Source: Candidatus Cloacimonadota bacterium (GTDB lineage: Bacteria > Cloacimonadota > Cloacimonadia > Cloacimonadales > JAIOQZ01). Taken from it: a stretch of 64,000 nt of DNA. The translations under genes and the position numbers were made by a program. The notes beneath the pieces were generated by a model. That model had not been told where the DNA came from and searched no databases. It worked only from the letters and a program-made list of their open reading frames with translations. Position 1 is the stretch's first letter. Each line of letters begins with the position of its first letter. Of the stretch, positions 1-64,000 are shown piece after piece. The stretch lies in contig JAIOQZ010000045.1 in assembly GCA_021108395.1 (NCBI GenBank), positions 11,487 to 75,486 on the forward strand, written 5' to 3'.

Positions 1-1
1 G

Positions 2-205
2 GGCCGTCCCGAATGGGCCGGGCTTGTGCTGGTGTACGCCCGCTACGAGATATTCGAAGTGCCCGGCTATCTGGGCATTCTGGCGCCGGTGCGCATGAAC
101 TACGCCAAAAACATCCCGATTGTACGCGACATCGCCGAGACAATCACGAAAACGACACGCAAAGGAATGATGGTGCCACGCTATGAAAAAGCGCGACAAA
201 GATAA
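2..205 (+). CDS. hrcA: HrcA heat-inducible repressor, C-terminal fragment (5' end outside window)
   Basis: Frame 2 is open from the window edge to TAA at 203-205. The tail ...VPGYLGILAPVRMNYAKNIPIVRDIAETIT resembles the conserved HrcA C-terminus (GPxRMxY..IP.V). It lies directly upstream of grpE-dnaK-dnaJ and overlaps the grpE start. Confidence 0.6.
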   Translation, partial: GRPEWAGLVLVYARYEIFEVPGYLGILAPVRMNYAKNIPIVRDIAETITKTTRKGMMVPRYEKARQR

Positions 206-761
206 CAAGAAAAGCCTCAGCCAGGCTGAAGTCGAACAGGCGTTCGCGGCAATAAACGACGACGGCGGCGAGGGAACCGAAGAAACGAAAGAGGCCGCGC
301 TCGAACGCAACCTGCAAACGATGCGCGACAAGTGGCTGCGCACAACTGCAGAGTTCGAGAACTACCGCCGCCGCACCGATAGCGAAAAAAGCCGCTGGAT
401 AAAAAACGCCACCGAGCGGCTCGTGATCGAGATATGCGACGTGCTCGACAACTTCGAGCGCGCCATCGAGACCGGCATTCAGGAGCACCAGTTCGACAGC
501 TTCCTCGCAGGCGTCGAGCTGATTCACAAGCAACTGGCCGACGTGCTGGCCAAAGAAGGCGTGAAGCGCATCGAGGCAGGTGACGCCAAGTTTGACCCTA
601 TGGTGCACGACGCTGTGAGCCAGGCGCCTGCCGACCAGCCACGCGACACCGTTCTCGCCGTCATCCAGAACGGCTACATCATGCACGACAAAGTGATTCG
701 CCCGGCCAAAGTGGTCGTCTCACGCGGGCCACTCGACGACAACGAAACAGAGAATAACTAA
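183..761 (+). CDS. grpE: Nucleotide exchange factor GrpE
   Basis: 192-aa ORF with the GrpE hallmark LRTTAEFENYRRR and a C-terminal beta-domain (GYIMHDKVIRPAKVVV). It sits between hrcA and dnaK. Confidence 0.9.
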   Translation: MKKRDKDNKKSLSQAEVEQAFAAINDDGGEGTEETKEAALERNLQTMRDKWLRTTAEFENYRRRTDSEKSRWIKNATERLVIEICDVLDNFERAIETGIQEHQFDSFLAGVELIHKQLADVLAKEGVKRIEAGDAKFDPMVHDAVSQAPADQPRDTVLAVIQNGYIMHDKVIRPAKVVVSRGPLDDNETENN

Positions 762-2723
<1,962 letters not shown>

Positions 2724-2736
2724 TAACGTAATAAGT

Positions 2737-2768
2737 CGGGCGGGGCTGGTTCCCGCCCGTCATTTCTA
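2737..2768 (+). terminator. GC-rich hairpin between dnaK and dnaJ (attenuator or partial terminator)
   Basis: CGGGCGGG-gctggtt-CCCGCCCG (2737-2759) followed by the T-rich tcatttct. This is a common position for a dnaK/dnaJ stoichiometry hairpin. Confidence 0.4.
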
Positions 2769-2779
2769 TAGAGGTTTGT

Positions 2780-3928
2780 ATGGCAAAACGTGATTACTAT
2801 GAAGTGCTGGGTATTGACAAGGCCGCTGATGGGTCTGCGATAAAGAAGGCCTACCGCAAGTCGGCCATGAAGTATCACCCAGACAAGAACAAAGACGACC
2901 CAGCCGCTGAGGAAAAGTTTAAGGAAGCCTCCGAGGCCTACGAAGTCCTCTCTGACCAGGACAAGCGCGCCAGGTATGACAGGTTCGGTCACGCTGGAAT
3001 GCAGGACGCCTTCGGTCAAGGCGGCTTCGGCTGGAAGGACTTCACTCACGGTTCCGAGTTCGAGGACATCTTCAGCGGGTTCAGCAGCATCTTCGACACC
3101 TTCTTCGGTGGCGGCGGCTATGGCGGCGGGGGACGACAGCGCGTCAACCGAGGCGAAGACCTGCAAATCTCCCTGTCGCTCAGTCTGAAGGAAATCGCCA
3201 GGGGCGTTGATAAGAAGATAAAAATCAACGTGCAGATTCCCTGCTCCACCTGCAAAGGCAGCGGCTCGAAGGACGGCAAAACCCGCACCTGCACCCAGTG
3301 TAACGGTTCGGGCCAGGTTCGCCAAATGCGCCGCAGTTTCTTTGGGCATATGTCAACGGTGGTTTCGTGTCCAACCTGTCATGGCAAGGGCAAGATCATC
3401 ACCGACGCCTGCCCTGTCTGCCACGGCGACGGTCGCGTGGGCGAAGCCAAAACGCTCAACGTGCACATCCCGGCGGGCGTTGCCGAGGGGCAATACATCC
3501 GCATGCGAAGCCAGGGCAACACCGGACCGAATGGCGGCCCGTCCGGCGATATTCTCGTGCTCATCCACGAGAAGGAAGACGACATCTTTGAGCGCGACGG
3601 CGACAACCTCATCTGCGAGTACCCCATCAGCTATTCGCAGGCGGCGCTGGGCACCGAGCTCGACATTCCGACTCTGACAGGCAAGGTCAAGATGAAGGTG
3701 CCGGCCGGTACGCAGTCGGGCCGTGTGTTCCGCCTCAAGGGGCAGGGACTCACCCGCCTCAACAGCGGCTATCACGGCGATCTTTTCATACGGGTAGCGG
3801 TCATCACTCCCACCAGGCTGAACGCCGAAGAAAAGCAACTGCTCGAAAAGCTGGCCAAGTTTGACAGCGCAAAGAAGCTGCACCCGGGCAAGTCGTTTTT
3901 TCAGAAACTGAAGGAATTCTTTGTTTGA
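2780..3928 (+). CDS. dnaJ: Co-chaperone DnaJ
   Basis: 382 aa with a J-domain HPDKN motif, a Gly/Phe-rich linker and four CxxCxGxG zinc-finger repeats ([32 protein letters not shown]). Confidence 0.97.
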
Positions 3929-4662
3929 TGCCCTGTCACTACATGCCGGGGTTGACGATTGACAGCCGCGAAATAGAGATTGGCGGCGACGAATTTCATC
4001 ATATCACCCACGTCATGCGCCATAGCGTTGGCGCTTCTTTGCTGCTCACCAGCGGCGATGGCGTTCTGGCCGACGTAGTCGTCACCGCCATTGGCAGGCA
4101 TAGCCTGCGGGCAAGGGTCACTGCCACGCGCACTCATGAGAAAAGCCGGCCGCGACTGGCCTGCGCTTTCAGTCTGCTGCGCGGCAAGCACGACCACCTC
4201 ATCGTCGAGAAGCTCACCGAGCTGGGCGTGAGCGCGTTCTATCCGTTCACCTGCGAGCACAGCGTTCGCCGACCGAGCGGCAACACCACCGCCAGGTTCG
4301 TCACCGTTGCCACAGCCGCCATGAAGCAGTGCGACGGCGCGTTTCTGCCGCTGGTGCACGACACGCAACCCCTGCGCCAGACGCTGGATGCCATACGCGC
4401 CGCCGGCTACACCCCGCTGGTGGCCAGTGAAACCGAATGTGGCAGCCTGCTGCCCGTCGCGCTGGGCAAGGTGACGGGCGACATGTGCCTCGTGATAGGG
4501 CCAGAGGGCGGCTGGAGCGAGGCCGAGCGGGAGTGGTTCGAGGCGGAGGGACTGCACACGGTGAGCCTGGGCAACCACGTCCTGCGCGCCGAGACAGCGG
4601 CCATCGCCGGCGCTGGGATGGTGGTGGGAGCGTTTTTAAGCGGGAACAGCGAATTCTATTGA
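3928..4662 (+). CDS. rsmE: 16S rRNA (uracil1498-N3)-methyltransferase RsmE
   Basis: The ATG overlaps the dnaJ stop (TGATG). The C-terminal LVIGPEGGWSEAE...LGNHVLRAETAAI matches the RsmE SPOUT knot region. The track ORF starts 3 nt earlier at a TTG. Confidence 0.85.
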   Translation: MPCHYMPGLTIDSREIEIGGDEFHHITHVMRHSVGASLLLTSGDGVLADVVVTAIGRHSLRARVTATRTHEKSRPRLACAFSLLRGKHDHLIVEKLTELGVSAFYPFTCEHSVRRPSGNTTARFVTVATAAMKQCDGAFLPLVHDTQPLRQTLDAIRAAGYTPLVASETECGSLLPVALGKVTGDMCLVIGPEGGWSEAEREWFEAEGLHTVSLGNHVLRAETAAIAGAGMVVGAFLSGNSEFY

Positions 4663-4683
4663 TTTTGTATTTCTCTACTATAT

Positions 4684-4905
4684 GACAAGCTCACTTTTTG
4701 CAAAAAGTGAGATCAAAAACTTCTCTAAAAGGGTCACTCCGCTTCGCTACATGACTGGAACCTTCGTTTCCTATGTACAACAATTTCTTATGACACAAGG
4801 ATACTTTAGCATCCACCATAAATTTTCGGTCTCGCCTTTTACAAAAGGCGAGCGGGGTTCAGGGGCAGAGCCCCTGTCTTATTGGGCGAAGCCCCTGCTC
4901 TTAAG
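4684..4905. repeat. Hairpin-mosaic repeat locus A (modules H-L-X'-F' then C'-P-L'-H-T'-T')
   Basis: Contains CTCACTTTTTgcAAAAAGTGAG (4690-4711), GGTCACTCCGCTTCGCTACATGAC, GGAACCTTCGTTTCCTATGTACA, TTCTTATGACACAAGG, GGATACtttaGCATCC, CTCGCCTTTTacAAAAGGCGAG (4831-4852) and GGGGTTCAGGGGcagagCCCCTGTCTTA, plus a second partial terminal hairpin. The modules recur at eight other loci (see findings). Confidence 0.85.
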
Positions 4906-4961
4906 AAAATTGGCTTTGACAAAATTGCAGCCTGCGCCAGTGTGTTTTCATGGAGGTGAAC

Positions 4962-6482
4962 ATGAAACGTTATTGGTGCTTTGCGATGATTCTTGGCCTG
5001 CTGGCCTCTCTTTCTTCTATCCAGTTCCGCGTTATGACCTACAACTCGCTCAACTTCAACGGCGAGGACGCCACCCGCGCCGCCTACTTCGGCCAGGTGG
5101 TGCAAGAGGTTGACCCGCATGTAATAGTGATGCAGGAGATGATAAATCAGAACGGCGTAAACGTGATGATCGAAGCTATTTGCGAGGTGTCCGGCGACTA
5201 TGTGGCGGCACCGTTCGTCAATGGCTATGACACCGATAACATCATGTTCTACAAGCCATTCGCCGTCACCCTCACCGACCATTATTTCATCCCCACGGCC
5301 CTGCGGGAAATCGCTGAGTATGAGCTGGAGATTTACGGGGTGCCGTTGCGGGTGTATTCGTGCCATCTCAAGGCCAGCAGCGGCTGTGAGTCACAGCGCC
5401 TGGCCGAGGTGACCATCCTTCGCAACCACCTCAACGCCCTGCCCTCCGGCACCGAGTTCATTGTCGGCGGCGACATGAACATGTACACCTCAGGCGAGCC
5501 GGCCTATCAGAAATTCATCGCCAGCGAGGCTGACAACGACGGCCGCAGCTATGACCCCAGCCTGGCCGGTTCCTGGCACGACAACTCGAACTTCGCTCAC
5601 ATACACACGCAGTCAACCCGCGATGTGAGCGTTGGCGGCGGCGCTTCCGGCGGCCTCGACGACCGCTTCGACTTCCTGTTTCTCGCCTACGACCTCAATG
5701 ACGGCGACGGAATCGAATTCGTCGAGGATACCTACACGCCTTACGGTAACGACGGCAATCACCTCAACGACTCGATCAACGACGGCTATAACGCCGCCGT
5801 AAGCGCCGAGATGGCCGACGCGCTCTTCTATGCCACCGACCACCTGCCCGTGTTCGCCGACTTCACCTCCATCGAGTCGGTGTCCCTGGAGATGCTTGCC
5901 TACCGCGTGGAAGACGTAACCCGCTCACCGCTGTTGTCATGGATTACCCGCGCCGAAAGCGACATGCTGGGGTTCAACGTGCTGCACGCCCCCACAGACG
6001 ACCTGGGCGACGCTCAAGTTGTCACCGGCTCTGTCATTCCGGCATACAACAGCATGGGCGAAAACTACTATGGCTTCGAGGCGCCCGCCGACTTCGGCTA
6101 CAATTACTACTGGCTCGAGATGGTGGGCATGGACGGCACCACCGCCTTCACCAATTCGCTACAGTTCTACTCCACGCCCGTCACCGACGACACGACACCG
6201 CCCATCGTGGTCAACCTGGGGCAGAACTGGCCCAACCCGTTCAATCCCAGCACCACCATCGAATACGCCGTGTCCGCGCCGGCTACGGTCGAGCTTAGCG
6301 TCTTCAACCTGCGCGGGCAGCGGGTAGCCACGCTCGTCCGTGACGAGATGCCGGCGGGAAGTCACCGCGCTCAGTGGAGCGGCCAGGACTCGAGCGGCAA
6401 TCCGGTTGCATCCGGCGTGTATGTCTGCCGCCTGTCCGTCGGCGACGAAGTGCGCTTCCGCAAGATGGTGCTGACGAAGTAG
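4962..6482 (+). CDS. Secreted endonuclease/exonuclease/phosphatase (EEP) family protein with T9SS C-terminal sorting domain
   Basis: SD GGAGG lies 6 nt upstream of ATG 4962. It has a signal peptide (MKRYWCFAMILGLLASLSS), EEP-type motifs (MTYNSLNF, VMQE, GGDMN, TDHLPV) and a C-terminal NWPNPFNPSTTIEY...SGVYVCRL...MVLTK typical of Por/T9SS CTDs. Confidence 0.8.
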   Translation: MKRYWCFAMILGLLASLSSIQFRVMTYNSLNFNGEDATRAAYFGQVVQEVDPHVIVMQEMINQNGVNVMIEAICEVSGDYVAAPFVNGYDTDNIMFYKPFAVTLTDHYFIPTALREIAEYELEIYGVPLRVYSCHLKASSGCESQRLAEVTILRNHLNALPSGTEFIVGGDMNMYTSGEPAYQKFIASEADNDGRSYDPSLAGSWHDNSNFAHIHTQSTRDVSVGGGASGGLDDRFDFLFLAYDLNDGDGIEFVEDTYTPYGNDGNHLNDSINDGYNAAVSAEMADALFYATDHLPVFADFTSIESVSLEMLAYRVEDVTRSPLLSWITRAESDMLGFNVLHAPTDDLGDAQVVTGSVIPAYNSMGENYYGFEAPADFGYNYYWLEMVGMDGTTAFTNSLQFYSTPVTDDTTPPIVVNLGQNWPNPFNPSTTIEYAVSAPATVELSVFNLRGQRVATLVRDEMPAGSHRAQWSGQDSSGNPVASGVYVCRLSVGDEVRFRKMVLTK

Positions 6483-6552
6483 CCAAACTTTTTGTAAAAA
6501 GTTTGGATCAAAAACTTTCGGCGGATGCTTACGCATCCTTGTATCAGAAGGA
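6483..6552. repeat. Hairpin-mosaic repeat locus B (H-L-P-partial C)
   Basis: CCAAACTTTTTgtAAAAAGTTTGG (6483-6506) starts immediately after the EEP stop codon. It is followed by ATCAAAAACTTT, GGATGCttacGCATCC (6523-6538) and TTGTATCAGAAGGA. Confidence 0.8.
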
Positions 6553-6559
6553 TTTATCG

Positions 6560-6589
6560 AAAGAGGGGCGACTATAGTCGCCCCTCTTT
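6560..6589. terminator. Bidirectional rho-independent terminator between convergent genes
   Basis: AAAGAGGGGCGAC-tata-GTCGCCCCTCTTT is a perfect 13-bp stem with an A-tract and a T-tract on either side. It lies between the EEP gene (+) and the C25 gene (-). Confidence 0.8.
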
Positions 6590-6609
6590 GTATATTGAAT
6601 TGTCTGCTT

Positions 6610-9600
6610 CTACTTGAGCAACAGCATCTTACTTGTTTGGGTGAAGCCTGCCACGGTCATGCGCAGGAAATAGACCCCCGAGGCGGTTGGCTGGCCGGCA
6701 TCGTTGTCGCCGAGCCACAGCACCTCATGATTGCCGGGTTCGCGGTACTCACGCAGTAGCGTGCGCACACGCTGGCCGCGAACGTTGTACACCACCAGCT
6801 TCACCTCGCCCGCTTGCGCCAGGCTGAAGCGTACGGTCGTCTCCGGGTTGAAGGGGTTGGGGTAGTTGCTACCGAGCGCAGTAACCGCCACTGGAGCGCC
6901 GCTGCCATCCCCGTCAACGCCGCTGCCGTCCCAATAGACGGGAATCTCGCCGGTCGCTTCGGACAGGCCCACGTCGTAAACGGCATCGACCCAGTAGTAG
7001 TAATTGGTCAGCGAATCGATGCTGGAGACAAACAGGGTGTCATCGATGCCGTCGGCAACGAGTTCGGTATTGCCCGTGTCGATGCGCCGCCAGACACGGA
7101 ATTCCTGTAGCACGGCACGGTTGCGTTGTCCCTGCTCTCGCCGCGAGTTGCGGCTCAGTTCGCCGTCGTAGTCCCAGGTGAGAGTCAGCTCGCCATTTAA
7201 TTGGTCTGCCTGAATATCGTATGGCGGTTGCAGGTAGGTGAGCGCGAAATCGTGCCCTGCGGAAACCTCGCCTTGCAGAATGCTCACGTCGGCCTCGGTC
7301 TGCGGCTCGCAATAGCACGCCCAGGCGGTGAGGTCGTAGGTACCCTCGCTCACATACAGTGTCCAGTCACCCGTATCGAGGGGCGCCACGGTGCTCTCGC
7401 CGACGCTCACGCGGGCGCTGGAGAGCGGTATGGAAGGCTCGTCGATGGTGAGGCTGCCGGATAGTTTGCAGGCCATGTCCTGACTGCCGGTGACAGTCAC
7501 ATCGTCAATGGTCCAGCCATAGGCCACGGTGCTCCCATCCGCTCCGAAGTGGAAGCGGAAGGTGGCATAGTTGCCGGCGTAATCCCCAACGTCGAAGATC
7601 ACCTCGCTGTAGCCCGGACTATAGCCAGTGAAGCACGGCTCGTTGGGAATACCGGCGTTGCTGCCGTTGGCGGTGCCGTTGTAACCGCCCTGCGGATGGA
7701 TCAGATTCCAGGAGGAGCCGCCATCGATAGAGATTTTTACGTTGCAGCCATCGTGATCGAACTGAGTACGGAAGTCGTGCCAGAAGATGAGCTGGCTGCT
7801 GGCGCCAATGTAATACTCATTGGAGTATAGCGATTCGTCGGCGTTGTTGTTGTAAAACACCATAAGGTCGGTACCCCAGGCATAGAGGCCTGAGTTGGCG
7901 TCGATGTTGGGTATGCCGTACGCCCATTCATCTTCACCCACAAATCCCTCATCGCCCGACTCGAAATCGGTGCTCCAGCCCCATATGCCCACGGTTGACT
8001 GCAAAGTCCAGTTCCGTGTGCCACCACCGGCACACTCCACCTCGAATGTGAAGGTGATGGACTCGCCCACAACCGCGCCATCGCTGACACTGTAGGCAAA
8101 GGCGCGCTGCGCGTTGTCGCCTGCTGCGATGTCGGGATATGACAGCTCGGTATCGATGATGGTCACCGCTGCGCTGCTCGATGTCAGCGTGGCCACGACA
8201 TCGGCGGCGAATGTGTCGGAGATATTATCGATGTTGATGATGAGCAGCCCGTCCTCGCCCGGGTCCATAATGCCGTCGTTGTTGCCTTCGGCATCCCAGA
8301 TAAGCGAAGCTTCCATCTTGAGACGCGGTTTGTAGGACACCAGGGAGAATGTGTAGTTCCACGAGCTGTCGTCGTCATCGCACACAATATCGAAGGTGAT
8401 GACGTGTCCATCGGGGCACGAGGGCAGCACGTTGAAGGTGTAGAAGGCCTCGTTGACGCCGGTGTAGGTGCTCTCGATGTCGCTGTATTCGGCTGTGTCG
8501 GTCAGCAGGAGGATGTAGTCGTCGCTCGAGCTGATGGTGGCGGTTACGCCAGTGGCCGGTGAGAGGCCTACGTTCTCGAGATAGATACCCAAATCGATGG
8601 TCTCGCCGGCATCGATGATGCCGCTGCCATCTTCGTCGTGCACCACCACGTCACCCATGATGAGATAGCTGTCCTCGAAGCTCACTGGCGTGCCGGTGAA
8701 GAAGAGCGCTGTCTCATGGCCCAGGGAAGCCGCCGCAGTGGGGTATGTATTGTCATAGACATATTGCAGGCCCACCAACTCGGTATGGTCTTCCAGGCCA
8801 ATGGTGCAATAATTGCCCTGCTCGTTATATGGGCTCATATTCGAATCCACATCGTTGAACTGTTTGTATTGCATCTTGATCGGCCCGTCGAAGGTGGACG
8901 ACAGATAGTAATCGGGGTCGTAGAGAATGAGCTGGAACTCCTCGGCTGCACTGCCCACCCAGTTGATGCAATCCCAGGTAATCACGAAGGTGTGGCTCTC
9001 TGAGTCGAACCAGGAGTAAACACCGCCGCCGGTGGTGAACAGCTCGTCCCAGAACACGGCGATCATGGGGCTGGGGCCCAGCGCACCCGGGATGACCCAG
9101 TTGCGGAATGTCTTCTGCTCTGATAAGCCGAAAGTGACGAAGCCGTTGGAGCAGACACCGATGGTGTCGTAGTCAACGCCATAGAAGGTGAAAGTGAAGG
9201 GCAGCTCGCTAAACACGATATCGTCGCTCTCTTCGCCGGTATCGTTGATGGCGAGCTGCGTACCGGGCCCGCCCTGGCCGGGATCGATCTCGATCCAGTC
9301 GTATTCGGGGCAGTCGATATAGCCAATGTCGCCCATATCGTAAGCCACATAGCCATAGCTGTCGGGGCCCAGCGGGTCGGTGACGGTGACCACGCCCACC
9401 TCGAGCTGGAAGTGCTCGGTTTCGCTGTAGCCATCGGCATTACTGAGGGTCAGCTCGAAGGGGATAAACATCCCCGGCACGAGCAGCCCCAGACCGGTGA
9501 TCTCGAATGTATTGGTGTCGCATGTTGAGTTGTTTCCAGGGGCGATGCTGCCGAAGTCGGCTTCGGCGTCGTCCACGCGAACGAGGCCGTTGAGCGAAGT

Positions 9601-12048
9601 CAGCTCGGCGGTCACGTCGGTCAATGTCACCTGGCCATCGTTAACCAGCGTCAGCTTGAAAGTGGCTGTTTCGCCGGGATCGAGCATGCCGTTGCCGCCG
9701 TCTTCCACCCAGGCGTCATTCACGTCGAGGTCGCAGCCGCTGATGGGCAGCCAGAGACGGCTGGTCCAGTTCTGGGCGCCGGCGGTCACTTCGAGTGTGA
9801 AGACCACCTCGTGGCGGTCGGGGGTGTCCGGGGCGATTTCGATGTCGAAGTCGTCGCTGGGCTGCACGGTGGCACCCACGGCGATGTCGCCGTAGTCTTC
9901 GCTATCGTCGGAAATGGTAATGTAGGGGTCGTCGGTACTGAGCACAGCTGTAACGCCCGTTGCAGTGGAGGCGGAGTAGTTGTGCAGACCCACCGACAGC
10001 TCGATGATCTCGCCAGGATTGGCTTCGCCGTCGCTGTTGCCCTGCGAGTCGCCACTGTTGTCGTCATCGATGTTCATGTCGAAGAAGCTCACGCCGCCGG
10101 TTGTGTTGACTGTGAACGACTCGAGCTGAGGGATGTAATCTGGTTTGGTGGTGGTCAGGTCAATGTTGCCGCTCACTTCGGGGTCGAACCGTAGCGTAAG
10201 CAGGCCATCGGCGTCGGTGTAACCACGGGCAAGAATGGATTCGTCGTCGTTGCGGGCTGTGACCCAAGCGCCTGCCACGGGCATCGCCTCGTCGTCAACC
10301 ACGCTCACATCCAACCAGCCCTGGCCAAGCGGGATGCTGCCGTCGAAGCTGGTTTCCATGTCAATCGGCTCGCCCCGCCAGACGTCCATCGAGGGGTCGC
10401 CCATGAGGTTGCACCAGTAGGTGAAGCTGTTCACTGTACCCGAGGAAACACCCCAGTAGGCCAGCCACAGATACAGCTTACCGCTCATAGTGGCCTCGCC
10501 CATAGTGTGCATGTCGTTCGAGTAGAGGCCGTGAAAGATGCCGCCGGAGATGATGTTGTTGAACTGTGTATGCGTTCCCGATGTGGCCAGGCCAATGGAG
10601 CTGTGGCTACCGGTGGGCTCACTGGGAGTGCCGGCGCGCATCATGTGTTCGGTGTTGGATGTGCCGCTGGCGAAGCTGCCTGTGCTACAGGTGAGAATTA
10701 CCGCATTGACCGGCATATCGATGTTGTTCATCGAGCTGATGCTGCCGCTGTTGAACCCGCTCATGCCCAGATAGCCGCGGTAGCTGAAGAACAGCGTACC
10801 GGCGTTCATGTAGTTCACCATCTGCGAGGCGCTGGGGTTGCCGGAATACATCTCGTAAAAGGTGTGAATGGGGTCGTAGGTGCGGATACGCTCCATGATG
10901 TACTTGCTGGTAAGAATTGTGCTCAACCCCGAAGGCGAGGTATCGCCCACCATCAGGGAGTTGTGGTAGTAGTCGAGGTCGCCCATGTAGGGCTGGCGCT
11001 CGACCAGATTCATCTTGGCGAGCCAGGTGGCGAAGTGCGTTGTCGTTTCGATGGAGATGCGGCCGACAAAAGCTTCGGGCATAAGGTCGGTGCCATCGAG
11101 CATGGTGTAGGGGTGGTCGCCTTCGCCATAGCCGCCGCTGGCATACCAGCAGGGTATGCCGAAGCTGCCGGTTACGTCACCGATAATGACGATATACTCG
11201 GGCGGATATTCCCAGGTGTTGTAGGCGTTCTGGATATAGCCCTTTATGTTGGAGCTGGTGTTGCCCACGGTGGAGGAATCGAGCACATCGACGTCGAATC
11301 CCTTGGTGCGCTTCCACTCGACGAACTGGTCGAGCATGTCGGTAATCTGGCCGTTGCCGCTATGCACCACGATCATGTTGCGCGGCTGGTAGGGCGCGTC
11401 TTCGTCGCGGATGGTCTCGTAGTTGGTGATAGCACTGCGATACAGCGGCTCAAAGCTGCGAGAGACAGTGGGGCGCACATGCATGGCGGCCATCGGATCG
11501 CCCAGCACCCGCACCTGCATCTGAGTAATGACGTGCAGGCTGCCGGTGGCCGGATCGTAGCGAAACGGGTTCACCGTAAGCGGCACGACGCGATAGTCGC
11601 GCAGCATGACCGCATCACCCATCTGCACCTGTTCCGCCGGATACACGCCAGCGGATGCGTAGAAGGTTTCATCACAGGCAAAGCGGGTGTTTTCTTCACG
11701 CTGCACAGGCCACACGCGGCCAGTGGCGAGCATTTCTTCCTGCATCGAGACAACCTCGAAGCTCACCTCGCCCTGAACGGGCACAGCCACCAGGCTGGTG
11801 AAAGAAGGCAGCTCCGGCTGGCCGGGGGTAACGGTCGAGCCAAAGAGAGCGCCATCGATGACGATCTGCTGAAAAATTTGTCCTTCGACGTCCTGTGCGT
11901 CAAGACGCCAGGCGGGAAGCTCGAAGTCAAGGGCGGTAACACCGAGCGCCGGCTGGGCGGCGGTGAAGCCCGAAATTGTAGTCTCGGCGGCCTGCAATGC
12001 GGTCATCGAGAGAACAAGAATGAGAAACAGGGGGGTAATTCTGCTCAC
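6610..12048 (-). CDS. Giant secreted peptidase C25 (gingipain-like) family protein with repeated CARDB-like domains and T9SS C-terminal sorting domain
   Basis: GTG start at 12048 with SD AAGGAG 6 nt upstream and a signal peptide (VSRITPLFLILVLSMTALQA). The C25 core spans EYIVIIGD...GDHPY...AVILTCSTGSF...LMGDPSMDVW. At least four repeats follow the pattern DG..DPGE....L.N.G...A..V.A.L.S. The C-terminal NYPNPFNPETTVRF...SGVYFLRM...KMLLLK is a T9SS CTD. The track ORF extends upstream to 12159. Confidence 0.8.
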   Translation of the reverse strand: MSRITPLFLILVLSMTALQAAETTISGFTAAQPALGVTALDFELPAWRLDAQDVEGQIFQQIVIDGALFGSTVTPGQPELPSFTSLVAVPVQGEVSFEVVSMQEEMLATGRVWPVQREENTRFACDETFYASAGVYPAEQVQMGDAVMLRDYRVVPLTVNPFRYDPATGSLHVITQMQVRVLGDPMAAMHVRPTVSRSFEPLYRSAITNYETIRDEDAPYQPRNMIVVHSGNGQITDMLDQFVEWKRTKGFDVDVLDSSTVGNTSSNIKGYIQNAYNTWEYPPEYIVIIGDVTGSFGIPCWYASGGYGEGDHPYTMLDGTDLMPEAFVGRISIETTTHFATWLAKMNLVERQPYMGDLDYYHNSLMVGDTSPSGLSTILTSKYIMERIRTYDPIHTFYEMYSGNPSASQMVNYMNAGTLFFSYRGYLGMSGFNSGSISSMNNIDMPVNAVILTCSTGSFASGTSNTEHMMRAGTPSEPTGSHSSIGLATSGTHTQFNNIISGGIFHGLYSNDMHTMGEATMSGKLYLWLAYWGVSSGTVNSFTYWCNLMGDPSMDVWRGEPIDMETSFDGSIPLGQGWLDVSVVDDEAMPVAGAWVTARNDDESILARGYTDADGLLTLRFDPEVSGNIDLTTTKPDYIPQLESFTVNTTGGVSFFDMNIDDDNSGDSQGNSDGEANPGEIIELSVGLHNYSASTATGVTAVLSTDDPYITISDDSEDYGDIAVGATVQPSDDFDIEIAPDTPDRHEVVFTLEVTAGAQNWTSRLWLPISGCDLDVNDAWVEDGGNGMLDPGETATFKLTLVNDGQVTLTDVTAELTSLNGLVRVDDAEADFGSIAPGNNSTCDTNTFEITGLGLLVPGMFIPFELTLSNADGYSETEHFQLEVGVVTVTDPLGPDSYGYVAYDMGDIGYIDCPEYDWIEIDPGQGGPGTQLAINDTGEESDDIVFSELPFTFTFYGVDYDTIGVCSNGFVTFGLSEQKTFRNWVIPGALGPSPMIAVFWDELFTTGGGVYSWFDSESHTFVITWDCINWVGSAAEEFQLILYDPDYYLSSTFDGPIKMQYKQFNDVDSNMSPYNEQGNYCTIGLEDHTELVGLQYVYDNTYPTAAASLGHETALFFTGTPVSFEDSYLIMGDVVVHDEDGSGIIDAGETIDLGIYLENVGLSPATGVTATISSSDDYILLLTDTAEYSDIESTYTGVNEAFYTFNVLPSCPDGHVITFDIVCDDDDSSWNYTFSLVSYKPRLKMEASLIWDAEGNNDGIMDPGEDGLLIINIDNISDTFAADVVATLTSSSAAVTIIDTELSYPDIAAGDNAQRAFAYSVSDGAVVGESITFTFEVECAGGGTRNWTLQSTVGIWGWSTDFESGDEGFVGEDEWAYGIPNIDANSGLYAWGTDLMVFYNNNADESLYSNEYYIGASSQLIFWHDFRTQFDHDGCNVKISIDGGSSWNLIHPQGGYNGTANGSNAGIPNEPCFTGYSPGYSEVIFDVGDYAGNYATFRFHFGADGSTVAYGWTIDDVTVTGSQDMACKLSGSLTIDEPSIPLSSARVSVGESTVAPLDTGDWTLYVSEGTYDLTAWACYCEPQTEADVSILQGEVSAGHDFALTYLQPPYDIQADQLNGELTLTWDYDGELSRNSRREQGQRNRAVLQEFRVWRRIDTGNTELVADGIDDTLFVSSIDSLTNYYYWVDAVYDVGLSEATGEIPVYWDGSGVDGDGSGAPVAVTALGSNYPNPFNPETTVRFSLAQAGEVKLVVYNVRGQRVRTLLREYREPGNHEVLWLGDNDAGQPTASGVYFLRMTVAGFTQTSKMLLLK

Positions 12049-12242
12049 GGAATGCTCCTTATTAGTTATTGTCGTTTCCATAATTAGTATGATAACAATG
12101 CAATTTTCATTCCGGCATAAAGACAAAGTGCCAGCATGCAAATCCAGCGACTGCAACAACTACACTGTCAGGCGCGTAATTCAGCAGTCAACGGATACCT
12201 GCTGGCACCACAAAGTTAATAAACAAATCTCTGTGAAACCGT

Positions 12243-14768
12243 CTATTTCTTTTTCGCTTTCGGTTCAGGTTCGTGGGGAATGTCCACCGAAGGCACCTTC
12301 CAGATTTCCTCGGTGTACTCACGGATGGTGCGGTCAGAGGAAAACTTGCCGCTACGGGCCACGTTCAGCATAGACATGCGAGTCCAGGCGTCCTGGTCCA
12401 GCCACAGCTCGTTCACCCTGTTCTGGCAGTTGACGTAGCTGTCGAAATCGGCCAGCAGACAAAAGCGGTCTCGGTGCAGCAGATCATGCACCAGCGGCTT
12501 GAACAGGTCGCGCTCGTCTGGGTTGAAGAAACCGTCGTGCATCATGTCCAGAACGCGGCGCAGAGCTTCGTTTTCGTTATACAGCTTCAGCGGATCATAG
12601 CCGGCCGACTGCAACGCTTCCACCTCGTTGGCCTTCATGCCGAAGATGAAGATGTTCTCTTTGCCCACCTCCTCGCATATCTCGACATTGGCGCCATCGA
12701 GCGTGCCGATGGTGAGCGCGCCATTGAGCGTGAACTTCATGTTGCCGGTGCCAGAGGCCTCCCAGCCGGCGGTGGAAATCTGCTCGGAGAGGTCGGCGGC
12801 GGGAAAGATGCGCTGTGCCATGCTGACGTTGTAGTTGGGCAGGAAGTACATGCGCAGCATGTCGCGGCTGTGCGGGTCGTTGTTGACCACATGTCCCACG
12901 CTGCTGATGAGCTTGATGACCAGCTTGGCGGTGTGATAGCCCGGCGCCGCCTTGCCGCCAAAGAAAACAGAGCGTGGCACAATGGCGCTGCTCGGGTTGT
13001 CTCGCAGGCAGTTGTACTCGTGAATAACGCGCAGCACATTGAGAAGCTGCCGCTTGTACTCGTGCATCCGTTTCACCTGGAAGTCGAACATCGAGTCGGG
13101 GTCTGGGTGCATGTTCCAGTTTTTGCGGGCGAAGCCGGCGAAGTCCTGTTTGTTGAGGCGCTTCACCTGTCGCCAGTGTTGGCGCAGGTTTTCGTCTTCG
13201 ATATGCTCTTCGAGCTTGTGGAGCTTGGCGAGGTCGGTCACCCATTCGTCCCCGATACACGACGACAGCAGCGAGGTGAGGCGTGGATTGGCCAGCTTCA
13301 GCCATCGTCGTTGGGTGATGCCGTTGGTTTTGTTGGTAAAGCGCTCCGGCATAAGCTCGTAGAACGGCTTGAAGATTGTATCCTTGAGAATCTGCGAGTG
13401 CAGCTCGCTCACCCCGTTCACCTTGTGCGTGCCCACAATGGCCAGCTTGGCCATCTGCACCGACTTATCAGGTTCTTCGGCAATTATCGACATCTCGCGC
13501 AGGCGGCCTGTGTCGCCGGGGCAGTGGGTCCACACGGTGTCGAGGAAACGGCGGTTTATCTCGTAGATGATTTGCAGGTGGCGCGGCAACAACCGCTCCA
13601 TGAGCGACACGCTCCAGCGTTCGAGCGCCTCCGGCAGGATTGTATGGTTGGTGTATGAACAAACTCGCGTGGTAATGTCCCACGCCTTGTCCCACGGCAG
13701 GCCTTCCATATCCATCAGGAGATACATCAGCTCGACGATGGCGAGAGCGGGGTGAGTATCGTTGAGCTGAATGGCTGCCTTGTCCGGCAGCGCGTCAAAG
13801 GTGTCGTGGTTGTCGGTGTATCGACGCAGGATGTCCTGCAACGTTGCGCTGACGAAGAAATATTCCTGCTTCAGGCGCAGTTCTTTGCCCTGCATGGTGT
13901 TGTCGTTGGGATACAGCACCTTCGAGATGGTCTCGGATTTGGTGCGTTCCTGAACGGACGACATATAATCGCCCTGGTTGAACACCTGAAAATTGAACTC
14001 GCGGGTCGATTTGGCCGACCACAATCGCAGGGTGTTGACAAAGTCGTTGTTATATCCCGGGATGGGGGTGTCATAGGCCATCGCCATCACATTTTGAGTG
14101 CCTTCCCAGTTGTTGCGCAGGCGTCCGGTTTCATCAACGTGGCGGTTTACGTGGCCATAGAAGCGAACCGTAAAGATATATTCAGGCCGCTCGATTTCCC
14201 AGGGATTGCCATAGCGCAGCCAGTTATCGGGCGTCTCGGCCTGCCAGCCATCGACGATGTGCTGGTGAAAGATGCCGTAGTCATAACGAATGCCATAGCC
14301 GAAGCAGGGGATTTTCTGTGTGGCCATAGAATCGAGGAAGCATGCGGCGAGACGGCCAAGGCCACCGTTACCAAGTCCGGCGTCCCATTCGAGCTCACGA
14401 ATCTCCTCGAGTTCCAGACCCATCTCGAAAAGCGCCTGTGTGCTGTTATCGTAGATGCCCAGATTGATGAGCGCGTTGCCCAGAGCGCGACCCATAAGGT
14501 ATTCCATCGAGAGGTAATAGACCCGCTTTACGTCCTGAAAGTGGCAGTGCTGCTGCGTACTGAGCCAACGTTGCAGCAGGCGGTCACGAATAGCCATCGA
14601 GGTGGCCTGATAGCTGTCCAGTTCGGTGACGGTGAAGCGGTCTTTGCCCAGCGTGAATCTCAGCATGTCGGCAAAGGAATGCTGCAACGATTTCATGTCC
14701 ATGCGTTCGCGGTAGCCACGGGTGCGCCTGCGCAGTTGCAGCTTCTTGTTAATCTCATGTGGGTCCAT
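12243..14768 (-). CDS. glgP: Glycogen/alpha-glucan phosphorylase
   Basis: 841 aa. The PLP-lysine motif EASGTGNMKFTLNGALTIGTLDGANVEI is present, and similarity to the GT35 phosphorylase family is recognisable over the full length. Confidence 0.95.
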   Translation of the reverse strand: MDPHEINKKLQLRRRTRGYRERMDMKSLQHSFADMLRFTLGKDRFTVTELDSYQATSMAIRDRLLQRWLSTQQHCHFQDVKRVYYLSMEYLMGRALGNALINLGIYDNSTQALFEMGLELEEIRELEWDAGLGNGGLGRLAACFLDSMATQKIPCFGYGIRYDYGIFHQHIVDGWQAETPDNWLRYGNPWEIERPEYIFTVRFYGHVNRHVDETGRLRNNWEGTQNVMAMAYDTPIPGYNNDFVNTLRLWSAKSTREFNFQVFNQGDYMSSVQERTKSETISKVLYPNDNTMQGKELRLKQEYFFVSATLQDILRRYTDNHDTFDALPDKAAIQLNDTHPALAIVELMYLLMDMEGLPWDKAWDITTRVCSYTNHTILPEALERWSVSLMERLLPRHLQIIYEINRRFLDTVWTHCPGDTGRLREMSIIAEEPDKSVQMAKLAIVGTHKVNGVSELHSQILKDTIFKPFYELMPERFTNKTNGITQRRWLKLANPRLTSLLSSCIGDEWVTDLAKLHKLEEHIEDENLRQHWRQVKRLNKQDFAGFARKNWNMHPDPDSMFDFQVKRMHEYKRQLLNVLRVIHEYNCLRDNPSSAIVPRSVFFGGKAAPGYHTAKLVIKLISSVGHVVNNDPHSRDMLRMYFLPNYNVSMAQRIFPAADLSEQISTAGWEASGTGNMKFTLNGALTIGTLDGANVEICEEVGKENIFIFGMKANEVEALQSAGYDPLKLYNENEALRRVLDMMHDGFFNPDERDLFKPLVHDLLHRDRFCLLADFDSYVNCQNRVNELWLDQDAWTRMSMLNVARSGKFSSDRTIREYTEEIWKVPSVDIPHEPEPKAKKK

Positions 14769-14863
14769 CTATCCCCCTTGTTGCCTCGTCGGCAGGTTCA
14801 ACCTCTCTTCTCGCTGGATTGTTGTCAATTTGCGCAACTATACGCAATCTGTTCACTTATGAG

Positions 14864-14891
14864 ATGATACTGAAGCTCTGAGCCATGTCAA
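14864..14891 (-). promoter_or_regulatory. Candidate sigma70-like promoter upstream of glgP
   Basis: The minus strand reads TTGACA-16 nt-TATCAT about 95 nt upstream of the glgP start. The promoter consensus of this lineage is unknown. Confidence 0.3.
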
Positions 14892-14896
14892 CCTGT

Positions 14897-15478
14897 TTAT
14901 CTGCGACTTGCTGTGGACGCAGCGATTAACTCGGCGGCGGCGGCGAGATCGTCAACCACGAAGTCGGGCGGCAGCGCCCACTGTCCGCGACGTTGCAAGA
15001 ACTCGCTCTCCCCCATGCCGGTGCGCACCAACGCCGTGCGCAGCCCAGCCCGACGGCCAAAGGTTATGTCCGATTCCTTGTCACCCACCATCCACGAAGC
15101 CTTCACGTCAAAGTTGTGCTTGCGCCGCGCTGTTTCGAACATCCCCAGGCCGGGCTTGCGGTCGGGGTGGTTGCGGTTCCAGGGCTCAACCGTGCCGTCC
15201 TTGTGCCAGGGAGCGAAGAAGATGTCGTCGAGGTGTGCGCCGCAGGCGGCCAGCAGCTCCCGCAGTCGCTGGTGAACGGCGTGCATATCGTCCAACGTGA
15301 AATAGCCGCGGGCGATGCCCGACTGGTTGGTGACGACGAAAACGAGGCACTCCAGGCTGTTGAGGCGGGCGATGGCCTCGCCTGCGCCAGGGAGCAGCTC
15401 GATCATGTCAGGGTCGCTCAGATAGCCCTTCTCGTCCAGGTTGATGGTTCCGTCGCGGTCGAGAAATGTGGCGAACAC
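14897..15478 (-). CDS. gmhB: D-glycero-beta-D-manno-heptose-1,7-bisphosphate 7-phosphatase (HAD-IIIA)
   Basis: 193 aa with FLDRDGTIN (DxDxT), VTNQSGIARGYF and VGDKESD motifs. Confidence 0.75.
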   Translation of the reverse strand: MFATFLDRDGTINLDEKGYLSDPDMIELLPGAGEAIARLNSLECLVFVVTNQSGIARGYFTLDDMHAVHQRLRELLAACGAHLDDIFFAPWHKDGTVEPWNRNHPDRKPGLGMFETARRKHNFDVKASWMVGDKESDITFGRRAGLRTALVRTGMGESEFLQRRGQWALPPDFVVDDLAAAAELIAASTASRR

Positions 15479-15486
15479 ATGCGCTC

Positions 15487-17886
15487 CTAATGTTTATGGT
15501 CTGATGTGCGGAACTGCAGCGAGTCCGGCAGCTTGACGGCGAACAGGCGCAGGGAATAGTTCCAATAGTCGCCGCTTTTGGTCCAGGAGAACTTGAGCTT
15601 CCAGCAGTGCAGATCGCGGGTGATGGTCAGGTTCTGGCTCACAACGCGGTCATCGAGCAGGTCATAGTTGTTCGTGTAGGTGATGTACCAGTTGCGCGTG
15701 AGGCGCAGACTGAGCGAGTTACGCAGGCTGTGAGTCGTCGGCTCGTCTTTTCCCTTGTGTCTGGCAAGCTCGTAGCTGATGTCACAGCTCCAGCCGTCCG
15801 TTTCGGCCTGCTGTTCGAGCCGCTCGATGGTTAATGGCGCCTCGGCGGTTTCGAGCGTGTCTGCCTCGAGAAACCGGCTCGATTCAAACCGGTTGGGCGC
15901 GCGGGGAAAGTATTCGGTGTATGAAGCGGCGCCGCTGAAGTTGAGCGTTGTGGTAAGCCGCCAGTAGAGCACGTCGAAGTCGTAGGCGTCCTGAGTGACT
16001 GTGAGCCGGTCGCTCAGGGTCAGGCCAACCAGCGGCGTGGTGATTTTGCCGGGACTGAGGCGCGCCGTGTGGCTGATGTTCGAGAAGCGTTCACCCTCTT
16101 TTTCGAGGTCATAGCTGATGCCGGAGGTGAGCTTGAAGAAATCGTTCAGCTTGAGCTCGCCGCCCTCCGCCAGGCGCAGTTTCAGTTGCCAGAGATTGTC
16201 GAGCGAAAACCTGAAACTGCGGCTGCGCACCGAACTGTTGAGGCCGACGCCGCCGAAGTTGTAGAAGCTGTCGTTTTCCTCGAAGTCGGGCTTGTAGGTA
16301 AAACTGAATGACGGCGTGAGTACATGGCGCAAAGCAGACAGCGGCCCCCCCGCGAAACTGCGGACACCGTACAGCGAAAACGATGTGCGTGACGTGCCGT
16401 TCCAGTCGTAGCCGGTGGCCAGTTTATTGTTGTCGCTGTCGCGGTCATGCACGGCAAAATTGCCGGTGACAGTCTGGCCGAGATTGAACCAGCCCCACAG
16501 CTTACGCGACCAGCTCAGCCCCATGTTCTGGCGCAGGCCGGCGTGGTGCTCGTTCACATACTTCCCTGTCGAGTCGCGGCTCGATTGCCAGAAGATGGCC
16601 TTCCAATCGGCGTCGGGGTCGGTGACGCGCCCCGTATGCACGCTCTTGAACCCCACGTTGAAGCTGAAGTCGCGCCACCAGGCGTCTTCGCTGGCGTCAT
16701 CTGTCGCCTCATCCTCGTCCAGGAACAGCTCGGCAATGGGCTTCGAGGGCAGGGCATAGCTGACCGAAGGCAGGGTCAGGGTCTTCACGTCGTTGCGCAA
16801 ATCCTCGTTGTATGAGGCGCTGAAGTAGATCGTGCGCGAGAACAACGGCATATTGTAGGCCAGGCGGGAGGTCACCTTCTCGCTGAGGCGTTCATCGGGG
16901 TTGACGCTGCCCTCCCATATCTCGCGGCTGGAGACGAAATCCAGGTTGACGTCGAGCTTGGAGGCATAGCCGATGTTGTGATGATGCCGCGACTGGAGCA
17001 GCCACTCATACTGAGTTCTGCCCATGCTGAGTATACGTTTTTGCAGCCGCGCCAGCAGGTTGCCGTCGAGCACATAGCGATCGAGGTAGCGGCCCGCGAG
17101 CCGCGCTTCCCAACCGGTCAGCTCCATGTAGTCGAAGGCGAGGGTGGCGTCTGCGTAGTCGCGCCAGGCATAGAAGTAGGCGATGTCTCTGAGATATTTG
17201 CCCTCATAGCTGTTGTAGCCGGGTTCGGGCACGAGGATGCCGGTCTGGCGGCCACGCTTGATGGAAATGGTGGCAAACGGCACCGCCATCACGGGGAAGT
17301 GGTTGACAAAGAACACAGTGGGGCGGGTGACCAGCTTGTCGTCCTTATACAGCCGCATCCGCTTTGACCAGATATAGTAATCCGGCTCGGCGGCATCGCA
17401 GGTGGTGAAGTAACCGTCGTCGATGTCGTATGTGTTTTTGCCCACCTTGCGCACTTCTCGACCATAGAAAAAGCCTTTGTCGAAGCGTGTAGCTCCGCGG
17501 TCAACCAGGGCTTCCCTCGTCTCGATGTCATAGAAAAGCGCATCGCCGAGCATGAGATAGGCGCCGTCTTTCAGCTCCACGCGCCCGCTGGACGAGGCCT
17601 GGTCGCGTTCCATGTCGATGTTGATGATTTCGGCGGCAATGTTGGCCGAGCCATAGCGAATGCTTGCCGAACCGGCCAGCGACATGCGCTCGTTCGGCAC
17701 GTCGTAGCGAATGCTGTCGCAGGTGTAGTAGAGCGAGTCGATGAAGGTCGAGTCGGCGTGAAGCGTGTCGGCTACCAGGCTGTCGGGCGCGGCGGCTGCC
17801 GGCGGCGTCTCCTGCGAGACGGCCGTGGCTGCCCAAACTGCAAGCAGCGTGAGCAATAACTGGGTGAGGTGGCGGCGCGACATCAT
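15487..17886 (-). CDS. lptD: LPS-assembly outer-membrane protein, LptD-like
   Basis: 799 aa with a signal peptide and an OstA-like N-terminal region, then FTTCD...YYIWSKRMRLYKDDKLV...PFATISIKRGRQTGILVPEPGYN, which is typical of FCB-type LptD homologues. It lies next to the LPS core gene gmhB. Confidence 0.65.
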   Translation of the reverse strand: MMSRRHLTQLLLTLLAVWAATAVSQETPPAAAAPDSLVADTLHADSTFIDSLYYTCDSIRYDVPNERMSLAGSASIRYGSANIAAEIINIDMERDQASSSGRVELKDGAYLMLGDALFYDIETREALVDRGATRFDKGFFYGREVRKVGKNTYDIDDGYFTTCDAAEPDYYIWSKRMRLYKDDKLVTRPTVFFVNHFPVMAVPFATISIKRGRQTGILVPEPGYNSYEGKYLRDIAYFYAWRDYADATLAFDYMELTGWEARLAGRYLDRYVLDGNLLARLQKRILSMGRTQYEWLLQSRHHHNIGYASKLDVNLDFVSSREIWEGSVNPDERLSEKVTSRLAYNMPLFSRTIYFSASYNEDLRNDVKTLTLPSVSYALPSKPIAELFLDEDEATDDASEDAWWRDFSFNVGFKSVHTGRVTDPDADWKAIFWQSSRDSTGKYVNEHHAGLRQNMGLSWSRKLWGWFNLGQTVTGNFAVHDRDSDNNKLATGYDWNGTSRTSFSLYGVRSFAGGPLSALRHVLTPSFSFTYKPDFEENDSFYNFGGVGLNSSVRSRSFRFSLDNLWQLKLRLAEGGELKLNDFFKLTSGISYDLEKEGERFSNISHTARLSPGKITTPLVGLTLSDRLTVTQDAYDFDVLYWRLTTTLNFSGAASYTEYFPRAPNRFESSRFLEADTLETAEAPLTIERLEQQAETDGWSCDISYELARHKGKDEPTTHSLRNSLSLRLTRNWYITYTNNYDLLDDRVVSQNLTITRDLHCWKLKFSWTKSGDYWNYSLRLFAVKLPDSLQFRTSDHKH

Positions 17887-18117
17887 AGTGTATCATGTTG
17901 CGGTTAAGCTGAATTGTGTCAAGCAAAGTGAGCGCGAGGCGTCTTCCTGCCCTGTAATGAACGATTCTTCAATCTGTGCAGAAGGGCGACAGAGTAGCAT
18001 GCCGGAATCAGGATAGATTGTCTGAAGCAGGATTCAGACAAATCTTGCGCCGCGATGGGCATGGCTGGAAGGGCTGAGACCGAACAATGCAACTTGGCAG
18101 GGGTTAGCCGCTTTGTA

Positions 18118-18912
18118 TCATTCAAATGCCGGTGTAAGTTCCTCACCATCTTTGATGTACCAATTTTGAAGTGTTTCACCGGTGATGTACTCTTGAGTTA
18201 TAGTCTTTCGTTGTGGAGGTTCGCTACTGTCAACAGTAACAGATACAGTTTGAGTAACATGCGCATGTATCGTGTCAACCTGAAACATGAACAAATAGTC
18301 ATACTCCTTCTCGTCAACAGCTATACGCATACCGATTCCCACTTGTCTTTCATTACAGAAATCGATAGATACCTGATTGAGTTTTGCTTCAATTTCTGTT
18401 TTTTTAAATGATGCGGTAACAGGATAATAGTTACCCATCAGATAGTACTCGTACGATATAGCATCAGCAAAGGTTAGTGACGTGTTTAGCAAAGCAATAG
18501 TGTACTCCTTGTATGCATCATATGAGAAACAAGAGATATTAGATATTGGTGTCGTGAACCGCCGTATCTGTCCGCCTGGTGGAATGATGCTCTGATATTT
18601 CGCTTTTACTATTGCTTCAAGATTGGCTTCCAATAAATCGGTGTGGAGAGCATTATAGGTATTTCCATCAGGCGTTATGAAATATGTGTAATCCCATAAG
18701 AGAATTGTGGGCTTCTCTGTACGGTTGTGCACTTTAAAAAGAATTCCGTTATAGGTTGGCGTGAAGCTGAAAATGAATAGAGAATCAGTGTACGATAAGC
18801 CCGATCTTTGCGGTTCCACTAATGAATAATCATATGTGTATAGAACTTTTACCGATGAACAAGCTGTCAGCAATAAGCAGGCAAGCCCAATCAAACAAAC
18901 GGCGATTTTCAT
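18118..18912 (-). CDS. Hypothetical lipoprotein (AT-rich islet)
   Basis: Lipobox ...ACLLLTAC|SS. There is no recognisable domain, and the gene is visibly AT-rich relative to the flanking lptD and kbl. Confidence 0.7.
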   Translation of the reverse strand: MKIAVCLIGLACLLLTACSSVKVLYTYDYSLVEPQRSGLSYTDSLFIFSFTPTYNGILFKVHNRTEKPTILLWDYTYFITPDGNTYNALHTDLLEANLEAIVKAKYQSIIPPGGQIRRFTTPISNISCFSYDAYKEYTIALLNTSLTFADAISYEYYLMGNYYPVTASFKKTEIEAKLNQVSIDFCNERQVGIGMRIAVDEKEYDYLFMFQVDTIHAHVTQTVSVTVDSSEPPQRKTITQEYITGETLQNWYIKDGEELTPAFE

Positions 18913-18992
18913 AACACCCTCCCTTCAACGCGAATTGAGTCAGGCGTTAATCATTTGTCAACAGAATAATAAACTGCCATTGGCGATAATCA

Positions 18993-20243
<1,251 letters not shown>

Positions 20244-20402
20244 AGCGTATCTCCCGAAGATGTCGTTTGCGCCTTTGTGGATTCGGGCGCGGATTTGTCA
20301 AGGGGAAGGTGGGGGATGCGCCTCAGATGCGCTGTTCTGGGCATAGGCAGGATGTTTAGAGGGGTGAGTTTCGCGACAGACCAATAATCGAGGAAGCGAA
20401 TA

Positions 20403-20609
20403 ATGGCTCATGTCCACATTACGTTGGAGACAGAAATGTTGCACGAACTTTTTCCCAAGGGCGGTCGTGATGAAGCTTTTTCCAGATTGCTTAAGACAAT
20501 CTTGAATCAAGTCTTATCTCATCAGGCGACCGAACAAACTGGTCAAAATGAACGCAGAGGAAGTTTACGCGCTAATTTGGACTTGACTTCGTTTCCGATG
20601 TACAGATAA
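20403..20609 (+). pseudogene. IS256-family (mutator-type) transposase, N-terminal remnant
   Basis: The first ~45 aa of the 68-aa ORF (...AFSRLLKTILNQVLSHQATEQTG) resemble the conserved IS256 N-terminal block (..LNQVLEAQ.TEQLG). The reading frame then runs into repeat locus C and terminates. No DDE domain is present. Confidence 0.5.
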
Positions 20610-20749
20610 TTCTTATGACACAAGGATGCGCTGGCATCCACGAAAGTTTTTTGTCTCGCTTTTTACAAAAAGCGAGTGGGGTTAGTCATGTAGCGAAGCG
20701 GAATGAGCCTTCAAAGAGGACACAGCGTCCCATCTTACAAAAAGTTTGG
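20585..20749. repeat. Hairpin-mosaic repeat locus C (F'-C'-P-L'-H-truncated T'-X, plus half H)
   Basis: GACTTCGTTTCCGATGTACA, TTCTTATGACACAAGG, ATGCgctgGCATCC, CTCGCTTTTTacAAAAAGCGAG (20655-20676), TGGGGTT and GTCATGTAGCGAAGCGGAATGAGCCTT, then ACAAAAAGTTTGG (20737-20749). Confidence 0.8.
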
Positions 20750-20798
20750 CTTATTGTTCATGGCTTTTTCCCAATTATATACTAAGAGGAATGAAACG

Positions 20799-22289
20799 AT
20801 GAAACAAGCAATGGTTGTTGGAATCCTGTTGAGCGTCATAGTCACTCTGGGCACCGTTGAAAGCGACCTGGAAAGACTCATCGAGATGTATGAAAGTGGC
20901 GACTGGGGTTACGAGGAGTTGGAATTGGATATTGGCTCGGTGTTATCGGTGGACAGAACGGATAGAAGGTATGTGACAACAAGTGATGACGCAGGCTATC
21001 CTGTGGTTGAGAAGCTCGAGCGCTTTGGTGGCAACTTCGAGTTATTGTACACCAGACACCAGGAGAGTGAACAGCATTACCTGGATATGCAAATCAATCC
21101 CAGCTTCAGTCTCGATAAGTCCAATATAGAAAAAGATGACCATTATATTTTCTTCGAGAATTACTACGGTTATGGTTTCTTCGAGGAATACCTTCGAAAC
21201 TACACTGGTTCGATTGAAATCAATAAAATTTACCGAAAATACACGAGTGGGGACAGGTTCTTCAGCCTGGCTTTTGATGGTGGATTCGACATCAGTGGTG
21301 TAAAGAAAAGAACGAATATATCATATCAGGAGTACGATAACGCTGAGATAAACGTCCCGATAACGCTGAACCTGGGTGGTGGAACCGGCCGTATGCGGGA
21401 TGTTACGAATGTCGTAAGAGCCTGGCGTCTGGCGGAGCGACTGCAAGAGCAGAACGGAACACAACTCACCGACGAGCAGATACTCACCCTGGCTCGGTAT
21501 CTCGACCGGCAGCCTGCATATTCAGCCGCTTTCGACTGGAAGAACAACGCCGGCGACTATCATTTCTGGCAAGACGCGCTCTCCGCGATTGGCCTGGAGC
21601 AACTGAACTATGACGAGTTCCTGTACATCTCTCAGGAAGCTCGCGAAGGCACCATTCTTAGACGTCAACAAGGACTACTCATTGACTTTGGCGTCATTGG
21701 AGACTTGCATCTCAATACTCAGGAATACGATCCAGAAGCATACATAGTCATTGGGAATGACTACTATGAGACTAATTCGATTGATCAGTTTTCCATTGCT
21801 GGTGGTATATTCTTTTCGATTGAGTCAGCAAAAAACACGTCGAGTTCTGAACAGAAGAGGGTTACCGTGCTTGCGCAGGTGTTGATGGGAAAAACAACAA
21901 CAAGATATGATCTGGATGATTACGCTGATGAACTAAAATACACTGATGGAACCACAACCTTCAGCCTTGAACCGGGGATTGAGTACTTGAACCAGGTCTC
22001 AGATCGTTTTGGCGTCACGCTCTCAGCTTCGGCGCTCATGCTTACGCAAACAACAACTTCTGAGATGGATGACAACGATTCGAACACCTCTGACCATATG
22101 CTCCTCGGCCTTGATGTTGGTTGCCAGGGAACGTACTTCCTGGGCCCGGTGACAATGCTGGTGCTCGACGCAGGTTACAACAGGCTGGAATACTTCAATT
22201 CCGACATGGAGGCTGACAGCAATAAGGCCAGAGATAATTGGCTCATCAGTCTGCAATTGACATTCAGACCCCTCGCACGAATGTTCTGA
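20799..22289 (+). CDS. Hypothetical secreted protein, possible outer-membrane beta-barrel
   Basis: SD AAGAGGA lies 8 nt upstream of ATG 20799, and there is an N-terminal signal-like segment (MKQAMVVGILLSVIVTLG). The C-terminus ends ...LQLTFRPLARMF (terminal Phe, as in OMP beta-signals). GC content is lower than the backbone, and mosaic repeats flank both sides. Confidence 0.6.
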   Translation: MKQAMVVGILLSVIVTLGTVESDLERLIEMYESGDWGYEELELDIGSVLSVDRTDRRYVTTSDDAGYPVVEKLERFGGNFELLYTRHQESEQHYLDMQINPSFSLDKSNIEKDDHYIFFENYYGYGFFEEYLRNYTGSIEINKIYRKYTSGDRFFSLAFDGGFDISGVKKRTNISYQEYDNAEINVPITLNLGGGTGRMRDVTNVVRAWRLAERLQEQNGTQLTDEQILTLARYLDRQPAYSAAFDWKNNAGDYHFWQDALSAIGLEQLNYDEFLYISQEAREGTILRRQQGLLIDFGVIGDLHLNTQEYDPEAYIVIGNDYYETNSIDQFSIAGGIFFSIESAKNTSSSEQKRVTVLAQVLMGKTTTRYDLDDYADELKYTDGTTTFSLEPGIEYLNQVSDRFGVTLSASALMLTQTTTSEMDDNDSNTSDHMLLGLDVGCQGTYFLGPVTMLVLDAGYNRLEYFNSDMEADSNKARDNWLISLQLTFRPLARMF

Positions 22290-22306
22290 ATAATGGTACC
22301 ATCGCA

Positions 22307-22432
22307 TTGTACATAGGAAACGTAGTTTCCACATAAGTTTTCGGTTTCGCCTTTTACAAAAGGCGAGCTTGTCATGTAGCGTAGCGGAGTGAGCTTTCTA
22401 AAGGTTCAGGGGTGGAACCCCTGCTCTTGAGG
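22307..22432. repeat. Hairpin-mosaic repeat locus D (F-L'-H-X-T')
   Basis: TTGTACATAGGAAACGtAGTTTCC, ACATAAGTTTTCGG, TTCGCCTTTTacAAAAGGCGAG, GTCATGTAGCGTAGCGGAGTGAGCTTT and GGTTCAGGGGtggaaCCCCTGCTCTTGAGG. The final GAGG serves as the SD for recG, with the ATG 5 nt downstream. Confidence 0.85.
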
Positions 22433-22437
22433 TATTC

Positions 22438-24522
22438 ATGCACGAACTGCAAAAACCAGTTACGACGCTGCCTGGCGTTGGCCCCACCCGCGCCGGCCTG
22501 CTGGCCAAGCTCGGTGTGCACACTGTAGGCGATCTGATGGAGCTGTTCCCCCGCGACTACGTCCGCCGCGATACCGGCGTGGCCATCGGCGACCTCATAC
22601 CCGACCAGGTAGCCGCCGTCGTGGGTACCATCGAAAGCTGCCAAGAGAAGCGCACTCAGCGCGGACGACGGCTCGAGGCGACTCTCTCCGACGGAATGGC
22701 AAGCATGGTGTGCGTGTGGTTCCGCTGGGGCAGGTGGATCACCGATAAACTCGAGGTGGGCGCCCGCGTATGGGTGAGCGGCAAGGTGACAGTGTTTCGC
22801 GGTGTCGTTCAGATGATGCACCCCGAAGTCGAGGTGATTGGGGACAGCGGCAGGGACAAGCCGGATGATTTCTGGAGCGGACGCGATGTATTGCCGCTCT
22901 ACCCGCTTACAGAGGGCATAACGCAGAAGTGGCTGCGGCGCCTGGTGATAGAGGCCTTCGCCGCGCACCACGCCGACGTGACCGAGAACCTGCCTGCCCA
23001 GCTTATCAAGCTTTATGGCTTCACGCAGCGCGGGGCCGCCATGCAAAAGCAGCACTTTCCCGTCACCGGCACCGACATCGCCCAGGTTCGTCAGCGCTTT
23101 GCCTACGAAGAGCTGTTCTACCACCAGCTCATGCTGGCGCGTTGTCACCATCTGCGCACCGAAGCGCGAGCCGGAATGAGCCTGCCGGTGCAGCGAAAAT
23201 TTACCACCTGGTTAAAACAAAGGCTGCCATTCTCGCTCACCGCCGCGCAGAAGCGTGTCATCCGCGAGATTGTGGCCGACATGGAATCGACCGCGCAGAT
23301 GAACCGCCTGTTGCAGGGCGACGTTGGCTCCGGCAAGACCATCGTAACGCTGTTCGCCATGCTCATCGCGGTCGAGAACGGCTGCCAGGCCGCGCTCATG
23401 GCGCCCACGGAAGTGCTCGCCGAGCAGCACTTCCGCAGCATCAGCCGTTTACTGGCCGACCAACCAGATGTGCGCATTGCGCTGCTGAAGGGTGGAAAAT
23501 CTCGTGACAAGACTGCGTTGAAGGAGGCCATCGCCGCAGGTGAGGTGGACATCGTGGTGGGTACGCACGCGCTCATTCAGAAGGGCGTCGTTTTCCAGCG
23601 GCTGGCGTTTGTGGCTGTGGACGAACAACACCGCTTCGGCGTGAAGCAGCGCTCGCAACTCGCCGACAACGAGTCACGGCCGGACATCCTCCACCTTTCG
23701 GCCACGCCCATTCCCCGCTCGCTGGCGCTCACCCTCTGGGGCGATCTGGACATCAGCGTACTCGACGAACTGCCGCCCGGTCGCAAGCCCATCAAGACCG
23801 TGTGGAAGGCTGCCGACCGCATCGGAGAGGTGTATAACGCCGTTTGGAGCGAGTTGCAGAAGGGCAGACAGGCATACATGGTATGTCCGCTGGTGGAGCA
23901 AAGCGAGAAGCAAGACCTGCTCGACGCCGAAACGCTCTACGAGCGGCTGCAAAAGGGACCATTCAAGCGTTACAAGTGTGCGTTACTGCATGGCCGCATG
24001 CACTCTGACGAGAAGGACAGGGTGATGCAAGCGTTCCAACGCGGCGAGATTCACCTGCTGGTGGCCACCACAGTCATCGAGGTGGGCATCGACGTGGCCA
24101 ACGCCACCGTGATGGTCATCGAACACGCCGAGCGCTTCGGGCTTTCGCAGATGCACCAGTTGCGCGGTCGTGTGGGTCGCGGCGCCGAAGAAAGCTGGTG
24201 CTACCTCGTGGCGCATCCGCCTCTGGGCGAAGAAGCTCGCATCCGCCTGCAAACGATGGTAAGCAGCACCGATGGTTTCGTCATCGCCGAGAAAGACCTC
24301 GAGCTGCGCGGCCCCGGCAACTTCTTCGGTACCCAGCAGTCGGGGCTGCCCGCGTTCCGCCACGCCAACATCGTGCAGGATCACCAGTTGCTCAAAGCCG
24401 CCCGCGCCGACGCGCTCAAGCTCGTCGAGCACGACGCCGACATGCAGCAGCCAGACCACGCCCCGGTTCGCAACCACTACTTCCCCACCTACGCCGAGCG
24501 CGAAAGGCTGTTCAGGCAGTGA
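22438..24522 (+). CDS. recG: ATP-dependent DNA helicase RecG
   Basis: 694 aa with an OB/wedge N-terminus and helicase motifs GDVGSGKT, DEQHRFG, ATPIPRSL, TTVIEVGIDV and QLRGRVGRG. Confidence 0.95.
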   Translation: MHELQKPVTTLPGVGPTRAGLLAKLGVHTVGDLMELFPRDYVRRDTGVAIGDLIPDQVAAVVGTIESCQEKRTQRGRRLEATLSDGMASMVCVWFRWGRWITDKLEVGARVWVSGKVTVFRGVVQMMHPEVEVIGDSGRDKPDDFWSGRDVLPLYPLTEGITQKWLRRLVIEAFAAHHADVTENLPAQLIKLYGFTQRGAAMQKQHFPVTGTDIAQVRQRFAYEELFYHQLMLARCHHLRTEARAGMSLPVQRKFTTWLKQRLPFSLTAAQKRVIREIVADMESTAQMNRLLQGDVGSGKTIVTLFAMLIAVENGCQAALMAPTEVLAEQHFRSISRLLADQPDVRIALLKGGKSRDKTALKEAIAAGEVDIVVGTHALIQKGVVFQRLAFVAVDEQHRFGVKQRSQLADNESRPDILHLSATPIPRSLALTLWGDLDISVLDELPPGRKPIKTVWKAADRIGEVYNAVWSELQKGRQAYMVCPLVEQSEKQDLLDAETLYERLQKGPFKRYKCALLHGRMHSDEKDRVMQAFQRGEIHLLVATTVIEVGIDVANATVMVIEHAERFGLSQMHQLRGRVGRGAEESWCYLVAHPPLGEEARIRLQTMVSSTDGFVIAEKDLELRGPGNFFGTQQSGLPAFRHANIVQDHQLLKAARADALKLVEHDADMQQPDHAPVRNHYFPTYAERERLFRQ

Positions 24523-24692
24523 AGAGACAGGGGTTCCACCCCTGAACCCCGCTTACCTTTTTCGAGAAAAAGGTAAGACAAAAAGCTTTAACGGATACTG
24601 CGTATCCTGTGCACGAAAGATATTCTTATGACGCAAGGATGCGTTAGCATCCACCAGAGGTTTTTGATCCAAACTTTCTTCAAAAAGTTTGG
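24521..24692. repeat. Hairpin-mosaic repeat locus E (T-H-L-P-C | C'-P-L'-H, tail-to-tail dimer)
   Basis: GAAGAGACAGGGGttccaCCCCTGAACCCC, CTTACCTTTTTcgagAAAAAGGTAAG, GGATACtgcGTATCC, TGTGCACGAAAGATATTCTTATGACGCAAGG, ATGCgttaGCATCC and CCAAACTTTCTtcAAAAAGTTTGG (24669-24692). It fills the whole recG-rlmI spacer and overlaps both stop codons. Confidence 0.85.
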
Positions 24693-25840
24693 CGGCACAC
24701 AAGGCACTTCAGGTAGTCGGACTCAGGGCAGGAGGCCATAACGGGGTGGTCGGCGGAAGCGCCGCGCTCGGAGAGGAACTGCATCTGGCGTCCGGCGGCA
24801 TGGGCGGCGGTGGACAGCACCTGCCGGAACTGCAACCGACTCACGCGCCCCGAACATGAGCAGGTGAGCAGAAAGCCGTCCGGCTCGAGTGTGCGCAGGG
24901 CCAATTCGTTCAACGAGATATACCCCTTCAGCGCCTGGCGGGTGTCGCGTCCGCCGGCAAACTTCGGCGGGTCGAGCACGATGCAGCCGAAGCGCTCGCC
25001 GCTTTCCACCTGCTGTTTCAGGAAGGCGAAGGCGTCGGTGCGGTGGAACTGCACGGGCAGCCGGTTAAGCTCGGCGTTGGCACGGGCTGTCTCCAGCGCC
25101 GGCTCGGAAACATCCACCGCGGTAACGCTGTCGGCGTCGGCAGCCGCCATGTTCAGTGCGAATCCACCGGTGTAGCAGCAGACGTCGAGACAGCGGCGGC
25201 CTGCGGCCAGCGTTCGCACGGCCAGGCGATTGTCGCGCTGGTCGAGATAGAAGCCGGTCTTTTGCCCCTGCGTCGGGCTCACCATATAGCGTAGGCCATG
25301 CTCGACAATCTCGACGGCTTGCGGGGCGCCGTCCGTCAGTTCGAGCGGTTCAAGGCCTTCCTGCTTCCGCAGACCGTTGTCAGTGCGCAACACGATGCCC
25401 TTTGGTCGCAACAGGGAGCACAGCAACTCCAGCAGCATATCTGCCCGGCGGGCAAGCGCCAGGCTGGAAAGTTGCACCACGAGTTGCCGCCCGTAGCGGT
25501 CAACGGTGAGTCCACTAAGGCCGTCACCCTCGCTGTTCACGAGGCGGCAGGTGGCGCCCTGACCATACAGGTCATCGCGCAGGCGGATGGCGCTCGACAT
25601 TCGCTCGCGGAAGAAGGCCTCGTCCAGCCGCTGCTCCTGTCGCCACGAATATAACCGCAGGCGTATCTGGCTGTGACTGTTGAACAACCCCCAGGCCACG
25701 AAGCTTCCATCGCTGGTATAAAGCGGCAGTTCGTCGCCGTCTGCGGGGTTGCCGCTCACATGTTTCAGCGCCCCCGAAAACACCCAGGGATGCCGGTGCA
25801 CGAACGGCTTCTCGCGTCCAGGCTTCAGGATGGCCTTCAT
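24680..25840 (-). CDS. rlmI: 23S rRNA (cytosine1962-C5)-methyltransferase RlmI
   Basis: MKAILKPGREKPFVHRHPWVFSGA... matches the RlmI/YccW N-terminus. Also present are a PUA-like region, KTGFYLDQRDNR, the SAM motif LDVCCYTGGF and DPPKF. The ATG at 25840 overlaps a TGA (ATGA), as at a coupled junction. The track ORF extends to 25924. Confidence 0.9.
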   Translation of the reverse strand: MKAILKPGREKPFVHRHPWVFSGALKHVSGNPADGDELPLYTSDGSFVAWGLFNSHSQIRLRLYSWRQEQRLDEAFFRERMSSAIRLRDDLYGQGATCRLVNSEGDGLSGLTVDRYGRQLVVQLSSLALARRADMLLELLCSLLRPKGIVLRTDNGLRKQEGLEPLELTDGAPQAVEIVEHGLRYMVSPTQGQKTGFYLDQRDNRLAVRTLAAGRRCLDVCCYTGGFALNMAAADADSVTAVDVSEPALETARANAELNRLPVQFHRTDAFAFLKQQVESGERFGCIVLDPPKFAGGRDTRQALKGYISLNELALRTLEPDGFLLTCSCSGRVSRLQFRQVLSTAAHAAGRQMQFLSERGASADHPVMASCPESDYLKCLVCRQTF

Positions 25841-25902
25841 GCTTCGCCCCAAGCGTGGATGAACTCGAGCACTGGCAGACTGAGCCGCATCAGCTCGTTG
25901 TG
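25810..25902. repeat. 93-bp direct repeat, copy 1 (mfd-tail/rlmI-start junction; functional rlmI start)
   Basis: Identical to 26601-26693 except for one position (25893 G vs 26684 A), by eye alignment with an offset of 791 bp. Confidence 0.9.
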
Positions 25903-26015
25903 ATTGGTGCGAATAGTATTGCACTCTGTACAGTGTTGAGTGAGATCTCCTTTCGTGCCGGAGTAGAGACTACCCTCGTCCGTGTATTGGCGAAGAATGT
26001 CGAGGTTTGCGTGGG

Positions 26016-26513
26016 TTAAAAATCCCCGAGGCTTTTCGATAAGAGCTTTGCTCTCATCGTTGATCCGGCGGCGTTTGCTTCGAGCCAGCACGACAGGGGG
26101 TAGAGGTCGGAGGTCGGCATTGCCTGGCTCAGTTGAAGGTCGTGCCAGAGCGTCCCCAGTAGTTTCGGACACACCTTCAGCGCCAGTCCAAGAGATTTGC
26201 CCGCTTTCCACCCCGGCGTGTCCGTCTGCATCAGTATCCGCCGCGAGATTTGCATCAGGTCTTCCGCTGCCAGCCACGCCGGAATCAAGCGCCCTAACAC
26301 CTGCTCCTTCAGCTCCGGCAGTTCCGGCGGCGGGTTGTCCTGCTCCATCTCGCAAACCTGTCTCCACAGTTCCTCGGCGTCCAGTATCGTCTGTTCCAAC
26401 TCCTGCAACGTCGGCCACGTCACTTCTGCCACCAGCTTCTTCATCGCCTCGTTCTCCGAGACGAATCTCCGCTTCTTCGGCATCTGGTGTACTATCTCTG
26501 TTACCCTGACCAT
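26016..26513 (-). CDS. Hypothetical protein (165 aa) inside the 698-bp insert between the duplicated junctions
   Basis: Strong SD AGGAGGAG lies 7 nt upstream of ATG 26513. The helical-looking sequence is plausible (…LQELEQTILDAEELWRQV…ISRRILMQTDTPGWKAGKSLGLALK…), but I recognise no family. Confidence 0.55.
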   Translation of the reverse strand: MVRVTEIVHQMPKKRRFVSENEAMKKLVAEVTWPTLQELEQTILDAEELWRQVCEMEQDNPPPELPELKEQVLGRLIPAWLAAEDLMQISRRILMQTDTPGWKAGKSLGLALKVCPKLLGTLWHDLQLSQAMPTSDLYPLSCWLEANAAGSTMRAKLLSKSLGDF

Positions 26514-26600
26514 TGTCTATCTCCTCCTCAGATAAGATACTTGCGGTGGCGTCAACTGTCAAGTCTTCCGTGTATATCGCTTTACCGGTGTCGGAGGCAA

Positions 26601-26693
26601 TCTCGCGTCCAGGCTTCAGGATGGCCTTCATGCTTCGCCCCAAGCGTGGATGAACTCGAGCACTGGCAGACTGAGCCGCATCAACTCGTTGTG
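26601..26693. repeat. 93-bp direct repeat, copy 2 (functional mfd tail plus a decoy rlmI start)
   Basis: See copy 1. It contains the mfd stop (26628-26630) overlapping a second ATGAAGGCCATCCTGAAGCCTGGACGCGAG (MKAILKPGRE) start. Confidence 0.9.
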
Positions 26694-29600
26694 GCTGGCG
26701 CGGTAGTCATTGGACAGGGTGAAGAACACCTTCAGGTTGCCCGAGGTATCGAAGCGAACTGGGTAGTCGAAGCGCTGCACCAGCTTACCCAAATGCTGGC
26801 GGCTGGGCAGTCTGCGGCTGTCGAATTCGAGCACGAGCTCGCCACCCTTGAGCTGGTACGATACCAACTGGGCGTGCTCGGTGTGCATGCGCAGCCGATA
26901 GAACAGCAACGCTTGCTTCGCCGGTGACGGCGCCTCGCCAAAGCGGTCGATCAACTCGGCCTCGAGTTCGTCGAACTGCGATGCGTTCTCGAAACCCAGC
27001 ATTCGCTTATAGAGGTCGAGGCGCGTTTTTTCGTCGGCGATGTAGCTGTCGGGGAAATAGTGGTCGCCCGTAACCCGAACCGGCGGTGTCTGCGCTTCCT
27101 GCTCCGACCATATCTGCTGGTCTTCGTCGAGGTTGGTGATTGCCTGTTCGAGCAACTGGTTATAGTAGTTAAACCCGACGCTATTGATGACGCCGCTCTG
27201 CTTTGTTCCCAGCAGCGTACCGGCACCGCGAATCTCGAGGTCGCGCATGGCGATCTGATAGCCTGCGCCCAGATAGTCGTACTCAGTGAGCGTTTCGAGC
27301 CGCTTGCGAGCTTCCTCGCTCATGCGGGTGGGAATGACCAGATAGGCGTAGGCGCGGCGGTTGCTGCGGCCCACACGGCCTCGAAGCTGATAGAGCTGCG
27401 CTAGGCCGAACATGTCGGCGCGGTTCACGATTATCGTGTTGGCGTTGGGGATGTCGATGCCCGACTCGATGATGGCGCTGGTAATGAGCACATCGAACTT
27501 GTGGTGAGCGAAGTCGAGCATGACGCGCTCAAGCTGGCGCTCGGGCAACTGGCCATGAGCAATGGCAAAGCGCACATGCGGCAACAGTTTGCGCAAGTCC
27601 TGCGCCATGCTGTCGATGGTCTGCACACGGTTGTGCAAAAAGAACACCTGCCCGCCGCGATCTATCTCGCGGTTCACGGCGTCCTTGATGATCTCCTCGT
27701 CGAACGGCACAATGATGGTGCGCACCGGCAGGCGCGCCTTGGGCGAGGTCTGCATCAGCGAGATTTCCTTGAGTCGCGACATCGCCATGTTGAGCGTACG
27801 GGGAATGGGCGTGGCGCTCATATACAGCGTATCGACGTTGGCCTTTATCTGCCGCAGCTTTTCCTTGTGGCGCACTCCAAAGCGGTGTTCCTCGTCGATG
27901 ATGAGCAGTCCCAGCCGCTTTAAACGAACGTCTTTGGACAGCAACCTGTGTGTGCCAATGGCGATGTCAATCTGCCCCTCGCCCAGCGCAACGATGTCTT
28001 TCTTCATCGCGGCGGGTGTGCGGAACCGACTGAGCATCGTGATGTTGACAGGGTACTGCGCCAGCCGTTCGCGGAAGACGAGATAGTGCTGCTCGGCCAG
28101 CAGCGTGGTGGGAACCAGCACCGCCACCTGGTAACCCGCAAGCACTGTCTTGAACGCGGCGCGGATGGCCACCTCGGTTTTGCCAAAGCCCACGTCGCCG
28201 CAGAGCAGGCGCTCCATTGGCACGTCGCTCTCCATGTCCTGCTTGATCTCGCAGGTGGAGCGCGACTGGTCGGGCGTGTCCTCATAGATGAAGGCGTCCT
28301 CCATCTCGGTCTGCCAGGGGGCGTCGGGCGCGATGGCGATGCCCTTGCGCACCTTGCGCTCGGCATACAGCTTCACGATGTCCTCGGCCACCACCTCGAT
28401 CTGCTTGCGGGCGCGCTGCTTCTGCGTTTCCCACATCTTGCCGCCCAACTTGTGGATGGTTGGCCGATAGCCTTCCTCAGAGACAAACCGGCTCACCAGG
28501 CTGAGCTGGAACGTAGGTACATAGACTGTGTCGTTATCGGCGTAGCGCAGCGTGAGGCACTCGATTTCGCTGCCTTCCACGCTCATGCGCTTCAGGCCTT
28601 CATATACGCCAATGCCATAGTCGATGTGAACGATGTAGTCACCGGGTTGCAGGGCTTCATAATCGACCAGCGCTTCGTCTTTGGCAAACTGCGAGGCGCT
28701 GCGCCGCTTGCGGTAGCGACTGAATATCTCGTGGTCGGTGAACACCGACAGCTTCGCGTCGAGCAGGTTGAAGCCCTTTTGCAGCACACCGATGGTGAAA
28801 GTGACGCTGTCGGCCAGTTCCGGCAGCAGCTCGCGCATTCGTTTGCTCTGGCTGCGGTTGTCGCTCTGAATAAACACCGCGTGTCCGGCGGCGATTTTGT
28901 CGTTCAGGCTGCGCTCGAGCATGCCCAGGTCGCTGTGCATGTTTGTCTGCGAGGTGAGCGGCGCTTCGAGCCGGCTGACGATATGGGCGTGTTCCTGGTA
29001 GGATGAGGCGAGAAAATGCGTGTGAGCGGTGGTCAGCAGGTTGTCCAGCCAGGCGCGGCTCTCGAACAACCGCGTTGGCTCCGGCAACTGGCGTTTCTTT
29101 TTCTGAGTGCGGCTCTTTTGCCATAGCTCGGCCACTTCCTGCTCCAGCTCCTCGATATAGCCAGGAAAGAACTGATACTCGTCGAAGAGGAAAAGCGGCT
29201 GCTTCAACCACTGGGCAAAGCTTTCGAGTCGTGGCAGCAGTAGCGACACATCCTGCTCGATGCCGTCATAGAAGCCGTTATCGTGAATGCGCTCCCACAG
29301 TTGTTCGTCGGCGTCGATGTCGTGCAATGAAAACTCGCGAGAGGGCAGCAGCGTCACCCGTTTCACGGCGCCCTCCAGCGAACGCTGCGAAGCCACGCTG
29401 AACGAGCGCATGCCCACAATCTCGTCACCCCAGAACTCGATGCGCACCGGATAGGCGAGGTTGGGCGAAAACACGTCCACAATGCCGCCGCGCCGCGCCA
29501 CCTCGCCCACACGCGACACCTGGTATTCGTTGGCGTAACCCATGCCCACGAGGTTGGACACCAGCACGTCGGGGTCATACTCTGCGCCGCTATTGAGGCC

Positions 29601-30023
29601 GATGATGTTGGCCGCAAACATCTCGCGGGGCACGATCTGGCGCAGCAGCGAGCGCAACGGCACGCTGTATATCTGCGGTCGGCCGGACACGGCCCTGGCC
29701 AAAGCCTCGATGCGCTGTGCCCGGATGGTGTAGTGCGGCGAGCGCTCCTCGAAGGGCAGCACCTCGAAGTCGGGCAGCAGGCAGGCGCTTTCGCGTCCAA
29801 CCAGAAGCTGCAAGTCTTCGAGGTAGTCCTCGGCGGTTTTGTCGTCGGCGCTGACAAAGACGATGTCGCACTGCCTTTGACGGAAGACATGCGCCGCCAG
29901 CGCTGCCTTGGCCGAGGCGTTGAGGCCGTGCAGCAGACAGCCGCGCCCCTTCGCCGACAGAGCCTCCGTGGCCTGCGTGAAGAACGGGGAACGTTCGAGT
30001 TGCACAAAAAGCTGTGAAAGCAT
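26628..30023 (-). CDS. mfd: Transcription-repair coupling factor Mfd
   Basis: About 1,131 aa with a UvrB-homology N-terminus and helicase motifs GDVGFGKTEVA, IIDEEHRFGV, ATPIPRTL and QLRGRVGRS. The second of two ATGs lies 5 nt downstream of SD AGGAG. Confidence 0.95.
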   Translation of the reverse strand: MLSQLFVQLERSPFFTQATEALSAKGRGCLLHGLNASAKAALAAHVFRQRQCDIVFVSADDKTAEDYLEDLQLLVGRESACLLPDFEVLPFEERSPHYTIRAQRIEALARAVSGRPQIYSVPLRSLLRQIVPREMFAANIIGLNSGAEYDPDVLVSNLVGMGYANEYQVSRVGEVARRGGIVDVFSPNLAYPVRIEFWGDEIVGMRSFSVASQRSLEGAVKRVTLLPSREFSLHDIDADEQLWERIHDNGFYDGIEQDVSLLLPRLESFAQWLKQPLFLFDEYQFFPGYIEELEQEVAELWQKSRTQKKKRQLPEPTRLFESRAWLDNLLTTAHTHFLASSYQEHAHIVSRLEAPLTSQTNMHSDLGMLERSLNDKIAAGHAVFIQSDNRSQSKRMRELLPELADSVTFTIGVLQKGFNLLDAKLSVFTDHEIFSRYRKRRSASQFAKDEALVDYEALQPGDYIVHIDYGIGVYEGLKRMSVEGSEIECLTLRYADNDTVYVPTFQLSLVSRFVSEEGYRPTIHKLGGKMWETQKQRARKQIEVVAEDIVKLYAERKVRKGIAIAPDAPWQTEMEDAFIYEDTPDQSRSTCEIKQDMESDVPMERLLCGDVGFGKTEVAIRAAFKTVLAGYQVAVLVPTTLLAEQHYLVFRERLAQYPVNITMLSRFRTPAAMKKDIVALGEGQIDIAIGTHRLLSKDVRLKRLGLLIIDEEHRFGVRHKEKLRQIKANVDTLYMSATPIPRTLNMAMSRLKEISLMQTSPKARLPVRTIIVPFDEEIIKDAVNREIDRGGQVFFLHNRVQTIDSMAQDLRKLLPHVRFAIAHGQLPERQLERVMLDFAHHKFDVLITSAIIESGIDIPNANTIIVNRADMFGLAQLYQLRGRVGRSNRRAYAYLVIPTRMSEEARKRLETLTEYDYLGAGYQIAMRDLEIRGAGTLLGTKQSGVINSVGFNYYNQLLEQAITNLDEDQQIWSEQEAQTPPVRVTGDHYFPDSYIADEKTRLDLYKRMLGFENASQFDELEAELIDRFGEAPSPAKQALLFYRLRMHTEHAQLVSYQLKGGELVLEFDSRRLPSRQHLGKLVQRFDYPVRFDTSGNLKVFFTLSNDYRASHNELMRLSLPVLEFIHAWGEA

Positions 30024-30030
30024 CATCTCT

Positions 30031-30294
30031 CCTAAGAGCAGGGGCGCCGCCCCTGAACCCCACTCGCCTTTTGCAAAAGGCGAGACCGAAAACTTTTGTG
30101 GATGCTACGCATCCTTGTGTCAAAAGAATAATATGTGTACATGGAAATATTTCTGGACGAATGATAACGCATCTTCGTTATACACACAAGTTTATTTTTA
30201 CTGTACATAGGAAACGAAGTTTCCGCAAAAGTTTTTGATCCAAACTTTTTACAAAAAGTTTGGTGGGGTTCAGGGGCAAAGCCCCTGTCTTAGG
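30031..30294. repeat. Hairpin-mosaic repeat locus F, full-length palindromic composite (T-H-L-P-C-centre-F-L'-H-T')
   Basis: CCTAAGAGCAGGGGcgccgCCCCTGAACCCC ... GGGGTTCAGGGGcaaagCCCCTGTCTTAGG form terminal inverted repeats. Internal modules are CTCGCCTTTTgcAAAAGGCGAG, GGATGCtacGCATCC, TTGTGTCAAAAGAATAAT, TGTACATAGGAAACGaAGTTTCC and CCAAACTTTTTacAAAAAGTTTGG. It fills the divergent mfd/fetA spacer. Confidence 0.9.
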
Positions 30295-30301
30295 AGATGC
30301 G

Positions 30302-30976
30302 ATGCTTTACGAGATACGTCTGAACAAGCTGCAATATGAAGACAAGCTTCTACTGCGCAATGTTTCACTGGACATCGAAGCGGGCGAGAAGGTGCTCATC
30401 GTGGGCGAAACGGGTTGCGGGAAGACCTCGCTGCTGCACACGCTGAACCTGATGAATCCCGGCTACGATGGCTGCATCAAGTTTCACGGTGAACCGATTA
30501 AGGCCCATCCTCCAGATACACTGCGGGCACGGGTCATCGAGGTGATGCAGGAGCCGGTGCTGGGCGATGGCTCTGTGCGGCAGGCTATCGAGTATCCCCT
30601 GCGCTTTCATGTTCATCGCGGCAAGAGCTTTTGCAACGACCGCATACGCGAGCTTCTCGCTGCGCTCAGGCTGCCGGATGGCATCCTCGACAAGCCGGTC
30701 GATACGCTGTCTGGCGGCGAGAAACAGCGGGTGGCACTGGTTCGGGCCATGCTGCTCGAGCCAGAAGCGCTGCTGCTGGACGAACCAAGCTCCGCGCTCG
30801 ACCAGTCAGTGTCCGCTCAGGTAGCTGACTATCTGCTATGCTGCTGGGACGGCGCCATCATCGGCATCAGCCACGACCCGACCTGGCAGCGCAAGTTCAC
30901 GCACACATTCACGTTTGCGGACAAGAGGCTGCTCGACGAGAAGAAGCTGCAAAGTATCCCGGAGGTGACGCAATGA
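30302..30976 (+). CDS. fetA: ABC transporter ATP-binding protein, FetA/YbbL-like
   Basis: Walker [10 protein letters not shown], signature LSGGEKQR and Walker B LLLDEP. SD AGGAG lies 5 nt upstream, and the stop overlaps the start of the UPF0014 permease (ATGA). Confidence 0.75.
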
Positions 30977-31785
30977 TGGAAGTTCGCACCATAGGGCTGG
31001 TCATCAGCTTTGGGCTGATGCTGCTGCCGCTGCTCATTTTCAAGTATATGAAGCTGCCGCTCATCAAGGCGACGGGGGTGGCGTTCCTGCGGATGGTGGT
31101 GCAGCTTGCCGTGATTGGCCTCATCCTCTCATACATTTTCCGCTGGGATCATCCGGCCATCACCATTGGCTGGCTTGCGTTCATGGTGGCGGCGGCCACC
31201 TACACCGTGCTCGAACGCCTCGAACTGCCGTGGACGTTTCTGTTGCCGGTGGTGCTGTTCCCGCTTTTACTGGCGTCGGGGAGTATGTTGGCGATTTTTG
31301 CTGTACTCGTGGTCAAACCTGACACCGCCGTCGGGTACCCGCTGGTCAATCCGCGGCTGCTGATTCCCGTCTTCGGGATGATTCTGGGTAACAGCATGAA
31401 CGCGACTGCGCAGGCGTTGGAGCGTCTGGCAAGTGATTTGAAAGCCAACTGGCGGCGCTATTACTCCGACATCACGATGGGAGCGCGGCCACGAGAGGCG
31501 GCCGCCCCGTTCATTCGCAACGCCATGCGCGCCTCGCAGATGCCGCGCATCATGAACATGGCGTCCGTCGGCATCATCTCGCTGCCGGGCATGATGGCTG
31601 GCCTCATCGTGCAGGGCGCAGACCCCACCCAGGCTATCAAGTATCAGATGATGGTGATGGCGGGTATATTCGTGGCGGTGACACTGGCTGTGGGAGGGAC
31701 GCTACACCTCTATGTGGGCAAGATTTTCGACAACTGGTATCTGCCAGTACCGACGTTGCGCCGTAAGAAGGGGCTTCGCCCCTGA
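30973..31785 (+). CDS. fetB: Iron-export ABC permease FetB/YbbM (UPF0014 family)
   Basis: [29 protein letters not shown] and [31 protein letters not shown] align well with E. coli YbbM as I remember it. The last 8 codons lie inside repeat locus G. Confidence 0.8.
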
Positions 31786-31854
31786 CACCCCACAAACTTT
31801 TTGCAAAAAGTTTGATCAAAAACTCTTAGCGGATGCTGCGCATCCTTGTGACAC
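31763..31854. repeat. Hairpin-mosaic repeat locus G (variant T-H-L-P-partial C)
   Basis: GTAAGAAGGGGcttcgCCCCTGACACCCC, CAAACTTTTTgcAAAAAGTTTG (31793-31814), ATCAAAAACTCTTAGC, GGATGCtgcGCATCC and TTGTGACAC. Confidence 0.8.
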
Positions 31855-31855
31855 T

Positions 31856-31987
31856 CACCCCCCTGTCAAGGGGGGAAAACCCGTCCGCGGGTCAGGGGGG
31901 TATAAGAAAATATTCATGTGAAGAAAAGAACCACGAAAAACGATACCCCCCTGCCGCTTCGCGGCTGCCCCCCTTGACAGGGGGGTG
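31856..31987. repeat. 132-bp nested palindrome with self-palindromic C6/G6 termini
   Basis: CACCCCCCTGTCAAGGGGGG (31856-31875) and CCCCCCTTGACAGGGGGGTG (31968-31987) are exact reverse complements, and each is itself a hairpin. The inner arms ...CAGGGGGGTAT / ATACCCCCCTG also pair. Each arm carries its own small hairpin (ACCCGtccgCGGGT; GCCGCttcGCGGC). The centre is AT-rich, about 39 nt. Confidence 0.8.
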
Positions 31988-32001
31988 TTGAAGCAGAAAA
32001 C

Positions 32002-32823
32002 TTACTTTTTCAATATCTGCTTCTTGAAATACTTGAACGCTTCGTCAATCTCGGAGAACGCACTGTATGCCTTGCCAATGTAGTAGTTGGCGGTAATCGC
32101 GTCAGGGTCTTCGGCGCCTTCGCCCGGCTCCAGCTCGATGCCGAAGCTGTAGAGCATATCCTGGTCACCCACCAGCCGCTTCACCATCTCGCGGGCGCCC
32201 TGGTGCTCATTGTCCAGTTCGAGCACTGTTTTGAAACTGCCCAGTGCCTTCACGATGTCCTTCTTGCCCATGTAGGCCAGTCCGAGGTGATACTGCACCG
32301 AAACGAGCTTGGGGTCTTCGGTGAGAATCTTTTCGAGATGCTCGACGGCCTCGGTGTACATGCCCGCCGCCTTATAGACGATGGCGAGGTAGTAGTAGCC
32401 CAGCGTTGCGCCGTTGCCCACTTCGTGCAGGGTTTTCAGCGCTTCGATGCTGTTGTGAAGCTGGCCGATGTGGTAGTAGGACAGCCCCAGCCAATAGTGC
32501 GCCATGAGGATGTCGTGCTCCATGTTGACAATGCGCTTGAAGACCTCGATAGCCTTGCCAAAGCGCGTGGCGCGGAAGTAGGCGATGCCCAGATGATATA
32601 GTACCACCACGTCATGCGGCTGCCTGGCCACCACAGCCTCGTACTGCTCGATGGACTGCTTCGTGTCGCCCAGCAGATAGTAGAGACGCCCTACGCTCAA
32701 GTGGATGTCGGTGCGGTCGGGCGCCAGCTCGAGGCACTTGTGGTACAGCTCGAGCGCTTTACCGATCTTGCCGGCGATTTCCAGCTCCAGCCCTTCCTTG
32801 CGCATTTGCTCGATTTGATTCAT
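32002..32823 (-). CDS. Tetratricopeptide (TPR) repeat protein
   Basis: 273 aa with about six 34-aa repeats showing the A..Y..AL..P/D pattern (e.g. GKALELYHKCLELAPD, IEQYEAVVARQPHD). Confidence 0.8.
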   Translation of the reverse strand: MNQIEQMRKEGLELEIAGKIGKALELYHKCLELAPDRTDIHLSVGRLYYLLGDTKQSIEQYEAVVARQPHDVVVLYHLGIAYFRATRFGKAIEVFKRIVNMEHDILMAHYWLGLSYYHIGQLHNSIEALKTLHEVGNGATLGYYYLAIVYKAAGMYTEAVEHLEKILTEDPKLVSVQYHLGLAYMGKKDIVKALGSFKTVLELDNEHQGAREMVKRLVGDQDMLYSFGIELEPGEGAEDPDAITANYYIGKAYSAFSEIDEAFKYFKKQILKK

Positions 32824-32900
32824 TTTATCCGCCTTTCATTTATTGTCATGTTCAATGTTGTCTCGCGCCGATGCTTGTAAAGAAAAAAATGGTTCTTTGC

Positions 32901-33037
32901 TGAAGAGCAGAAGATACTTCGCATCCTTGTGCACAAAATATATTCTTATGACACAAGGAAACGTAGTTTCCACAAAAGTTTTTGGTCTCGCTTTTTTCAA
33001 AAAGCGAGCGGGGTTCAGGGGTGGAACCCCTGTCTTA
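32901..33037. repeat. Hairpin-mosaic repeat locus H (T fragment-degenerate P-C|C'-F-L'-H-T')
   Basis: TGAAGAGCAG, GATACTTCGCATCC, TTGTGCACAAAATATATTCTTATGACACAAG, GAAACGtAGTTTCC, CTCGCTTTTTTcAAAAAAGCGAG (32987-33008) and GGGGTTCAGGGGtggaaCCCCTGTCTTA. The terminal TTA is the complement of the nnr stop codon. Confidence 0.85.
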
Positions 33038-34504
33038 CTGTAGCATCAGGTTATCGAGAATGTCGGTGGGCAGGATGGAGGCCGTGTCCCGCTGTTGGGC
33101 GAGGCGCTCGGCTGTGCTGCCAAGCAGGTGTGCTCCGCCGATTGCCGCCGCAGAAGGTGCAAGCCCCTGAGCCATGAATGCCGTGATAATGCCGGCCAGC
33201 ACATCGCCGCTGCCGCCGGTGGCCAGTCCGTCGTTGCCGGTGATGCTGAACAGGAAGCGATCACCGTCGCAAAAGACGCTGGTGACGCCCTTGAGCAGAA
33301 CACCCACTTGATATTTGGCGGCGAAGTCTCGCAGGTGCGGCAAAGGGTCGGCGAGGATGTCGGCGGGTGTCATGCCGGTGAGCCTGGCGAACTCGCCAAC
33401 GTGCGGCGTGAGCGCCACTGGCCGCCCTGCCAGCTTCACGAGCAAATCCTCACGCTGGGAGAGTATGGTGAGCGCGTCGGCGTCCAGCGCCAAATCGCCG
33501 ACGTGATGTTCGATGACAAGCTCGAGCCAGTGCGTGGCTGCCTCGCCCGTGCCCATGCCACAACCGGCCAGCACGGTGTCCATCGTGGCGAGCTTGGCGA
33601 GAAAGGCGTCGTCGTCCGCGAGGGCGAAGGTCATCAGCTCTGGCTGTGCACCGCAGAACACCGCCTCCATTCCTGACGGATGGAAGAGGGTGACCAGTCC
33701 GCCACCGGCGCGCAAAGCGCCACGCGAGGCCATGATGGCGGCCCCGCTATAGCCTGGCGACCCCGCCAGTACGCCGATGCGGCCAAAGTATCCCTTGTGA
33801 CCGTGCGGGTCGCGCAGGGGCAGCAGCGGCTCTGTGAGCAGCCAGCCGCCAGGTTCGTGTTGCGCCACAAGTTGCGGCGGGACACCAATGTCGATAACGA
33901 CGAGGTCGCCGCAGAGAACGCGGCCCCGACCGAGGAAGTGGCCATATTTGGGCGCGGCCATCGTCAGTGTGACTTCGGCAGCCACGGCGGTGCATGCCCC
34001 GCCGGTATCGGCGTCCACGCCACTGGGGATGTCCACCGCCGCCACTGGCGCCCCGCTGTCGTTCATAGCCTCGATAACCATGCATCGCCAGTCGTTCAGC
34101 TCGCCCTTGAGTCCAATGCCGAACAGGGCATCAACCACGAGGTCGAACGCGGCGAGGTCGGGACAGGCTGTCTCGTCCACCGGAACCATGTCGAGTTCAA
34201 GCCGGACGCAGAGCTCGCGGTTGGCGCTGGTCTCGACCGACATCCTGGTGGCATCGCCCACCTCGAACACAACCGGGTGATGGCCCCAGCTATGCAGCCA
34301 GCGGGCAATAACATAGCCGTCACCGCCGTTGTTGCCCGTGCCGCACACAATGGCCACGCGCCCGGGGTTGGACAGCATCTCGGTGTCAATCCAGGCGGCG
34401 CAGGCAGAGCCGGCGTGTTCCATCAGGATAGCGCCGGGCAGACCGAAATCCTCGATGGTGGCGCGGTCGAGCGCCTGCATTTCTTGGCGGGACAGAACGT
34501 ACAT
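33035..34504 (-). CDS. nnr: Bifunctional NAD(P)H-hydrate repair enzyme (epimerase/ADP-dependent dehydratase)
   Basis: 489 aa. The YjeF_N part has CGTGNNGGDGYV, and the C-terminal carbohydrate-kinase part has GCGMGTG and GGSGDVLAG. Confidence 0.9.
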   Translation of the reverse strand: MYVLSRQEMQALDRATIEDFGLPGAILMEHAGSACAAWIDTEMLSNPGRVAIVCGTGNNGGDGYVIARWLHSWGHHPVVFEVGDATRMSVETSANRELCVRLELDMVPVDETACPDLAAFDLVVDALFGIGLKGELNDWRCMVIEAMNDSGAPVAAVDIPSGVDADTGGACTAVAAEVTLTMAAPKYGHFLGRGRVLCGDLVVIDIGVPPQLVAQHEPGGWLLTEPLLPLRDPHGHKGYFGRIGVLAGSPGYSGAAIMASRGALRAGGGLVTLFHPSGMEAVFCGAQPELMTFALADDDAFLAKLATMDTVLAGCGMGTGEAATHWLELVIEHHVGDLALDADALTILSQREDLLVKLAGRPVALTPHVGEFARLTGMTPADILADPLPHLRDFAAKYQVGVLLKGVTSVFCDGDRFLFSITGNDGLATGGSGDVLAGIITAFMAQGLAPSAAAIGGAHLLGSTAERLAQQRDTASILPTDILDNLMLQ

Positions 34505-34586
34505 GGCTATACCTCCGGCAACGGCGCTATCGTGCGCCTCTTTTCAGAACGCTTTCGTGCGCCTGCTTGTGAGCATAAATCTTGTG

Positions 34587-35852
34587 TCAACTCTCCGGCA
34601 ATGCGATTTCGATTACGGTTCCCTCGTTCAATGTGCTTTCCAAAACCTTGATGCGGCCGTTGTGAAAGTCCTCGACAATGCGCTTGGCCAGCGAGAGTCC
34701 CAGCCCCCAGCCGCGACTCTTCGAGGTGATGCCTGGCTCGAACACCTTGCTGAACTGGCTCTTGGGCATGCCCACCCCTTCGTCGCGGACGTGGATGTAT
34801 ATCCAGCGGTCTTTGGGGTAGGCGTCAATGATGATGTTGCCGCCCCTGCCTCTCATGGCGTCGATGCTGTTCTTGAGCAGGTTTTCGAGCGTCCAGCGGA
34901 AGAGGTCGGGGTCAACGCGCAGGCTGCGGCCTTCGATCTTGCTGATGAAGTGCAGCGCGATCTCATTTTCGAGGTTGGGCAGCCGCTTGTTGAAATACTC
35001 GATGGTCTGTTCGATGATGGCGTGCAGATCGGTGGGTTTGGGCGAGATGGTCGAGCCGACCTTGCCGAAGCGGTTGGCCACCTTTTGCAGGTGAATCACG
35101 TCCGCTCGCATGTCGTCCACCATGTCCACCATTTCGGGGTCGCTGCAGTTGGTCTCGATGCGCATGCGCAACAGGTCGAGCCAGGCGATGAGCGAGCTGA
35201 TGGGCGTACCGAACTGGTGCGCGGTTTCTTTGGCCAGTCCAACCCACAGCAGGTCTTTCTCGCTACGCTTCACCAGGATGATGCCATAGATGCCGAAGAT
35301 GCCGAACAGCGCCACCAGCAGCATATCGAAGTAGGGCATATAGCGCAGATAGATGACTGATTTCGGCTCGCCATAGAAGGCAAAGCCCACCGTTTCGCCG
35401 GTATCCTGCATGTATATCTCACTGTGGTTGGCCAGGCTCTTCACGTTGGCGTACAGGATGTCGCGCTGGGCGGGACTGAGGCCGGCGAGGCTGAAGCCGT
35501 CGGGGACATCGGGGATGTTGCGCCAGGCGCTGGGCTCGCGGTCGCCGTCGGTGATGATGAGCGGATAATCGATGCGTGACAGCAGGTTTTCCTGTACCAG
35601 GGTGAACAGAATCTGGCCGAAGTCCATCGGCTGATCTTGTTCGTCGCTGCCGATGAGGCTGAAGTAGCGTCCCAGCAGCGTGGGCACCACATCGGCTTCC
35701 TTCCTGGCGGCGTCGATGAGGATGTGCGTGTAGAGCAGGAAGAAGGTGAGCAGCACCATGCTGCCCAGTGTGAAGTAGAGCTTCAGCAGCAGGTTGCGGT
35801 CAGCGGGCTTGAGCAGCGCGCTGATGCGCCGCATCGGTCGTGATTTTCTCAT
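34587..35852 (-). CDS. Sensor histidine kinase
   Basis: 421 aa with two TM segments, H-box HQFGTPISSL, N-box LLKNSIDAM, G1 DEGVGM and G2 GWGLGLSLAKRIV. SD AGGAG lies 5 nt upstream. No cognate response regulator is adjacent. Confidence 0.85.
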   Translation of the reverse strand: MRKSRPMRRISALLKPADRNLLLKLYFTLGSMVLLTFFLLYTHILIDAARKEADVVPTLLGRYFSLIGSDEQDQPMDFGQILFTLVQENLLSRIDYPLIITDGDREPSAWRNIPDVPDGFSLAGLSPAQRDILYANVKSLANHSEIYMQDTGETVGFAFYGEPKSVIYLRYMPYFDMLLVALFGIFGIYGIILVKRSEKDLLWVGLAKETAHQFGTPISSLIAWLDLLRMRIETNCSDPEMVDMVDDMRADVIHLQKVANRFGKVGSTISPKPTDLHAIIEQTIEYFNKRLPNLENEIALHFISKIEGRSLRVDPDLFRWTLENLLKNSIDAMRGRGGNIIIDAYPKDRWIYIHVRDEGVGMPKSQFSKVFEPGITSKSRGWGLGLSLAKRIVEDFHNGRIKVLESTLNEGTVIEIALPES

Positions 35853-35865
35853 GGAGGCTCCTGAC

Positions 35866-35892
35866 GGGGAGGGTGCGGGGGAGGGGGAAGGG
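35866..35892 (+). other. G-quadruplex-forming motif (C-rich on the kinase sense strand)
   Basis: GGGGaGGGtgcGGGGGaGGGGGaaGGG has five G-runs with loops of 1-3 nt. It lies 14 nt upstream of the histidine-kinase start codon. Confidence 0.6.
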
Positions 35893-35980
35893 ATGTCAAT
35901 GAATTATTAGTTTGTATTGAAAACGCTTGACATTTAATGAAATGCTATTAGTGATTTTAACAGACAATCGGAGGCCACAA

Positions 35981-36757
35981 ATGAAAGAGCGTACATTGAA
36001 GAGTCTGTTTGCATTTTCTCATAATAGGTGTGCTTTCCCTGGTTGCGATGAACCTATCGTTACCTTTGAGGATCAAATAGTATTGGGTGAGATTTGCCAT
36101 ATTGAATCCTCTAAACCTACTGGACCAAGATATAACAGTGAACTTACCGGTGATAAATGTGATAGTATAGATAATTTACTGCTACTTTGCAGAATTCATC
36201 ATAAATTGATTGATGCGAATACTATGAAATTTCCCGTAAAAGTATTAAGGAAGATGAAAAATACACACGAAGACACAACAATAAAAGAAATCGGAATCAA
36301 GGAAAAACAAGCCGGTATATTGCTATATCAACATCATATTTGTGTTATTGGGAATGTTGTAATCCGTAATTCAGAAGCTACAATTACTGCACACAATGTA
36401 AATATCAGGGGCAGTAAACGGCTTAAGGTTAACAAAGTACCACTCGAAAACTCGATAGGTGCAAATATTTATAAAAAGGCATACATTGAATATCTTATTC
36501 ATCGCTACAATGAATTAGCATCTGAAAATGCAAATAGGAAAAGCAAGTTTAGTCATGCAGCAATTCGAAAGAATATCAAGGATAATTTCGGTGCTTTGTC
36601 TAATGATATGCCGATTGATAAATTTGAAGATATATCACGTTATCTACAGCGAAGAATAGATCGTACTATGATTGCTCGAATGAAGAAAGCATCTGGCAAA
36701 ATGTATCATTCGTTTGAAGATCATGTAAGAAAAATGAAAGGGAGTGAGAAAAAATAA
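35981..36757 (+). CDS. HNH endonuclease domain protein with uncharacterised C-terminal domain (AT-rich islet)
   Basis: SD GGAGG lies 6 nt upstream. The N-terminus reads NRCAFPGCDEP...GEICHIES...DNLLLLCRIHHKLID (Cys pair plus H-N-H). The remaining ~170 aa are unassigned. The gene is strongly AT-rich compared with its flanks. Confidence 0.75.
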   Translation: MKERTLKSLFAFSHNRCAFPGCDEPIVTFEDQIVLGEICHIESSKPTGPRYNSELTGDKCDSIDNLLLLCRIHHKLIDANTMKFPVKVLRKMKNTHEDTTIKEIGIKEKQAGILLYQHHICVIGNVVIRNSEATITAHNVNIRGSKRLKVNKVPLENSIGANIYKKAYIEYLIHRYNELASENANRKSKFSHAAIRKNIKDNFGALSNDMPIDKFEDISRYLQRRIDRTMIARMKKASGKMYHSFEDHVRKMKGSEKK

Positions 36758-36835
36758 GAGAAATTTATTCGTATAATTTTCCAAAAGAATATCCCCCGTT
36801 TTGCTTCATTTTTTTGCACCGCCAAAAAAACGAAG

Positions 36836-36859
36836 CAAAAAAAGCTCCCCGGCGGGGAG
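36836..36859 (-). terminator. Orphan rho-independent terminator on the minus strand
   Basis: The minus strand reads CTCCCCgccGGGGAG followed by CTTTTTTTGCTTCGTTTTTTT. No annotated minus-strand gene lies upstream of it. It is adjacent to a 42-nt AT-rich hairpin (36799-36840). Confidence 0.55.
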
Positions 36860-37116
36860 TGGGTGGCTATAACCGTTTCGCCCCTTTCCACATATAGAGC
36901 GCCAGTTGTAGAAATCTGAGCAAGTCCTGCCTGTTTATCGACAACGGATTGTTGAATACCCCTCACGCAATATTACCTATTCCGCTGCCATCGCACACGA
37001 TGTCTCAAGACATCTTTCATTGGCACCCAGGTTGCATATAGAGCCTTTGAAAGTTGCTGTAAATTGTACGGATCACCGGACACAGGTGAATCCAATAATA
37101 CAAAAACGAGGTGAAC

Positions 37117-38403
37117 ATGGAATCGAAGGCGTACAACGCGTTCAAGATGGCCCAGAGCCAGTTCGACAAGGTCGCAGATCTTCTCGATCTCGAGCAGTCA
37201 ACCCGCGACTTGCTACGCAACCCGTTGCGTGAGTATCACTTTTCCATCCCCATCCGCATGGACGATGGCAGCTCGAAGGTTTTTCGTGGCTTCCGCGTCC
37301 AGCATAACGACGCTCGCGGCCCAGGCAAAGGTGGCATTCGGTTTCACCCGCAGGAAACTGTGGACACTGTGCGCGCCCTGGCCATGTGGATGACCTGGAA
37401 ATGCGCCGTTGTGAACATACCGCTTGGCGGCGGCAAGGGCGGCGTGATATGCGATCCGCATAACCTCAGTATGCGCGAGCAGGAGCAGATCTGTCGCGGC
37501 TGGATACGCCAGATTTCCCGTGACATCGGCCCCCTGCGCGATGTGCCTGCCCCCGATGTAATGACCAACGCTCAGCATATGCTGTGGATGCTCGACGAAT
37601 TCGAGGCCATTCATGGCGCTAAGTATCCCGGAGCCATCACTGGCAAGCCAGTGGGCATGGGTGGTTCTCTGGGACGCACGGAAGCCACCGGTTACGGCGT
37701 GATATTTACCGTACGCGAGGCGCTGCGCGAGATGAAAATCCGGGCGGAAAACACTGTGGCCAGCGTTCAGGGTTTTGGCAACGTGGCACAGTACGCCATT
37801 CGCTTGTATAATGAAATGGGCGGCACGGTCTGCTGCGTGAGCAGTTGGGACCAGGCCGACCAGACCAGCTACGCCTTCCGCAAGGCCGACGGCATCGACA
37901 TCGACGAGTTGATGGCCATTACCGACCGCTTTGGCGGCATCGACAAGGCCAAGGCCCGTGATGCGGGCTACGAAGTGTTGCCCGGAGACGCCTGGATCGA
38001 GCAGGAAGCCGACATTCTGCTGCCCTGCGCGCTCGAAAACCAGATTACGGGCGAGAACGTCGGTCGCATTCACAAGCGCGTGAAGATCATCTCCGAAGGC
38101 GCCAACGGACCGACCACCCCCGAAGCCGACGCCGTTATCCAGCAGCGCGGGATATTTATGATCCCCGACTTCCTGGCCAACGCCGGCGGTGTCACTTGCA
38201 GCTACTTCGAGCAGGTGCAGAGCAACATGAACTACTTCTGGGAAAAGGGCGAAGTGCTGGGTAAGCTCGATGTCAAGATGACCTCGGCATACCTCGACGT
38301 GTCACGGCTGGCCCGTGAGCGCGACATCTACATGCGCGACGCCGCCTATGTCATCTCCATCAACCGCGTAGCCCAGGCCTGCAAAGACAGAGGCTGGGTG
38401 TAG
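37117..38403 (+). CDS. gdhA: Glutamate dehydrogenase (Glu/Leu/Phe/Val dehydrogenase family)
   Basis: About 428 aa. It has the catalytic-Lys motif IPLGGGKGGVICDP, GFRVQHNDARGPGKGGIRFH and the NAD(P) fold VQGFGNVAQYA. ATG 37117 follows GAGGTG. Confidence 0.92.
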   Translation: MESKAYNAFKMAQSQFDKVADLLDLEQSTRDLLRNPLREYHFSIPIRMDDGSSKVFRGFRVQHNDARGPGKGGIRFHPQETVDTVRALAMWMTWKCAVVNIPLGGGKGGVICDPHNLSMREQEQICRGWIRQISRDIGPLRDVPAPDVMTNAQHMLWMLDEFEAIHGAKYPGAITGKPVGMGGSLGRTEATGYGVIFTVREALREMKIRAENTVASVQGFGNVAQYAIRLYNEMGGTVCCVSSWDQADQTSYAFRKADGIDIDELMAITDRFGGIDKAKARDAGYEVLPGDAWIEQEADILLPCALENQITGENVGRIHKRVKIISEGANGPTTPEADAVIQQRGIFMIPDFLANAGGVTCSYFEQVQSNMNYFWEKGEVLGKLDVKMTSAYLDVSRLARERDIYMRDAAYVISINRVAQACKDRGWV

Positions 38404-38463
38404 TCCATCCTGTTCGATAACAGCAATTGTGAAGTGGTCTTCCCCGACCGCTCATATGTAAAC

Positions 38464-38489
38464 GGGAGCAGGTTTCCAGCCCTGCTCCC
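38464..38489 (+). terminator. Hairpin downstream of gdhA (weak terminator candidate)
   Basis: GGGAGCAGG-tttccagc-CCTGCTCCC. No clear T-tract follows. Confidence 0.3.
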
Positions 38490-38519
38490 CTCCCTGATAA
38501 CCACAACAAGGAGAGCAAG

Positions 38520-38759
38520 ATGAAAAGCACCCGTTTCCGCAGTTACTACAAAATCAAGAGTACCAGCAAAGAATACCCCTGGCCCTGCAAACTCGACCAG
38601 GATCGCACCATCACAATCACCCGCAACGACATCCTGTCAAAGACAGTCGATGGCGGCATAATCAAGCACAGCCAGCCTGGCTGCTTTGGCATCATGATTC
38701 CCGATTGCGATTTGATCGAGCTGGAAGAGGCAATCATCACCGATACAGCTATCGCCTGA
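38520..38759 (+). CDS. Hypothetical small protein (79 aa)
   Basis: SD AAGGAGAG lies 4-5 nt upstream of the ATG. It immediately precedes the PPDK_N operon. I recognise no family. Confidence 0.5.
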   Translation: MKSTRFRSYYKIKSTSKEYPWPCKLDQDRTITITRNDILSKTVDGGIIKHSQPGCFGIMIPDCDLIELEEAIITDTAIA

Positions 38760-38848
38760 CATAACATCTTTGGGTCTCATCGAACGGCATTACCTCCGGA
38801 AACCTTTGGCCGGGAGATGGGACCCTTCTTTTCTTGTACGGAGTGTAC

Positions 38849-40540
38849 ATGGCCCTGGACATGCAGGTTACACGCTACCGCCGCGATTCCGAAAGCTCTT
38901 TCACATGCCTGGGCAATGGGGCGCTTGGCGGCAAGGCTCTGGGTCTGGCGCAAATGCAAAACATCCTCGCCGTTCACTTCGAAAACTGCCGCTTCGGGCC
39001 TTTCCAGATAGACATCCCGCAGATGATCGTGCTGCGTACAGGGCTGTTCGAAGCCTTTCTCGACCAGAATAACCTGCACGACTGCGACTGGGATGCGCTT
39101 TCCGACGACGAAATCGCCCTGTTTTTTCAACGGGCCAGCCTGCCGGCAACCATTCTGGGCGACCTGATGAACCTGATGAAGACGTTGCACCGTCCGCTGG
39201 CGATACGCTCTTCGAGTATGCTCGAAGACGCCGCCGAGAAACCATTTGCCGGCGTATATGCCACCAAGATGATTCCCAACCAGCAGGTCAAAACAGAATC
39301 CCGCTTTCACCGATTGGTCGAGGCCATCAAGTTCGTCTATGCCTCGCTGTATTTTCGTCAGTCCCGCCAGTATGCGCGTGCTGTGGGCCTGGGAGAAGAC
39401 CGCATGGCCGTAATCTTGCAGGAGGTGGTCGGTTGTCGTCACGCCGACGCCTGGTATCCGCATATATCGGGAGTGGCGCGCAGCTTCAACTTCTATCCAA
39501 CCGGCAATGCGCGCCCCGAAGAAGGCGTCATCAATCTGGCGCTGGGACTGGGCAAGACTATCGTCGATGGCGGCCGAAGCTGGACATACTGCCCCGCCTA
39601 TCCCAAAGCGCCGCCGCCGGCCTCCGACCCTGGCGATCTTCTCAAGAACACGCAGACCGAATTCTGGGCGGTAAACATGGGCAAAACACCGGTCTATGAC
39701 CCCATCCGCGAGACCGAGCACCTGGCGCTTCTGCCGCTGGAACATGCCGAGGCTGACAACGTGTTGCGGCATCTCTGCTCCACTTACGACGGCAGTTCAG
39801 ATCGCTTCTACACCGGGCTGTTCGGCAATGGACCGCGCCTGGTGGACTTCGCACCCATGCTGAAGGCCAACATGCTGCCGCTCAATGACATGATCCGTGA
39901 ACTGATAGCCGTGTGCGAGGCCGAATTTGACACCAAGGTCGAAATCGAGTTCGCCGCCACAGTGGACGAAAACCCGCGGCTGGGCTTTCTGCAAGTGCGG
40001 CCAATGACCGTCTCGACCGAGTTTGTTTCTGCCGACCCTGCCGAATTCGCAGGCCGCATCGTGCTGGCTTCGGGCAGCGTTATGGGCAACGGCGCCCGCG
40101 ACGACCTGCACGACATCGTCTTTGTAAAGCCCGACGTGTTTGACGCCGCCAAAACACGCGACATCGCCCTCGATCTCGCCGCGATGAACGAAACCTTGAC
40201 AAACACGCCATATCTGCTTATCGGTTTTGGCAGGTGGGGATCGAGCGACCCCTGGCTGGGCATCCCAGTCGTGTGGAGCCAGATTGCCGGCGCGGCGGTC
40301 ATTGTCGAGGCCACGCTGCCCAGCATGAATCCCGACCTCAGTCAGGGTTCGCATTTTTTTCATAATATTTCGAGCCAGGGCATCCCCTACTTCGCAGTGA
40401 AACAAGGCCTTGACTGGGACTGGCTGCAATCGCTGCCCGTGGTGAACGAAAGCCGGTGGACGTGTCATGTGCGCACAAAGTCGCCGTTCATTGTCAGGGC
40501 TGACGGCCGCACCGGCAGCGGCCTCGTAGCACATCGGTAA
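38849..40540 (+). CDS. PEP/pyruvate-binding (PPDK_N ATP-grasp) domain protein, short paralogue
   Basis: GGKALGLAQM and IRSSSMLEDAAEKPFAGVYATK are typical of the PpsA/PPDK N-terminal nucleotide-binding domain. The C-terminal block GFGRWGSSDPWLGIPVV...DLSQGSHFFHN is shared with the next gene. SD GGAG lies 5 nt upstream of ATG 38849. Confidence 0.75.
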   Translation: MALDMQVTRYRRDSESSFTCLGNGALGGKALGLAQMQNILAVHFENCRFGPFQIDIPQMIVLRTGLFEAFLDQNNLHDCDWDALSDDEIALFFQRASLPATILGDLMNLMKTLHRPLAIRSSSMLEDAAEKPFAGVYATKMIPNQQVKTESRFHRLVEAIKFVYASLYFRQSRQYARAVGLGEDRMAVILQEVVGCRHADAWYPHISGVARSFNFYPTGNARPEEGVINLALGLGKTIVDGGRSWTYCPAYPKAPPPASDPGDLLKNTQTEFWAVNMGKTPVYDPIRETEHLALLPLEHAEADNVLRHLCSTYDGSSDRFYTGLFGNGPRLVDFAPMLKANMLPLNDMIRELIAVCEAEFDTKVEIEFAATVDENPRLGFLQVRPMTVSTEFVSADPAEFAGRIVLASGSVMGNGARDDLHDIVFVKPDVFDAAKTRDIALDLAAMNETLTNTPYLLIGFGRWGSSDPWLGIPVVWSQIAGAAVIVEATLPSMNPDLSQGSHFFHNISSQGIPYFAVKQGLDWDWLQSLPVVNESRWTCHVRTKSPFIVRADGRTGSGLVAHR

Positions 40541-40557
40541 CCTCTTTGGGAGAACAC

Positions 40558-43500
40558 ATGAGCGAGAAGAAAGACATGAACGTCGAGATGCTCGTCGAGA
40601 ACCTTGTCGAACGAGCCAAAGAGCTGAACTGCGTTTACCGCGCCGAGGAGATATTGCGCGACTACGACGCCGACCTGGACGGCGTCTTCCAGCAATTGCT
40701 GGAGATTATCCCGTCCGGCTGGCAGTACAGCGAATATTGCCTGGCTCGTATCGTGTTCGAGGGCGATACGTTCGAGTCGGAGGGCTTCGAGGTCACTCCC
40801 TGCTGTCAAACCGTTGACATCATGGTGGACGGCAAGAAGGCCGGGCAGATCGAGGTATATTACGCGCAGTCCGATGTCCTTGTGAAGCAGTGCCCCTTCC
40901 TGCCCGAAGAAAAGAAACTGCTGGGCACCATCGCAGACCGCCTGTCGCATTACATCACCCACCGGCGCCTGAAGACAGTTCTGAGCAACTGGAAGAACGC
41001 AGTCGAAAAGATCGATGAGCGGCGTGACTGGACAATCGTGATCGAGATGGTGAAGCGTTCGGACAGCAGCCTGTTTTTGCGCATCAGCCGCAAAATGCTC
41101 AACCACCTGTGCTGGATCGGCATCCCGCAGGCACGCGAACAGCTGCAAAACTTTGGCGACAGCCGTAGCGAAAGCGAGCAGGACATGAACAGGCCGATGC
41201 ACAAGAAGAACATGAACTCGCTCATCGCCCTGTCGGATCAGACCTTCGCCATCGCCGCCGACAACATCCCCCACCAGGAAATACTCAGCCTCGTCCAGAA
41301 GTGGATTCAGGAAGATAAGCTCAACTATCTCATCCTCACGCTCGAGAGCCTCGCCACTTCACTGGGAGACATCCAGAACGCCATCACTCGCTACTATCAC
41401 CTCGATCTCGACAAGATCGAACTATCTGAGTATGTGCGCAAGAATATCAACGTGCTGTGCATTCTGCGGTTTCTCACCGAGCAACTCGAATTCATCAATA
41501 TCGCCAAGGACTTCGTCACTCTCAGCAATTTCTACGATCTCGTGCAGCACATCATCTTTCCGGTAAACAGTCACGGCAAAATCGGCGGCAAGGCGGCCGG
41601 TATCTTCCTGGCGCACAATATCCTGAGAAATCTCGGCGATGACGAGATGAGCGCCATCCGCATTCCCAGGACATGGTACATCAGCTCCGACACCCTGCAT
41701 CACTTCCTCTATTACAACGACCTGAAAGAAGCTATCGAGCAGAAATACAAGTCGATCGAGCAGGTGCGCGAAGAATATAACAATCTCATCCAGATATTCA
41801 AGAACTCGTTCTTTCCACCAGAGATTATCAAAGGCTTTGCGCTGGCGCTGGATGACCTCGGCGACCAACCAATCATCGTGCGCAGCTCGAGCCTGCTCGA
41901 AGACCGCATCGGCGCGGCGTTTTCGGGCAAATACAAGAGCCTCTTTCTGGCCAACCAGGGCACTCGCGAAGAACGCCTCGCTGCATTGATGGACGCTGTG
42001 GCCGAGGTGTATGCCAGCACGTTTGGCCCCGATCCCATTGAATACCGCCGCGAGCGCGGCCTGCTCGACTTTCACGAAGAGATGGCCATCATCATCCAGG
42101 AGGTGGTGGGCCAACGCGCCGGACGCTATTTCTTCCCCGCGTTTGCCGGCGTGGCCTTCAGCAGCAACGAATTCCGCTGGTCGCCCCGCATCAAACGCGA
42201 GGACGGGCTCATTCGCCTGGTACCCGGGCTGGGTACCCGCGCCGTTGACCGCCTGGCAGACGACTACCCCATCCTCATCGCGCCCGGCCAGCCGGGACTG
42301 AAGGTGAACGTAACCGCCGATGAGCAGTTCCGCTACTCCCCGCGCAAGATTGACGTCATCAACCTCGAAACCAACCAGTTCGAGACGAAGGATATGGACG
42401 AGCTGGTACGCGAATGTGGCCGCGACTACCCCGCCATCGAGAAGGTCGTTTCGGTTTACAGCGAAGGCATCTTCACCACCAAGAGCCGCTTCAACCTTGA
42501 CTTCAAACGAGACGATACTGTCGTCACATTCGACGGCCTGCGCACCGGAACCAAGTTCATCGAACGCATGGGGAAGATACTCGATACTCTCAAGGAAAAG
42601 ATGCACGGGCCGGTCGATATCGAATTCGCCCATAACGGTGAATACATCTACCTGCTGCAATGCCGCGCCCAGAGCTACACTCACGATGTCGCCCCTACTC
42701 CCATCCCCAAAGACATCAACGAGGCGAGCATCGTATTCTCGGCCAATCGTTATATCTCGAATGGCCGCGTACCCGACATAACTCACATCGTATATGTTGA
42801 CCCCGAAGGCTACGCCGGGCTGGAGTCGGTGGAGGAAATGCGCACTGTGGGTAAGGCTGTGGGCAGACTGAACGACATCCTACCCAAGCGTCGCTTCATC
42901 CTCATGGGGCCGGGCCGCTGGGGCAGTCGCGGCGACATCCGCCTGGGCGTTCCCATCACATATTCCGACATCAACAACACCGCCATGCTCATAGAAGTTG
43001 CACGGCAGAAAGGCAACTATACCCCCGATCTCAGCTTCGGCACCCATTTCTTTCAGGATCTCGTCGAGGCGTCAATCCGCTACCTGCCTCTGTATCCAGA
43101 CGACGAGAGCGTAGAGTTCAACGAGCGCTTTCTGCGCGGCGCACACAATATCCTCGAAGACCTGCTGCCCAACTTCAAACGGCTGACGCATGTCGTCCGC
43201 GTAATCAACGTGCCCCGCGAGAGCGACGGCAAAGTGCTGCGCGTGGCCATGAACGCCGAACTGGATGAAGCGCTTGCCTATCTCAGCGCTCCAAGTAATG
43301 AAGCGGCGCCTCAGATCGTTCAGGCTGAGGAAACAACCCCGCAGTCCGAAAACCACTGGCGCTGGCGCTATCGCATGGCCGAGCACATCGCCAAGCAACT
43401 GCACATAGAGCGCTTCGGCGTGGTGGCTATCTATGTTTTCGGCAGCACAAAAAACGCCAACGCCGGTCCGGCCAGCGATATCGACCTGCTGCTGCATGTG

Positions 43501-43713
43501 AACGGAGATGAAACGCAAAAACGCGAGCTGACTGCATGGCTGGATGGCTGGAGCCGCTGTCTGTCCGAAATCAATTACCTCAAAACAGGCTACAAAACCA
43601 GCGGATTGCTCGACGTACATCTCGTCACCGACCAGGACATCGCCGACAAGACGAGCTTCGCGATTAAAATCGGCGCCATCACCGACGCGGCGCGATTGCT
43701 GCGCAAAGCATAG
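40558..43713 (+). CDS. Multidomain protein: sensor-like N-domain + PPDK_N ATP-grasp + C-terminal Pol-beta-type nucleotidyltransferase
   Basis: The N-terminus ELNCVYRAEEIL...IPSGWQYSEYCLARI...GQIEVYY...PFLPEEKKLLGTIADRL resembles a sensor module seen in front of many kinases. The centre carries IIVRSSSLLEDRIGAAFSGKYKSLF (PPDK_N) and GPGRWGSRGDIRLGVPI...DLSFGTHFFQD. The C-terminus IYVFGSTKNANAGPASDIDLLLHV is a GS...DxD nucleotidyltransferase motif. Confidence 0.7.
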   Translation: MSEKKDMNVEMLVENLVERAKELNCVYRAEEILRDYDADLDGVFQQLLEIIPSGWQYSEYCLARIVFEGDTFESEGFEVTPCCQTVDIMVDGKKAGQIEVYYAQSDVLVKQCPFLPEEKKLLGTIADRLSHYITHRRLKTVLSNWKNAVEKIDERRDWTIVIEMVKRSDSSLFLRISRKMLNHLCWIGIPQAREQLQNFGDSRSESEQDMNRPMHKKNMNSLIALSDQTFAIAADNIPHQEILSLVQKWIQEDKLNYLILTLESLATSLGDIQNAITRYYHLDLDKIELSEYVRKNINVLCILRFLTEQLEFINIAKDFVTLSNFYDLVQHIIFPVNSHGKIGGKAAGIFLAHNILRNLGDDEMSAIRIPRTWYISSDTLHHFLYYNDLKEAIEQKYKSIEQVREEYNNLIQIFKNSFFPPEIIKGFALALDDLGDQPIIVRSSSLLEDRIGAAFSGKYKSLFLANQGTREERLAALMDAVAEVYASTFGPDPIEYRRERGLLDFHEEMAIIIQEVVGQRAGRYFFPAFAGVAFSSNEFRWSPRIKREDGLIRLVPGLGTRAVDRLADDYPILIAPGQPGLKVNVTADEQFRYSPRKIDVINLETNQFETKDMDELVRECGRDYPAIEKVVSVYSEGIFTTKSRFNLDFKRDDTVVTFDGLRTGTKFIERMGKILDTLKEKMHGPVDIEFAHNGEYIYLLQCRAQSYTHDVAPTPIPKDINEASIVFSANRYISNGRVPDITHIVYVDPEGYAGLESVEEMRTVGKAVGRLNDILPKRRFILMGPGRWGSRGDIRLGVPITYSDINNTAMLIEVARQKGNYTPDLSFGTHFFQDLVEASIRYLPLYPDDESVEFNERFLRGAHNILEDLLPNFKRLTHVVRVINVPRESDGKVLRVAMNAELDEALAYLSAPSNEAAPQIVQAEETTPQSENHWRWRYRMAEHIAKQLHIERFGVVAIYVFGSTKNANAGPASDIDLLLHVNGDETQKRELTAWLDGWSRCLSEINYLKTGYKTSGLLDVHLVTDQDIADKTSFAIKIGAITDAARLLRKA

Positions 43714-43724
43714 GGACTGACCTC

Positions 43725-44585
43725 TTGCCGCTGGCTTGGTTCTGTTCCGACCTGCATGGTCATATAGACCGCTACGATAAGCTCTGGAAGCGATTGCGAC
43801 AGATGCCGCCGGATGTGCTGCTGCTGGGAGGCGATCTTCTGCCCGGCGGCTCGGCGCTGCGGCATGTCCACAACCCGCGCTACAATGACTTCGTCCACGA
43901 CTTCCTTGCCAAAGGGTTCAGCAAAGTCCGCCGTGAGCTTGCCGAGCGTTATCCGCTGGTGTTGCTCATCATGGGCAACGACGACCCGCGCTTTCACGAA
44001 AGCTCGCTCATCGAGGCGGGGGCAGGCGGACTGTGGACCGTCCTTCACGAGCGAAAGCTGGATGCGCTGGGTTACAGCTTCTATGGCTATCCATACGTCA
44101 ACCCGACGCCGTTTATGCTCAAGGACTGGGAGCGCTGGGACGTCTCACGCTTCGTCGATGTGGGGGCGGTGCCGCCCACAGAAGGCATGCGCACCGTGCC
44201 GGCAGACCCGCGCCAGACAGACTGGCACACGATTCGCCGCGACCTGGATGCGCTGGCCGATGACGATCTCGAACGTGCCGTGTTCCTGTTTCACGCCCCG
44301 CCCTATAACACGCCACTCGACCGCGCCGCGCTCGACGGGATGATGGTTGACTTCGCCCCGCTCGACGTGCATGTGGGCAGCATAGCCATAGCGGAATTTA
44401 TCGAGAAGCGGCAGCCTCGCGTCACCCTGCACGGGCATATACACGAGGCGGTCAGGCTCACGGGGCAATGGCACATCACCACTGGGCGAACGCATAGTTT
44501 CGGGGCCGCGCACGACGGCCCGGAACTGGCGCTGGTGGCCTTCTCACTCGACTCGCCGGACAACGCCGCCCGCGAACTATTGTAA
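43725..44585 (+). CDS. Metallophosphoesterase (calcineurin-like)
   Basis: TTG start 11 nt after the upstream stop. Motifs CSDLHGH, LLLGGDLLP, IMGNDD, LFHAPP and LHGHIHE are present. Confidence 0.75.
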   Translation: MPLAWFCSDLHGHIDRYDKLWKRLRQMPPDVLLLGGDLLPGGSALRHVHNPRYNDFVHDFLAKGFSKVRRELAERYPLVLLIMGNDDPRFHESSLIEAGAGGLWTVLHERKLDALGYSFYGYPYVNPTPFMLKDWERWDVSRFVDVGAVPPTEGMRTVPADPRQTDWHTIRRDLDALADDDLERAVFLFHAPPYNTPLDRAALDGMMVDFAPLDVHVGSIAIAEFIEKRQPRVTLHGHIHEAVRLTGQWHITTGRTHSFGAAHDGPELALVAFSLDSPDNAARELL

Positions 44586-44589
44586 CACC

Positions 44590-44818
44590 GTGAAGACAGG
44601 GGTTCCACCCCTGAACCTTTGAAAGCTCACTCCGCTTTGCTACGCAACAAGCTCGCTTTTTGTAAAAAGCGAGACCAAAAACTTCTAACGGATGCTAACG
44701 CATCCTTGTATAATAAGAATAATTTTTGTACATAGGAAACGCAGTTTCCGCAAGAGTTTTTGATTCCACTTTTTACAAAAAGTGGATGGGGTTCAGGGGC
44801 AACGCCACTGTCTTAAGG
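44590..44818. repeat. Hairpin-mosaic repeat locus I, full-length palindromic composite (T-X'-H-L-P-C-F-L'-H-T')
   Basis: GTGAAGACAGGGGttccaCCCCTGAACC, GAAAGCTCACTCCGCTTTGCTACGCAAC, CTCGCTTTTTgtAAAAAGCGAG, GGATGCtaacGCATCC, TTGTATAATAAGAATAAT, TGTACATAGGAAACGcAGTTTCC, CCACTTTTTacAAAAAGTGG and GGGGTTCAGGGGcaacgCCACTGTCTTAAGG. It fills the whole spacer between the metallophosphoesterase and rbr stops. Confidence 0.9.
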
Positions 44819-44819
44819 T

Positions 44820-45365
44820 CTATTGGAAATATCTGTCGAGCAGGCCTTTGAATGCCTTGCCGTGACGAGCTTCATCCTTGCACATCTCGTGCACTGTGTC
44901 GTGAATCGCATCGAGATTCAGTTTCTTGGCGAGAGTGGCCAGGTCTTTCTTTCCCTGACAAGCGCCGAATTCGGCATCGACCCGCATCTGAAGATTGGTC
45001 TTGGTGTCGGGCGCTACTACTTCGCCCAGAAGCTCGGCGAATTTCGCTGCGTGCTCCGCTTCCTCAAAAGCGATTCTCTTGTAGGCTTCGGCAACTTCGG
45101 GGTAGCCTTCTCTATCAGCCTGGCGGCTCATCGCCAGATACATACCCACTTCCGTGCACTCGCCCATGAAGTTGGCCTTCAGCCCTTCAACGACTTGTGC
45201 GTCCACGCCCTGGGCGATGCCGATAACATGCTCGTCCGCCCAAGCCATCTGTGTCTCGCCCTGTAGCTTGAACTTGTCCTTTGGCGCCTGGCACATGGGG
45301 CATTTATCCGGGGGTGTCTCGCCTTCGTGAACATAACCGCATACTGTGCAAATCCATTTCTTCAT
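44820..45365 (-). CDS. rbr: Reverse rubrerythrin (N-terminal rubredoxin-like domain + diiron ferritin-like domain)
   Basis: 181 aa with CTVCGY...CPMCQA at the N-terminus, followed by ExxH diiron motifs (EEAEHAAKF; DEARHGKAF). Confidence 0.9.
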
Positions 45366-45434
45366 CTTGCTCTCCTTGTTTAGGTTGATTGTCTATTCGC
45401 CATATCTGTGTTGCCGGTTCATTGTTGCAGTCTG

Positions 45435-45842
45435 TTAACCATCACGCCGGCAGTCCTGACAGATACCTTCAAAGATCAGGTTGTGCTCGAGCACTTTCAG
45501 TCCCTCCAAACCAGACTTCAGGTGCAGGTCGTAGTCAACATCGATGTCGAAGACGCGCTTGCATTGCCTGCACTTGAAGTGGGTATGAGGGCTGGTGTTG
45601 TAATCGTAATGGCCTTTGTTGTCGGAAGTTGGGATTGATTTGACCAAACCGTTGGCTGCGAAAAGCTTGAGTGTGTTATACACTGTCATTTTGGAGAGAA
45701 TAGGAATCTCTTCTCTGATGGCGGCGAATATCTCTTCCACTGTTGGATGAACACGATTTATATCGAGATATTCCAATATCTTCAGCCGCTGGACGGAAGG
45801 AGATATTTTCTTCTCTTTTAACATTTCAGTATATTTCTCCAT
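45435..45842 (-). CDS. perR: Fur-family peroxide-responsive regulator (PerR-like)
   Basis: ATG 45842 is preceded by GGAGG. The winged-helix region is SVQRLKILEYL...HPTVEEIF, with CxxC pairs (CRQCKRVF; CQDC). It lies directly upstream of rubrerythrin and has a PerR-type box upstream of itself. Confidence 0.7.
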   Translation of the reverse strand: MEKYTEMLKEKKISPSVQRLKILEYLDINRVHPTVEEIFAAIREEIPILSKMTVYNTLKLFAANGLVKSIPTSDNKGHYDYNTSPHTHFKCRQCKRVFDIDVDYDLHLKSGLEGLKVLEHNLIFEGICQDCRRDG

Positions 45843-45913
45843 TTCTCCTCCCAAGTTTAGTTCGAATCTTGGGAACACTGTATTTCATCAAAGGTATTAT
45901 GTCAAATAAAAAA

Positions 45914-45928
45914 TGATAATAATTATAA
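45914..45928 (-). promoter_or_regulatory. PerR/Fur-type operator
   Basis: The minus strand reads TTATAATTATTATCA. This matches 14 of the 14 specified positions but one (13/14, or 14/15 counting N) of the B. subtilis PerR box TTATAATnATTATAA. It lies ~70 nt upstream of the perR ATG. Confidence 0.6.
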
Positions 45929-45971
45929 TACTGTGAATTATCAAAAGGTAGGGCCACTGGCAAATTCCTAA

Positions 45972-47300
45972 TTACGAGTCGGCAACCCACTTCTTCAGGT
46001 CATCCAGCGCCCGTGCGGCCAGGACTGCCTTTTTCAGCTTCTTGTCACGGATGCGTTCTGGGAGCGGCGGCAGCAACCCGAAGTTGGCGTTCATCGGCTG
46101 GTAGCGGTCGCTGGGAGTAATCATGTGCCGCCAGAGCTGCCCGCTGATGGTCGTGTCTGGAAGCAAGGGCAGCGGCCCCGCAGTGAGCGCCGCCGCCAGC
46201 CACCCGCCGAATATCGACTCGACGTAGCCCTCGACACCGGCAAGTTGCCCGGCCAGGCGCACACCCGGCGCAGATTTCAACGAGAGTGTTTCATCGGCCA
46301 GCGCCGGGGTGTGCAGGTATGTGTTGCGATGGATGGAACCATAGCGCAAAAAACGCGCCCGCTCAAGCCCTGGCACGAGGCGGAAAACTCGCTGCTGCTC
46401 TCCCTGGCGCAGCATCGTCTGGCAGCCGACGAGGTTCCAGGCCGTGCCCCCTGCGTTTTCGGAGCGCAACTGCAACACAGCCCAGGGACGCCGCCCAGAG
46501 CGCGGGTCGTTCAGCCCCACAGGGCGCAACACTCCATAACGAAGGGTGTCATCGCCCCGCCGCGCCAGTTCCTCGACAGGGATGCAGTTTTCGTAGAACT
46601 TCCACTTCAGTTGCGAAAAGAAGCGGCTCTCGAACTCGTGCGCCTCGTGCTTCTCACCCTCGCGCAGTGCGATGACGAATCGCTCATACTGTTCCTTGTC
46701 GAACGGGCAGTTGAGGTAGTCGGCGTCGCCCTTGTCATAGCGCGTGGCGCGGTAAACGACGTCGTGATCGAGGCTGTCGGCGTCGATGATGGGGGCGATG
46801 GCGTCGAAGAAGTAGAGCTGCTCCTCGCCCACGGCTTCCAGCAAGGCAGCGGTGAGGGATTCTGAGGTGAGCGGCCCGGTGGCGATGATGGCCGGCGCCG
46901 CCGGCAGACTGCCCACCTCACCGCGTATCACCTCGATGAGCGGCTCTGCCTCCACCTCGCGGGTGACTGCACAGGCGAAGGCGTCTCGGTCCACCGCCAG
47001 GGCATTGCCGGCGGGCACGCGGCAACTCTCGGCAATGGGCAGCAACCGGCAACCTAACTGACGCAACTCTGCCTTCAGCAACCCCGCCGCAGTACCGGGC
47101 AGCAGGCTCTTGAGCGAGTTCGAGCAGACCAGTTCGGCCAGGCGGTCGGTTTCGTGGGCCGGCGTGACGGTGTGCGGGCGCATCTCGTGCAGTCGCACGC
47201 GCATGCCCCTTGCGGCAAGCTGAAGCGCAGCTTCACAGCCGGCCAGCCCGCCACCGATAACGCTCACAGTCGAGTCGGACGAAAAATGTGTGCTTGACAT
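45972..47300 (-). CDS. trmFO: Methylenetetrahydrofolate--tRNA-(uracil54-C5)-methyltransferase TrmFO
   Basis: VSVIGGGLAGCEAALQLA FAD fold with TrmFO/Gid family similarity throughout. The start may be ATG 47300 or GTG 47315. Confidence 0.9.
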   Translation of the reverse strand: MSSTHFSSDSTVSVIGGGLAGCEAALQLAARGMRVRLHEMRPHTVTPAHETDRLAELVCSNSLKSLLPGTAAGLLKAELRQLGCRLLPIAESCRVPAGNALAVDRDAFACAVTREVEAEPLIEVIRGEVGSLPAAPAIIATGPLTSESLTAALLEAVGEEQLYFFDAIAPIIDADSLDHDVVYRATRYDKGDADYLNCPFDKEQYERFVIALREGEKHEAHEFESRFFSQLKWKFYENCIPVEELARRGDDTLRYGVLRPVGLNDPRSGRRPWAVLQLRSENAGGTAWNLVGCQTMLRQGEQQRVFRLVPGLERARFLRYGSIHRNTYLHTPALADETLSLKSAPGVRLAGQLAGVEGYVESIFGGWLAAALTAGPLPLLPDTTISGQLWRHMITPSDRYQPMNANFGLLPPLPERIRDKKLKKAVLAARALDDLKKWVADS

Positions 47301-47338
47301 CGTGAACGATTCCACTCGATATGGCCGGCGAGGTCAAT

Positions 47339-48316
47339 ATGAAAAAGAAGATTCTCATCATAACCACCGGTGGCACCATCGCCATGAAATATCTGCCCGA
47401 CCGCGGACTGGTGCCCACGAGCGATCTGGTTGACTTCCTTCACTCGTTCCCGCAGCTTTCGAATGTGGCCAATGTCGAGGTGTTCGAGTTCTCGAACGTG
47501 CCCAGTCCGTTCATGACGCCGCAAAAGATGCTCGAGCTGGCCAGGGTGGTTGATCTGAGGATTGTCGATTTTGACGGCATAGTCATCACCCACGGCACCG
47601 ACACACTCGAAGAGACCTCCTACATGCTCGACCTGGTGCTCACCACGCGCAAACCGGTGGTGTTCACCGCCGCCATGCGCAGCGGCAGCGACCTCGGCCT
47701 TGATGGCCCCCGCAACATTGTGGGCGCTGTGCGAGTTGCCAGCCACGCCGAGTCCATCGATAAAGGCGTGCTGGTGGTGATGAACGATGAGATTCTCACC
47801 GCCGTGGACGTGCTGAAGTACCACACCGGCAAGATCGAATCGTTCGATTCGCCCGAATACGGCATCATCGGCATTGTCGATCCCGACGAGGTAATCTTTC
47901 ACTGGCAGATAAATCGGCGCGACCATGTGTGGACCGACCGCATAGACACCCGCGTTGACCTCCTGCGGGCCGTGGCCGGCATGGACGGTCGGTTCATCGA
48001 GGCGGCCGTGGCCGGCGGCGCCAGGGCAATAGTCATCGAGGCGTTCGGTCGTGGCAACCTGCCGCCGGACGTCATTCCCGCCATCGAAGCCGCCCTGAAC
48101 GCCGGCGTACTGGTGGTAGTGGTCTCACGCGCCTACACCGGCCGTGTGTTGCCGGAGTATGGCTACGAAGGCGGCGGCATGATGCTTCAACAGATGGGTT
48201 GCATCCTGGGGGGCAACGCCAAAGGCCACAAGGCCCGCATCAAACTCATGTGTCTGTTCGGAAAGTACGATGACGCTGAACTGGTGCGCAAATTCTATCT
48301 CAACTCGCTTCGATAG
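47339..48316 (+). CDS. ansA: L-asparaginase, type I
   Basis: ILIITTGGTIAM (catalytic Thr) and VITHGTDTLEETS motifs. ATG 47339 is preceded by GAGG. Confidence 0.88.
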   Translation: MKKKILIITTGGTIAMKYLPDRGLVPTSDLVDFLHSFPQLSNVANVEVFEFSNVPSPFMTPQKMLELARVVDLRIVDFDGIVITHGTDTLEETSYMLDLVLTTRKPVVFTAAMRSGSDLGLDGPRNIVGAVRVASHAESIDKGVLVVMNDEILTAVDVLKYHTGKIESFDSPEYGIIGIVDPDEVIFHWQINRRDHVWTDRIDTRVDLLRAVAGMDGRFIEAAVAGGARAIVIEAFGRGNLPPDVIPAIEAALNAGVLVVVVSRAYTGRVLPEYGYEGGGMMLQQMGCILGGNAKGHKARIKLMCLFGKYDDAELVRKFYLNSLR

Positions 48317-48401
48317 GAAACCTCTCAAGCTTCTCTCCGCCATGCCGACATTAAGGATGCGGACAGGGACGTCCGCGAATACATAATGCATGGAGGCAGA
48401 C

Positions 48402-48527
48402 ATGAAACAAATCCGCAGCTTCGAGCTGGCAGAACGGCTCGCCTCGCAGGTGAAGGACTACCTGCACAACCACGCCGACGAAGTATGGATCACCCAGGTT
48501 CACCGGTTGCCCCAGGCAGGGGCATGA
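48402..48527 (+). CDS. Candidate small protein (41 aa)
   Basis: It is not in the ORF track (under 60 aa). SD GGAGG lies 5 nt upstream of the ATG. The sequence is MKQIRSFELAERLASQVKDYLHNHADEVWITQVHRLPQAGA. A clean intrinsic terminator follows 17 nt downstream. Confidence 0.45.
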   Translation: MKQIRSFELAERLASQVKDYLHNHADEVWITQVHRLPQAGA

Positions 48528-48544
48528 CCATTTGAGAAAGAACG

Positions 48545-48574
48545 AACCCCGGCATTAGTCGGGGTTTTCTTTTT
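48545..48574 (+). terminator. Rho-independent terminator
   Basis: AACCCCG-gcattagt-CGGGGTT followed by TTCTTTTT. Confidence 0.8.
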
Positions 48575-48636
48575 CAGAACTCAATCATTACAAAAAGGTG
48601 AGTTGACAAAACACCCTTCACAAATAATTATCCCAC

Positions 48637-49758
48637 ATGGAATTTGAATATCAGAAATACAGCCAGTATTTCGCTCAAGTAGCTGGAAAGCTTGAAGACT
48701 ACGCAGCCCAGGAGCTATCTGGTCTGGGAGCGGACAGCGTAACGGCAAGGTATCGGGGAGTCAGTTTTTGTGCAGACAAGGCTGCCCTCTACCGGATTAA
48801 CTACCGCGCCAGATTAATCACCCGGGTACTGGCGCCCCTTCTCACCTTCAATTGCCACAGCACGAAGTATTTATACACGCAAGCGCTCAAGCTGGATTGG
48901 CAGAAGCTGATGTCAACCAACTCGACATTCGCTATCTTTGCCACTGTCGCCAACAGTAAAATCAGGCACTCCCATTACGCGGCGCTTGTTCTGAAAGACG
49001 CGATTGCCGATTACTTCGTGAACAAATGCGGCGAGCGGCCAAGTATCGACACCATGAATCCCGATACCTGGTTAAACCTGCGCATCGAAAACAACAAGGC
49101 GATTATCAGCTTCGACACTTCCGGCGGCTCCCTGCACAGGCGGGGATACAGGCAAAAAAGCGTCGAGGCGCCCATGCAGGAAACCGTCGCCGCCGCGATA
49201 ATCAGCATGAGCGGCTGGCAGGGCGAGATGCCGCTATACGATCCGTTTTGCGGCTCCGGCACTCTGCTGTCCGAAGCGGCGATGCACTATTGTCGCATCC
49301 CGGCGGGGTACTTCCGAGAGCGCTTCGGCTTCTTTGGGCTGCCCGATTTTGACGCGGATGCGTGGGAGAAGGTGAAGGCGGAATCCGTTATCAGAAGCCT
49401 GCCCAGGGGGCTAATCGCCGGCAGCGATATTTCCGCAGACGCAGTGAGCAGCGCCAGGCAGAATCTCACGAGTTTCAAGCAATTCGGGAGCATCGCCATC
49501 GAGCAAAGCGACTATCGAAAGCTCGGCAAGCTCGAAAACACGATTATTGTCGCCAATCCGCCGTATGGACTGAGACTGGCAGACTCAGACCTGTACGATT
49601 TCGGCGAATTCCTGAAGAATAGTTGTCTTGGCTCCACCGCCTATGTTTACTTTGGCAAGCGAGAGAAAATCGGTGAAATCAAGCTGAAGCCCGACTGGAA
49701 ACGGCCTCTGGTCAACGGCGCTCTCGATGGCCGGTTGTGCAAATACCGGATATACTGA
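48637..49758 (+). CDS. THUMP-domain class I SAM-dependent RNA methyltransferase (RlmL/YpsC-like)
   Basis: 373 aa with an N-terminal THUMP-like region, SLHRRGYR, the SAM motif DPFCGSGTLLSEA and the catalytic IVANPPYG. Confidence 0.8.
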   Translation: MEFEYQKYSQYFAQVAGKLEDYAAQELSGLGADSVTARYRGVSFCADKAALYRINYRARLITRVLAPLLTFNCHSTKYLYTQALKLDWQKLMSTNSTFAIFATVANSKIRHSHYAALVLKDAIADYFVNKCGERPSIDTMNPDTWLNLRIENNKAIISFDTSGGSLHRRGYRQKSVEAPMQETVAAAIISMSGWQGEMPLYDPFCGSGTLLSEAAMHYCRIPAGYFRERFGFFGLPDFDADAWEKVKAESVIRSLPRGLIAGSDISADAVSSARQNLTSFKQFGSIAIEQSDYRKLGKLENTIIVANPPYGLRLADSDLYDFGEFLKNSCLGSTAYVYFGKREKIGEIKLKPDWKRPLVNGALDGRLCKYRIY

Positions 49759-49862
49759 CTGCACTGCTAAAACAGGCCTGTTCCGGCTTTTCTTGTTGAC
49801 GCTTGAAGCTTCGTTCATTCTTGTGACCCCACGTTTTATAAAATCTCTGTCATGGAGGAGTG

Positions 49863-51620
49863 ATGTCCAGCAAGTCCAGCATGGAGTACTACCCGAACCT
49901 GAAAGAAATCTCGCCCATTCGCGCTATGGCGAAAACCATCCTGCTGAATCACAATGTCCGGCGGGTTACCGCTGCCCAGGCCTATGAGATGGCGCAGAAC
50001 CAGCCCGGTGTCTCACGCACAGACATGCCCATCTATCCGCCGGCCGCCCGCAGACTGGGACTGCCCGAAGGCGCCATGGTACTCAATGACTGTCATGGCC
50101 AGGTTATCGGTCGCACGGCCAAAGCCAGGCGCTTTTACAACCGCATGGACGCCAGCGAAAAACGCAAGGTCGAAGGCGACCTGCGCGAGGCCATCTATCA
50201 GTTGCAGCATTACGACCTCATCTGTGCCGAAGCGGTTCTTGGCCTCGATCCCGACCTGATGATTCGGGCGCACTATGTGACCACCAGTACCGACGCGATG
50301 AACGTGTTCAACTGGCTGGTGAACTTCATGCCGTTCGAGCTGGTGGAGGACGAGTACAATCGCAGCAAGCCTTTGCCCATCAAGGACATTATCATCGTCG
50401 CCTTCAACGAGTGGTCGTGCGACGATCCGTTCTATCACTGCGTGGGGCAGCCGCAGCTTGCCCTTGTGGACGAGCAGCACAACGTCATCTTCAACTTGGG
50501 TATGCGATACTTTGGCGAGCGCAAGAAAGGCACCCTCACCCTCGCCTGGACATCCGGTATGCGACTGGGCATGGCGGCCAGTCACGGCGGCATTAAAGAA
50601 ATCGACTTCTCGCAGTGCACAGACGAAAAGTTCCGCAAGCTGAAGAAAAGCTCGATCGCCTTCTACGGGCTATCCGGTACCGGAAAGTCCTCGCACACCA
50701 ACTCACACGACAACGGCGGCACCCTGCCCGAGGGCTTCAAGAAAGTGGTGCTGCACGACGACGCTTTCCAGATTGACCCGCGCAAGAAGGTCTGCCGCGT
50801 GTGGGAGCCGTCGCTGTTCGACAAAACCGACAGCCGCGACCTCGACCACCCCGACTGGAAGTACTGCCTCAGCGTCATGAACCACTCGCTCATCCAGGCG
50901 TTTGGCCGTACGCTGCCGCTGGGTATGGACGTGCGCAACGCCAACGGCCGCGCCCTCATCGACCGAGACCTGCTGGGTGAATGGGTGAACCGATGCAGCT
51001 TCCCCAAGGCTCTGGTGTGGCTGATGAAAGACATCTGCCTGCCGCCGGCGCTCAAGTTCTCTGATAAACATCTGGCTGTGGCCATGGGCGCCGCGCTGAT
51101 GACCAAGCGCAGCCGGGCGGAGAACGTGACCGAAGAGGAGCTGAAGAAGCTGGTGTTCGAGCCTTTCGCCAATCCCTTTCGCGTGTATGAACTGCACAAG
51201 GACGTCGAGGCGTTCCTCGAGGTTATCGACAGCGGCGCCGAGGTTTACACCTTCAACTCGACAGGCTTCTGGAAATGCTCCGAGGCCGAACTCGAGGACA
51301 TCCCCCTGCAAACCTCACTCACACTGCAAACCCTCATTCTCACCGAGCAGATCGAGTGGGAGCCATGCGGATTCCTGCCCGGGGCGCTCGTGCCGACAAA
51401 AGACTCCATCGACCCGCACCTGCCGGGCTATTATGAGCGCTACAGCATCGCGGCGAGAGAGAATCCCGAGGATATGAAAGACCTCATGCGCGATCGTTTC
51501 AAGCAGCGCCGCAAATACCTCTTCAAGTCCGACCTACAGTCACAGCCGCAGTTGCTGAAGAAGCTGCTGCACGTGCTGCACATCGAGGCGGAGGAAGTGG
51601 ACCTGGACGACGATCTATAG
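49863..51620 (+). CDS. Divergent ATP-dependent phosphoenolpyruvate carboxykinase-like protein
   Basis: YGLSGTGKSS compares with PckA kinase-1a FGLSGTGKTT, LHDDAF with IGDDEH, and N-terminal GQVIGRTAKARRF with TGRSPKDKF. Length (585 aa) is compatible, but overall similarity is well below typical PckA conservation. SD GGAGG lies 4 nt upstream. Confidence 0.55.
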   Translation: MSSKSSMEYYPNLKEISPIRAMAKTILLNHNVRRVTAAQAYEMAQNQPGVSRTDMPIYPPAARRLGLPEGAMVLNDCHGQVIGRTAKARRFYNRMDASEKRKVEGDLREAIYQLQHYDLICAEAVLGLDPDLMIRAHYVTTSTDAMNVFNWLVNFMPFELVEDEYNRSKPLPIKDIIIVAFNEWSCDDPFYHCVGQPQLALVDEQHNVIFNLGMRYFGERKKGTLTLAWTSGMRLGMAASHGGIKEIDFSQCTDEKFRKLKKSSIAFYGLSGTGKSSHTNSHDNGGTLPEGFKKVVLHDDAFQIDPRKKVCRVWEPSLFDKTDSRDLDHPDWKYCLSVMNHSLIQAFGRTLPLGMDVRNANGRALIDRDLLGEWVNRCSFPKALVWLMKDICLPPALKFSDKHLAVAMGAALMTKRSRAENVTEEELKKLVFEPFANPFRVYELHKDVEAFLEVIDSGAEVYTFNSTGFWKCSEAELEDIPLQTSLTLQTLILTEQIEWEPCGFLPGALVPTKDSIDPHLPGYYERYSIAARENPEDMKDLMRDRFKQRRKYLFKSDLQSQPQLLKKLLHVLHIEAEEVDLDDDL

Positions 51621-51648
51621 CATCGGCCAGGCGACTAAATGAGGTCAG

Positions 51649-52422
51649 ATGGCTCAAGCTGATAACAAGCCGACTCTACACAGCCTGCTCGACAGCCACG
51701 TTCACCTGGCCGAGCCGCGACTGCGAGACAATCTCGCCACCGAGCTGTCCCTGGCGCGAGAGGTGGGCGTGAACGCATTTCTCTCCTGCGCACTCAACCG
51801 CGCCGAATACGACTGGCACCGCGACGCCGACATCGACGGTATGCGCTGGGTGGCAGGCATCCATCCCCACTGGGAGCACAGCTCCCCCGACGATCTCCCC
51901 CACCTCGAATCCCTCTGCGAAAGCGGCCTCGTCGCCGGCATCGGTGAAGTCGGACTGGACAGGCGTGGTGACATCGAGGCGCAGAGGCCGCTGCTCGACC
52001 GCCAGCTTGGTCTCGCCCTCGACTTCGATCTGCCGGTGGTGTTGCACTGCGTACGCGCCTGGCCGGAACTTCTTGGCCTGTTGAAGCGGCGCTTTCCGAA
52101 AGTGCACGGTATGCTGCACGGCTTTAACGCGCCGGTGGCAACGCTCGAACCGTTCTTCGCCCTCGATCTCGCCATCAGCCTGGGTGGCGGCGTCACTTCG
52201 CGCCCCGATGCCTCACAGGTGGTGCGCCGCGTGCTGCGGCACGGGCGTGTGCTGCTGGAAACCGATGCGCCCTGGCAACTGCCCCGCTGGCTCGATGACG
52301 ACTACAATCGCCCGGCGCACCTGGCTCTCATAGCGCAGAAGGTGGCCACGCTGGGCGGGGTGAGTTATGAGCAATTGTGCGCCATGCAACACGCCACTGC
52401 GCGGGAGCTGGGCTTCGCATGA
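51649..52422 (+). CDS. tatD: TatD-family metal-dependent hydrolase
   Basis: 257 aa with DSHVHL, GIGEVGLD, VVLHCV, MLHGF and ETDAP motifs. Confidence 0.85.
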   Translation: MAQADNKPTLHSLLDSHVHLAEPRLRDNLATELSLAREVGVNAFLSCALNRAEYDWHRDADIDGMRWVAGIHPHWEHSSPDDLPHLESLCESGLVAGIGEVGLDRRGDIEAQRPLLDRQLGLALDFDLPVVLHCVRAWPELLGLLKRRFPKVHGMLHGFNAPVATLEPFFALDLAISLGGGVTSRPDASQVVRRVLRHGRVLLETDAPWQLPRWLDDDYNRPAHLALIAQKVATLGGVSYEQLCAMQHATARELGFA

Positions 52423-53144
52423 GCGGCATTTTCCAGCGCACGGCGCTGCTCTATGGGCAGGACGCCCTGGCGCGGTTCGCCGAGATGCGTGTGGGCGTGT
52501 TTGGACTGGGTGGCGTGGGCTGCATGGCAGCCGAGGCAGTGGCGCGCAGTGGCGTGGGCGGATTCGTACTCGTCGATTTCGACCGCGTGAAGTCCAGCAA
52601 CATCAACCGCCAACTCGCGGCGCTGCACAGTACGCTCGAACAACCCAAAGCCGAGACCATGCGCGCCCGCCTGCTGGACATCAACCCGCAGGCGCGGGTG
52701 GAAGCCGTCACCGCCTTCGCCGACGAATCAACGCGCAGCGAACTGCTGGCGCGGGTGGATGTGGTGGTGGACGCCATAGACAGCCTGGGACCCAAGACGG
52801 GGCTGATCGAGGACGCGCTGGCTCGCGGACTGCCGCTCATCAGCGTGATGGGCGCCGCCGGGCGCCGCGATCCCTCGAAGGTGCGGCTGGACGATCTATC
52901 GCGCTCACAGGGGTGCTCGCTGGCGCGGCGTGTGCGGCGCTACCTGCGCAGACGTGGCATCGAGGGCGGGTTTCCGGTGGTATATTCCACCGAGCAGCCG
53001 GTAGCGCAGCTCGACTACGAGGCGGGTTCGGAAGAGGAGTGGGAGCTGGAGCGTGGGCGCAGACGTGGCACGTTGCCTTCGTCCATGCACATCCCGGCCA
53101 TCATGGGTTTGTGGGCCGCCGCCTGGGTGCTGGAGAGGGAGTAG
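52419..53144 (+). CDS. tcdA: tRNA threonylcarbamoyladenosine dehydratase (ThiF/E1-like)
   Basis: The ATG overlaps the tatD stop (ATGA). VGVFGLGGVGCMAAEAVARSGVGGFVLVDFDRVKSSNINRQ matches TcdA/CsdL. Confidence 0.85.
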   Translation: MSGIFQRTALLYGQDALARFAEMRVGVFGLGGVGCMAAEAVARSGVGGFVLVDFDRVKSSNINRQLAALHSTLEQPKAETMRARLLDINPQARVEAVTAFADESTRSELLARVDVVVDAIDSLGPKTGLIEDALARGLPLISVMGAAGRRDPSKVRLDDLSRSQGCSLARRVRRYLRRRGIEGGFPVVYSTEQPVAQLDYEAGSEEEWELERGRRRGTLPSSMHIPAIMGLWAAAWVLERE

Positions 53145-53774
53145 CTATTTCGTTAGTGTATCGAGTTTGTCAAACAGCAGGTCAATGTCGGTGCTGAGGG
53201 CGTCATCACCGCAATCATTGGCTTTCTTTTCTTTTCTCATCATTTTTGCACGTTCTCTCGCCTTTGGGAGCAATTCAAGTAGTTCCTGCATGTGCTTTTC
53301 TATAAAATAGCGATGGCCTTTCTGATACTTCGGTAAGTATTTCTTCAGTTCTGCAATAAGCTTGTCGCATTCAAGATAATCGGCTGATGTGTAACAATAA
53401 TGGAGCAAAAGCCAGACCTCAAAGCAAGGCATACTGAGAAACAGCTTAATCTTGCTATCCTTTGCCCTGTACTTATTCTGAATATTCTTGAATTCATTGA
53501 GAAGTTCTTGATTCCTCATGATAACATCTTTATCAAAAACAACCAAAGCCAAGTCATAGCCTTCCTTGATTAATCGCTTTGCTTTAGCTATAATGCCATC
53601 AAGACATGGATGACCATTTGGTAGTTCCGGTTTTGTTTTAACAACAGATCTGTACTTGCGCGAATTTTGAATAATTTTCTGGAAATACGCCTGCTCGGTT
53701 TCACCTTCAGCGACAATAACCCAACTTTTCTCCTTTTTTCTGCCCTTTCTTCTGCCTTTTGTATAGTGTGCCAC
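53145..53774 (-). CDS. RloB-like (Toprim-related) protein, AbiLii-like
   Basis: GTG start with SD AGGAG overlapping the upstream ATPase stop. WVIVAEGETEQAYFQKI matches the RloB motif (CEGEKTEPxYF), and an acidic VVFDKD follows. The gene is AT-rich, and its stop codon abuts the tcdA stop with 0 nt between. Confidence 0.7.
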   Translation of the reverse strand: MAHYTKGRRKGRKKEKSWVIVAEGETEQAYFQKIIQNSRKYRSVVKTKPELPNGHPCLDGIIAKAKRLIKEGYDLALVVFDKDVIMRNQELLNEFKNIQNKYRAKDSKIKLFLSMPCFEVWLLLHYCYTSADYLECDKLIAELKKYLPKYQKGHRYFIEKHMQELLELLPKARERAKMMRKEKKANDCGDDALSTDIDLLFDKLDTLTK

Positions 53775-53782
53775 AATATCTC

Positions 53783-55048
53783 CTAAAACTCAACAATCGG
53801 TAATGCGCCAAGCTTACCTGTCCGATATGCATTGAAATAGGAGTTTTCTTTCTTTAGGTTGAAATCCGCCATCGAGAAGAGTTCGGTCGAGCCATCCTCC
53901 TTCTTGTCCGTAAACCACACAGCATCACGGCGCAGGATGTCTTTCTCCATGAGCAGGCTGGTGTTGTGCGTGGTGAACAGCAACTGCGCCTGGCTGTTCT
54001 GCTCTTTTGATCGCTTCAGGAAATCCACCAGCAGGAACTTCACCAGTTCGGGGTGCAGGGAGCTTTCGATTTCGTCGATATACAGCAGGGTGTTTAGTCG
54101 CAAGCACTCGAAAACGGGTCCACTCAAGCTAAAATATCGCTGCGTCCCAGCAGATTCATCATCAAATGGCAATTCGCCACTCACTTCGCCGCTCTCATGT
54201 AGTAATAATATCTCGTCAAATTTAGGTTGCTTGATGTCTCGCACATGCTCAGGTGCTTGCTGTCGATAAATTTCCAAGGCTAATCCTTCGAGAATGTGCT
54301 CCTTTGTACGCAAGTTAGAAATATGAAAATCAGCTTTCCGAAGTTGATCAAGAATATACTCACTAACTTTCTCCGAATCTATAATTAATTGAGTTGTGAA
54401 ATGGTGTAATCCCTGCTCTTTCGGGTATATTGCAGGCATCGTGTGGAGTCGAAACCAATTGTAAGCGGCCTCCAATTGTGGCACTTCTATGTTCGCTTCG
54501 CTTATTGCCGACAACACAGATCTGTTGGGCAATGTGCTCACCTTTATCTTGTCACGCTCGGCTTGGTTAGTGCGGATTGTCTTACCTAGTTCGATTTTTG
54601 GTATTTCTGATTGTGAATCATAATCGCGCCTGAAAACCAATGCAGGCTGTGTGCGCGGATAATAGGTGAGTTCCTCCGAAACGATATACTTGTTTGTGAG
54701 CACTATATCGTATATGTATTTAGTTTTATCGGCGATAAAAACAACCCGGAAATGACCCGGTGATTTTTTTGTGTTATCTGAAAACAGGAACGGTGTATGT
54801 GCAAGTGCTTTATCACGATTTGGTGTTTCCAGCACCACTGAGCGTACCAGTTCCAGCGCCCTCAGGATATTCGTCTTTCCCGAAGCGTTGGGGCCATAAA
54901 GCATACCCACGCGAAGAAGGTGCAACTTGTGCTCCGGCAGGTTGATGACGTAGTAGTCTTCAAGGGTTTTATCGGATGTCGCTTCAAAGCTGAGGGTCAC
55001 TTCGTCCTTAATCGACCTGTAGTTGGAAACGCTGAATTCAACAAGCAT
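53783..55048 (-). CDS. AAA_15/21-type ABC ATPase, AbiLi/RloA-like
   Basis: 421 aa with FSVSNYRSIKDEVTL, Walker A GPNASGKTN, signature-like AGTQRYFSL, Walker B LLYIDEIESSLHP and H-loop FTTHNT. SD GAGGTG lies 5 nt upstream. AT-rich. Confidence 0.8.
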   Translation of the reverse strand: MLVEFSVSNYRSIKDEVTLSFEATSDKTLEDYYVINLPEHKLHLLRVGMLYGPNASGKTNILRALELVRSVVLETPNRDKALAHTPFLFSDNTKKSPGHFRVVFIADKTKYIYDIVLTNKYIVSEELTYYPRTQPALVFRRDYDSQSEIPKIELGKTIRTNQAERDKIKVSTLPNRSVLSAISEANIEVPQLEAAYNWFRLHTMPAIYPKEQGLHHFTTQLIIDSEKVSEYILDQLRKADFHISNLRTKEHILEGLALEIYRQQAPEHVRDIKQPKFDEILLLHESGEVSGELPFDDESAGTQRYFSLSGPVFECLRLNTLLYIDEIESSLHPELVKFLLVDFLKRSKEQNSQAQLLFTTHNTSLLMEKDILRRDAVWFTDKKEDGSTELFSMADFNLKKENSYFNAYRTGKLGALPIVEF

Positions 55049-55137
55049 AATGTCACCTCAATCTCGGTTTTGCGCAAGTTTACTGCAAATATACCAGTTT
55101 CAGGTGACGATGTCAAGGTTTTCTTTCGCGGAACTCC

Positions 55138-56805
55138 CTACACCTTCTGCCGCATGGCCTGCGAGATGTTGAGCGAGTTGTCGCCGATGTGCTCGAAGTG
55201 GCGCAGGAAATCGATGTACATCAGCTCCGCCTTGACATCGGCGCCGGCCTGCATACGGCGACGGGCGTCTTTCTTCAGCCGGTCGCGGTACTGGTCAATC
55301 TGAATCTCCAGATCAACCGCCTTTTGCAACTCCTGCTCTTCAAGATGTTCGGTGAGCCTGCCGTGAAAAAACTCGACGAAGCGCATCACCAGCGCGGCAA
55401 ACTCTCGAATCTCCTGCTCGGCGTGTTCGTGCAGCTTGATGTTACGTTCATAGCGCTTCTTTGAAAGCAGCATTAGCCGAAAGCAACTGTCGCCCACGCT
55501 TTCCAGTTCGTGCACGATGCGAATGTAAGCATGGATGTCCCGAACCGTCTGCTCGTTTAGATCATCCTTGGTGATCTCGAGCAGAAAGCGGCTGATCTCC
55601 TCCTGCATCTGGTCGGTGAGTTCCTCCATCTGCTGGATGCGCTCCACCTGGTCGCCCATCTTCTTGTCGGGATTGAGAAACAACTCGACGACGAGGCGTA
55701 ACATGTCCTCGGCCACCTGGCCCATCTTGTTTATCTCTCTCTTGGCCTCGATTAAATAGAACTGGGGCGTGTCCTGGATTGAACCAGACAGGTAACGCAT
55801 GCTGTAGCGCCTGGGTATCACATCGTCCTTTCCGGGAACGAGCTTCACCACCAGCTTGGCGAAGTAGGGCACGAACCCGATGAAAAGCAGCGTGTTGGCG
55901 ATGTTGAAAATGGTGTGAAACAGGGCAAGATTGAGCGGCAGGTTCTCCACTAACGCTGTATCCCACGGCGCCAGCCACAGTACAAGCTTGAGCACCCAGC
56001 CGAATACGAACGCTATCCAGACGACGCCAAGCACGTTGAACAGCATATGCGCCCGTGCGGCTCGGCGGGCGTTTATCTGTGTGCCAATGGAAGCCAGGAA
56101 CGCTGTGATAGTGGTGCCAATGTTCTCTCCCAGAACGATGGCGGCGGCGACAGGGAAATCGATCCAACCCTTGAACGCCATAGTGACGGTAATGGCCATG
56201 GCCGCGCTGGACGACTGCACGATGACCGTAAGCAAAGTTCCCACCCCCACGAATAGAAGGAAAGAGAAGATACCAAAGTCGCCAGAGCCTTGCAGCCACT
56301 CGATGATGTGGCGATGCTGTTCGATGTCCAGGTCGGGCACCGACTCCTTAAGAAACGACAATCCCAGGAACAACAGGCCAAAACCCACCAATATCTCGCC
56401 AAAGTCGCGGCGGTTGCGGCGCTTGGAGAGAATGAACGGCAAGCCGATACCGACGATGGGCAGCGCCAGCGCCGAAATGCCCATCTTGAAGCCCACGACC
56501 GATACGATCCAGGTGGTCACCGTCGTGCCGATGTTGGCGCCCATGATGACACCGATGGACTGCGTCAGATTGAGCAGGCCGGCATTGACGAAGCTCACCA
56601 CCATCACCGTGGTGGCCGAAGACGACTGCACCAGCGCTGTGATGAGAAAGCCGGTGAGCACGGCGAAAACGCGGTTGCGTGTCATGAAGTTGAGAATGGA
56701 TTGCATGCGGTTGCCGGCGGCCTTCTGCAAGCCGTCGCTCATCACCCTCATGCCAAAAAGAAAAACGCCCAGCGAGCCAAGAATCCCGAAGAACGTGGAA
56801 ATCAT
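55138..56805 (-). CDS. Na/Pi cotransporter family protein with C-terminal PhoU-like domain
   Basis: 555 aa with duplicated VQSSSATT / VQSSSAAMAIT membrane repeats (NptA/YjbB-like) and a C-terminal helical PhoU-type region. Confidence 0.88.
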   Translation of the reverse strand: MISTFFGILGSLGVFLFGMRVMSDGLQKAAGNRMQSILNFMTRNRVFAVLTGFLITALVQSSSATTVMVVSFVNAGLLNLTQSIGVIMGANIGTTVTTWIVSVVGFKMGISALALPIVGIGLPFILSKRRNRRDFGEILVGFGLLFLGLSFLKESVPDLDIEQHRHIIEWLQGSGDFGIFSFLLFVGVGTLLTVIVQSSSAAMAITVTMAFKGWIDFPVAAAIVLGENIGTTITAFLASIGTQINARRAARAHMLFNVLGVVWIAFVFGWVLKLVLWLAPWDTALVENLPLNLALFHTIFNIANTLLFIGFVPYFAKLVVKLVPGKDDVIPRRYSMRYLSGSIQDTPQFYLIEAKREINKMGQVAEDMLRLVVELFLNPDKKMGDQVERIQQMEELTDQMQEEISRFLLEITKDDLNEQTVRDIHAYIRIVHELESVGDSCFRLMLLSKKRYERNIKLHEHAEQEIREFAALVMRFVEFFHGRLTEHLEEQELQKAVDLEIQIDQYRDRLKKDARRRMQAGADVKAELMYIDFLRHFEHIGDNSLNISQAMRQKV

Positions 56806-56828
56806 TACACCTTCCTGTCGCGAGGATT

Positions 56829-56858
56829 GTTAAGATTGAGACAATGTCTGGTTAAGAT
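56829..56858 (-). promoter_or_regulatory. Candidate operator upstream of the Na/Pi transporter
   Basis: GTTAAGAT-tg-AGACAaTGTCT-g-GTTAAGAT. Two identical 8-mers 22 bp apart flank a perfect 5-1-5 palindrome. The motif lies 24-53 nt upstream of the start codon. Confidence 0.35.
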
Positions 56859-56917
56859 AAGCCGGTATGCATGTCAACCCAAATCGTTACGCGCCTGCGA
56901 TGAAAACGACTGGCATC

Positions 56918-57095
56918 GCGGGTTCTGCCCCTGAACACCCCATCCCCGACCCTTCCCCTGCATGGGGAGAAGGGAGTCCGATTTTTACGTGGAGCCGCTG
57001 TGCGGCTTACCATCTCCTATGCAGGAGAGGGTCGGCGGTACTCCGACGGGGTGAGGTGTCTTTGCATGGCGAAAGTGGGGTGAGGACACCATCAG
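56918..57095. repeat. Composite of a T-like hairpin fragment and an inverted-repeat / GGGGTGAGG element
   Basis: GCGGGTTCTGCCCCTGAACACCCC resembles the variant T of locus G. Then CCGACCCTTCCCCTGCATGGGGAGAAGGG (56946-56974) and CCATCTCCTATGCAGGAGAGGGTCGG (57011-57036) form an inverted pair around the GCCGCtgtGCGGC hairpin. Two GGGGTGAGG(t/a)(g/c)... copies follow. Confidence 0.55.
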
Positions 57096-57163
57096 CGAGT
57101 TTTTCGGTTGAGGTCCAGACTTCCACGCAATAGCCACCGATTTCCTGCGTTTCTCTATGGGTT

Positions 57164-57886
57164 TTATAGCAAAACTTCATGGTTAACAAATTCTAATGTG
57201 AAAAAACTAATACCTAATGCAAGTGAAAGGGCTTTCAGTTTTGGTCGATTCCCAACTTTCATGTCTTTTAATTCATCATAGGCTTTACAACTAGGAGTAA
57301 CCAACACTGCTGGTATGACTTTGATCTTAGATGACTCAATTTCTCCCATTATATTACTCATGATGAAATCCTTAACAAGCTTGTCTTTATCAACGATGTT
57401 GTAATATGTATAGCTTTCCAATAATGCACGTAGCAGCGGTTCCTTATTGCCTTGATTCTTCAACTCGATAAGAAAAAGGATTCTTCTTTCTTCATGAAAT
57501 GAAATCAGATCTATGCTACCGATTCCTGTATCACTGTTTGTGTCTTGAAGTGGAATCTGATAGTCGAGAATTTTCCCCATTTCTTTAAATTCTAAATATG
57601 CTATTCGTTTAGCAAATATGTTCTCTTTTTGGGAACTCAATAGATTAATACTTATTTTACTATGCGAAGGTCGGTAATATGAGCTAGTTCTTTTAACTGA
57701 TTTTATGCTATTAAATACGGTTAGATTTTTTAGTAACTCTTGTGCTATTATTTCGGTGTATAAAACCCTTGTGTCATTGGTAATTCCGATATTATTAACG
57801 CATTCCGCTGTGTAGAGTGAGTCGATGTTAATCAGTTCGCTTTGTAATCTATTCTTTGTTTCCTTTTCCGAATACATTTTGCTCAT
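57164..57886 (-). CDS. Hypothetical protein with PD-(D/E)xK nuclease-like motif (AT-rich islet)
   Basis: ATG 57886 is preceded by AGAGAGG. The core GIGSIDLISFHEERRILFLIELKNQ fits D-x15-E-x-K. The gene is very AT-rich, and I recognise no other family. Confidence 0.55.
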   Translation of the reverse strand: MSKMYSEKETKNRLQSELINIDSLYTAECVNNIGITNDTRVLYTEIIAQELLKNLTVFNSIKSVKRTSSYYRPSHSKISINLLSSQKENIFAKRIAYLEFKEMGKILDYQIPLQDTNSDTGIGSIDLISFHEERRILFLIELKNQGNKEPLLRALLESYTYYNIVDKDKLVKDFIMSNIMGEIESSKIKVIPAVLVTPSCKAYDELKDMKVGNRPKLKALSLALGISFFTLEFVNHEVLL

Positions 57887-58014
57887 AATTGATCCTCTCT
57901 GTACTTTGTTATTTACATCCCTCGTCATTGAGCTTCTCCTGCTCACCAATGTCAAGAATGATGATAATCTAAACCATACCCTTTGTCCCTGAGTGAAGCT
58001 TTCAAGAATAACGA

Positions 58015-58035
58015 AGCCCGGCCAGTGACCGGGCT
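58015..58035 (-). terminator. Terminator candidate downstream of the T9SS cargo gene
   Basis: The minus strand reads AGCCCGG-tcactgg-CCGGGCT followed by TCGTTATTCTT. Confidence 0.5.
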
Positions 58036-58055
58036 CCTTGTCGTATAGTGGCAGT

Positions 58056-59567
58056 CTATTTGAGCAGCGCCATGCGGCGCGTCTCGAGCGTCTTGCCCTG
58101 ACTGCGAAGCTGATACATGTAGATACCGCTGCTCACGGGGTTGCCGATGTTGTCGTCGCCGTTCCAGATTACCTCGCCGCGTCCGTCAGGCGCCTGCACG
58201 TTTGCAAAACTGCGTACAAGGCGGCCACGCATGTCATACACGAGTATGTCGGCCATGCCGGGCGTCGGCAGGTTGAAGACGATGGTAGTGCTCGGGTTGA
58301 ACGGATTGGGACGGTTCTGTTCGAGCAGCTGGACGGCCGCGGGAGCAGTGTCGTCATCCACGCCCACGAAATGCGGCACGAAGATGTCGCGGGAGATGGA
58401 GTTGTCTTCAACATTGTCCGAGGTGACGTTGACCGTGATGGTGTAGGTGATGTCGTTGGGAGGAACTTCCGCCCACACGCTCCACGAGCAGATACCGGCG
58501 AGGCCTGCTTCGATGTCGCTGGGAACGAGCGGCTGCGTGGCGGCGCCGCCGGCCAGCTCGAGCCCGTCGGGCAGCACGATGGTGGCGTTGACGTTGTTGG
58601 CCGTGCTCTCGGTCGTGTTATGCACGATGAGGTTGACTTCAAACGGGTTCGGCGCGAGGAAACCGCCCATATTGATAAGCTCTGTGGGAGCGGCCAGCAG
58701 CAGGTTCAGTTCGCCCTGATTCGCGCTGACTTCGCCTGTGCCGTAGAGGGTGCCGACCATGCGCATGCTGCCGGCGGGCACAGTTACCTGGTCCCAGCGG
58801 TAAATCACCGCGCTGTCATAATAGAGGTCACCGCTGGCTGTGTAATCCCATGCCACATCAACGAGATTGCCCCAGGCGCCGGCGATGAAGACATCGGGCG
58901 CGATGGCGTTGCTGCCGAACAGAGTACCCTCGCCGATAAGCAAATCGGGATCGTAATCGTCCGACTCGAACGCCTGCCAGAAGGCGGGCATGTCGGGCTG
59001 GTTGAAGCCGGTCTCGACGGTGACGAAGCCGTAGCTGGTGGCCAGAGGGGCACCATCGTTATAGGCAATCTGCGTGTCGAGCTCGAGCAGCGCACCGATG
59101 TTGTGCGCGACGCCGGTGTTGTTGGTAATCTCGTAGTAAATCCAGATAGCTCCGGCGTCATCGCCCTGCACCGGCACGAGATACTGAACGACCTCGATGC
59201 CCTCGATATTGAAGGTGGTGATGATGCTGTTGTTCTCGATAACGGTGACGCCAACCGGCATATCCTCGGTGCCCGACACCCAGTCGTTGCTGTAGATGGT
59301 GTCGTCAATCTTGATGTTGGTGTGGCTGGTGCTGCCTTCCTCGGGGAAACCGTACAGCAGATTCTGGCCATCTGTTGTGCCGATGGTGAACATGCCGGTT
59401 TCGTCGTCGCAATAGACCTGCACGAAGTCGTTGCCGACGTTGCTGCGGCTGTTGAACTGAGCGCGGGAAGCACGCTCGGCTTTCCACTGGTGGTAATCCT
59501 CGAATTCACCAGCGGCCAATGCACACACCCCAATGAGAAGAATGAGAAGAACGATAGTCTGTTTCAT
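58056..59567 (-). CDS. Secreted hypothetical protein with T9SS C-terminal sorting domain
   Basis: Signal peptide MKQTIVLLILLIGVCALA. The C-terminal QNRPNPFNPSTTIVFNL...SGIYMYQL...RMALLK is a T9SS CTD. Confidence 0.75.
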   Translation of the reverse strand: MKQTIVLLILLIGVCALAAGEFEDYHQWKAERASRAQFNSRSNVGNDFVQVYCDDETGMFTIGTTDGQNLLYGFPEEGSTSHTNIKIDDTIYSNDWVSGTEDMPVGVTVIENNSIITTFNIEGIEVVQYLVPVQGDDAGAIWIYYEITNNTGVAHNIGALLELDTQIAYNDGAPLATSYGFVTVETGFNQPDMPAFWQAFESDDYDPDLLIGEGTLFGSNAIAPDVFIAGAWGNLVDVAWDYTASGDLYYDSAVIYRWDQVTVPAGSMRMVGTLYGTGEVSANQGELNLLLAAPTELINMGGFLAPNPFEVNLIVHNTTESTANNVNATIVLPDGLELAGGAATQPLVPSDIEAGLAGICSWSVWAEVPPNDITYTITVNVTSDNVEDNSISRDIFVPHFVGVDDDTAPAAVQLLEQNRPNPFNPSTTIVFNLPTPGMADILVYDMRGRLVRSFANVQAPDGRGEVIWNGDDNIGNPVSSGIYMYQLRSQGKTLETRRMALLK

Positions 59568-59799
59568 GTGTCACTCCTTTTGTGTATTCGTTTTCTGTCA
59601 TATCACATTGAATCAATGGACGTTATCGTTGACAAAGATACAAAGACCGACGCAATGGAGCAGGCAGCCCCTGTAACCTCGTTCACTCACGCATGTTATC
59701 CGCCTGGCAGCCTGTTCACGCCGATTTCAGCGAAAAATGGTTGCCAGATTCGCCCCTACTCGTTGCAATGACAAAACAAGTATAATAGCAGGCGGGAAC

Positions 59800-62700
59800 A
59801 TGTCAAGAGTTTACGAACAGGCGATACTGAAGCTGCAACGCAGACAGAACCTGCGTCTCGCTCTGCGCTTCGTGCTGTTCGGATTGATGCTGCTGCTCAC
59901 CGCCTGGTTGTTGTTTCACACTGTCTATCACTTCCCCGGCCTGGCGCCGCCGGCCATTCATGGTCGCGTGATGTTCCTGCTGGCGCTCAGCGGCAAGGCG
60001 CTGGTGGCGATGCTGCTGGTTTATCTGGCAGTTATCGCCATGCGTCGGATGCTCTCGCCACTACAGGTGGCGCGCCTGCTCGACATGCGCCGCGGCGACG
60101 ATGCAGATACATTTCAAAACGCTGTCGAGCTGGCGCCGCTGGCCGGTGACTCGCCGTTGGTGTCTCGCCTGCTCGATCGCGCCGACACCACTGCCACGAC
60201 CGCCGACGTCCACGCCGACAATTCCGCCCTTCGCCGCCTGTTGCCACCGCTGGCAGCGCTGGCTCTGGCTGTGGGAGCGGTATGGGCGCTTCAACCTGCC
60301 GCCACGGAGCAGACATGGCGCTTCCTGAAACTGCGCCAGATGCCCGGCATCAGCCACAAGGCCACTGTCGAGGTGGAGCCGGGCGATGTGAGCCTGTTGC
60401 GAGGCAGCGACCTTACAATCAGAGTGCTCGCGCCAGAAGCAGACGCGCCTCACTGCCTGTTCCAGCGGCGCGACGAATTATGGCGCGAGCAGCCCATGCA
60501 GGGCGACGACATTCTGCTGCCGGGTCTCGATGCGTCGTTCGACTACTATGTGGCCACGCCCTGGGCCACCTCCGACACCTTTCGCATCGAGGTGTTCGAG
60601 GAACCCTCGGTGCGCCGGTTGGCGCTTACGCTTGATTACCCGCCCCACACTGGCCTCGAACGCGAATACCTGCCCGATTCCGACGGCCAGATTCGCGCCA
60701 TTGCAGGCGCCAGCGTACATCTCGCCATCGAAGCGAACAACGCCCTCCAGGAAGCGCGCCTGCTGTTCGACAACGGCGATGTATTGCGCATGGAACGCCT
60801 GGGACAGGCCGCCTTCGAGACCAGCTTCACCGCCGAGTCGAGCGGCGGCTACCGCGTTCACCTGCGCGACCACCTCGACAACGAATCCACCGGCGTTCGC
60901 AAAGCCATACGGGTTACGCCAGACCGTCCGCCGGAGGTGCGCTTTGCCTGGCCTGCCCGCGATACCACCCTCACCCAGAATCTGCTCACACGCCTGCTGC
61001 TGGTGGCCAGCGACGACTTCGGCCTGTCCGACCTGACGCTGCACTGGCAGGTAAACGGCGGTGATGAGCGTTCTACCTCGCTGCTGGCGCGCATCAGCGG
61101 CAACACCCTGGCGCACGATGACATCTTCGATCTGCGCGGCGCGGGGCTCATCCCCGGCGACCGCGTTGTTTATCACGCCACTATCCGCGACAATCATCCC
61201 CCCGCACAGCTCGGCGAATCACGGCGCTGGGTGCTGCGCTTCCCTTCCATCGAGGAGATATATCAACAGATCGAGGAGGCCGAGGAGCGCAAGCAGGAAG
61301 ACCTGGCCGAGGCGCTCGAGCGGTCGAGTGAGCTTGCCGAGGAGTTCGAGGAGAAGCGCCGCGAGCTGATGAAGCAGGATGAAACCGACTGGCAGGATCG
61401 CGACGAGCTGGAGAAGATGATGCAGCGCCAGGAAGAACTGAGCGAGAATGTGGAGAACATGGCGCAGGAGTATCAGGAGCTAATCGAGACCTTGCAGCAG
61501 AACGAAGCGCTGTCTCAGGAAACGTTGCAGAAAATGGAGAAGATTCAGCAGCTCATGGAAGAAATCGCCGACGATGAACTGCAACGGGCGATGGAAGAAA
61601 TGCGCCAGGCAATGGAGCAGTCCGACCAGGACATGCTGCGCCAGGCGATGGAGGAAATGCGCTTCAACATGGAGGAATTCGCTCGTAAACTCGACCAGAC
61701 CATCGACCTGCTGGAGAACATCAAGAAGGAGCAGGCATTGGAGAAGGCTCGGCAGATTGCCGAGGAAATGGAGCGGATGCAGAGCGATTTGCAGGAGAAG
61801 ACCCAGAACAGCGAGATGAGCCCAGAGGAACTGGCGCGACGGCAGGAGGCGATCAACGAGAAGCTAGAAGCGCTCCAGGAGCAGACAGCCGCCGCCGATT
61901 CGCTGCTCGATTCTGAACAGGACGCCAAGCTGAAGGAGATGATGGATGAGCTGCGAGAGATGATGCAGAGCGACAGCCTGCGCCAGCAGCTCGATGACGC
62001 GCTGAACAACCTGCAAAACAACGAAATGCAGAAGGCTTCGCAGCAACAGCAGAGCGCTGCCGAGACAATGCTGCAGATGCTGCAGATGCTGTCGCAGATG
62101 AAAGAGATGATGAGCTCCGGGGCTATGGCGGACAACCAGGCGGCCATCCTGCTGGCGGCGCAGCGATTGCTGGTGTATTCCCATCGGCATGAACAAGCCG
62201 CCGCTCGTTATGTGGGCGACCCCTACGTCGTCGCCGGGGAGATGCTTGCTTGCTGGGAAGGCATTCAGATGACGGTGCGCGAGCTGTACAGCGTACCCAT
62301 GATTATGTTGAGCCTGCATCCCAAGTTCCCCTACGACCAGTCACAGACCGCCGCTGCGTACCGCACGGTTTTTACCAGCATCAACGATGCGCGCTACAAC
62401 GACCTGCAGCAACAGATGGCCGCCGTGCAAAAAGGTATCAACCTGATGGCGTATGACCTGATGCAGTCGTCCAGCAGCATGAACTCCTCCGGCAGCCCTG
62501 GCGGCGGCATGGAAAGCCTGATGCAGTCCATGCAGCAGATGAGCCAGCAGCAGATGACCATGAACGCGCTCACCCAGCAGTTGCTGCAACAGATGATGGA
62601 ATCGGGTGGGCGGCTGTCGCAGGATGCGCGTGGACAGCTTCAACGTCTGGCCGCCGAAGAAGAACGCCTGGCCGAGAACCTGCGTCGCCTGCTACAGAAC

Positions 62701-63066
62701 GACCCCGACGCCATGCAGCAGGGGTCATCGCTGCAACGCGTTGCCGATGAACTCGAGTCCATCGCCCGCGAGATGCGCCGTGGCCGCCTCACCAGAGACC
62801 TCGTCGAACGGCAGGATCGCATCCTCTCGCGTCTGCTGGATTCGCAGCGCTCCATCCACCAGCGGGAGCATTCACGGCAGCGTCAGGCCGAAACCGGTGA
62901 GCGTATCGACTGGGAGAACCCCGCCGAGTTGCAGCAGCGCTTCGAGGAGATGCGGCGTCGCGCCCTGCTGGACGATGGATTCAAGGCATACCCACGCGCT
63001 TACCAGGAAGTGATCAAGGAATATCTGCGCCGTTTGAACGAGAAGGTGGGAGGTGGCGATGAGTAG
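59800..63066 (+). CDS. Membrane-anchored protein with long Met/Gln/Glu-rich coiled-coil (DUF4175-like)
   Basis: Two N-terminal TM helices (LRFVLFGLMLLLTAWLLF; VMFLLALSGKALVAMLLVYLAVIA), a beta-rich middle region, then ~450 aa of E/Q/M-rich heptad-like sequence (QAMEEMRQAMEQ..., MLQMLQMLSQMKEMM). The architecture resembles DUF4175/TIGR02302-type proteins, but this assignment is from memory. Confidence 0.6.
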   Translation: MSRVYEQAILKLQRRQNLRLALRFVLFGLMLLLTAWLLFHTVYHFPGLAPPAIHGRVMFLLALSGKALVAMLLVYLAVIAMRRMLSPLQVARLLDMRRGDDADTFQNAVELAPLAGDSPLVSRLLDRADTTATTADVHADNSALRRLLPPLAALALAVGAVWALQPAATEQTWRFLKLRQMPGISHKATVEVEPGDVSLLRGSDLTIRVLAPEADAPHCLFQRRDELWREQPMQGDDILLPGLDASFDYYVATPWATSDTFRIEVFEEPSVRRLALTLDYPPHTGLEREYLPDSDGQIRAIAGASVHLAIEANNALQEARLLFDNGDVLRMERLGQAAFETSFTAESSGGYRVHLRDHLDNESTGVRKAIRVTPDRPPEVRFAWPARDTTLTQNLLTRLLLVASDDFGLSDLTLHWQVNGGDERSTSLLARISGNTLAHDDIFDLRGAGLIPGDRVVYHATIRDNHPPAQLGESRRWVLRFPSIEEIYQQIEEAEERKQEDLAEALERSSELAEEFEEKRRELMKQDETDWQDRDELEKMMQRQEELSENVENMAQEYQELIETLQQNEALSQETLQKMEKIQQLMEEIADDELQRAMEEMRQAMEQSDQDMLRQAMEEMRFNMEEFARKLDQTIDLLENIKKEQALEKARQIAEEMERMQSDLQEKTQNSEMSPEELARRQEAINEKLEALQEQTAAADSLLDSEQDAKLKEMMDELREMMQSDSLRQQLDDALNNLQNNEMQKASQQQQSAAETMLQMLQMLSQMKEMMSSGAMADNQAAILLAAQRLLVYSHRHEQAAARYVGDPYVVAGEMLACWEGIQMTVRELYSVPMIMLSLHPKFPYDQSQTAAAYRTVFTSINDARYNDLQQQMAAVQKGINLMAYDLMQSSSSMNSSGSPGGGMESLMQSMQQMSQQQMTMNALTQQLLQQMMESGGRLSQDARGQLQRLAAEEERLAENLRRLLQNDPDAMQQGSSLQRVADELESIAREMRRGRLTRDLVERQDRILSRLLDSQRSIHQREHSRQRQAETGERIDWENPAELQQRFEEMRRRALLDDGFKAYPRAYQEVIKEYLRRLNEKVGGGDE

Positions 63067-64000
63067 AGCGCTGCTGACAATGCTGATGTTGCTGCCCGTG
63101 CTGCTGTGCGCTCAGTATGACGAGAAGCAGATTCTGCTGCAACGCGCCCAGGGACTCGAGATGCGGCAAATGTATGAACAGGCCAACGATGTCTATGCCC
63201 AACTCGCCCAGCAATACCCGAGCGACATCAACATCATCAATCGCTGGGTGCGCAATCTGTTGCGCATCAGCCAGGACGACGAGGCCGCAGCGGTGCTCGA
63301 GCGGCACCGTGAGCGCCTGCCAGAGCTTGCCTGGACGCAGTTGTGGCTTGGCGTTCAGCTCAAAGCCGGCAATGTGGAAGAAGCTCGAACCACTGCCTGG
63401 GACTTTCTGAAACGACATCCGGCACAACACAGCGCCTACAAGAATTTCGCCGCCGTGTTCAGCGGTTACTTGCAGCCGGAAGAAGCCATCCGACTCTATC
63501 TCGCCGGACGGGAAGCCGCCGGAGACTCCTCGCTCTACAATCTCGAACTGGCGCGCACATACCAGCAATGTATGCGCTACGAGGAAGCTATCGACGAATA
63601 CATCAACCATCTGGCGATTAATCCGGGGTACCTGCACAGCGTCGCCAACCAGTTACGCACTATGTTGGACGATGATCGCCGCCTGCTGAGGCACATCGAG
63701 CGGCATGACAATGCCCGGCAGGAGCAGGTGCGCGAACTGCTGGCTCTGGGGTATGTGTACATTGGGGAGATGGACAAAGCCTTCGAGGTGTACGACGCCC
63801 TTGCCCCCGCCAAGCTCAAGCGCTTTGCAGACGAGCAATATGCGCAGGATAACCTCGCTGTAGCCCTGCGAGGCTACCGCGCTTACATAGAGCGCGAAAA
63901 CCAGCCGTTTCTGCTGGCAGACGCCCGACTCGCCACCGCCCGTGTCTATAGCGGCATGGGCGACATCGACAGTACCCGCACGGTTCTGCTACGCCTCTAT
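63059..64000 (+). CDS. TPR-like repeat protein, N-terminal part (3' end outside window)
   Basis: The ATG overlaps the end of the upstream gene (ATGAGTAG). Signal peptide MSRALLTMLMLLPVLLCAQ. Frame 2 is open to the window edge and contains repeated A..Y..L/A helix pairs. It is absent from the track because no stop is reached. Confidence 0.6.
   Translation, partial: MSRALLTMLMLLPVLLCAQYDEKQILLQRAQGLEMRQMYEQANDVYAQLAQQYPSDINIINRWVRNLLRISQDDEAAAVLERHRERLPELAWTQLWLGVQLKAGNVEEARTTAWDFLKRHPAQHSAYKNFAAVFSGYLQPEEAIRLYLAGREAAGDSSLYNLELARTYQQCMRYEEAIDEYINHLAINPGYLHSVANQLRTMLDDDRRLLRHIERHDNARQEQVRELLALGYVYIGEMDKAFEVYDALAPAKLKRFADEQYAQDNLAVALRGYRAYIERENQPFLLADARLATARVYSGMGDIDSTRTVLLRLY

Follow-up and report, generated by a model that had tools for sequence, protein, structure and literature searches.

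A modular family of hairpin repeats in intergenic spacers of a Cloacimonadota-like bacterium, with close copies in Clostridia

The question raised by this 64 kb stretch of DNA (the window) is what kind of element fills nine of its intergenic spacers with the same short hairpin modules. The sequence-only reading had described a modular hairpin mosaic, present in both orientations and with optional modules, and had compared it to BIME/REP mosaics; this description was upheld, and the analogy is apt. According to the analysis presented here, the loci are probably copies of a non-autonomous REP/BIME/MITE-like DNA element, multiplied by insertion between genes. That the family is selfish DNA spread by insertion is held with greater confidence.

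Modules, arms and loci

A profile built from ten arms found 13 arms of one repeat family in the 64 kb window, all of them in the nine loci already named, each of which was present at its coordinates (Table 1). The covariance model of the repeat (R1) gave the same arm picture. No arm was located inside a gene, and the profile search found none between 45 and 64 kb of the window; the 8.4 kb to its left were also free of arms. The pattern GGGGN5CCCCTGAMCC with up to one mismatch had nine matches against 0.03 expected, and the L and P pattern had five against 0.15; none of 100 shuffles reached nine and five matches, respectively.

The arm is about 95 nt long and reads T, H, L, P and C from the outside inwards. 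T is a GC hairpin of 17 nt with a 7-bp stem and a triloop (...AAGA-CAGGGGC-N3-GCCCCTG-AACCCC), flanked by AAGA(G) and AACCCC. Nine copies were found in 45 kb, only in spacers. H is a palindrome of 10–12 bp with a variable outer stem, a fixed T5/A5 core and the flanks ACCCC(A/G)C and GA(C/T)C. A stem of 4–6 bp had been assigned to it, but the stem takes in the T and A runs, giving a perfect palindrome of 9–12 bp with a 2-nt centre, for which fold prediction gives a 4-nt loop. L is the linker A[CT]C[AG]AAAACTT, P is a 6-bp hairpin and C is the tail TTGTGTCATAAGAAT. An optional insert, X (about 34 nt), separates T from H in loci D and I, whereas in locus A it follows L. A further module F, proposed as separate, is actually TGTACATA with a variant form of P behind it; this hairpin, GGAAAC-N3-GTTTCC, is two compensated positions away from GGATGC/GCATCC.

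In the complete element, about 230–265 nt long, a short centre separates two arms whose tails face each other. This full composite, with a T at either end, is seen in locus F (264 nt) and locus I (229 nt), and most loci are truncated, nested or recombined forms of this two-arm element or carry an X insert. Palindromic composites with T at both outer ends had been claimed for E, F and I; this is correct for F and I, but E has T at the left end only, and its right arm ends inside the 3′ end of an RlmI-like gene. Single arms and arm fragments are as frequent as composites. The two arms of one composite behave as independent units: their H stems differ (CTCGCC and CCAAAC in F, CTCGCT and TCCAC in I, CTTACC and CCAAAC in E), as do their T loops. 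The T loop had been described as variable over a fixed stem, and it does vary, but the T variant of locus C has the stem GGAC/GTCC. Since the window arms differ by 10–40% pairwise, no recent burst took place in the window.

Table 1. Repeat arms, composites and an adjoining terminator in the window.
Locus	Position	Strand	Feature	Evidence
A	4689..4723	+	left partial arm, H (CTCAC stem) and L, no T; X' next at 4733-4755	nhmmer (profile) E 2e-6; sequence
A	4784..4881	-	full arm T-H-L-P-C; extra partial T at 4885-4905	nhmmer E 9e-27; R1 76.6 bits; DNA fold z -5.25
B	6482..6553	+	arm H-L-P-C, no T; begins at stop codon of upstream gene	nhmmer E 3e-15; fold z -3.49; sequence
B	6560-6589		canonical terminator hairpin after the arm	
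C	20585..20749	-	arm H-L-P-C (20609-20687), X (20685-20708), degenerate T (GGAC/GTCC), half H	nhmmer E 1e-19; R1 48.3 bits; sequence
D	22306..22432	-	arm T-X-H-L-P2 with TGTACATA	nhmmer E 1e-14; R1 27 bits across X insert; sequence
E	24521..24623	+	left full arm T-H-L-P	nhmmer E 6e-20; R1 69.2 bits; fold z -5.30
E	24622..24695	-	right arm H-L-P-C, no T	nhmmer E 2e-15; ORF coordinates; sequence
F	30031..30294	.	complete composite: arm 30036-30129 (+), centre 30130-30194, arm 30195-30292 (-); fills divergent Mfd/ABC spacer	nhmmer E 4e-26, 1e-23; DNA fold -72.8 kcal/mol, z -11.8; sequence
G	31763..31853	+	arm T-H-L-P	nhmmer E 2e-22; R1 62.7 bits; sequence
H	32901..33037	-	full arm T-H-L-P2-C (32942-33037); second-arm remnant 32901-32941 (T stub, half P)	nhmmer E 4e-27; R1 80.4 bits; fold z -5.11
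I	44590..44818	.	complete composite: T-X'-H-L-P-C 44592-44720 (+), T-H-L-P2 44720-44815 (-); fills convergent spacer	nhmmer E 3e-20, 4e-23; R1 69 bits; sequence

Pairing of the hairpin stems

Stems that vary from copy to copy and still remain complementary had been noticed by eye, and this now has statistical support over 108 copies. Watson–Crick pairs occupy 99.4% of 1709 stem cells, and double-sided changes were found in 12 of 17 pairs (243 cells). With an alignment fitted to the structure, and a shuffle control that leaves relatedness in place, none of 500 shuffles reached the observed pairing values, and slid controls paired at only 42–64%. The covariation may be partly inherited from a few subfamilies rather than produced by repeated independent compensation. 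In the window alone, seven variants of the H outer stem, all perfect, and three variants of P were counted. DNA folding gave z values of −3.2 to −5.7 per arm and −11.8 for composite F. The former conclusion of selection on structure rather than sequence was right in that the stems are kept paired, but it was too strong, as sequence conservation, even between phyla, is seen in L, in the ACCCC linker and in the cores of T (GGGG/CCCC) and H (T/A).

Stable hairpins that stand three in a row, show compensatory changes and lie in untranslated spacers could also be expected of a family of structured RNAs in which each arm has three hairpins, either cis-regulatory elements in 3′ or 5′ UTRs or small RNAs. 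This explanation is very improbable, since G-U pairs are no more frequent than other mismatches (5 and 10, respectively, among the 1709 cells) and the arms face both ways with respect to the flanking transcription units, the palindromic composites being alike on both strands. In addition, neither a promoter nor a terminator is consistently attached. Rfam had no match in the window at the gathering threshold, and at E ≤ 5 the sole overlap with a locus was a below-threshold RmaA (6548–6626) touching the end of locus B; on six Clostridia loci it returned two tRNAs only. The data point to maintenance of the hairpins at the DNA rather than the RNA level, and we infer that the recognised entity is a DNA hairpin, extruded or single-stranded. 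The near-perfect Watson–Crick upkeep of three hairpins predicts an enzyme that reads DNA hairpins.

Distribution and neighbouring genes

Restriction of the copies to this contig, which had been considered a possible sign of an assembly artefact, was not observed, as the family is abundant in rumen and gut Clostridia MAGs. Their spacers are filled with close T-H-L copies, and P, C and X (here GGCTCACTTCGTTCGG) are recognisable. The outer 60 or so bases (T-H-L) are nearly unchanged in these bacteria of another phylum, with about 90% identity. At E ≤ 1e-12, 95 copies were found in Clostridia loci and two in one IMG/VR contig, and a profile without T found 59 sites in Clostridia and none in relatives of the window bacterium. 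No copy was present in about 330 kb of its nearest relatives examined (L119–L122, L123–L141, L144, L145), whose identity to the window is 80–87% for DnaK, 71% for RecG and 41–67% for Mfd. The family is shown to be patchy: it is missing from the nearest relatives examined and present in another phylum.

Comparison of orthologous spacers, as had been proposed, revealed a composite in RUG10751 (L078, about 3800–4000) that is missing in RUG11803 (L115). The lineage of the window offered no clean empty site, its relatives being too distant and non-syntenic. The family would be a concrete example of non-coding DNA transferred between phyla, and it could be used as a marker for strain typing. R1 can be applied to any genome.

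The same modules occur in Clostridia MAGs whose GC content differs widely, which could suggest that the window was assembled or binned through chimeric joins at the repeat of another organism. This is hardly credible, given that each copy has unique genes on both sides, all from a single syntenic chromosome segment of FCB type, that a second assembly reproduces the gene–element junctions (L002, L004, L143), and that the window copies have GC-richer H stems and P and C modules of their own. In that second, independent assembly (Logan, SRR15668623), these three contigs end 39–58 nt into an arm; the family thus breaks short-read assemblies.

It is conceivable, at rather low probability, that the window family is a branch of a wider undescribed superfamily of single-strand-DNA hairpin elements. 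It would be built from a unit made up of the hairpin GGGGC-N3-GCCCC, whose closing pair covaries freely, and (A)AYCCCRY behind it. Arrays of this unit, both tandem and mirror-image, are found in Clostridia, the Cloacimonadota-like lineage, Acetobacteraceae, Magnetococcales, Desulfovibrionaceae and others. A horizontally mobile enzyme might recognise the unit and propagate the arrays, which would explain why a non-coding stretch of 60 nt is about 90% identical between phyla.

In the first 45 kb of the window, 11 spacers measure 140 nt or more, and 8 of these are occupied, in addition to the 127-nt spacer of locus B; all four convergent spacers carry elements. The spacers lie between housekeeping genes in convergent, divergent and tandem contexts, with T directed toward an upstream stop or a downstream start. 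Four genes (RecG, UPF0014, Nnr and RlmI-like) have their stop codon in or at an element. The TGA of RecG (24520–24522) overlaps the first bases of the left arm of locus E, and the last four codons and the stop of the RlmI-like gene (24680–24682) are within the H hairpin of its right arm. The UPF0014 stop is the TGA of CCCCTGA inside T of locus G (31783–31785), and the TAA of Nnr/YjeF corresponds to the terminal TTA of locus H (33035–33037). These positions show that several copies have taken the place of a neighbour's final codons or stop. At the other side of genes, the T end of locus D (CTCTTGAGG) lies 5 nt upstream of the RecG ATG and the ends of locus F supply AGGAG 4–7 nt ahead of both start codons; an outward T end places AGGAG or GAGG 4–7 nt ahead of three start codons. 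The family rewrites gene ends, with new stop codons and RBS-like sequences.

These contacts bear on the proposal that the family is a structural DNA element maintained by the host, analogous to BIMEs, whose array of hairpins or cruciforms would be a binding site for gyrase or nucleoid proteins, or would insulate or terminate transcription between adjacent genes, and which would be selected whatever its origin. The high occupancy of convergent and long spacers, the RBS-like T ends, the near-perfect hairpins and the strong sequence conservation of T, L and the H core across phyla speak for it, as does the P module of the Clostridia MAGs, which resembles an A-tract/stem/T-tract terminator. The proposal is nevertheless considered unlikely. 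The elements are missing in all relatives examined despite the same housekeeping genes and are absent from both the right part of the window and its left flank, and truncation and shuffling keep no single module set. Separate canonical intrinsic terminators adjoin the elements, after locus B and at many RUG loci; therefore, the elements are not simply terminators. A terminator scan found 16 against 13.2 expected from shuffles, which is no excess. In the preferred reading as insertion-spread DNA, the RBS-like ends and new stop codons would be by-products. A point against this reading is that the cross-phylum identity of T-H-L and the full occupation of convergent spacers could equally result from a host-useful function.

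Known elements and mode of spread

REPs are extragenic, high-copy, GC-rich imperfect palindromes of 20–40 nt with GTAG or CGTC at the hairpin foot (PMC3733652). T resembles them as an extragenic, repeated GC palindrome, whereas the GTAG/CGTC foot tag is missing from T and H. GTAG was found only inside X of the window copies, away from any hairpin, and is absent from the Clostridia X.

Like the family, the BIMEs of E. coli and other enterobacteria are strictly extragenic mosaics of a few hairpin modules and fixed linkers in both orientations, with GC hairpins of variable closing pairs, high copy number and a frequent location at gene 3′ ends. The likeness is one of design only, as the modules are unrelated in sequence to the Y and Z REPs. 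The family differs in having three hairpin classes, including an AT-cored palindrome of 10–12 bp, and defined two-arm composites; its hosts are a Cloacimonadota-like bacterium and Clostridia instead of Proteobacteria. REPINs, which are associated with RAYTs, are likewise short and non-coding, bounded by GC hairpins in inverted pairs, without target duplication and with hairpins conserved at the DNA level. However, REPIN arms covary into one long hairpin, while within a composite of the family the H and T variants differ from arm to arm, and the element is 3–4 times longer. To our knowledge, no RAYT gene has been described for Cloacimonadota-like or Clostridia hosts, and hardly any REP/BIME-type elements or RAYT transposases are known outside the Proteobacteria. 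If uncultured Clostridia of gut and rumen share a dense, modular hairpin family with a bacterium of the FCB group, the range of such elements would widen to new phyla.

Pneumococcal BOX (boxA-B-C), Neisseria Correia, ERIC/IRU, Rhizobium RIME and cyanobacterial Nezha elements are structured intergenic repeats of 100–300 nt, often with an unknown transposase. None is related to the family in sequence, and we know of none reported across phyla. BOX and RIME are modular, as is the family, and repeats of this kind may supply promoters, terminators and coding ends. In Correia and Nezha, the terminal inverted repeats are short and the target is duplicated, in contrast to the composites, which have no duplication. 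The plasmid and phage collections, the literature searched and Rfam gave no match to the family, which the sequence-only reading had not recognised either.

The terminal inverted repeats of MITEs are found in F and I, where T-H-L-P arms are inverted at both ends. The arms of 80–95 nt could then be the ends of a deleted insertion sequence, moved as double-stranded DNA by a DDE transposase whose gene lies at another place in the genome. The long imperfect inverted repeats with T outermost, the size of 229–264 nt, the composition (AT-richer than the genome) and the patchy intergenic distribution agree with a classical MITE, yet this origin is improbable. Target-site duplications are missing at the two window composites and at 19 Clostridia composites, and the bases outside locus F continue the palindrome. 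The arms of one composite carry different variants and behave as independent units, single arms and fragments are abundant, and the internal hairpins are kept Watson–Crick although a DDE enzyme binding a terminal inverted repeat does not need them. About 1.1 Mb was examined without an insertion sequence bearing such ends; none was found in the Clostridia loci, the plasmid and phage collections or the viral contig with copies.

For the favoured non-autonomous element, copies would be made by an enzyme supplied in trans. The window was said to have no transposase, and indeed no transposase domain of any kind was found in its 64 kb or in about 8 kb of additional host sequence. No ORF recurs beside the Clostridia copies. 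Approximate probes for IS608 TnpA and E. coli RAYT had no match in 1.14 Mb, which is a weak test. Given hairpin ends, short flanks that are conserved, and no target duplication, an HUH/Y1 single-strand transposase of the IS200/IS605–RAYT type is put forward as a tentative guess. The palindrome-associated elements (PATEs) derived from IS200/IS605 also have subterminal hairpins, short conserved flanks, no target duplication and a single-strand DNA logic. The ends of IS200/IS605 are not mutual inverted repeats, and insertion is strand-specific beside a fixed tetra- or pentanucleotide; the ends of the family, in contrast, are mirror images, and no fixed flanking target sequence was seen.

BIME modules are bound by IHF, gyrase or Pol I. 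Read by eye, L in its GATCAAAAACTTT form appears similar to the IHF consensus WATCAANNNNTTR, with two mismatches.

Structure of the elements and their position relative to genes

The modules that the sequence-only reading had described were present at all nine loci (A to I) on inspection of the sequence, and a repeat search of the window joined these loci by many direct and inverted repeat pairs, the longest of 103 nt. With a profile built from ten arms, 13 arms were found in the window, all inside the nine loci and 0 in 45-64 kb; a covariance model scan agreed with the profile, placing the arms within the same loci. A T-like pattern matched the window 9 times versus 0.03 expected, and an L+P-like pattern 5 times versus 0.15 expected. 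Of the 11 spacers measuring 140 nt or more in the first 45 kb, 8 are filled by elements; spacer B is filled too, and all four convergent spacers are among those occupied.

The unit is an arm with the order T-H-L-P-C, and two arms tail to tail form a composite. T is CAGGGGC-N3-GCCCCTG, preceded by (T/G)AAGA(G) and followed by AACCCC, while H is a perfect palindrome of 9-12 bp with a variable outer 4-6 bp and a fixed inner T4-5/A4-5 run. The linker L is A[CT]C[AG]AAAACTT, the tail C is TTGTGTCATAAGAAT and the optional insert X, of about 34 nt, is GTCATGTAGCGAAGCGGARTGAGC. Three variants of P, a hairpin of 6 bp, occur (GGATGC/GCATCC, GGATAC/GTATCC and GGAAAC/GTTTCC), and the last of them, with TGTACATA ahead, had been taken for a separate module F. 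Among the window arms, CTCGC-type H stems accompany ACC(R)AAAAC linkers, and those of the AAAC or CAC types accompany ATCAAAAAC.

DNA folding gave z values of -3.2 to -5.7 for arms and -11.8 for the composite at locus F, in whose predicted fold the two T modules pair together and H and P fold locally. Since the 5' arm of H is repeated in L and the 3' arm of T in ACCCC, as read from the sequence, each could also pair with another partner. At composite F the palindrome runs 14 nt further on both sides, outside the element, with GATGCTTT equally far out to the left and to the right. As a result, ATGCTTT can open both of the divergent genes, mfd and the ABC gene; these matching starts are either a coincidence or element-derived start codons. 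A distinct palindrome, about 130 nt long, adjoins locus G; it occurs once in the window and has no sequence relation to the family. Within it are CCCCCCTGTCAAGGGGGG with its mirror copy, CAGGGGGGTAT/ATACCCCCCTG, and an inner hairpin, GCCGC-TTC-GCGGC, and its DNA fold has -46.8 kcal/mol (z -9.1).

Gene ends are adjoined or overlapped by the elements, as collected in the table. At three gene starts (mfd, recG and the ABC gene) the outward T end reads CTTA(A)GG or CTTGAGG and supplies AGGAG or GAGG 4-7 nt ahead of the start codon. Both arm orientations relative to transcription were found. A role as intrinsic terminators was rejected, since the terminator scan gave no excess over shuffles and distinct terminators stand beside elements. 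An IHF site in L was dropped because only two L variants come near the consensus, and outward -35 promoters at element ends because the -10 was not consistent.

Positions of the elements and associated features (window numbering, except for L-numbered stretches, which come from other genomes or assemblies)
Feature	Position	Description
Locus F		complete two-arm composite, 264 nt
Locus I		complete two-arm composite, 229 nt
Loci A, C, D, E, H		truncated or rearranged
Loci B, G		single arms
RecG stop	24520-24522	first bases of a T end
Nnr stop	33035-33037	first bases of a T end
UPF0014 stop	31783-31785	TGA inside CCCCTGA of T
RlmI-like gene, last four codons and stop	24680-24692	within an H hairpin
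Neighbour of locus B	6560-6589	canonical bidirectional terminator
GATGCTTT beside composite F	30017-30024 and 30301-30308	same 6-nt offset each side
Palindrome beside locus G	31856-31988
AbiL-type defence pair	53145-55048	minus strand, low-GC islet (~45%)
HNH_2 nuclease gene	35927-36757	37% GC
Low-GC ORF	18118-18912
Low-GC ORF	20799-22289	locus C on one side, locus D on the other
Low-GC ORF	57164-57955
Direct repeat, 102 nt	25810-25911 and 26601-26702	96% identical
Hairpin array without H/L, L031	1180-1460
Hairpin arrays without H/L, L069	5560-5800, 7200-7520
Hairpin array without H/L, L041	6200-6460
Hairpin array without H/L, L054	5830-6030
Hairpin array without H/L, L048	7280-7460
Hairpin arrays without H/L, L049	1000-1150, 1700-1830
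Hairpin array without H/L, L007	1640-1850
Hairpin array without H/L, L100	2400-2620

Distribution in other genomes

Scanning representative genomes with the T core matched at least 114 stretches, and among the matches listed many are rumen and gut Clostridia MAGs ('Ruminococcus sp.' RUG10751, RUG11850, RUG11803 and RUG10944, Oscillibacter, Oscillospiraceae, Eubacteriales and MGYG-HGUT-01204). In these copies the H and L that come after T are those of the window; CAGGGGCTTTGCCCCTGAACCCCACAAACTTTTTGAAAAAAGTTTGACAAAAACTTT, for one, shares about 90% identity with the right arm of locus F and the arm of locus G. The Clostridia versions of X, C and P are GGCTCACTTCGTTCGG, AATTGTCATAGCT and AAATTTGC-TTAC-GCAAATTT, the composite centre GAATGAT is recognisable, and composites measure about 165-190 nt. 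Extra outer hairpins, TTAAGGGC-N3-GCCCTTAA, also occur in Clostridia genomes. A window profile restricted to H-L-P-C, the part outside the search pattern's selection, found 59 sites in the Clostridia loci and 0 in the nearest relatives. No family copies were present in about 330 kb of these relatives (L119-L122, L123-L141, L144 and L145), of which L145 has a RecG 71% identical and 60% GC.

Two copies were found on one IMG/VR prophage-border contig. Restriction of the copies to the present contig, which the sequence-only reading had regarded as a sign of artefact, is contradicted by the rumen and gut Clostridia MAGs and this viral contig. In addition, three Logan contigs of SRR15668623 (L002, L004 and L143) end 39-58 nt inside an arm, the behaviour expected of real dispersed repeats, and an assembly or binning artefact is unlikely.

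At an orthologous spacer of RUG10751 and RUG11803, the composite is present in one genome and absent from the other. No clean empty site was found for the window's lineage, the nearest relatives (L119-L145) sharing no spacers and having mostly different gene order, nor in the comparison of L088 with L118. Elements in rumen MAGs usually begin 5-20 nt past a canonical intrinsic terminator, or past a tRNA pair and terminator (L042 6175-6327; L056, L068, L082, L101, L118), which suggests terminator-proximal DNA as a preferred or tolerated landing site.

Tandem and mirror-image arrays of GGGGC-N3-GCCCC hairpins, with (G)A(A)CCC(C)RY linkers and up to several arrays per 8 kb, were seen in Acetobacteraceae (including Asaia), Magnetococcales, Desulfovibrionaceae, Lachnospiraceae and other Clostridia. 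The unit grammar of these arrays is that of the window's T module, with H and L missing. They may represent a wider superfamily or a bias of the search pattern; recurrence of the T unit with an ACCCC-type linker in several other phyla could likewise reflect a common enzyme, convergence or that same bias.

Covariation of the hairpins and proposed mode of spread

With a covariance model of T and H (R1), 108 matches reaching E<=1e-12 were aligned; they came from the window, from the Clostridia loci and from a single viral contig. Watson-Crick pairs occupied 99.4% of 1709 stem cells, 12/17 pairs showed double-sided changes (243 cells), and three or all four Watson-Crick pair types occurred at several stem positions. 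Sliding the partner by 1-3 columns lowered pairing to 42-64%. The observed pairing or covariation score was reached by 0/500 shuffles, with the alignment fitted to the structure and relatedness retained in the shuffled controls, and the signal may be partly inherited subfamily structure.

The complementary stem variation noted earlier, and read there as selection on structure in RNA or single-stranded DNA, is supported. The RNA half of that reading fared worse: G-U accounted for 5 cells versus 10 for other mismatches, so wobble is tolerated no better than any other mismatch. Together with the absence of orientation bias, this argues for hairpins acting as DNA, and an RNA role is unlikely.

The family fits best as insertion-spread, non-autonomous DNA, since copies are dispersed, mosaic and truncated, leave footprints on gene ends, are lineage-restricted and occur in a second phylum. 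Beside this reading, a BIME-like structural role, with the elements kept by the host, is less probable. No transposase domain was found in the window, where the sequence-only reading had noted no transposase with matching ends. ORF clustering of the Clostridia loci gave no recurrent ORF beside copies (clusters contained only ABC ATPases, GlgC/GlgD and Lon), and no Y1-like transposase ORF appeared in 1.14 Mb using approximate probes. A T-H-L pattern scan of viral contigs found no transposase between the two copies at the prophage border; the genes there code for terminase, capsid, a ZIP transporter and a LysM protein. Composite F had no BLAST match in the plasmid and phage collections.

Target duplications flanked 0/21 composites. 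A MITE driven by a DDE enzyme is, like the BIME-like role, less probable. Since the hairpins are kept Watson-Crick, the ends are hairpins and target duplications are absent, the most economical guess for insertion-spread DNA is that copies would move by a single-strand, HUH-type mechanism.

The family had been called unrecognised, and Rfam agreed, with nothing relevant in the window (gathering, E<=5) or six Clostridia loci (gathering). Full-text literature searches returned only unrelated PCR primers for T-core strings and no match for T-loop and X strings; when a family already described from Cloacimonadota or Clostridia was sought by keyword, only general REP/MITE papers came up. REPs as classified in PMC3733652 bear a GTAG or CGTC tag, whereas T and H of the window family have no such tag. 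The family departs from tagged REPs, REPINs and classical MITEs in defining features, yet works like them, and is therefore placed as a variant of this kind.

The host segment

The window carries ordinary chromosomal housekeeping genes (grpE-dnaK-dnaJ-rsmE, glycogen phosphorylase, LptD-like, recG, mfd, an ABC/UPF0014 pair, nnr/yjeF and gdh) at 57% GC, with T9SS-type C-terminal domains on several proteins; tRNA genes and Rfam families at gathering score were both 0 in the window. DnaK and RecG have their best named relatives (75-78% and 49-57% identity, respectively) in Candidatus Cloacimonadota, so the host is an FCB-group diderm near that phylum. The window's genes are also found on ENA contig ERZ26872896 NODE_25 and on Logan contigs of SRR15668623.

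The AbiL-type pair consists of AbiLi, an AAA_21 ATPase (E 3e-80), and AbiLii, RloB-like (E 5e-22). The HNH_2 nuclease is similar to PADLOC candidate PDC-M68A and to HNH effectors of the CBASS/SAVED type (E 8e-29); its gene stands isolated, with a histidine kinase gene on one side and gdh on the other. Three ORFs of 38-46% GC with no Pfam/PADLOC match are probably acquired genes. The 102-nt direct repeat spans the final 24 codons of mfd, the TGA/ATG overlap and the opening 10 codons of the RlmI-like gene; its copies enclose a 689-bp insert with a 165-aa ORF of no Pfam match, as if an insertion or duplication had separated mfd and rlmI at a junction where they once overlapped.

Follow-up and report, generated by a model that had tools for sequence, protein, structure and literature searches.

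A duplicated mfd-rlmI junction flanks a 698-bp insert with a single ORFan in a Cloacimonadota-like bacterium

We analysed a window of 64,000 nucleotides from contig JAIOQZ010000045.1 (assembly GCA_021108395.1) of a Candidatus Cloacimonadota bacterium, which belongs to a barely sampled, high-GC, Cloacimonadota-like lineage. Three genes lie in succession on the minus strand: mfd, for the transcription-repair coupling factor (26628..30026, 1131-1132 codons); a 165-codon open reading frame, here called orf165 (26016..26513); and an rlmI-like gene for a 23S rRNA m5C methyltransferase (24680..25840, 386 codons). Both flanking genes are intact and full length despite the 698-bp insert between them. 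In the precomputed Pfam list for the contig, Mfd carries TRCF and helicase domains; RlmI combines PUA_3 with a SAM methyltransferase domain. The closest homologues of Mfd are other Cloacimonadota Mfd proteins, at no more than 65% identity, and no Shine-Dalgarno sequence could be recognised for rlmI itself. The whole structure is read from one short-read metagenome contig.

The insert is bracketed by two near-identical copies of the junction at which mfd ends and rlmI begins, in agreement with the original prediction. Positions 25810-25902 and 26601-26693, offset by 791 nt, differ at a single base (G at 25893, A at 26684), and the longest exact run between them is 83 nt; the match can be followed to 25911 and 26702, giving 102 nt at 96% identity. 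An 82-nt repeat probe found two sites in the 64-kb window, both of them the junction copies, against an expectation of 0 from 100 shuffles. Each copy contains the final 21 mfd codons, the ATGA stop/start overlap and rlmI codons 1-10, and both encode ...NE(L)MRLSLPVLEFIHAWGEA with its stop, followed by the overlap and MKAILKPGRE. Insert plus one repeat form a unit of 791 nt.

The locus contains two Mfd tails and two RlmI starts, only one of each attached to a full gene, as had also been proposed. Copy 2, on the mfd side (26601..26702, minus strand; core 26601-26693, degenerate extension to 26702), holds the real Mfd tail, that is, the last 21 codons of mfd and its TGA at 26630-26628, together with a non-functional duplicate rlmI ATG at 26631-26629 and codons 2-10. 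Copy 1, on the rlmI side (25810..25911, minus strand; core 25810-25902), holds the duplicated Mfd tail, whose TGA (25839-25837) overlaps the real rlmI ATG (25840-25838), and the genuine rlmI codons 2-10.

The two edges of the repeat differ in character. The rlmI-side edge is a knife edge with zero homology in the flank, and the mfd-side edge is fuzzy, which gives the copies a mosaic identity: 99% over 93 nt, then about 41% over about 72 nt on the mfd side, with the fall from 83/83 to about 41% completed within about 15 nt. A small inverted repeat, GAGC-TGATGCG-GCTC (25882..25896), lies at the mfd-side fuzzy end, and the lone mismatch between the copies (25893/26684) sits in its left arm. Speculatively, this inverted repeat could be a candidate crossover site or recombinase core.

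Next to copy 1, the insert encodes a degenerate remnant of an Mfd C-terminus (tail B, ...TKGDLTQHCTECNTIRTNHNE; 25903..25975, minus strand, about 24 codons). This remnant reads in the same frame as the duplicated Mfd tail, free of indels and stop codons, and shares about 41% identity with genuine tails. Over the 72 nt on the upstream side of the common CACAACGAG, tail B agrees with the real Mfd tail at 29/72 positions (p=0.008) and with the Mfd tail of the relative L010 at 30/72 (p=0.005), against 48/72 between the two genuine tails over the same stretch. Similarity to Mfd further upstream of tail B is not detectable. The diverged second tail that had been predicted is thus real and in register, without indels or stops, but the similarity is weak at 29/72. 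The accompanying idea that the insert brings a replacement gene end proved ambiguous: what the degenerate tail replaces is the region upstream of rlmI, and the real Mfd tail remains on mfd unless the crossover fell at the far edge of the repeat.

The remainder of the insert is dominated by orf165, whose product is predicted to be all-helical. Its GC content at the three codon positions (0.60/0.40/0.75) is host-like and the best of the six frames, and its codon-usage score falls at the bottom of the host range. The strong Shine-Dalgarno sequence noted at the outset was confirmed: GAGGAGGAG (26521..26529, minus strand) lies 7 nt before the ATG at 26513, and GGAG/AGGAG-type ribosome-binding sites are used by many host genes. 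About 20 nt upstream of the start codon is a sigma-70-like motif, TTGACA-17 nt-TATCTT (26534..26562, minus strand), with 10/12 consensus matches; judged by its sequence, it may act as a promoter. No terminator-like site was found on the coding strand inside the insert, and between orf165 and rlmI there is neither a terminator-like site nor a stable structure. Co-transcription of the orphan gene with mfd and rlmI, an earlier suggestion, is plausible because the insert has no terminator-like site on that strand. The non-coding parts of the insert showed no significant RNA fold, and no Rfam family was detected in 25600-26900. Taken as cargo, orf165 appears ready for expression and may be expressed.

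Homology searches returned no relatives of orf165. A word-filtered search of about 5.8 billion clusters found none, and phmmer, run in full over 1.84 billion representatives, gave no credible match; the one phmmer match considered (P0122) was rejected as a 7-fold repeat protein with summed weak matches. Pfam, PHROGs, PADLOC, NCBIfam, PDB sequences, IMG/VR, plasmids and phages likewise yielded nothing credible. A resemblance to the C-terminus of Pol III psi in NCBIfam (18 bits, E=0.0027, cutoff 225) was unsupported by the other searches. The single-sequence AlphaFold model reached a mean pLDDT of 55, and the Foldseek hits were all generic helical bundles, the best at E=0.21 and none reaching E<=0.001. 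The lack of homologues, one of two signs that would speak against a genuine gene, is therefore present, but the other, lack of a coding signature, is not: the codon-position GC of orf165 is host-like.

Comparison of the mfd-rlmI junction in related genomes revealed an uninterrupted arrangement. The nearest available relatives, two JGI contigs (L010 and L011), have one overlapping mfd-stop/rlmI-start junction (GTGA), with nothing between the genes; they are distant relatives, their RlmI being 69% identical. The single junction without insert in these relatives indicates that the arrangement studied here is a derived insertion. No conspecific empty site was found. Upstream of rlmI in another relative, L012, lies a transposase remnant and not mfd, and in more distant Cloacimonadota rlmI does not follow mfd. 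An RlmI query of GTDB genomes found no relative.

The surveys gave no sign of a repeatedly inserting element. Querying JGI metagenomes with the Mfd C-terminus recovered 80 loci (best identity 65%); a duplicated mfd tail was absent from these and from the loci of three relatives (83 in all), and there is therefore no evidence of a recurrent element with the mfd-rlmI target. A degenerate junction pattern had 0 matches in JGI metagenomes, GTDB genomes and IMG/VR, and no second copy of the insert or repeat was found in the contig parts searched, JGI metagenomes, GTDB genomes, IMG/VR, phages or plasmids. Repeats of at least 14 nt do not flank any of the other low-GC islets in the window, and no recombinase or integrase was found among the genes within ±10 kb. 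The search for further genomic copies and associated recombinase genes thus came back empty, and the proposal that the repeats are the attL/attR of a site-specific element is not established.

Origin of the insert from the locus itself was considered: about 0.8 kb spanning the junction would have been duplicated in tandem and then decayed, and orf165 would have been born de novo from decayed mfd or rlmI sequence. In favour of such an origin, both ends of the unit lie in the junction, the mfd reading frame is open across the entire insert, and tail B is a decayed Mfd tail. However, about 620 nt of the insert have no homology to the mfd 3' or rlmI 5' region by blastn or tblastn, a profile of 120 Mfd C-termini matches no insert frame, the rlmI-side flank is devoid of homology, and GC3 periodicity follows the orf165 frame, not the mfd frame. 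Apart from tail B, nothing emerged from local or anchored alignments, from blastn and tblastn searches of the contig, or from the Mfd HMM. Outside the repeat and tail B the insert resembles neither gene region, and is therefore not a local duplication; we consider that origin extremely improbable.

The contig path might also differ from the chromosome, which would then hold a single junction, the 791-bp unit being a separate circle or a sub-population threaded into the contig. The source is a SPAdes-named short-read metagenome contig with a k-mer coverage of about 17; by default, the largest k-mer of metaSPAdes is 55, below the 83-nt exact repeat. A Logan run with identical RecG and GidA-like proteins (SRR15668623) has no contig encoding orf165, full-length RlmI or Mfd, but in that run the organism is represented by short contigs of 2-8 kb, and this absence therefore says little; two of the Logan contigs (L003, L007) stop short of the junction. 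Exact-protein look-ups of RlmI (386- and 390-codon versions), Mfd and orf165 returned the source contig only. For the assembly graph to contain a loop, some reads must run from the repeat into the start of the insert and others from the end of the insert back into the repeat, and the unit with a junction copy therefore exists physically either way; moreover, reads of about 150 nt (an assumed length) would span the 83-nt repeat. An assembly loop is very unlikely in our judgement.

Most probably the insert is what an ordinary recombinational insertion left behind. As to its form, we give about even chances to a Campbell-type event in which the inserted DNA brought along a junction copy, leaving a decayed, integrase-less integrative islet. 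The ancestral locus would have had mfd directly overlapping rlmI (NTGA). The incoming DNA would already have borne a junction of its own, a degenerate Mfd tail followed by the core of about 93 bp, and a single crossover with the chromosome inside the junction, either site-specific or RecA-driven, would have produced the order mfd, junction, 698-bp cargo, junction, rlmI with both flanking genes intact. What is seen today would be the recombinase-less remnant, resembling a decayed integrative element or cis-mobilizable element (CIME) with a one-gene cargo, through which transcription could run on into rlmI. Recombination between the 93-bp repeats would remove the unit precisely and bring back the ancestral junction. 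The copies' mosaic identity agrees with an incoming arm that shared homology with the Mfd tail but did not descend from the resident one. A near-perfect core beside a near-saturated flank nevertheless needs an extra assumption, namely recurrent crossovers in the core or gene conversion.

The same mosaic bears on insertion in situ with a long target duplication, whereby a staggered break or short tandem duplication of about 165 nt across the junction captured foreign DNA between its copies. The event would lie far back. Tail B, the distal stretch of copy 1 that is under no constraint, would since have drifted to about 41%, and selection (on the Mfd tail in copy 2 and on the start of rlmI in copy 1), along with gene conversion between the repeats, would have kept the core uniform. 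Tail B is indeed in register with the real tail and free of indels, the host-like GC3 of orf165 would be expected after long residence, and the failure to find a recombinase within ±10 kb or other copies agrees with such an event. Against this, a drop from 83/83 to about 41% within about 15 nt is unlike uniform drift unless conversion is invoked, and an old, selected gene should have homologues, of which none were found, though the lineage is barely sampled. We also know of no described mechanism of insertion in bacteria that duplicates about 100-165 bp of target, which counts further against an insertion in situ. We regard it as unlikely.

Transformation or homology-facilitated recombination with DNA of a divergent relative could explain the unequal edges. 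In the donor, rlmI would have stood apart from mfd, with a decaying mfd 3' stub and orf165 upstream; one end would have recombined within the junction/rlmI homology, and the other would have been joined illegitimately after rlmI codon 10. The rlmI-side knife edge resembles an illegitimate joint, the fuzzy mfd-side edge is as expected of a homologous anchor, and in L012 rlmI lies behind a transposase remnant rather than mfd, from which it follows that such rearranged donors exist. This history would, however, require a 99%-identical core while the adjacent 72 nt are near saturation, and the collections searched held no donor-like sequence; it is quite unlikely.

The Campbell-type reading has partial precedents. 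It is well established that integrative elements can enter a housekeeping gene at its 3' or 5' end and duplicate that end, and CIMEs are decayed derivatives that keep attL/attR and have lost the integrase (PMC5704250). Like a CIME, the insert contains neither an integrase gene nor transfer genes and has a small cargo (only orf165), its repeats hold the Mfd tail with stop and the rlmI start next to two full-length genes, and L010 and L011 show the empty target site (attB). Unlike CIMEs, it occupies the overlapping stop/start of two coupled genes and comprises 698 bp with a single ORFan, and no cognate integrase, parent element or second instance was found in the collections searched. Its repeat of 93-102 bp also exceeds the 8-60 bp usual for tyrosine-recombinase elements (PMC5704250).

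Parallels with other systems were weaker. A Campbell-type single crossover of circular DNA with a chromosomal fragment, as in suicide plasmids, duplicates exactly the shared segment. The present locus is similar in that both flanking genes are intact and the insertion would be reversible by recombination between the repeats, but a 791-bp circle has neither replicon nor known source, and one arm is a strongly diverged homologue instead of a clean copy. Integron gene cassettes, for which insertion outside att sites has also been described (bioRxiv 10.1101/2022.09.11.507474), are alike in size (about 0.5-1 kb), single ORF and movement as small circles. A general structure search of the 113 nt after the ORF found no attC-like imperfect palindrome or significant structure, no IntI or other integrase lies within ±10 kb, and the insert has its own promoter-like site; cassettes are not known to create a 93-bp target duplication when they insert. 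Diversity-generating retroelements share the presence of a diverged second copy of a gene 3' end nearby, but here no reverse transcriptase was found within ±10 kb, the tail substitutions are of all types and not adenine-specific (sequences judged by eye), and the repeat spans the stop codon and the start of the next gene. An insertion sequence or transposon was likewise rejected: no inverted repeat pairs the insert ends, there is no transposase, and the duplication is 93-102 bp, against the short target duplications of 2-14 bp.

A further feature concerns translation. A frame of 264 codons (25837..26631, minus strand), offset by +2 from orf165, is open from the duplicate rlmI ATG of copy 2, across the insert, to the duplicate mfd TGA that overlaps the real rlmI ATG; the 791-nt unit equals 2 mod 3. 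Given this open frame, ribosomes finishing mfd could therefore re-initiate, cross the insert and hand over to rlmI. The frame appears unconstrained in sequence and overlaps orf165 in another frame, and any role as a relay is conjectural. If it did serve as one, the decay of tail B without stops or indels would reflect selection for the open frame only. Avoidance in orf165 of T-ending codons before AA/AG/GA codons was not significant (p=0.09). That the insert is adapted to sit within a translationally coupled pair, preserving coupling through the relay frame, seems to us quite doubtful. We know of no described junction-specific mini-element or old islet that preserves coupling in this way.

With no recurrent element and no assignable function, the locus has value mainly as an example. 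It supplies, in a barely sampled lineage, a concrete ORFan with its own promoter-like site and ribosome-binding site. If the structure is real, a single new gene has slipped between two translationally coupled housekeeping genes and damaged neither; duplication of the stop/start junction would spare both genes, and recombination between the repeats could reverse the insertion.

Three genes lie in order on the minus strand in the ORF listing: mfd (26628-30026), a 165-codon ORF termed orf165 (26016-26513) and rlmI (24680-25840), with recG next and convergent. Segments 25810-25902 and 26601-26693 differ only at 25893/26684, the match reaching 102 nt at 96% identity; in each copy, the 21 terminal Mfd codons lead through the ATGA stop/start overlap into rlmI codons 1-10. 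An 82-nt repeat probe found two sites only in the window against a chance expectation of 0, so the duplicated mfd-stop/rlmI-start junction of the original prediction is borne out as a 93-bp pair with one mismatch. Similarity ends abruptly at the rlmI-side repeat edge, the next 24-60 nt being at chance level in both in-register and gapped comparison, and falls to ~41% within ~15 nt at the mfd-side edge. An inverted repeat, GAGC-TGATGCG-GCTC, sits exactly at this fuzzier mfd-side edge with the lone mismatch in its left arm; as a speculation, it is a possible recombinase core.

Comparison of the mfd-rlmI junction in relatives, proposed earlier as a check, recovered the state without the insert. 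In JGI contigs L010 and L011, the two genes overlap as GTGA at one junction with no intervening DNA; their RlmI is 69% identical to the host's, the Mfd C-terminal part is clearly related, and with the insert and one repeat taken out the window aligns colinearly with them. Judged by sequence, the 698-bp segment is an insertion. A local duplication was rejected as its origin because local alignment, blastn and tblastn linked the insert to neither the 3' region of mfd nor the 5' region of rlmI, except for a stretch resembling the Mfd C-terminus (tail B, 25903-25975); an HMM of 120 Mfd C-termini likewise found nothing beyond tail B in all three insert frames. Tandem duplication accompanied by the birth of a gene de novo is very improbable.

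Gene content around this junction differs among relatives. A putative transposase remnant, not mfd, lies upstream of rlmI in relative L012 (JGI Ga0116244_10049839): the 124-codon ORF at 1363-1737, 5' of rlmI, resembles an rve-type transposase end in its C-terminal part, by eye only, and rlmI itself (1875-3083) loses its frame after about codon 310. Homology-facilitated recombination with DNA of a relative whose rlmI had lost mfd is a quite unlikely source of the insert. More distant Cloacimonadota carry genes other than rlmI downstream of mfd; at another Cloacimonadota relative's locus (P0006, JGI 3300075153), mfd is directly followed by genes for a protein with an HTH/SocA_Panacea domain and for an unknown of 131 codons, a gene order suggesting that the post-mfd region is variable across the phylum.

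Tail B runs in register with the real Mfd tail for ~72 nt without indels or stops and is identical at 29/72 positions (p=0.008), establishing the diverged second Mfd tail as real. It matches the L010 tail at 30/72 positions (p=0.005), against 48/72 between the two genuine tails, and its protein retains their T-x-G-x-L ... T ... R..H.E skeleton. Tail B thus appears about equally distant from the resident tail and from another genus's tail, yet adjoins a 99%-identical core. This mosaic identity is the chief argument that one arm was not copied in place but arrived together with the insert. The best reading, which we place at about even odds, is single-crossover integration or a decayed, integrase-less integrative element: incoming DNA with its own junction copy would undergo a single crossover at the junction, duplicating the shared segment while both flanking genes survive. 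One weakness is that gene conversion or repeated crossovers must be invoked to explain why the core is perfect when the flank next to it is close to saturation. An alternative account, in which the segment is an old insertion made in situ, with a long duplicated target and a core that evolved in concert, is unlikely.

Integrative elements targeting gene ends, and their decayed integrase-less derivatives (CIMEs), have the same geometry (PMC5704250). Like CIMEs, the insert combines end-of-gene geometry with the lack of an integrase, but its repeat is unusually long, which counts against the best reading. No recombinase domains were found among genes within ±10 kb and no second insert copy in the contig parts searched; searches of JGI metagenomes, GTDB genomes and IMG/VR gave no occurrence of the junction pattern, and the duplicated mfd tail occurred in 0/80 metagenome mfd loci and in none of the relatives' contigs L008-L010. 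The junction-duplication insert is therefore a singleton. The attL/attR-like element envisaged earlier fits in geometry, but this reading and single-crossover integration alike have neither a nearby recombinase nor a sister element in their favor.

The GC1/2/3 of orf165 (0.60/0.40/0.75) follows the host gene pattern and tops the six frames; in codon usage, orf165 scores 0.13, at the lower limit for host genes (mean 0.59). The predicted ribosome-binding site is present (GAGGAGGAG, 7 nt 5' of the start codon), with similar sites in many host genes, and a promoter-like site ~20 nt upstream of the start matches TTGACA-17-TATAAT at 10/12 positions. The orf165-rlmI interval lacks both terminator-like sites and stable structures. 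No relative of the protein was detected in the libraries and collections searched, and its predicted structure, at low confidence, is all-helical.

Because the insert plus one repeat measures 791 nt (2 mod 3), the duplicated rlmI ATG and the duplicated mfd TGA share one frame, and all 264 codons of this relay ORF (25837-26631, minus strand) are open. This offset is open in only 4% of 166-codon windows of host genes; for an open orf165-overlapping part, randomization gave 0.029 under host codon usage or 0.19 with its own codons permuted, and for open non-coding flanks 0.048. Tested directly, orf165 did not avoid stop-creating codon pairs to a significant degree (p=0.09). Since no Shine-Dalgarno sequence was found for rlmI, it is conceivable, if improbable, that the relay ORF keeps mfd-rlmI termination-reinitiation coupling.

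Elsewhere in the window, an intergenic multi-hairpin repeat family (~70-130 nt per copy) occurs at 4755-4895, 20580-20705, 22300-22440, 24593-24700, 30195-30300, 32942-33050 and 44720-44830, with further sites at 6506-6553 and 44673-44720. Its hairpins are AGGAAACG..AGTTTCC, CTCGCTTTTTACAAAAAGCGAG and GGGGTTCAGGGGCAGAGCCCCTG, the last often continuing into CTGTCTTA and the ribosome-binding site of the following gene; the family is possibly a module of REP-like or promoter/terminator type. At 53145-55048 (minus strand), an islet of two genes with low GC3 (0.43-0.53) matches the AbiL abortive-infection pair, with an RloB-domain gene (AbiLii) and an AAA_21/AAA_15 ATPase gene (AbiLi, E=3e-80), and an HNH_2 endonuclease gene of very low GC3 (0.27; 35927-36757, plus strand) is similar to candidate-defence effectors of PADLOC (PDC-M68A, E=8e-29). 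Three further low-GC3 genes, at 18118-18912 (minus, 264 codons), 20703-22289 (plus, 528 codons, one multi-hairpin copy on each side) and 57164-57955 (minus, 263 codons), look like foreign single-gene islets among core genes; they have no Pfam or PADLOC match, are mutually dissimilar and lack flanking exact repeats.

Window GC is 57% overall, with GC3 of 0.72-0.83 in clear genes. Mfd finds its best homologues among Cloacimonadota proteins, at ≤65% identity, and by this measure the host lineage is poorly sampled. Logan contigs of run SRR15668623 encode RecG and GidA-like proteins identical to the host's, which places the organism, on protein identity, in at least one other data set. The underlying metagenome contig is NODE_25_length_133091_cov_16.87 (a SPAdes-style name; ENA analysis ERZ26872896). 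A mis-threaded assembly loop, excised circle or sub-population variant is a decidedly unlikely explanation, and even then the reads must contain the 791-bp unit and its junction copy. Seen on one short-read metagenome contig, the feature is real, well defined and ordinary in kind: a small recombinational insertion with junction duplication.
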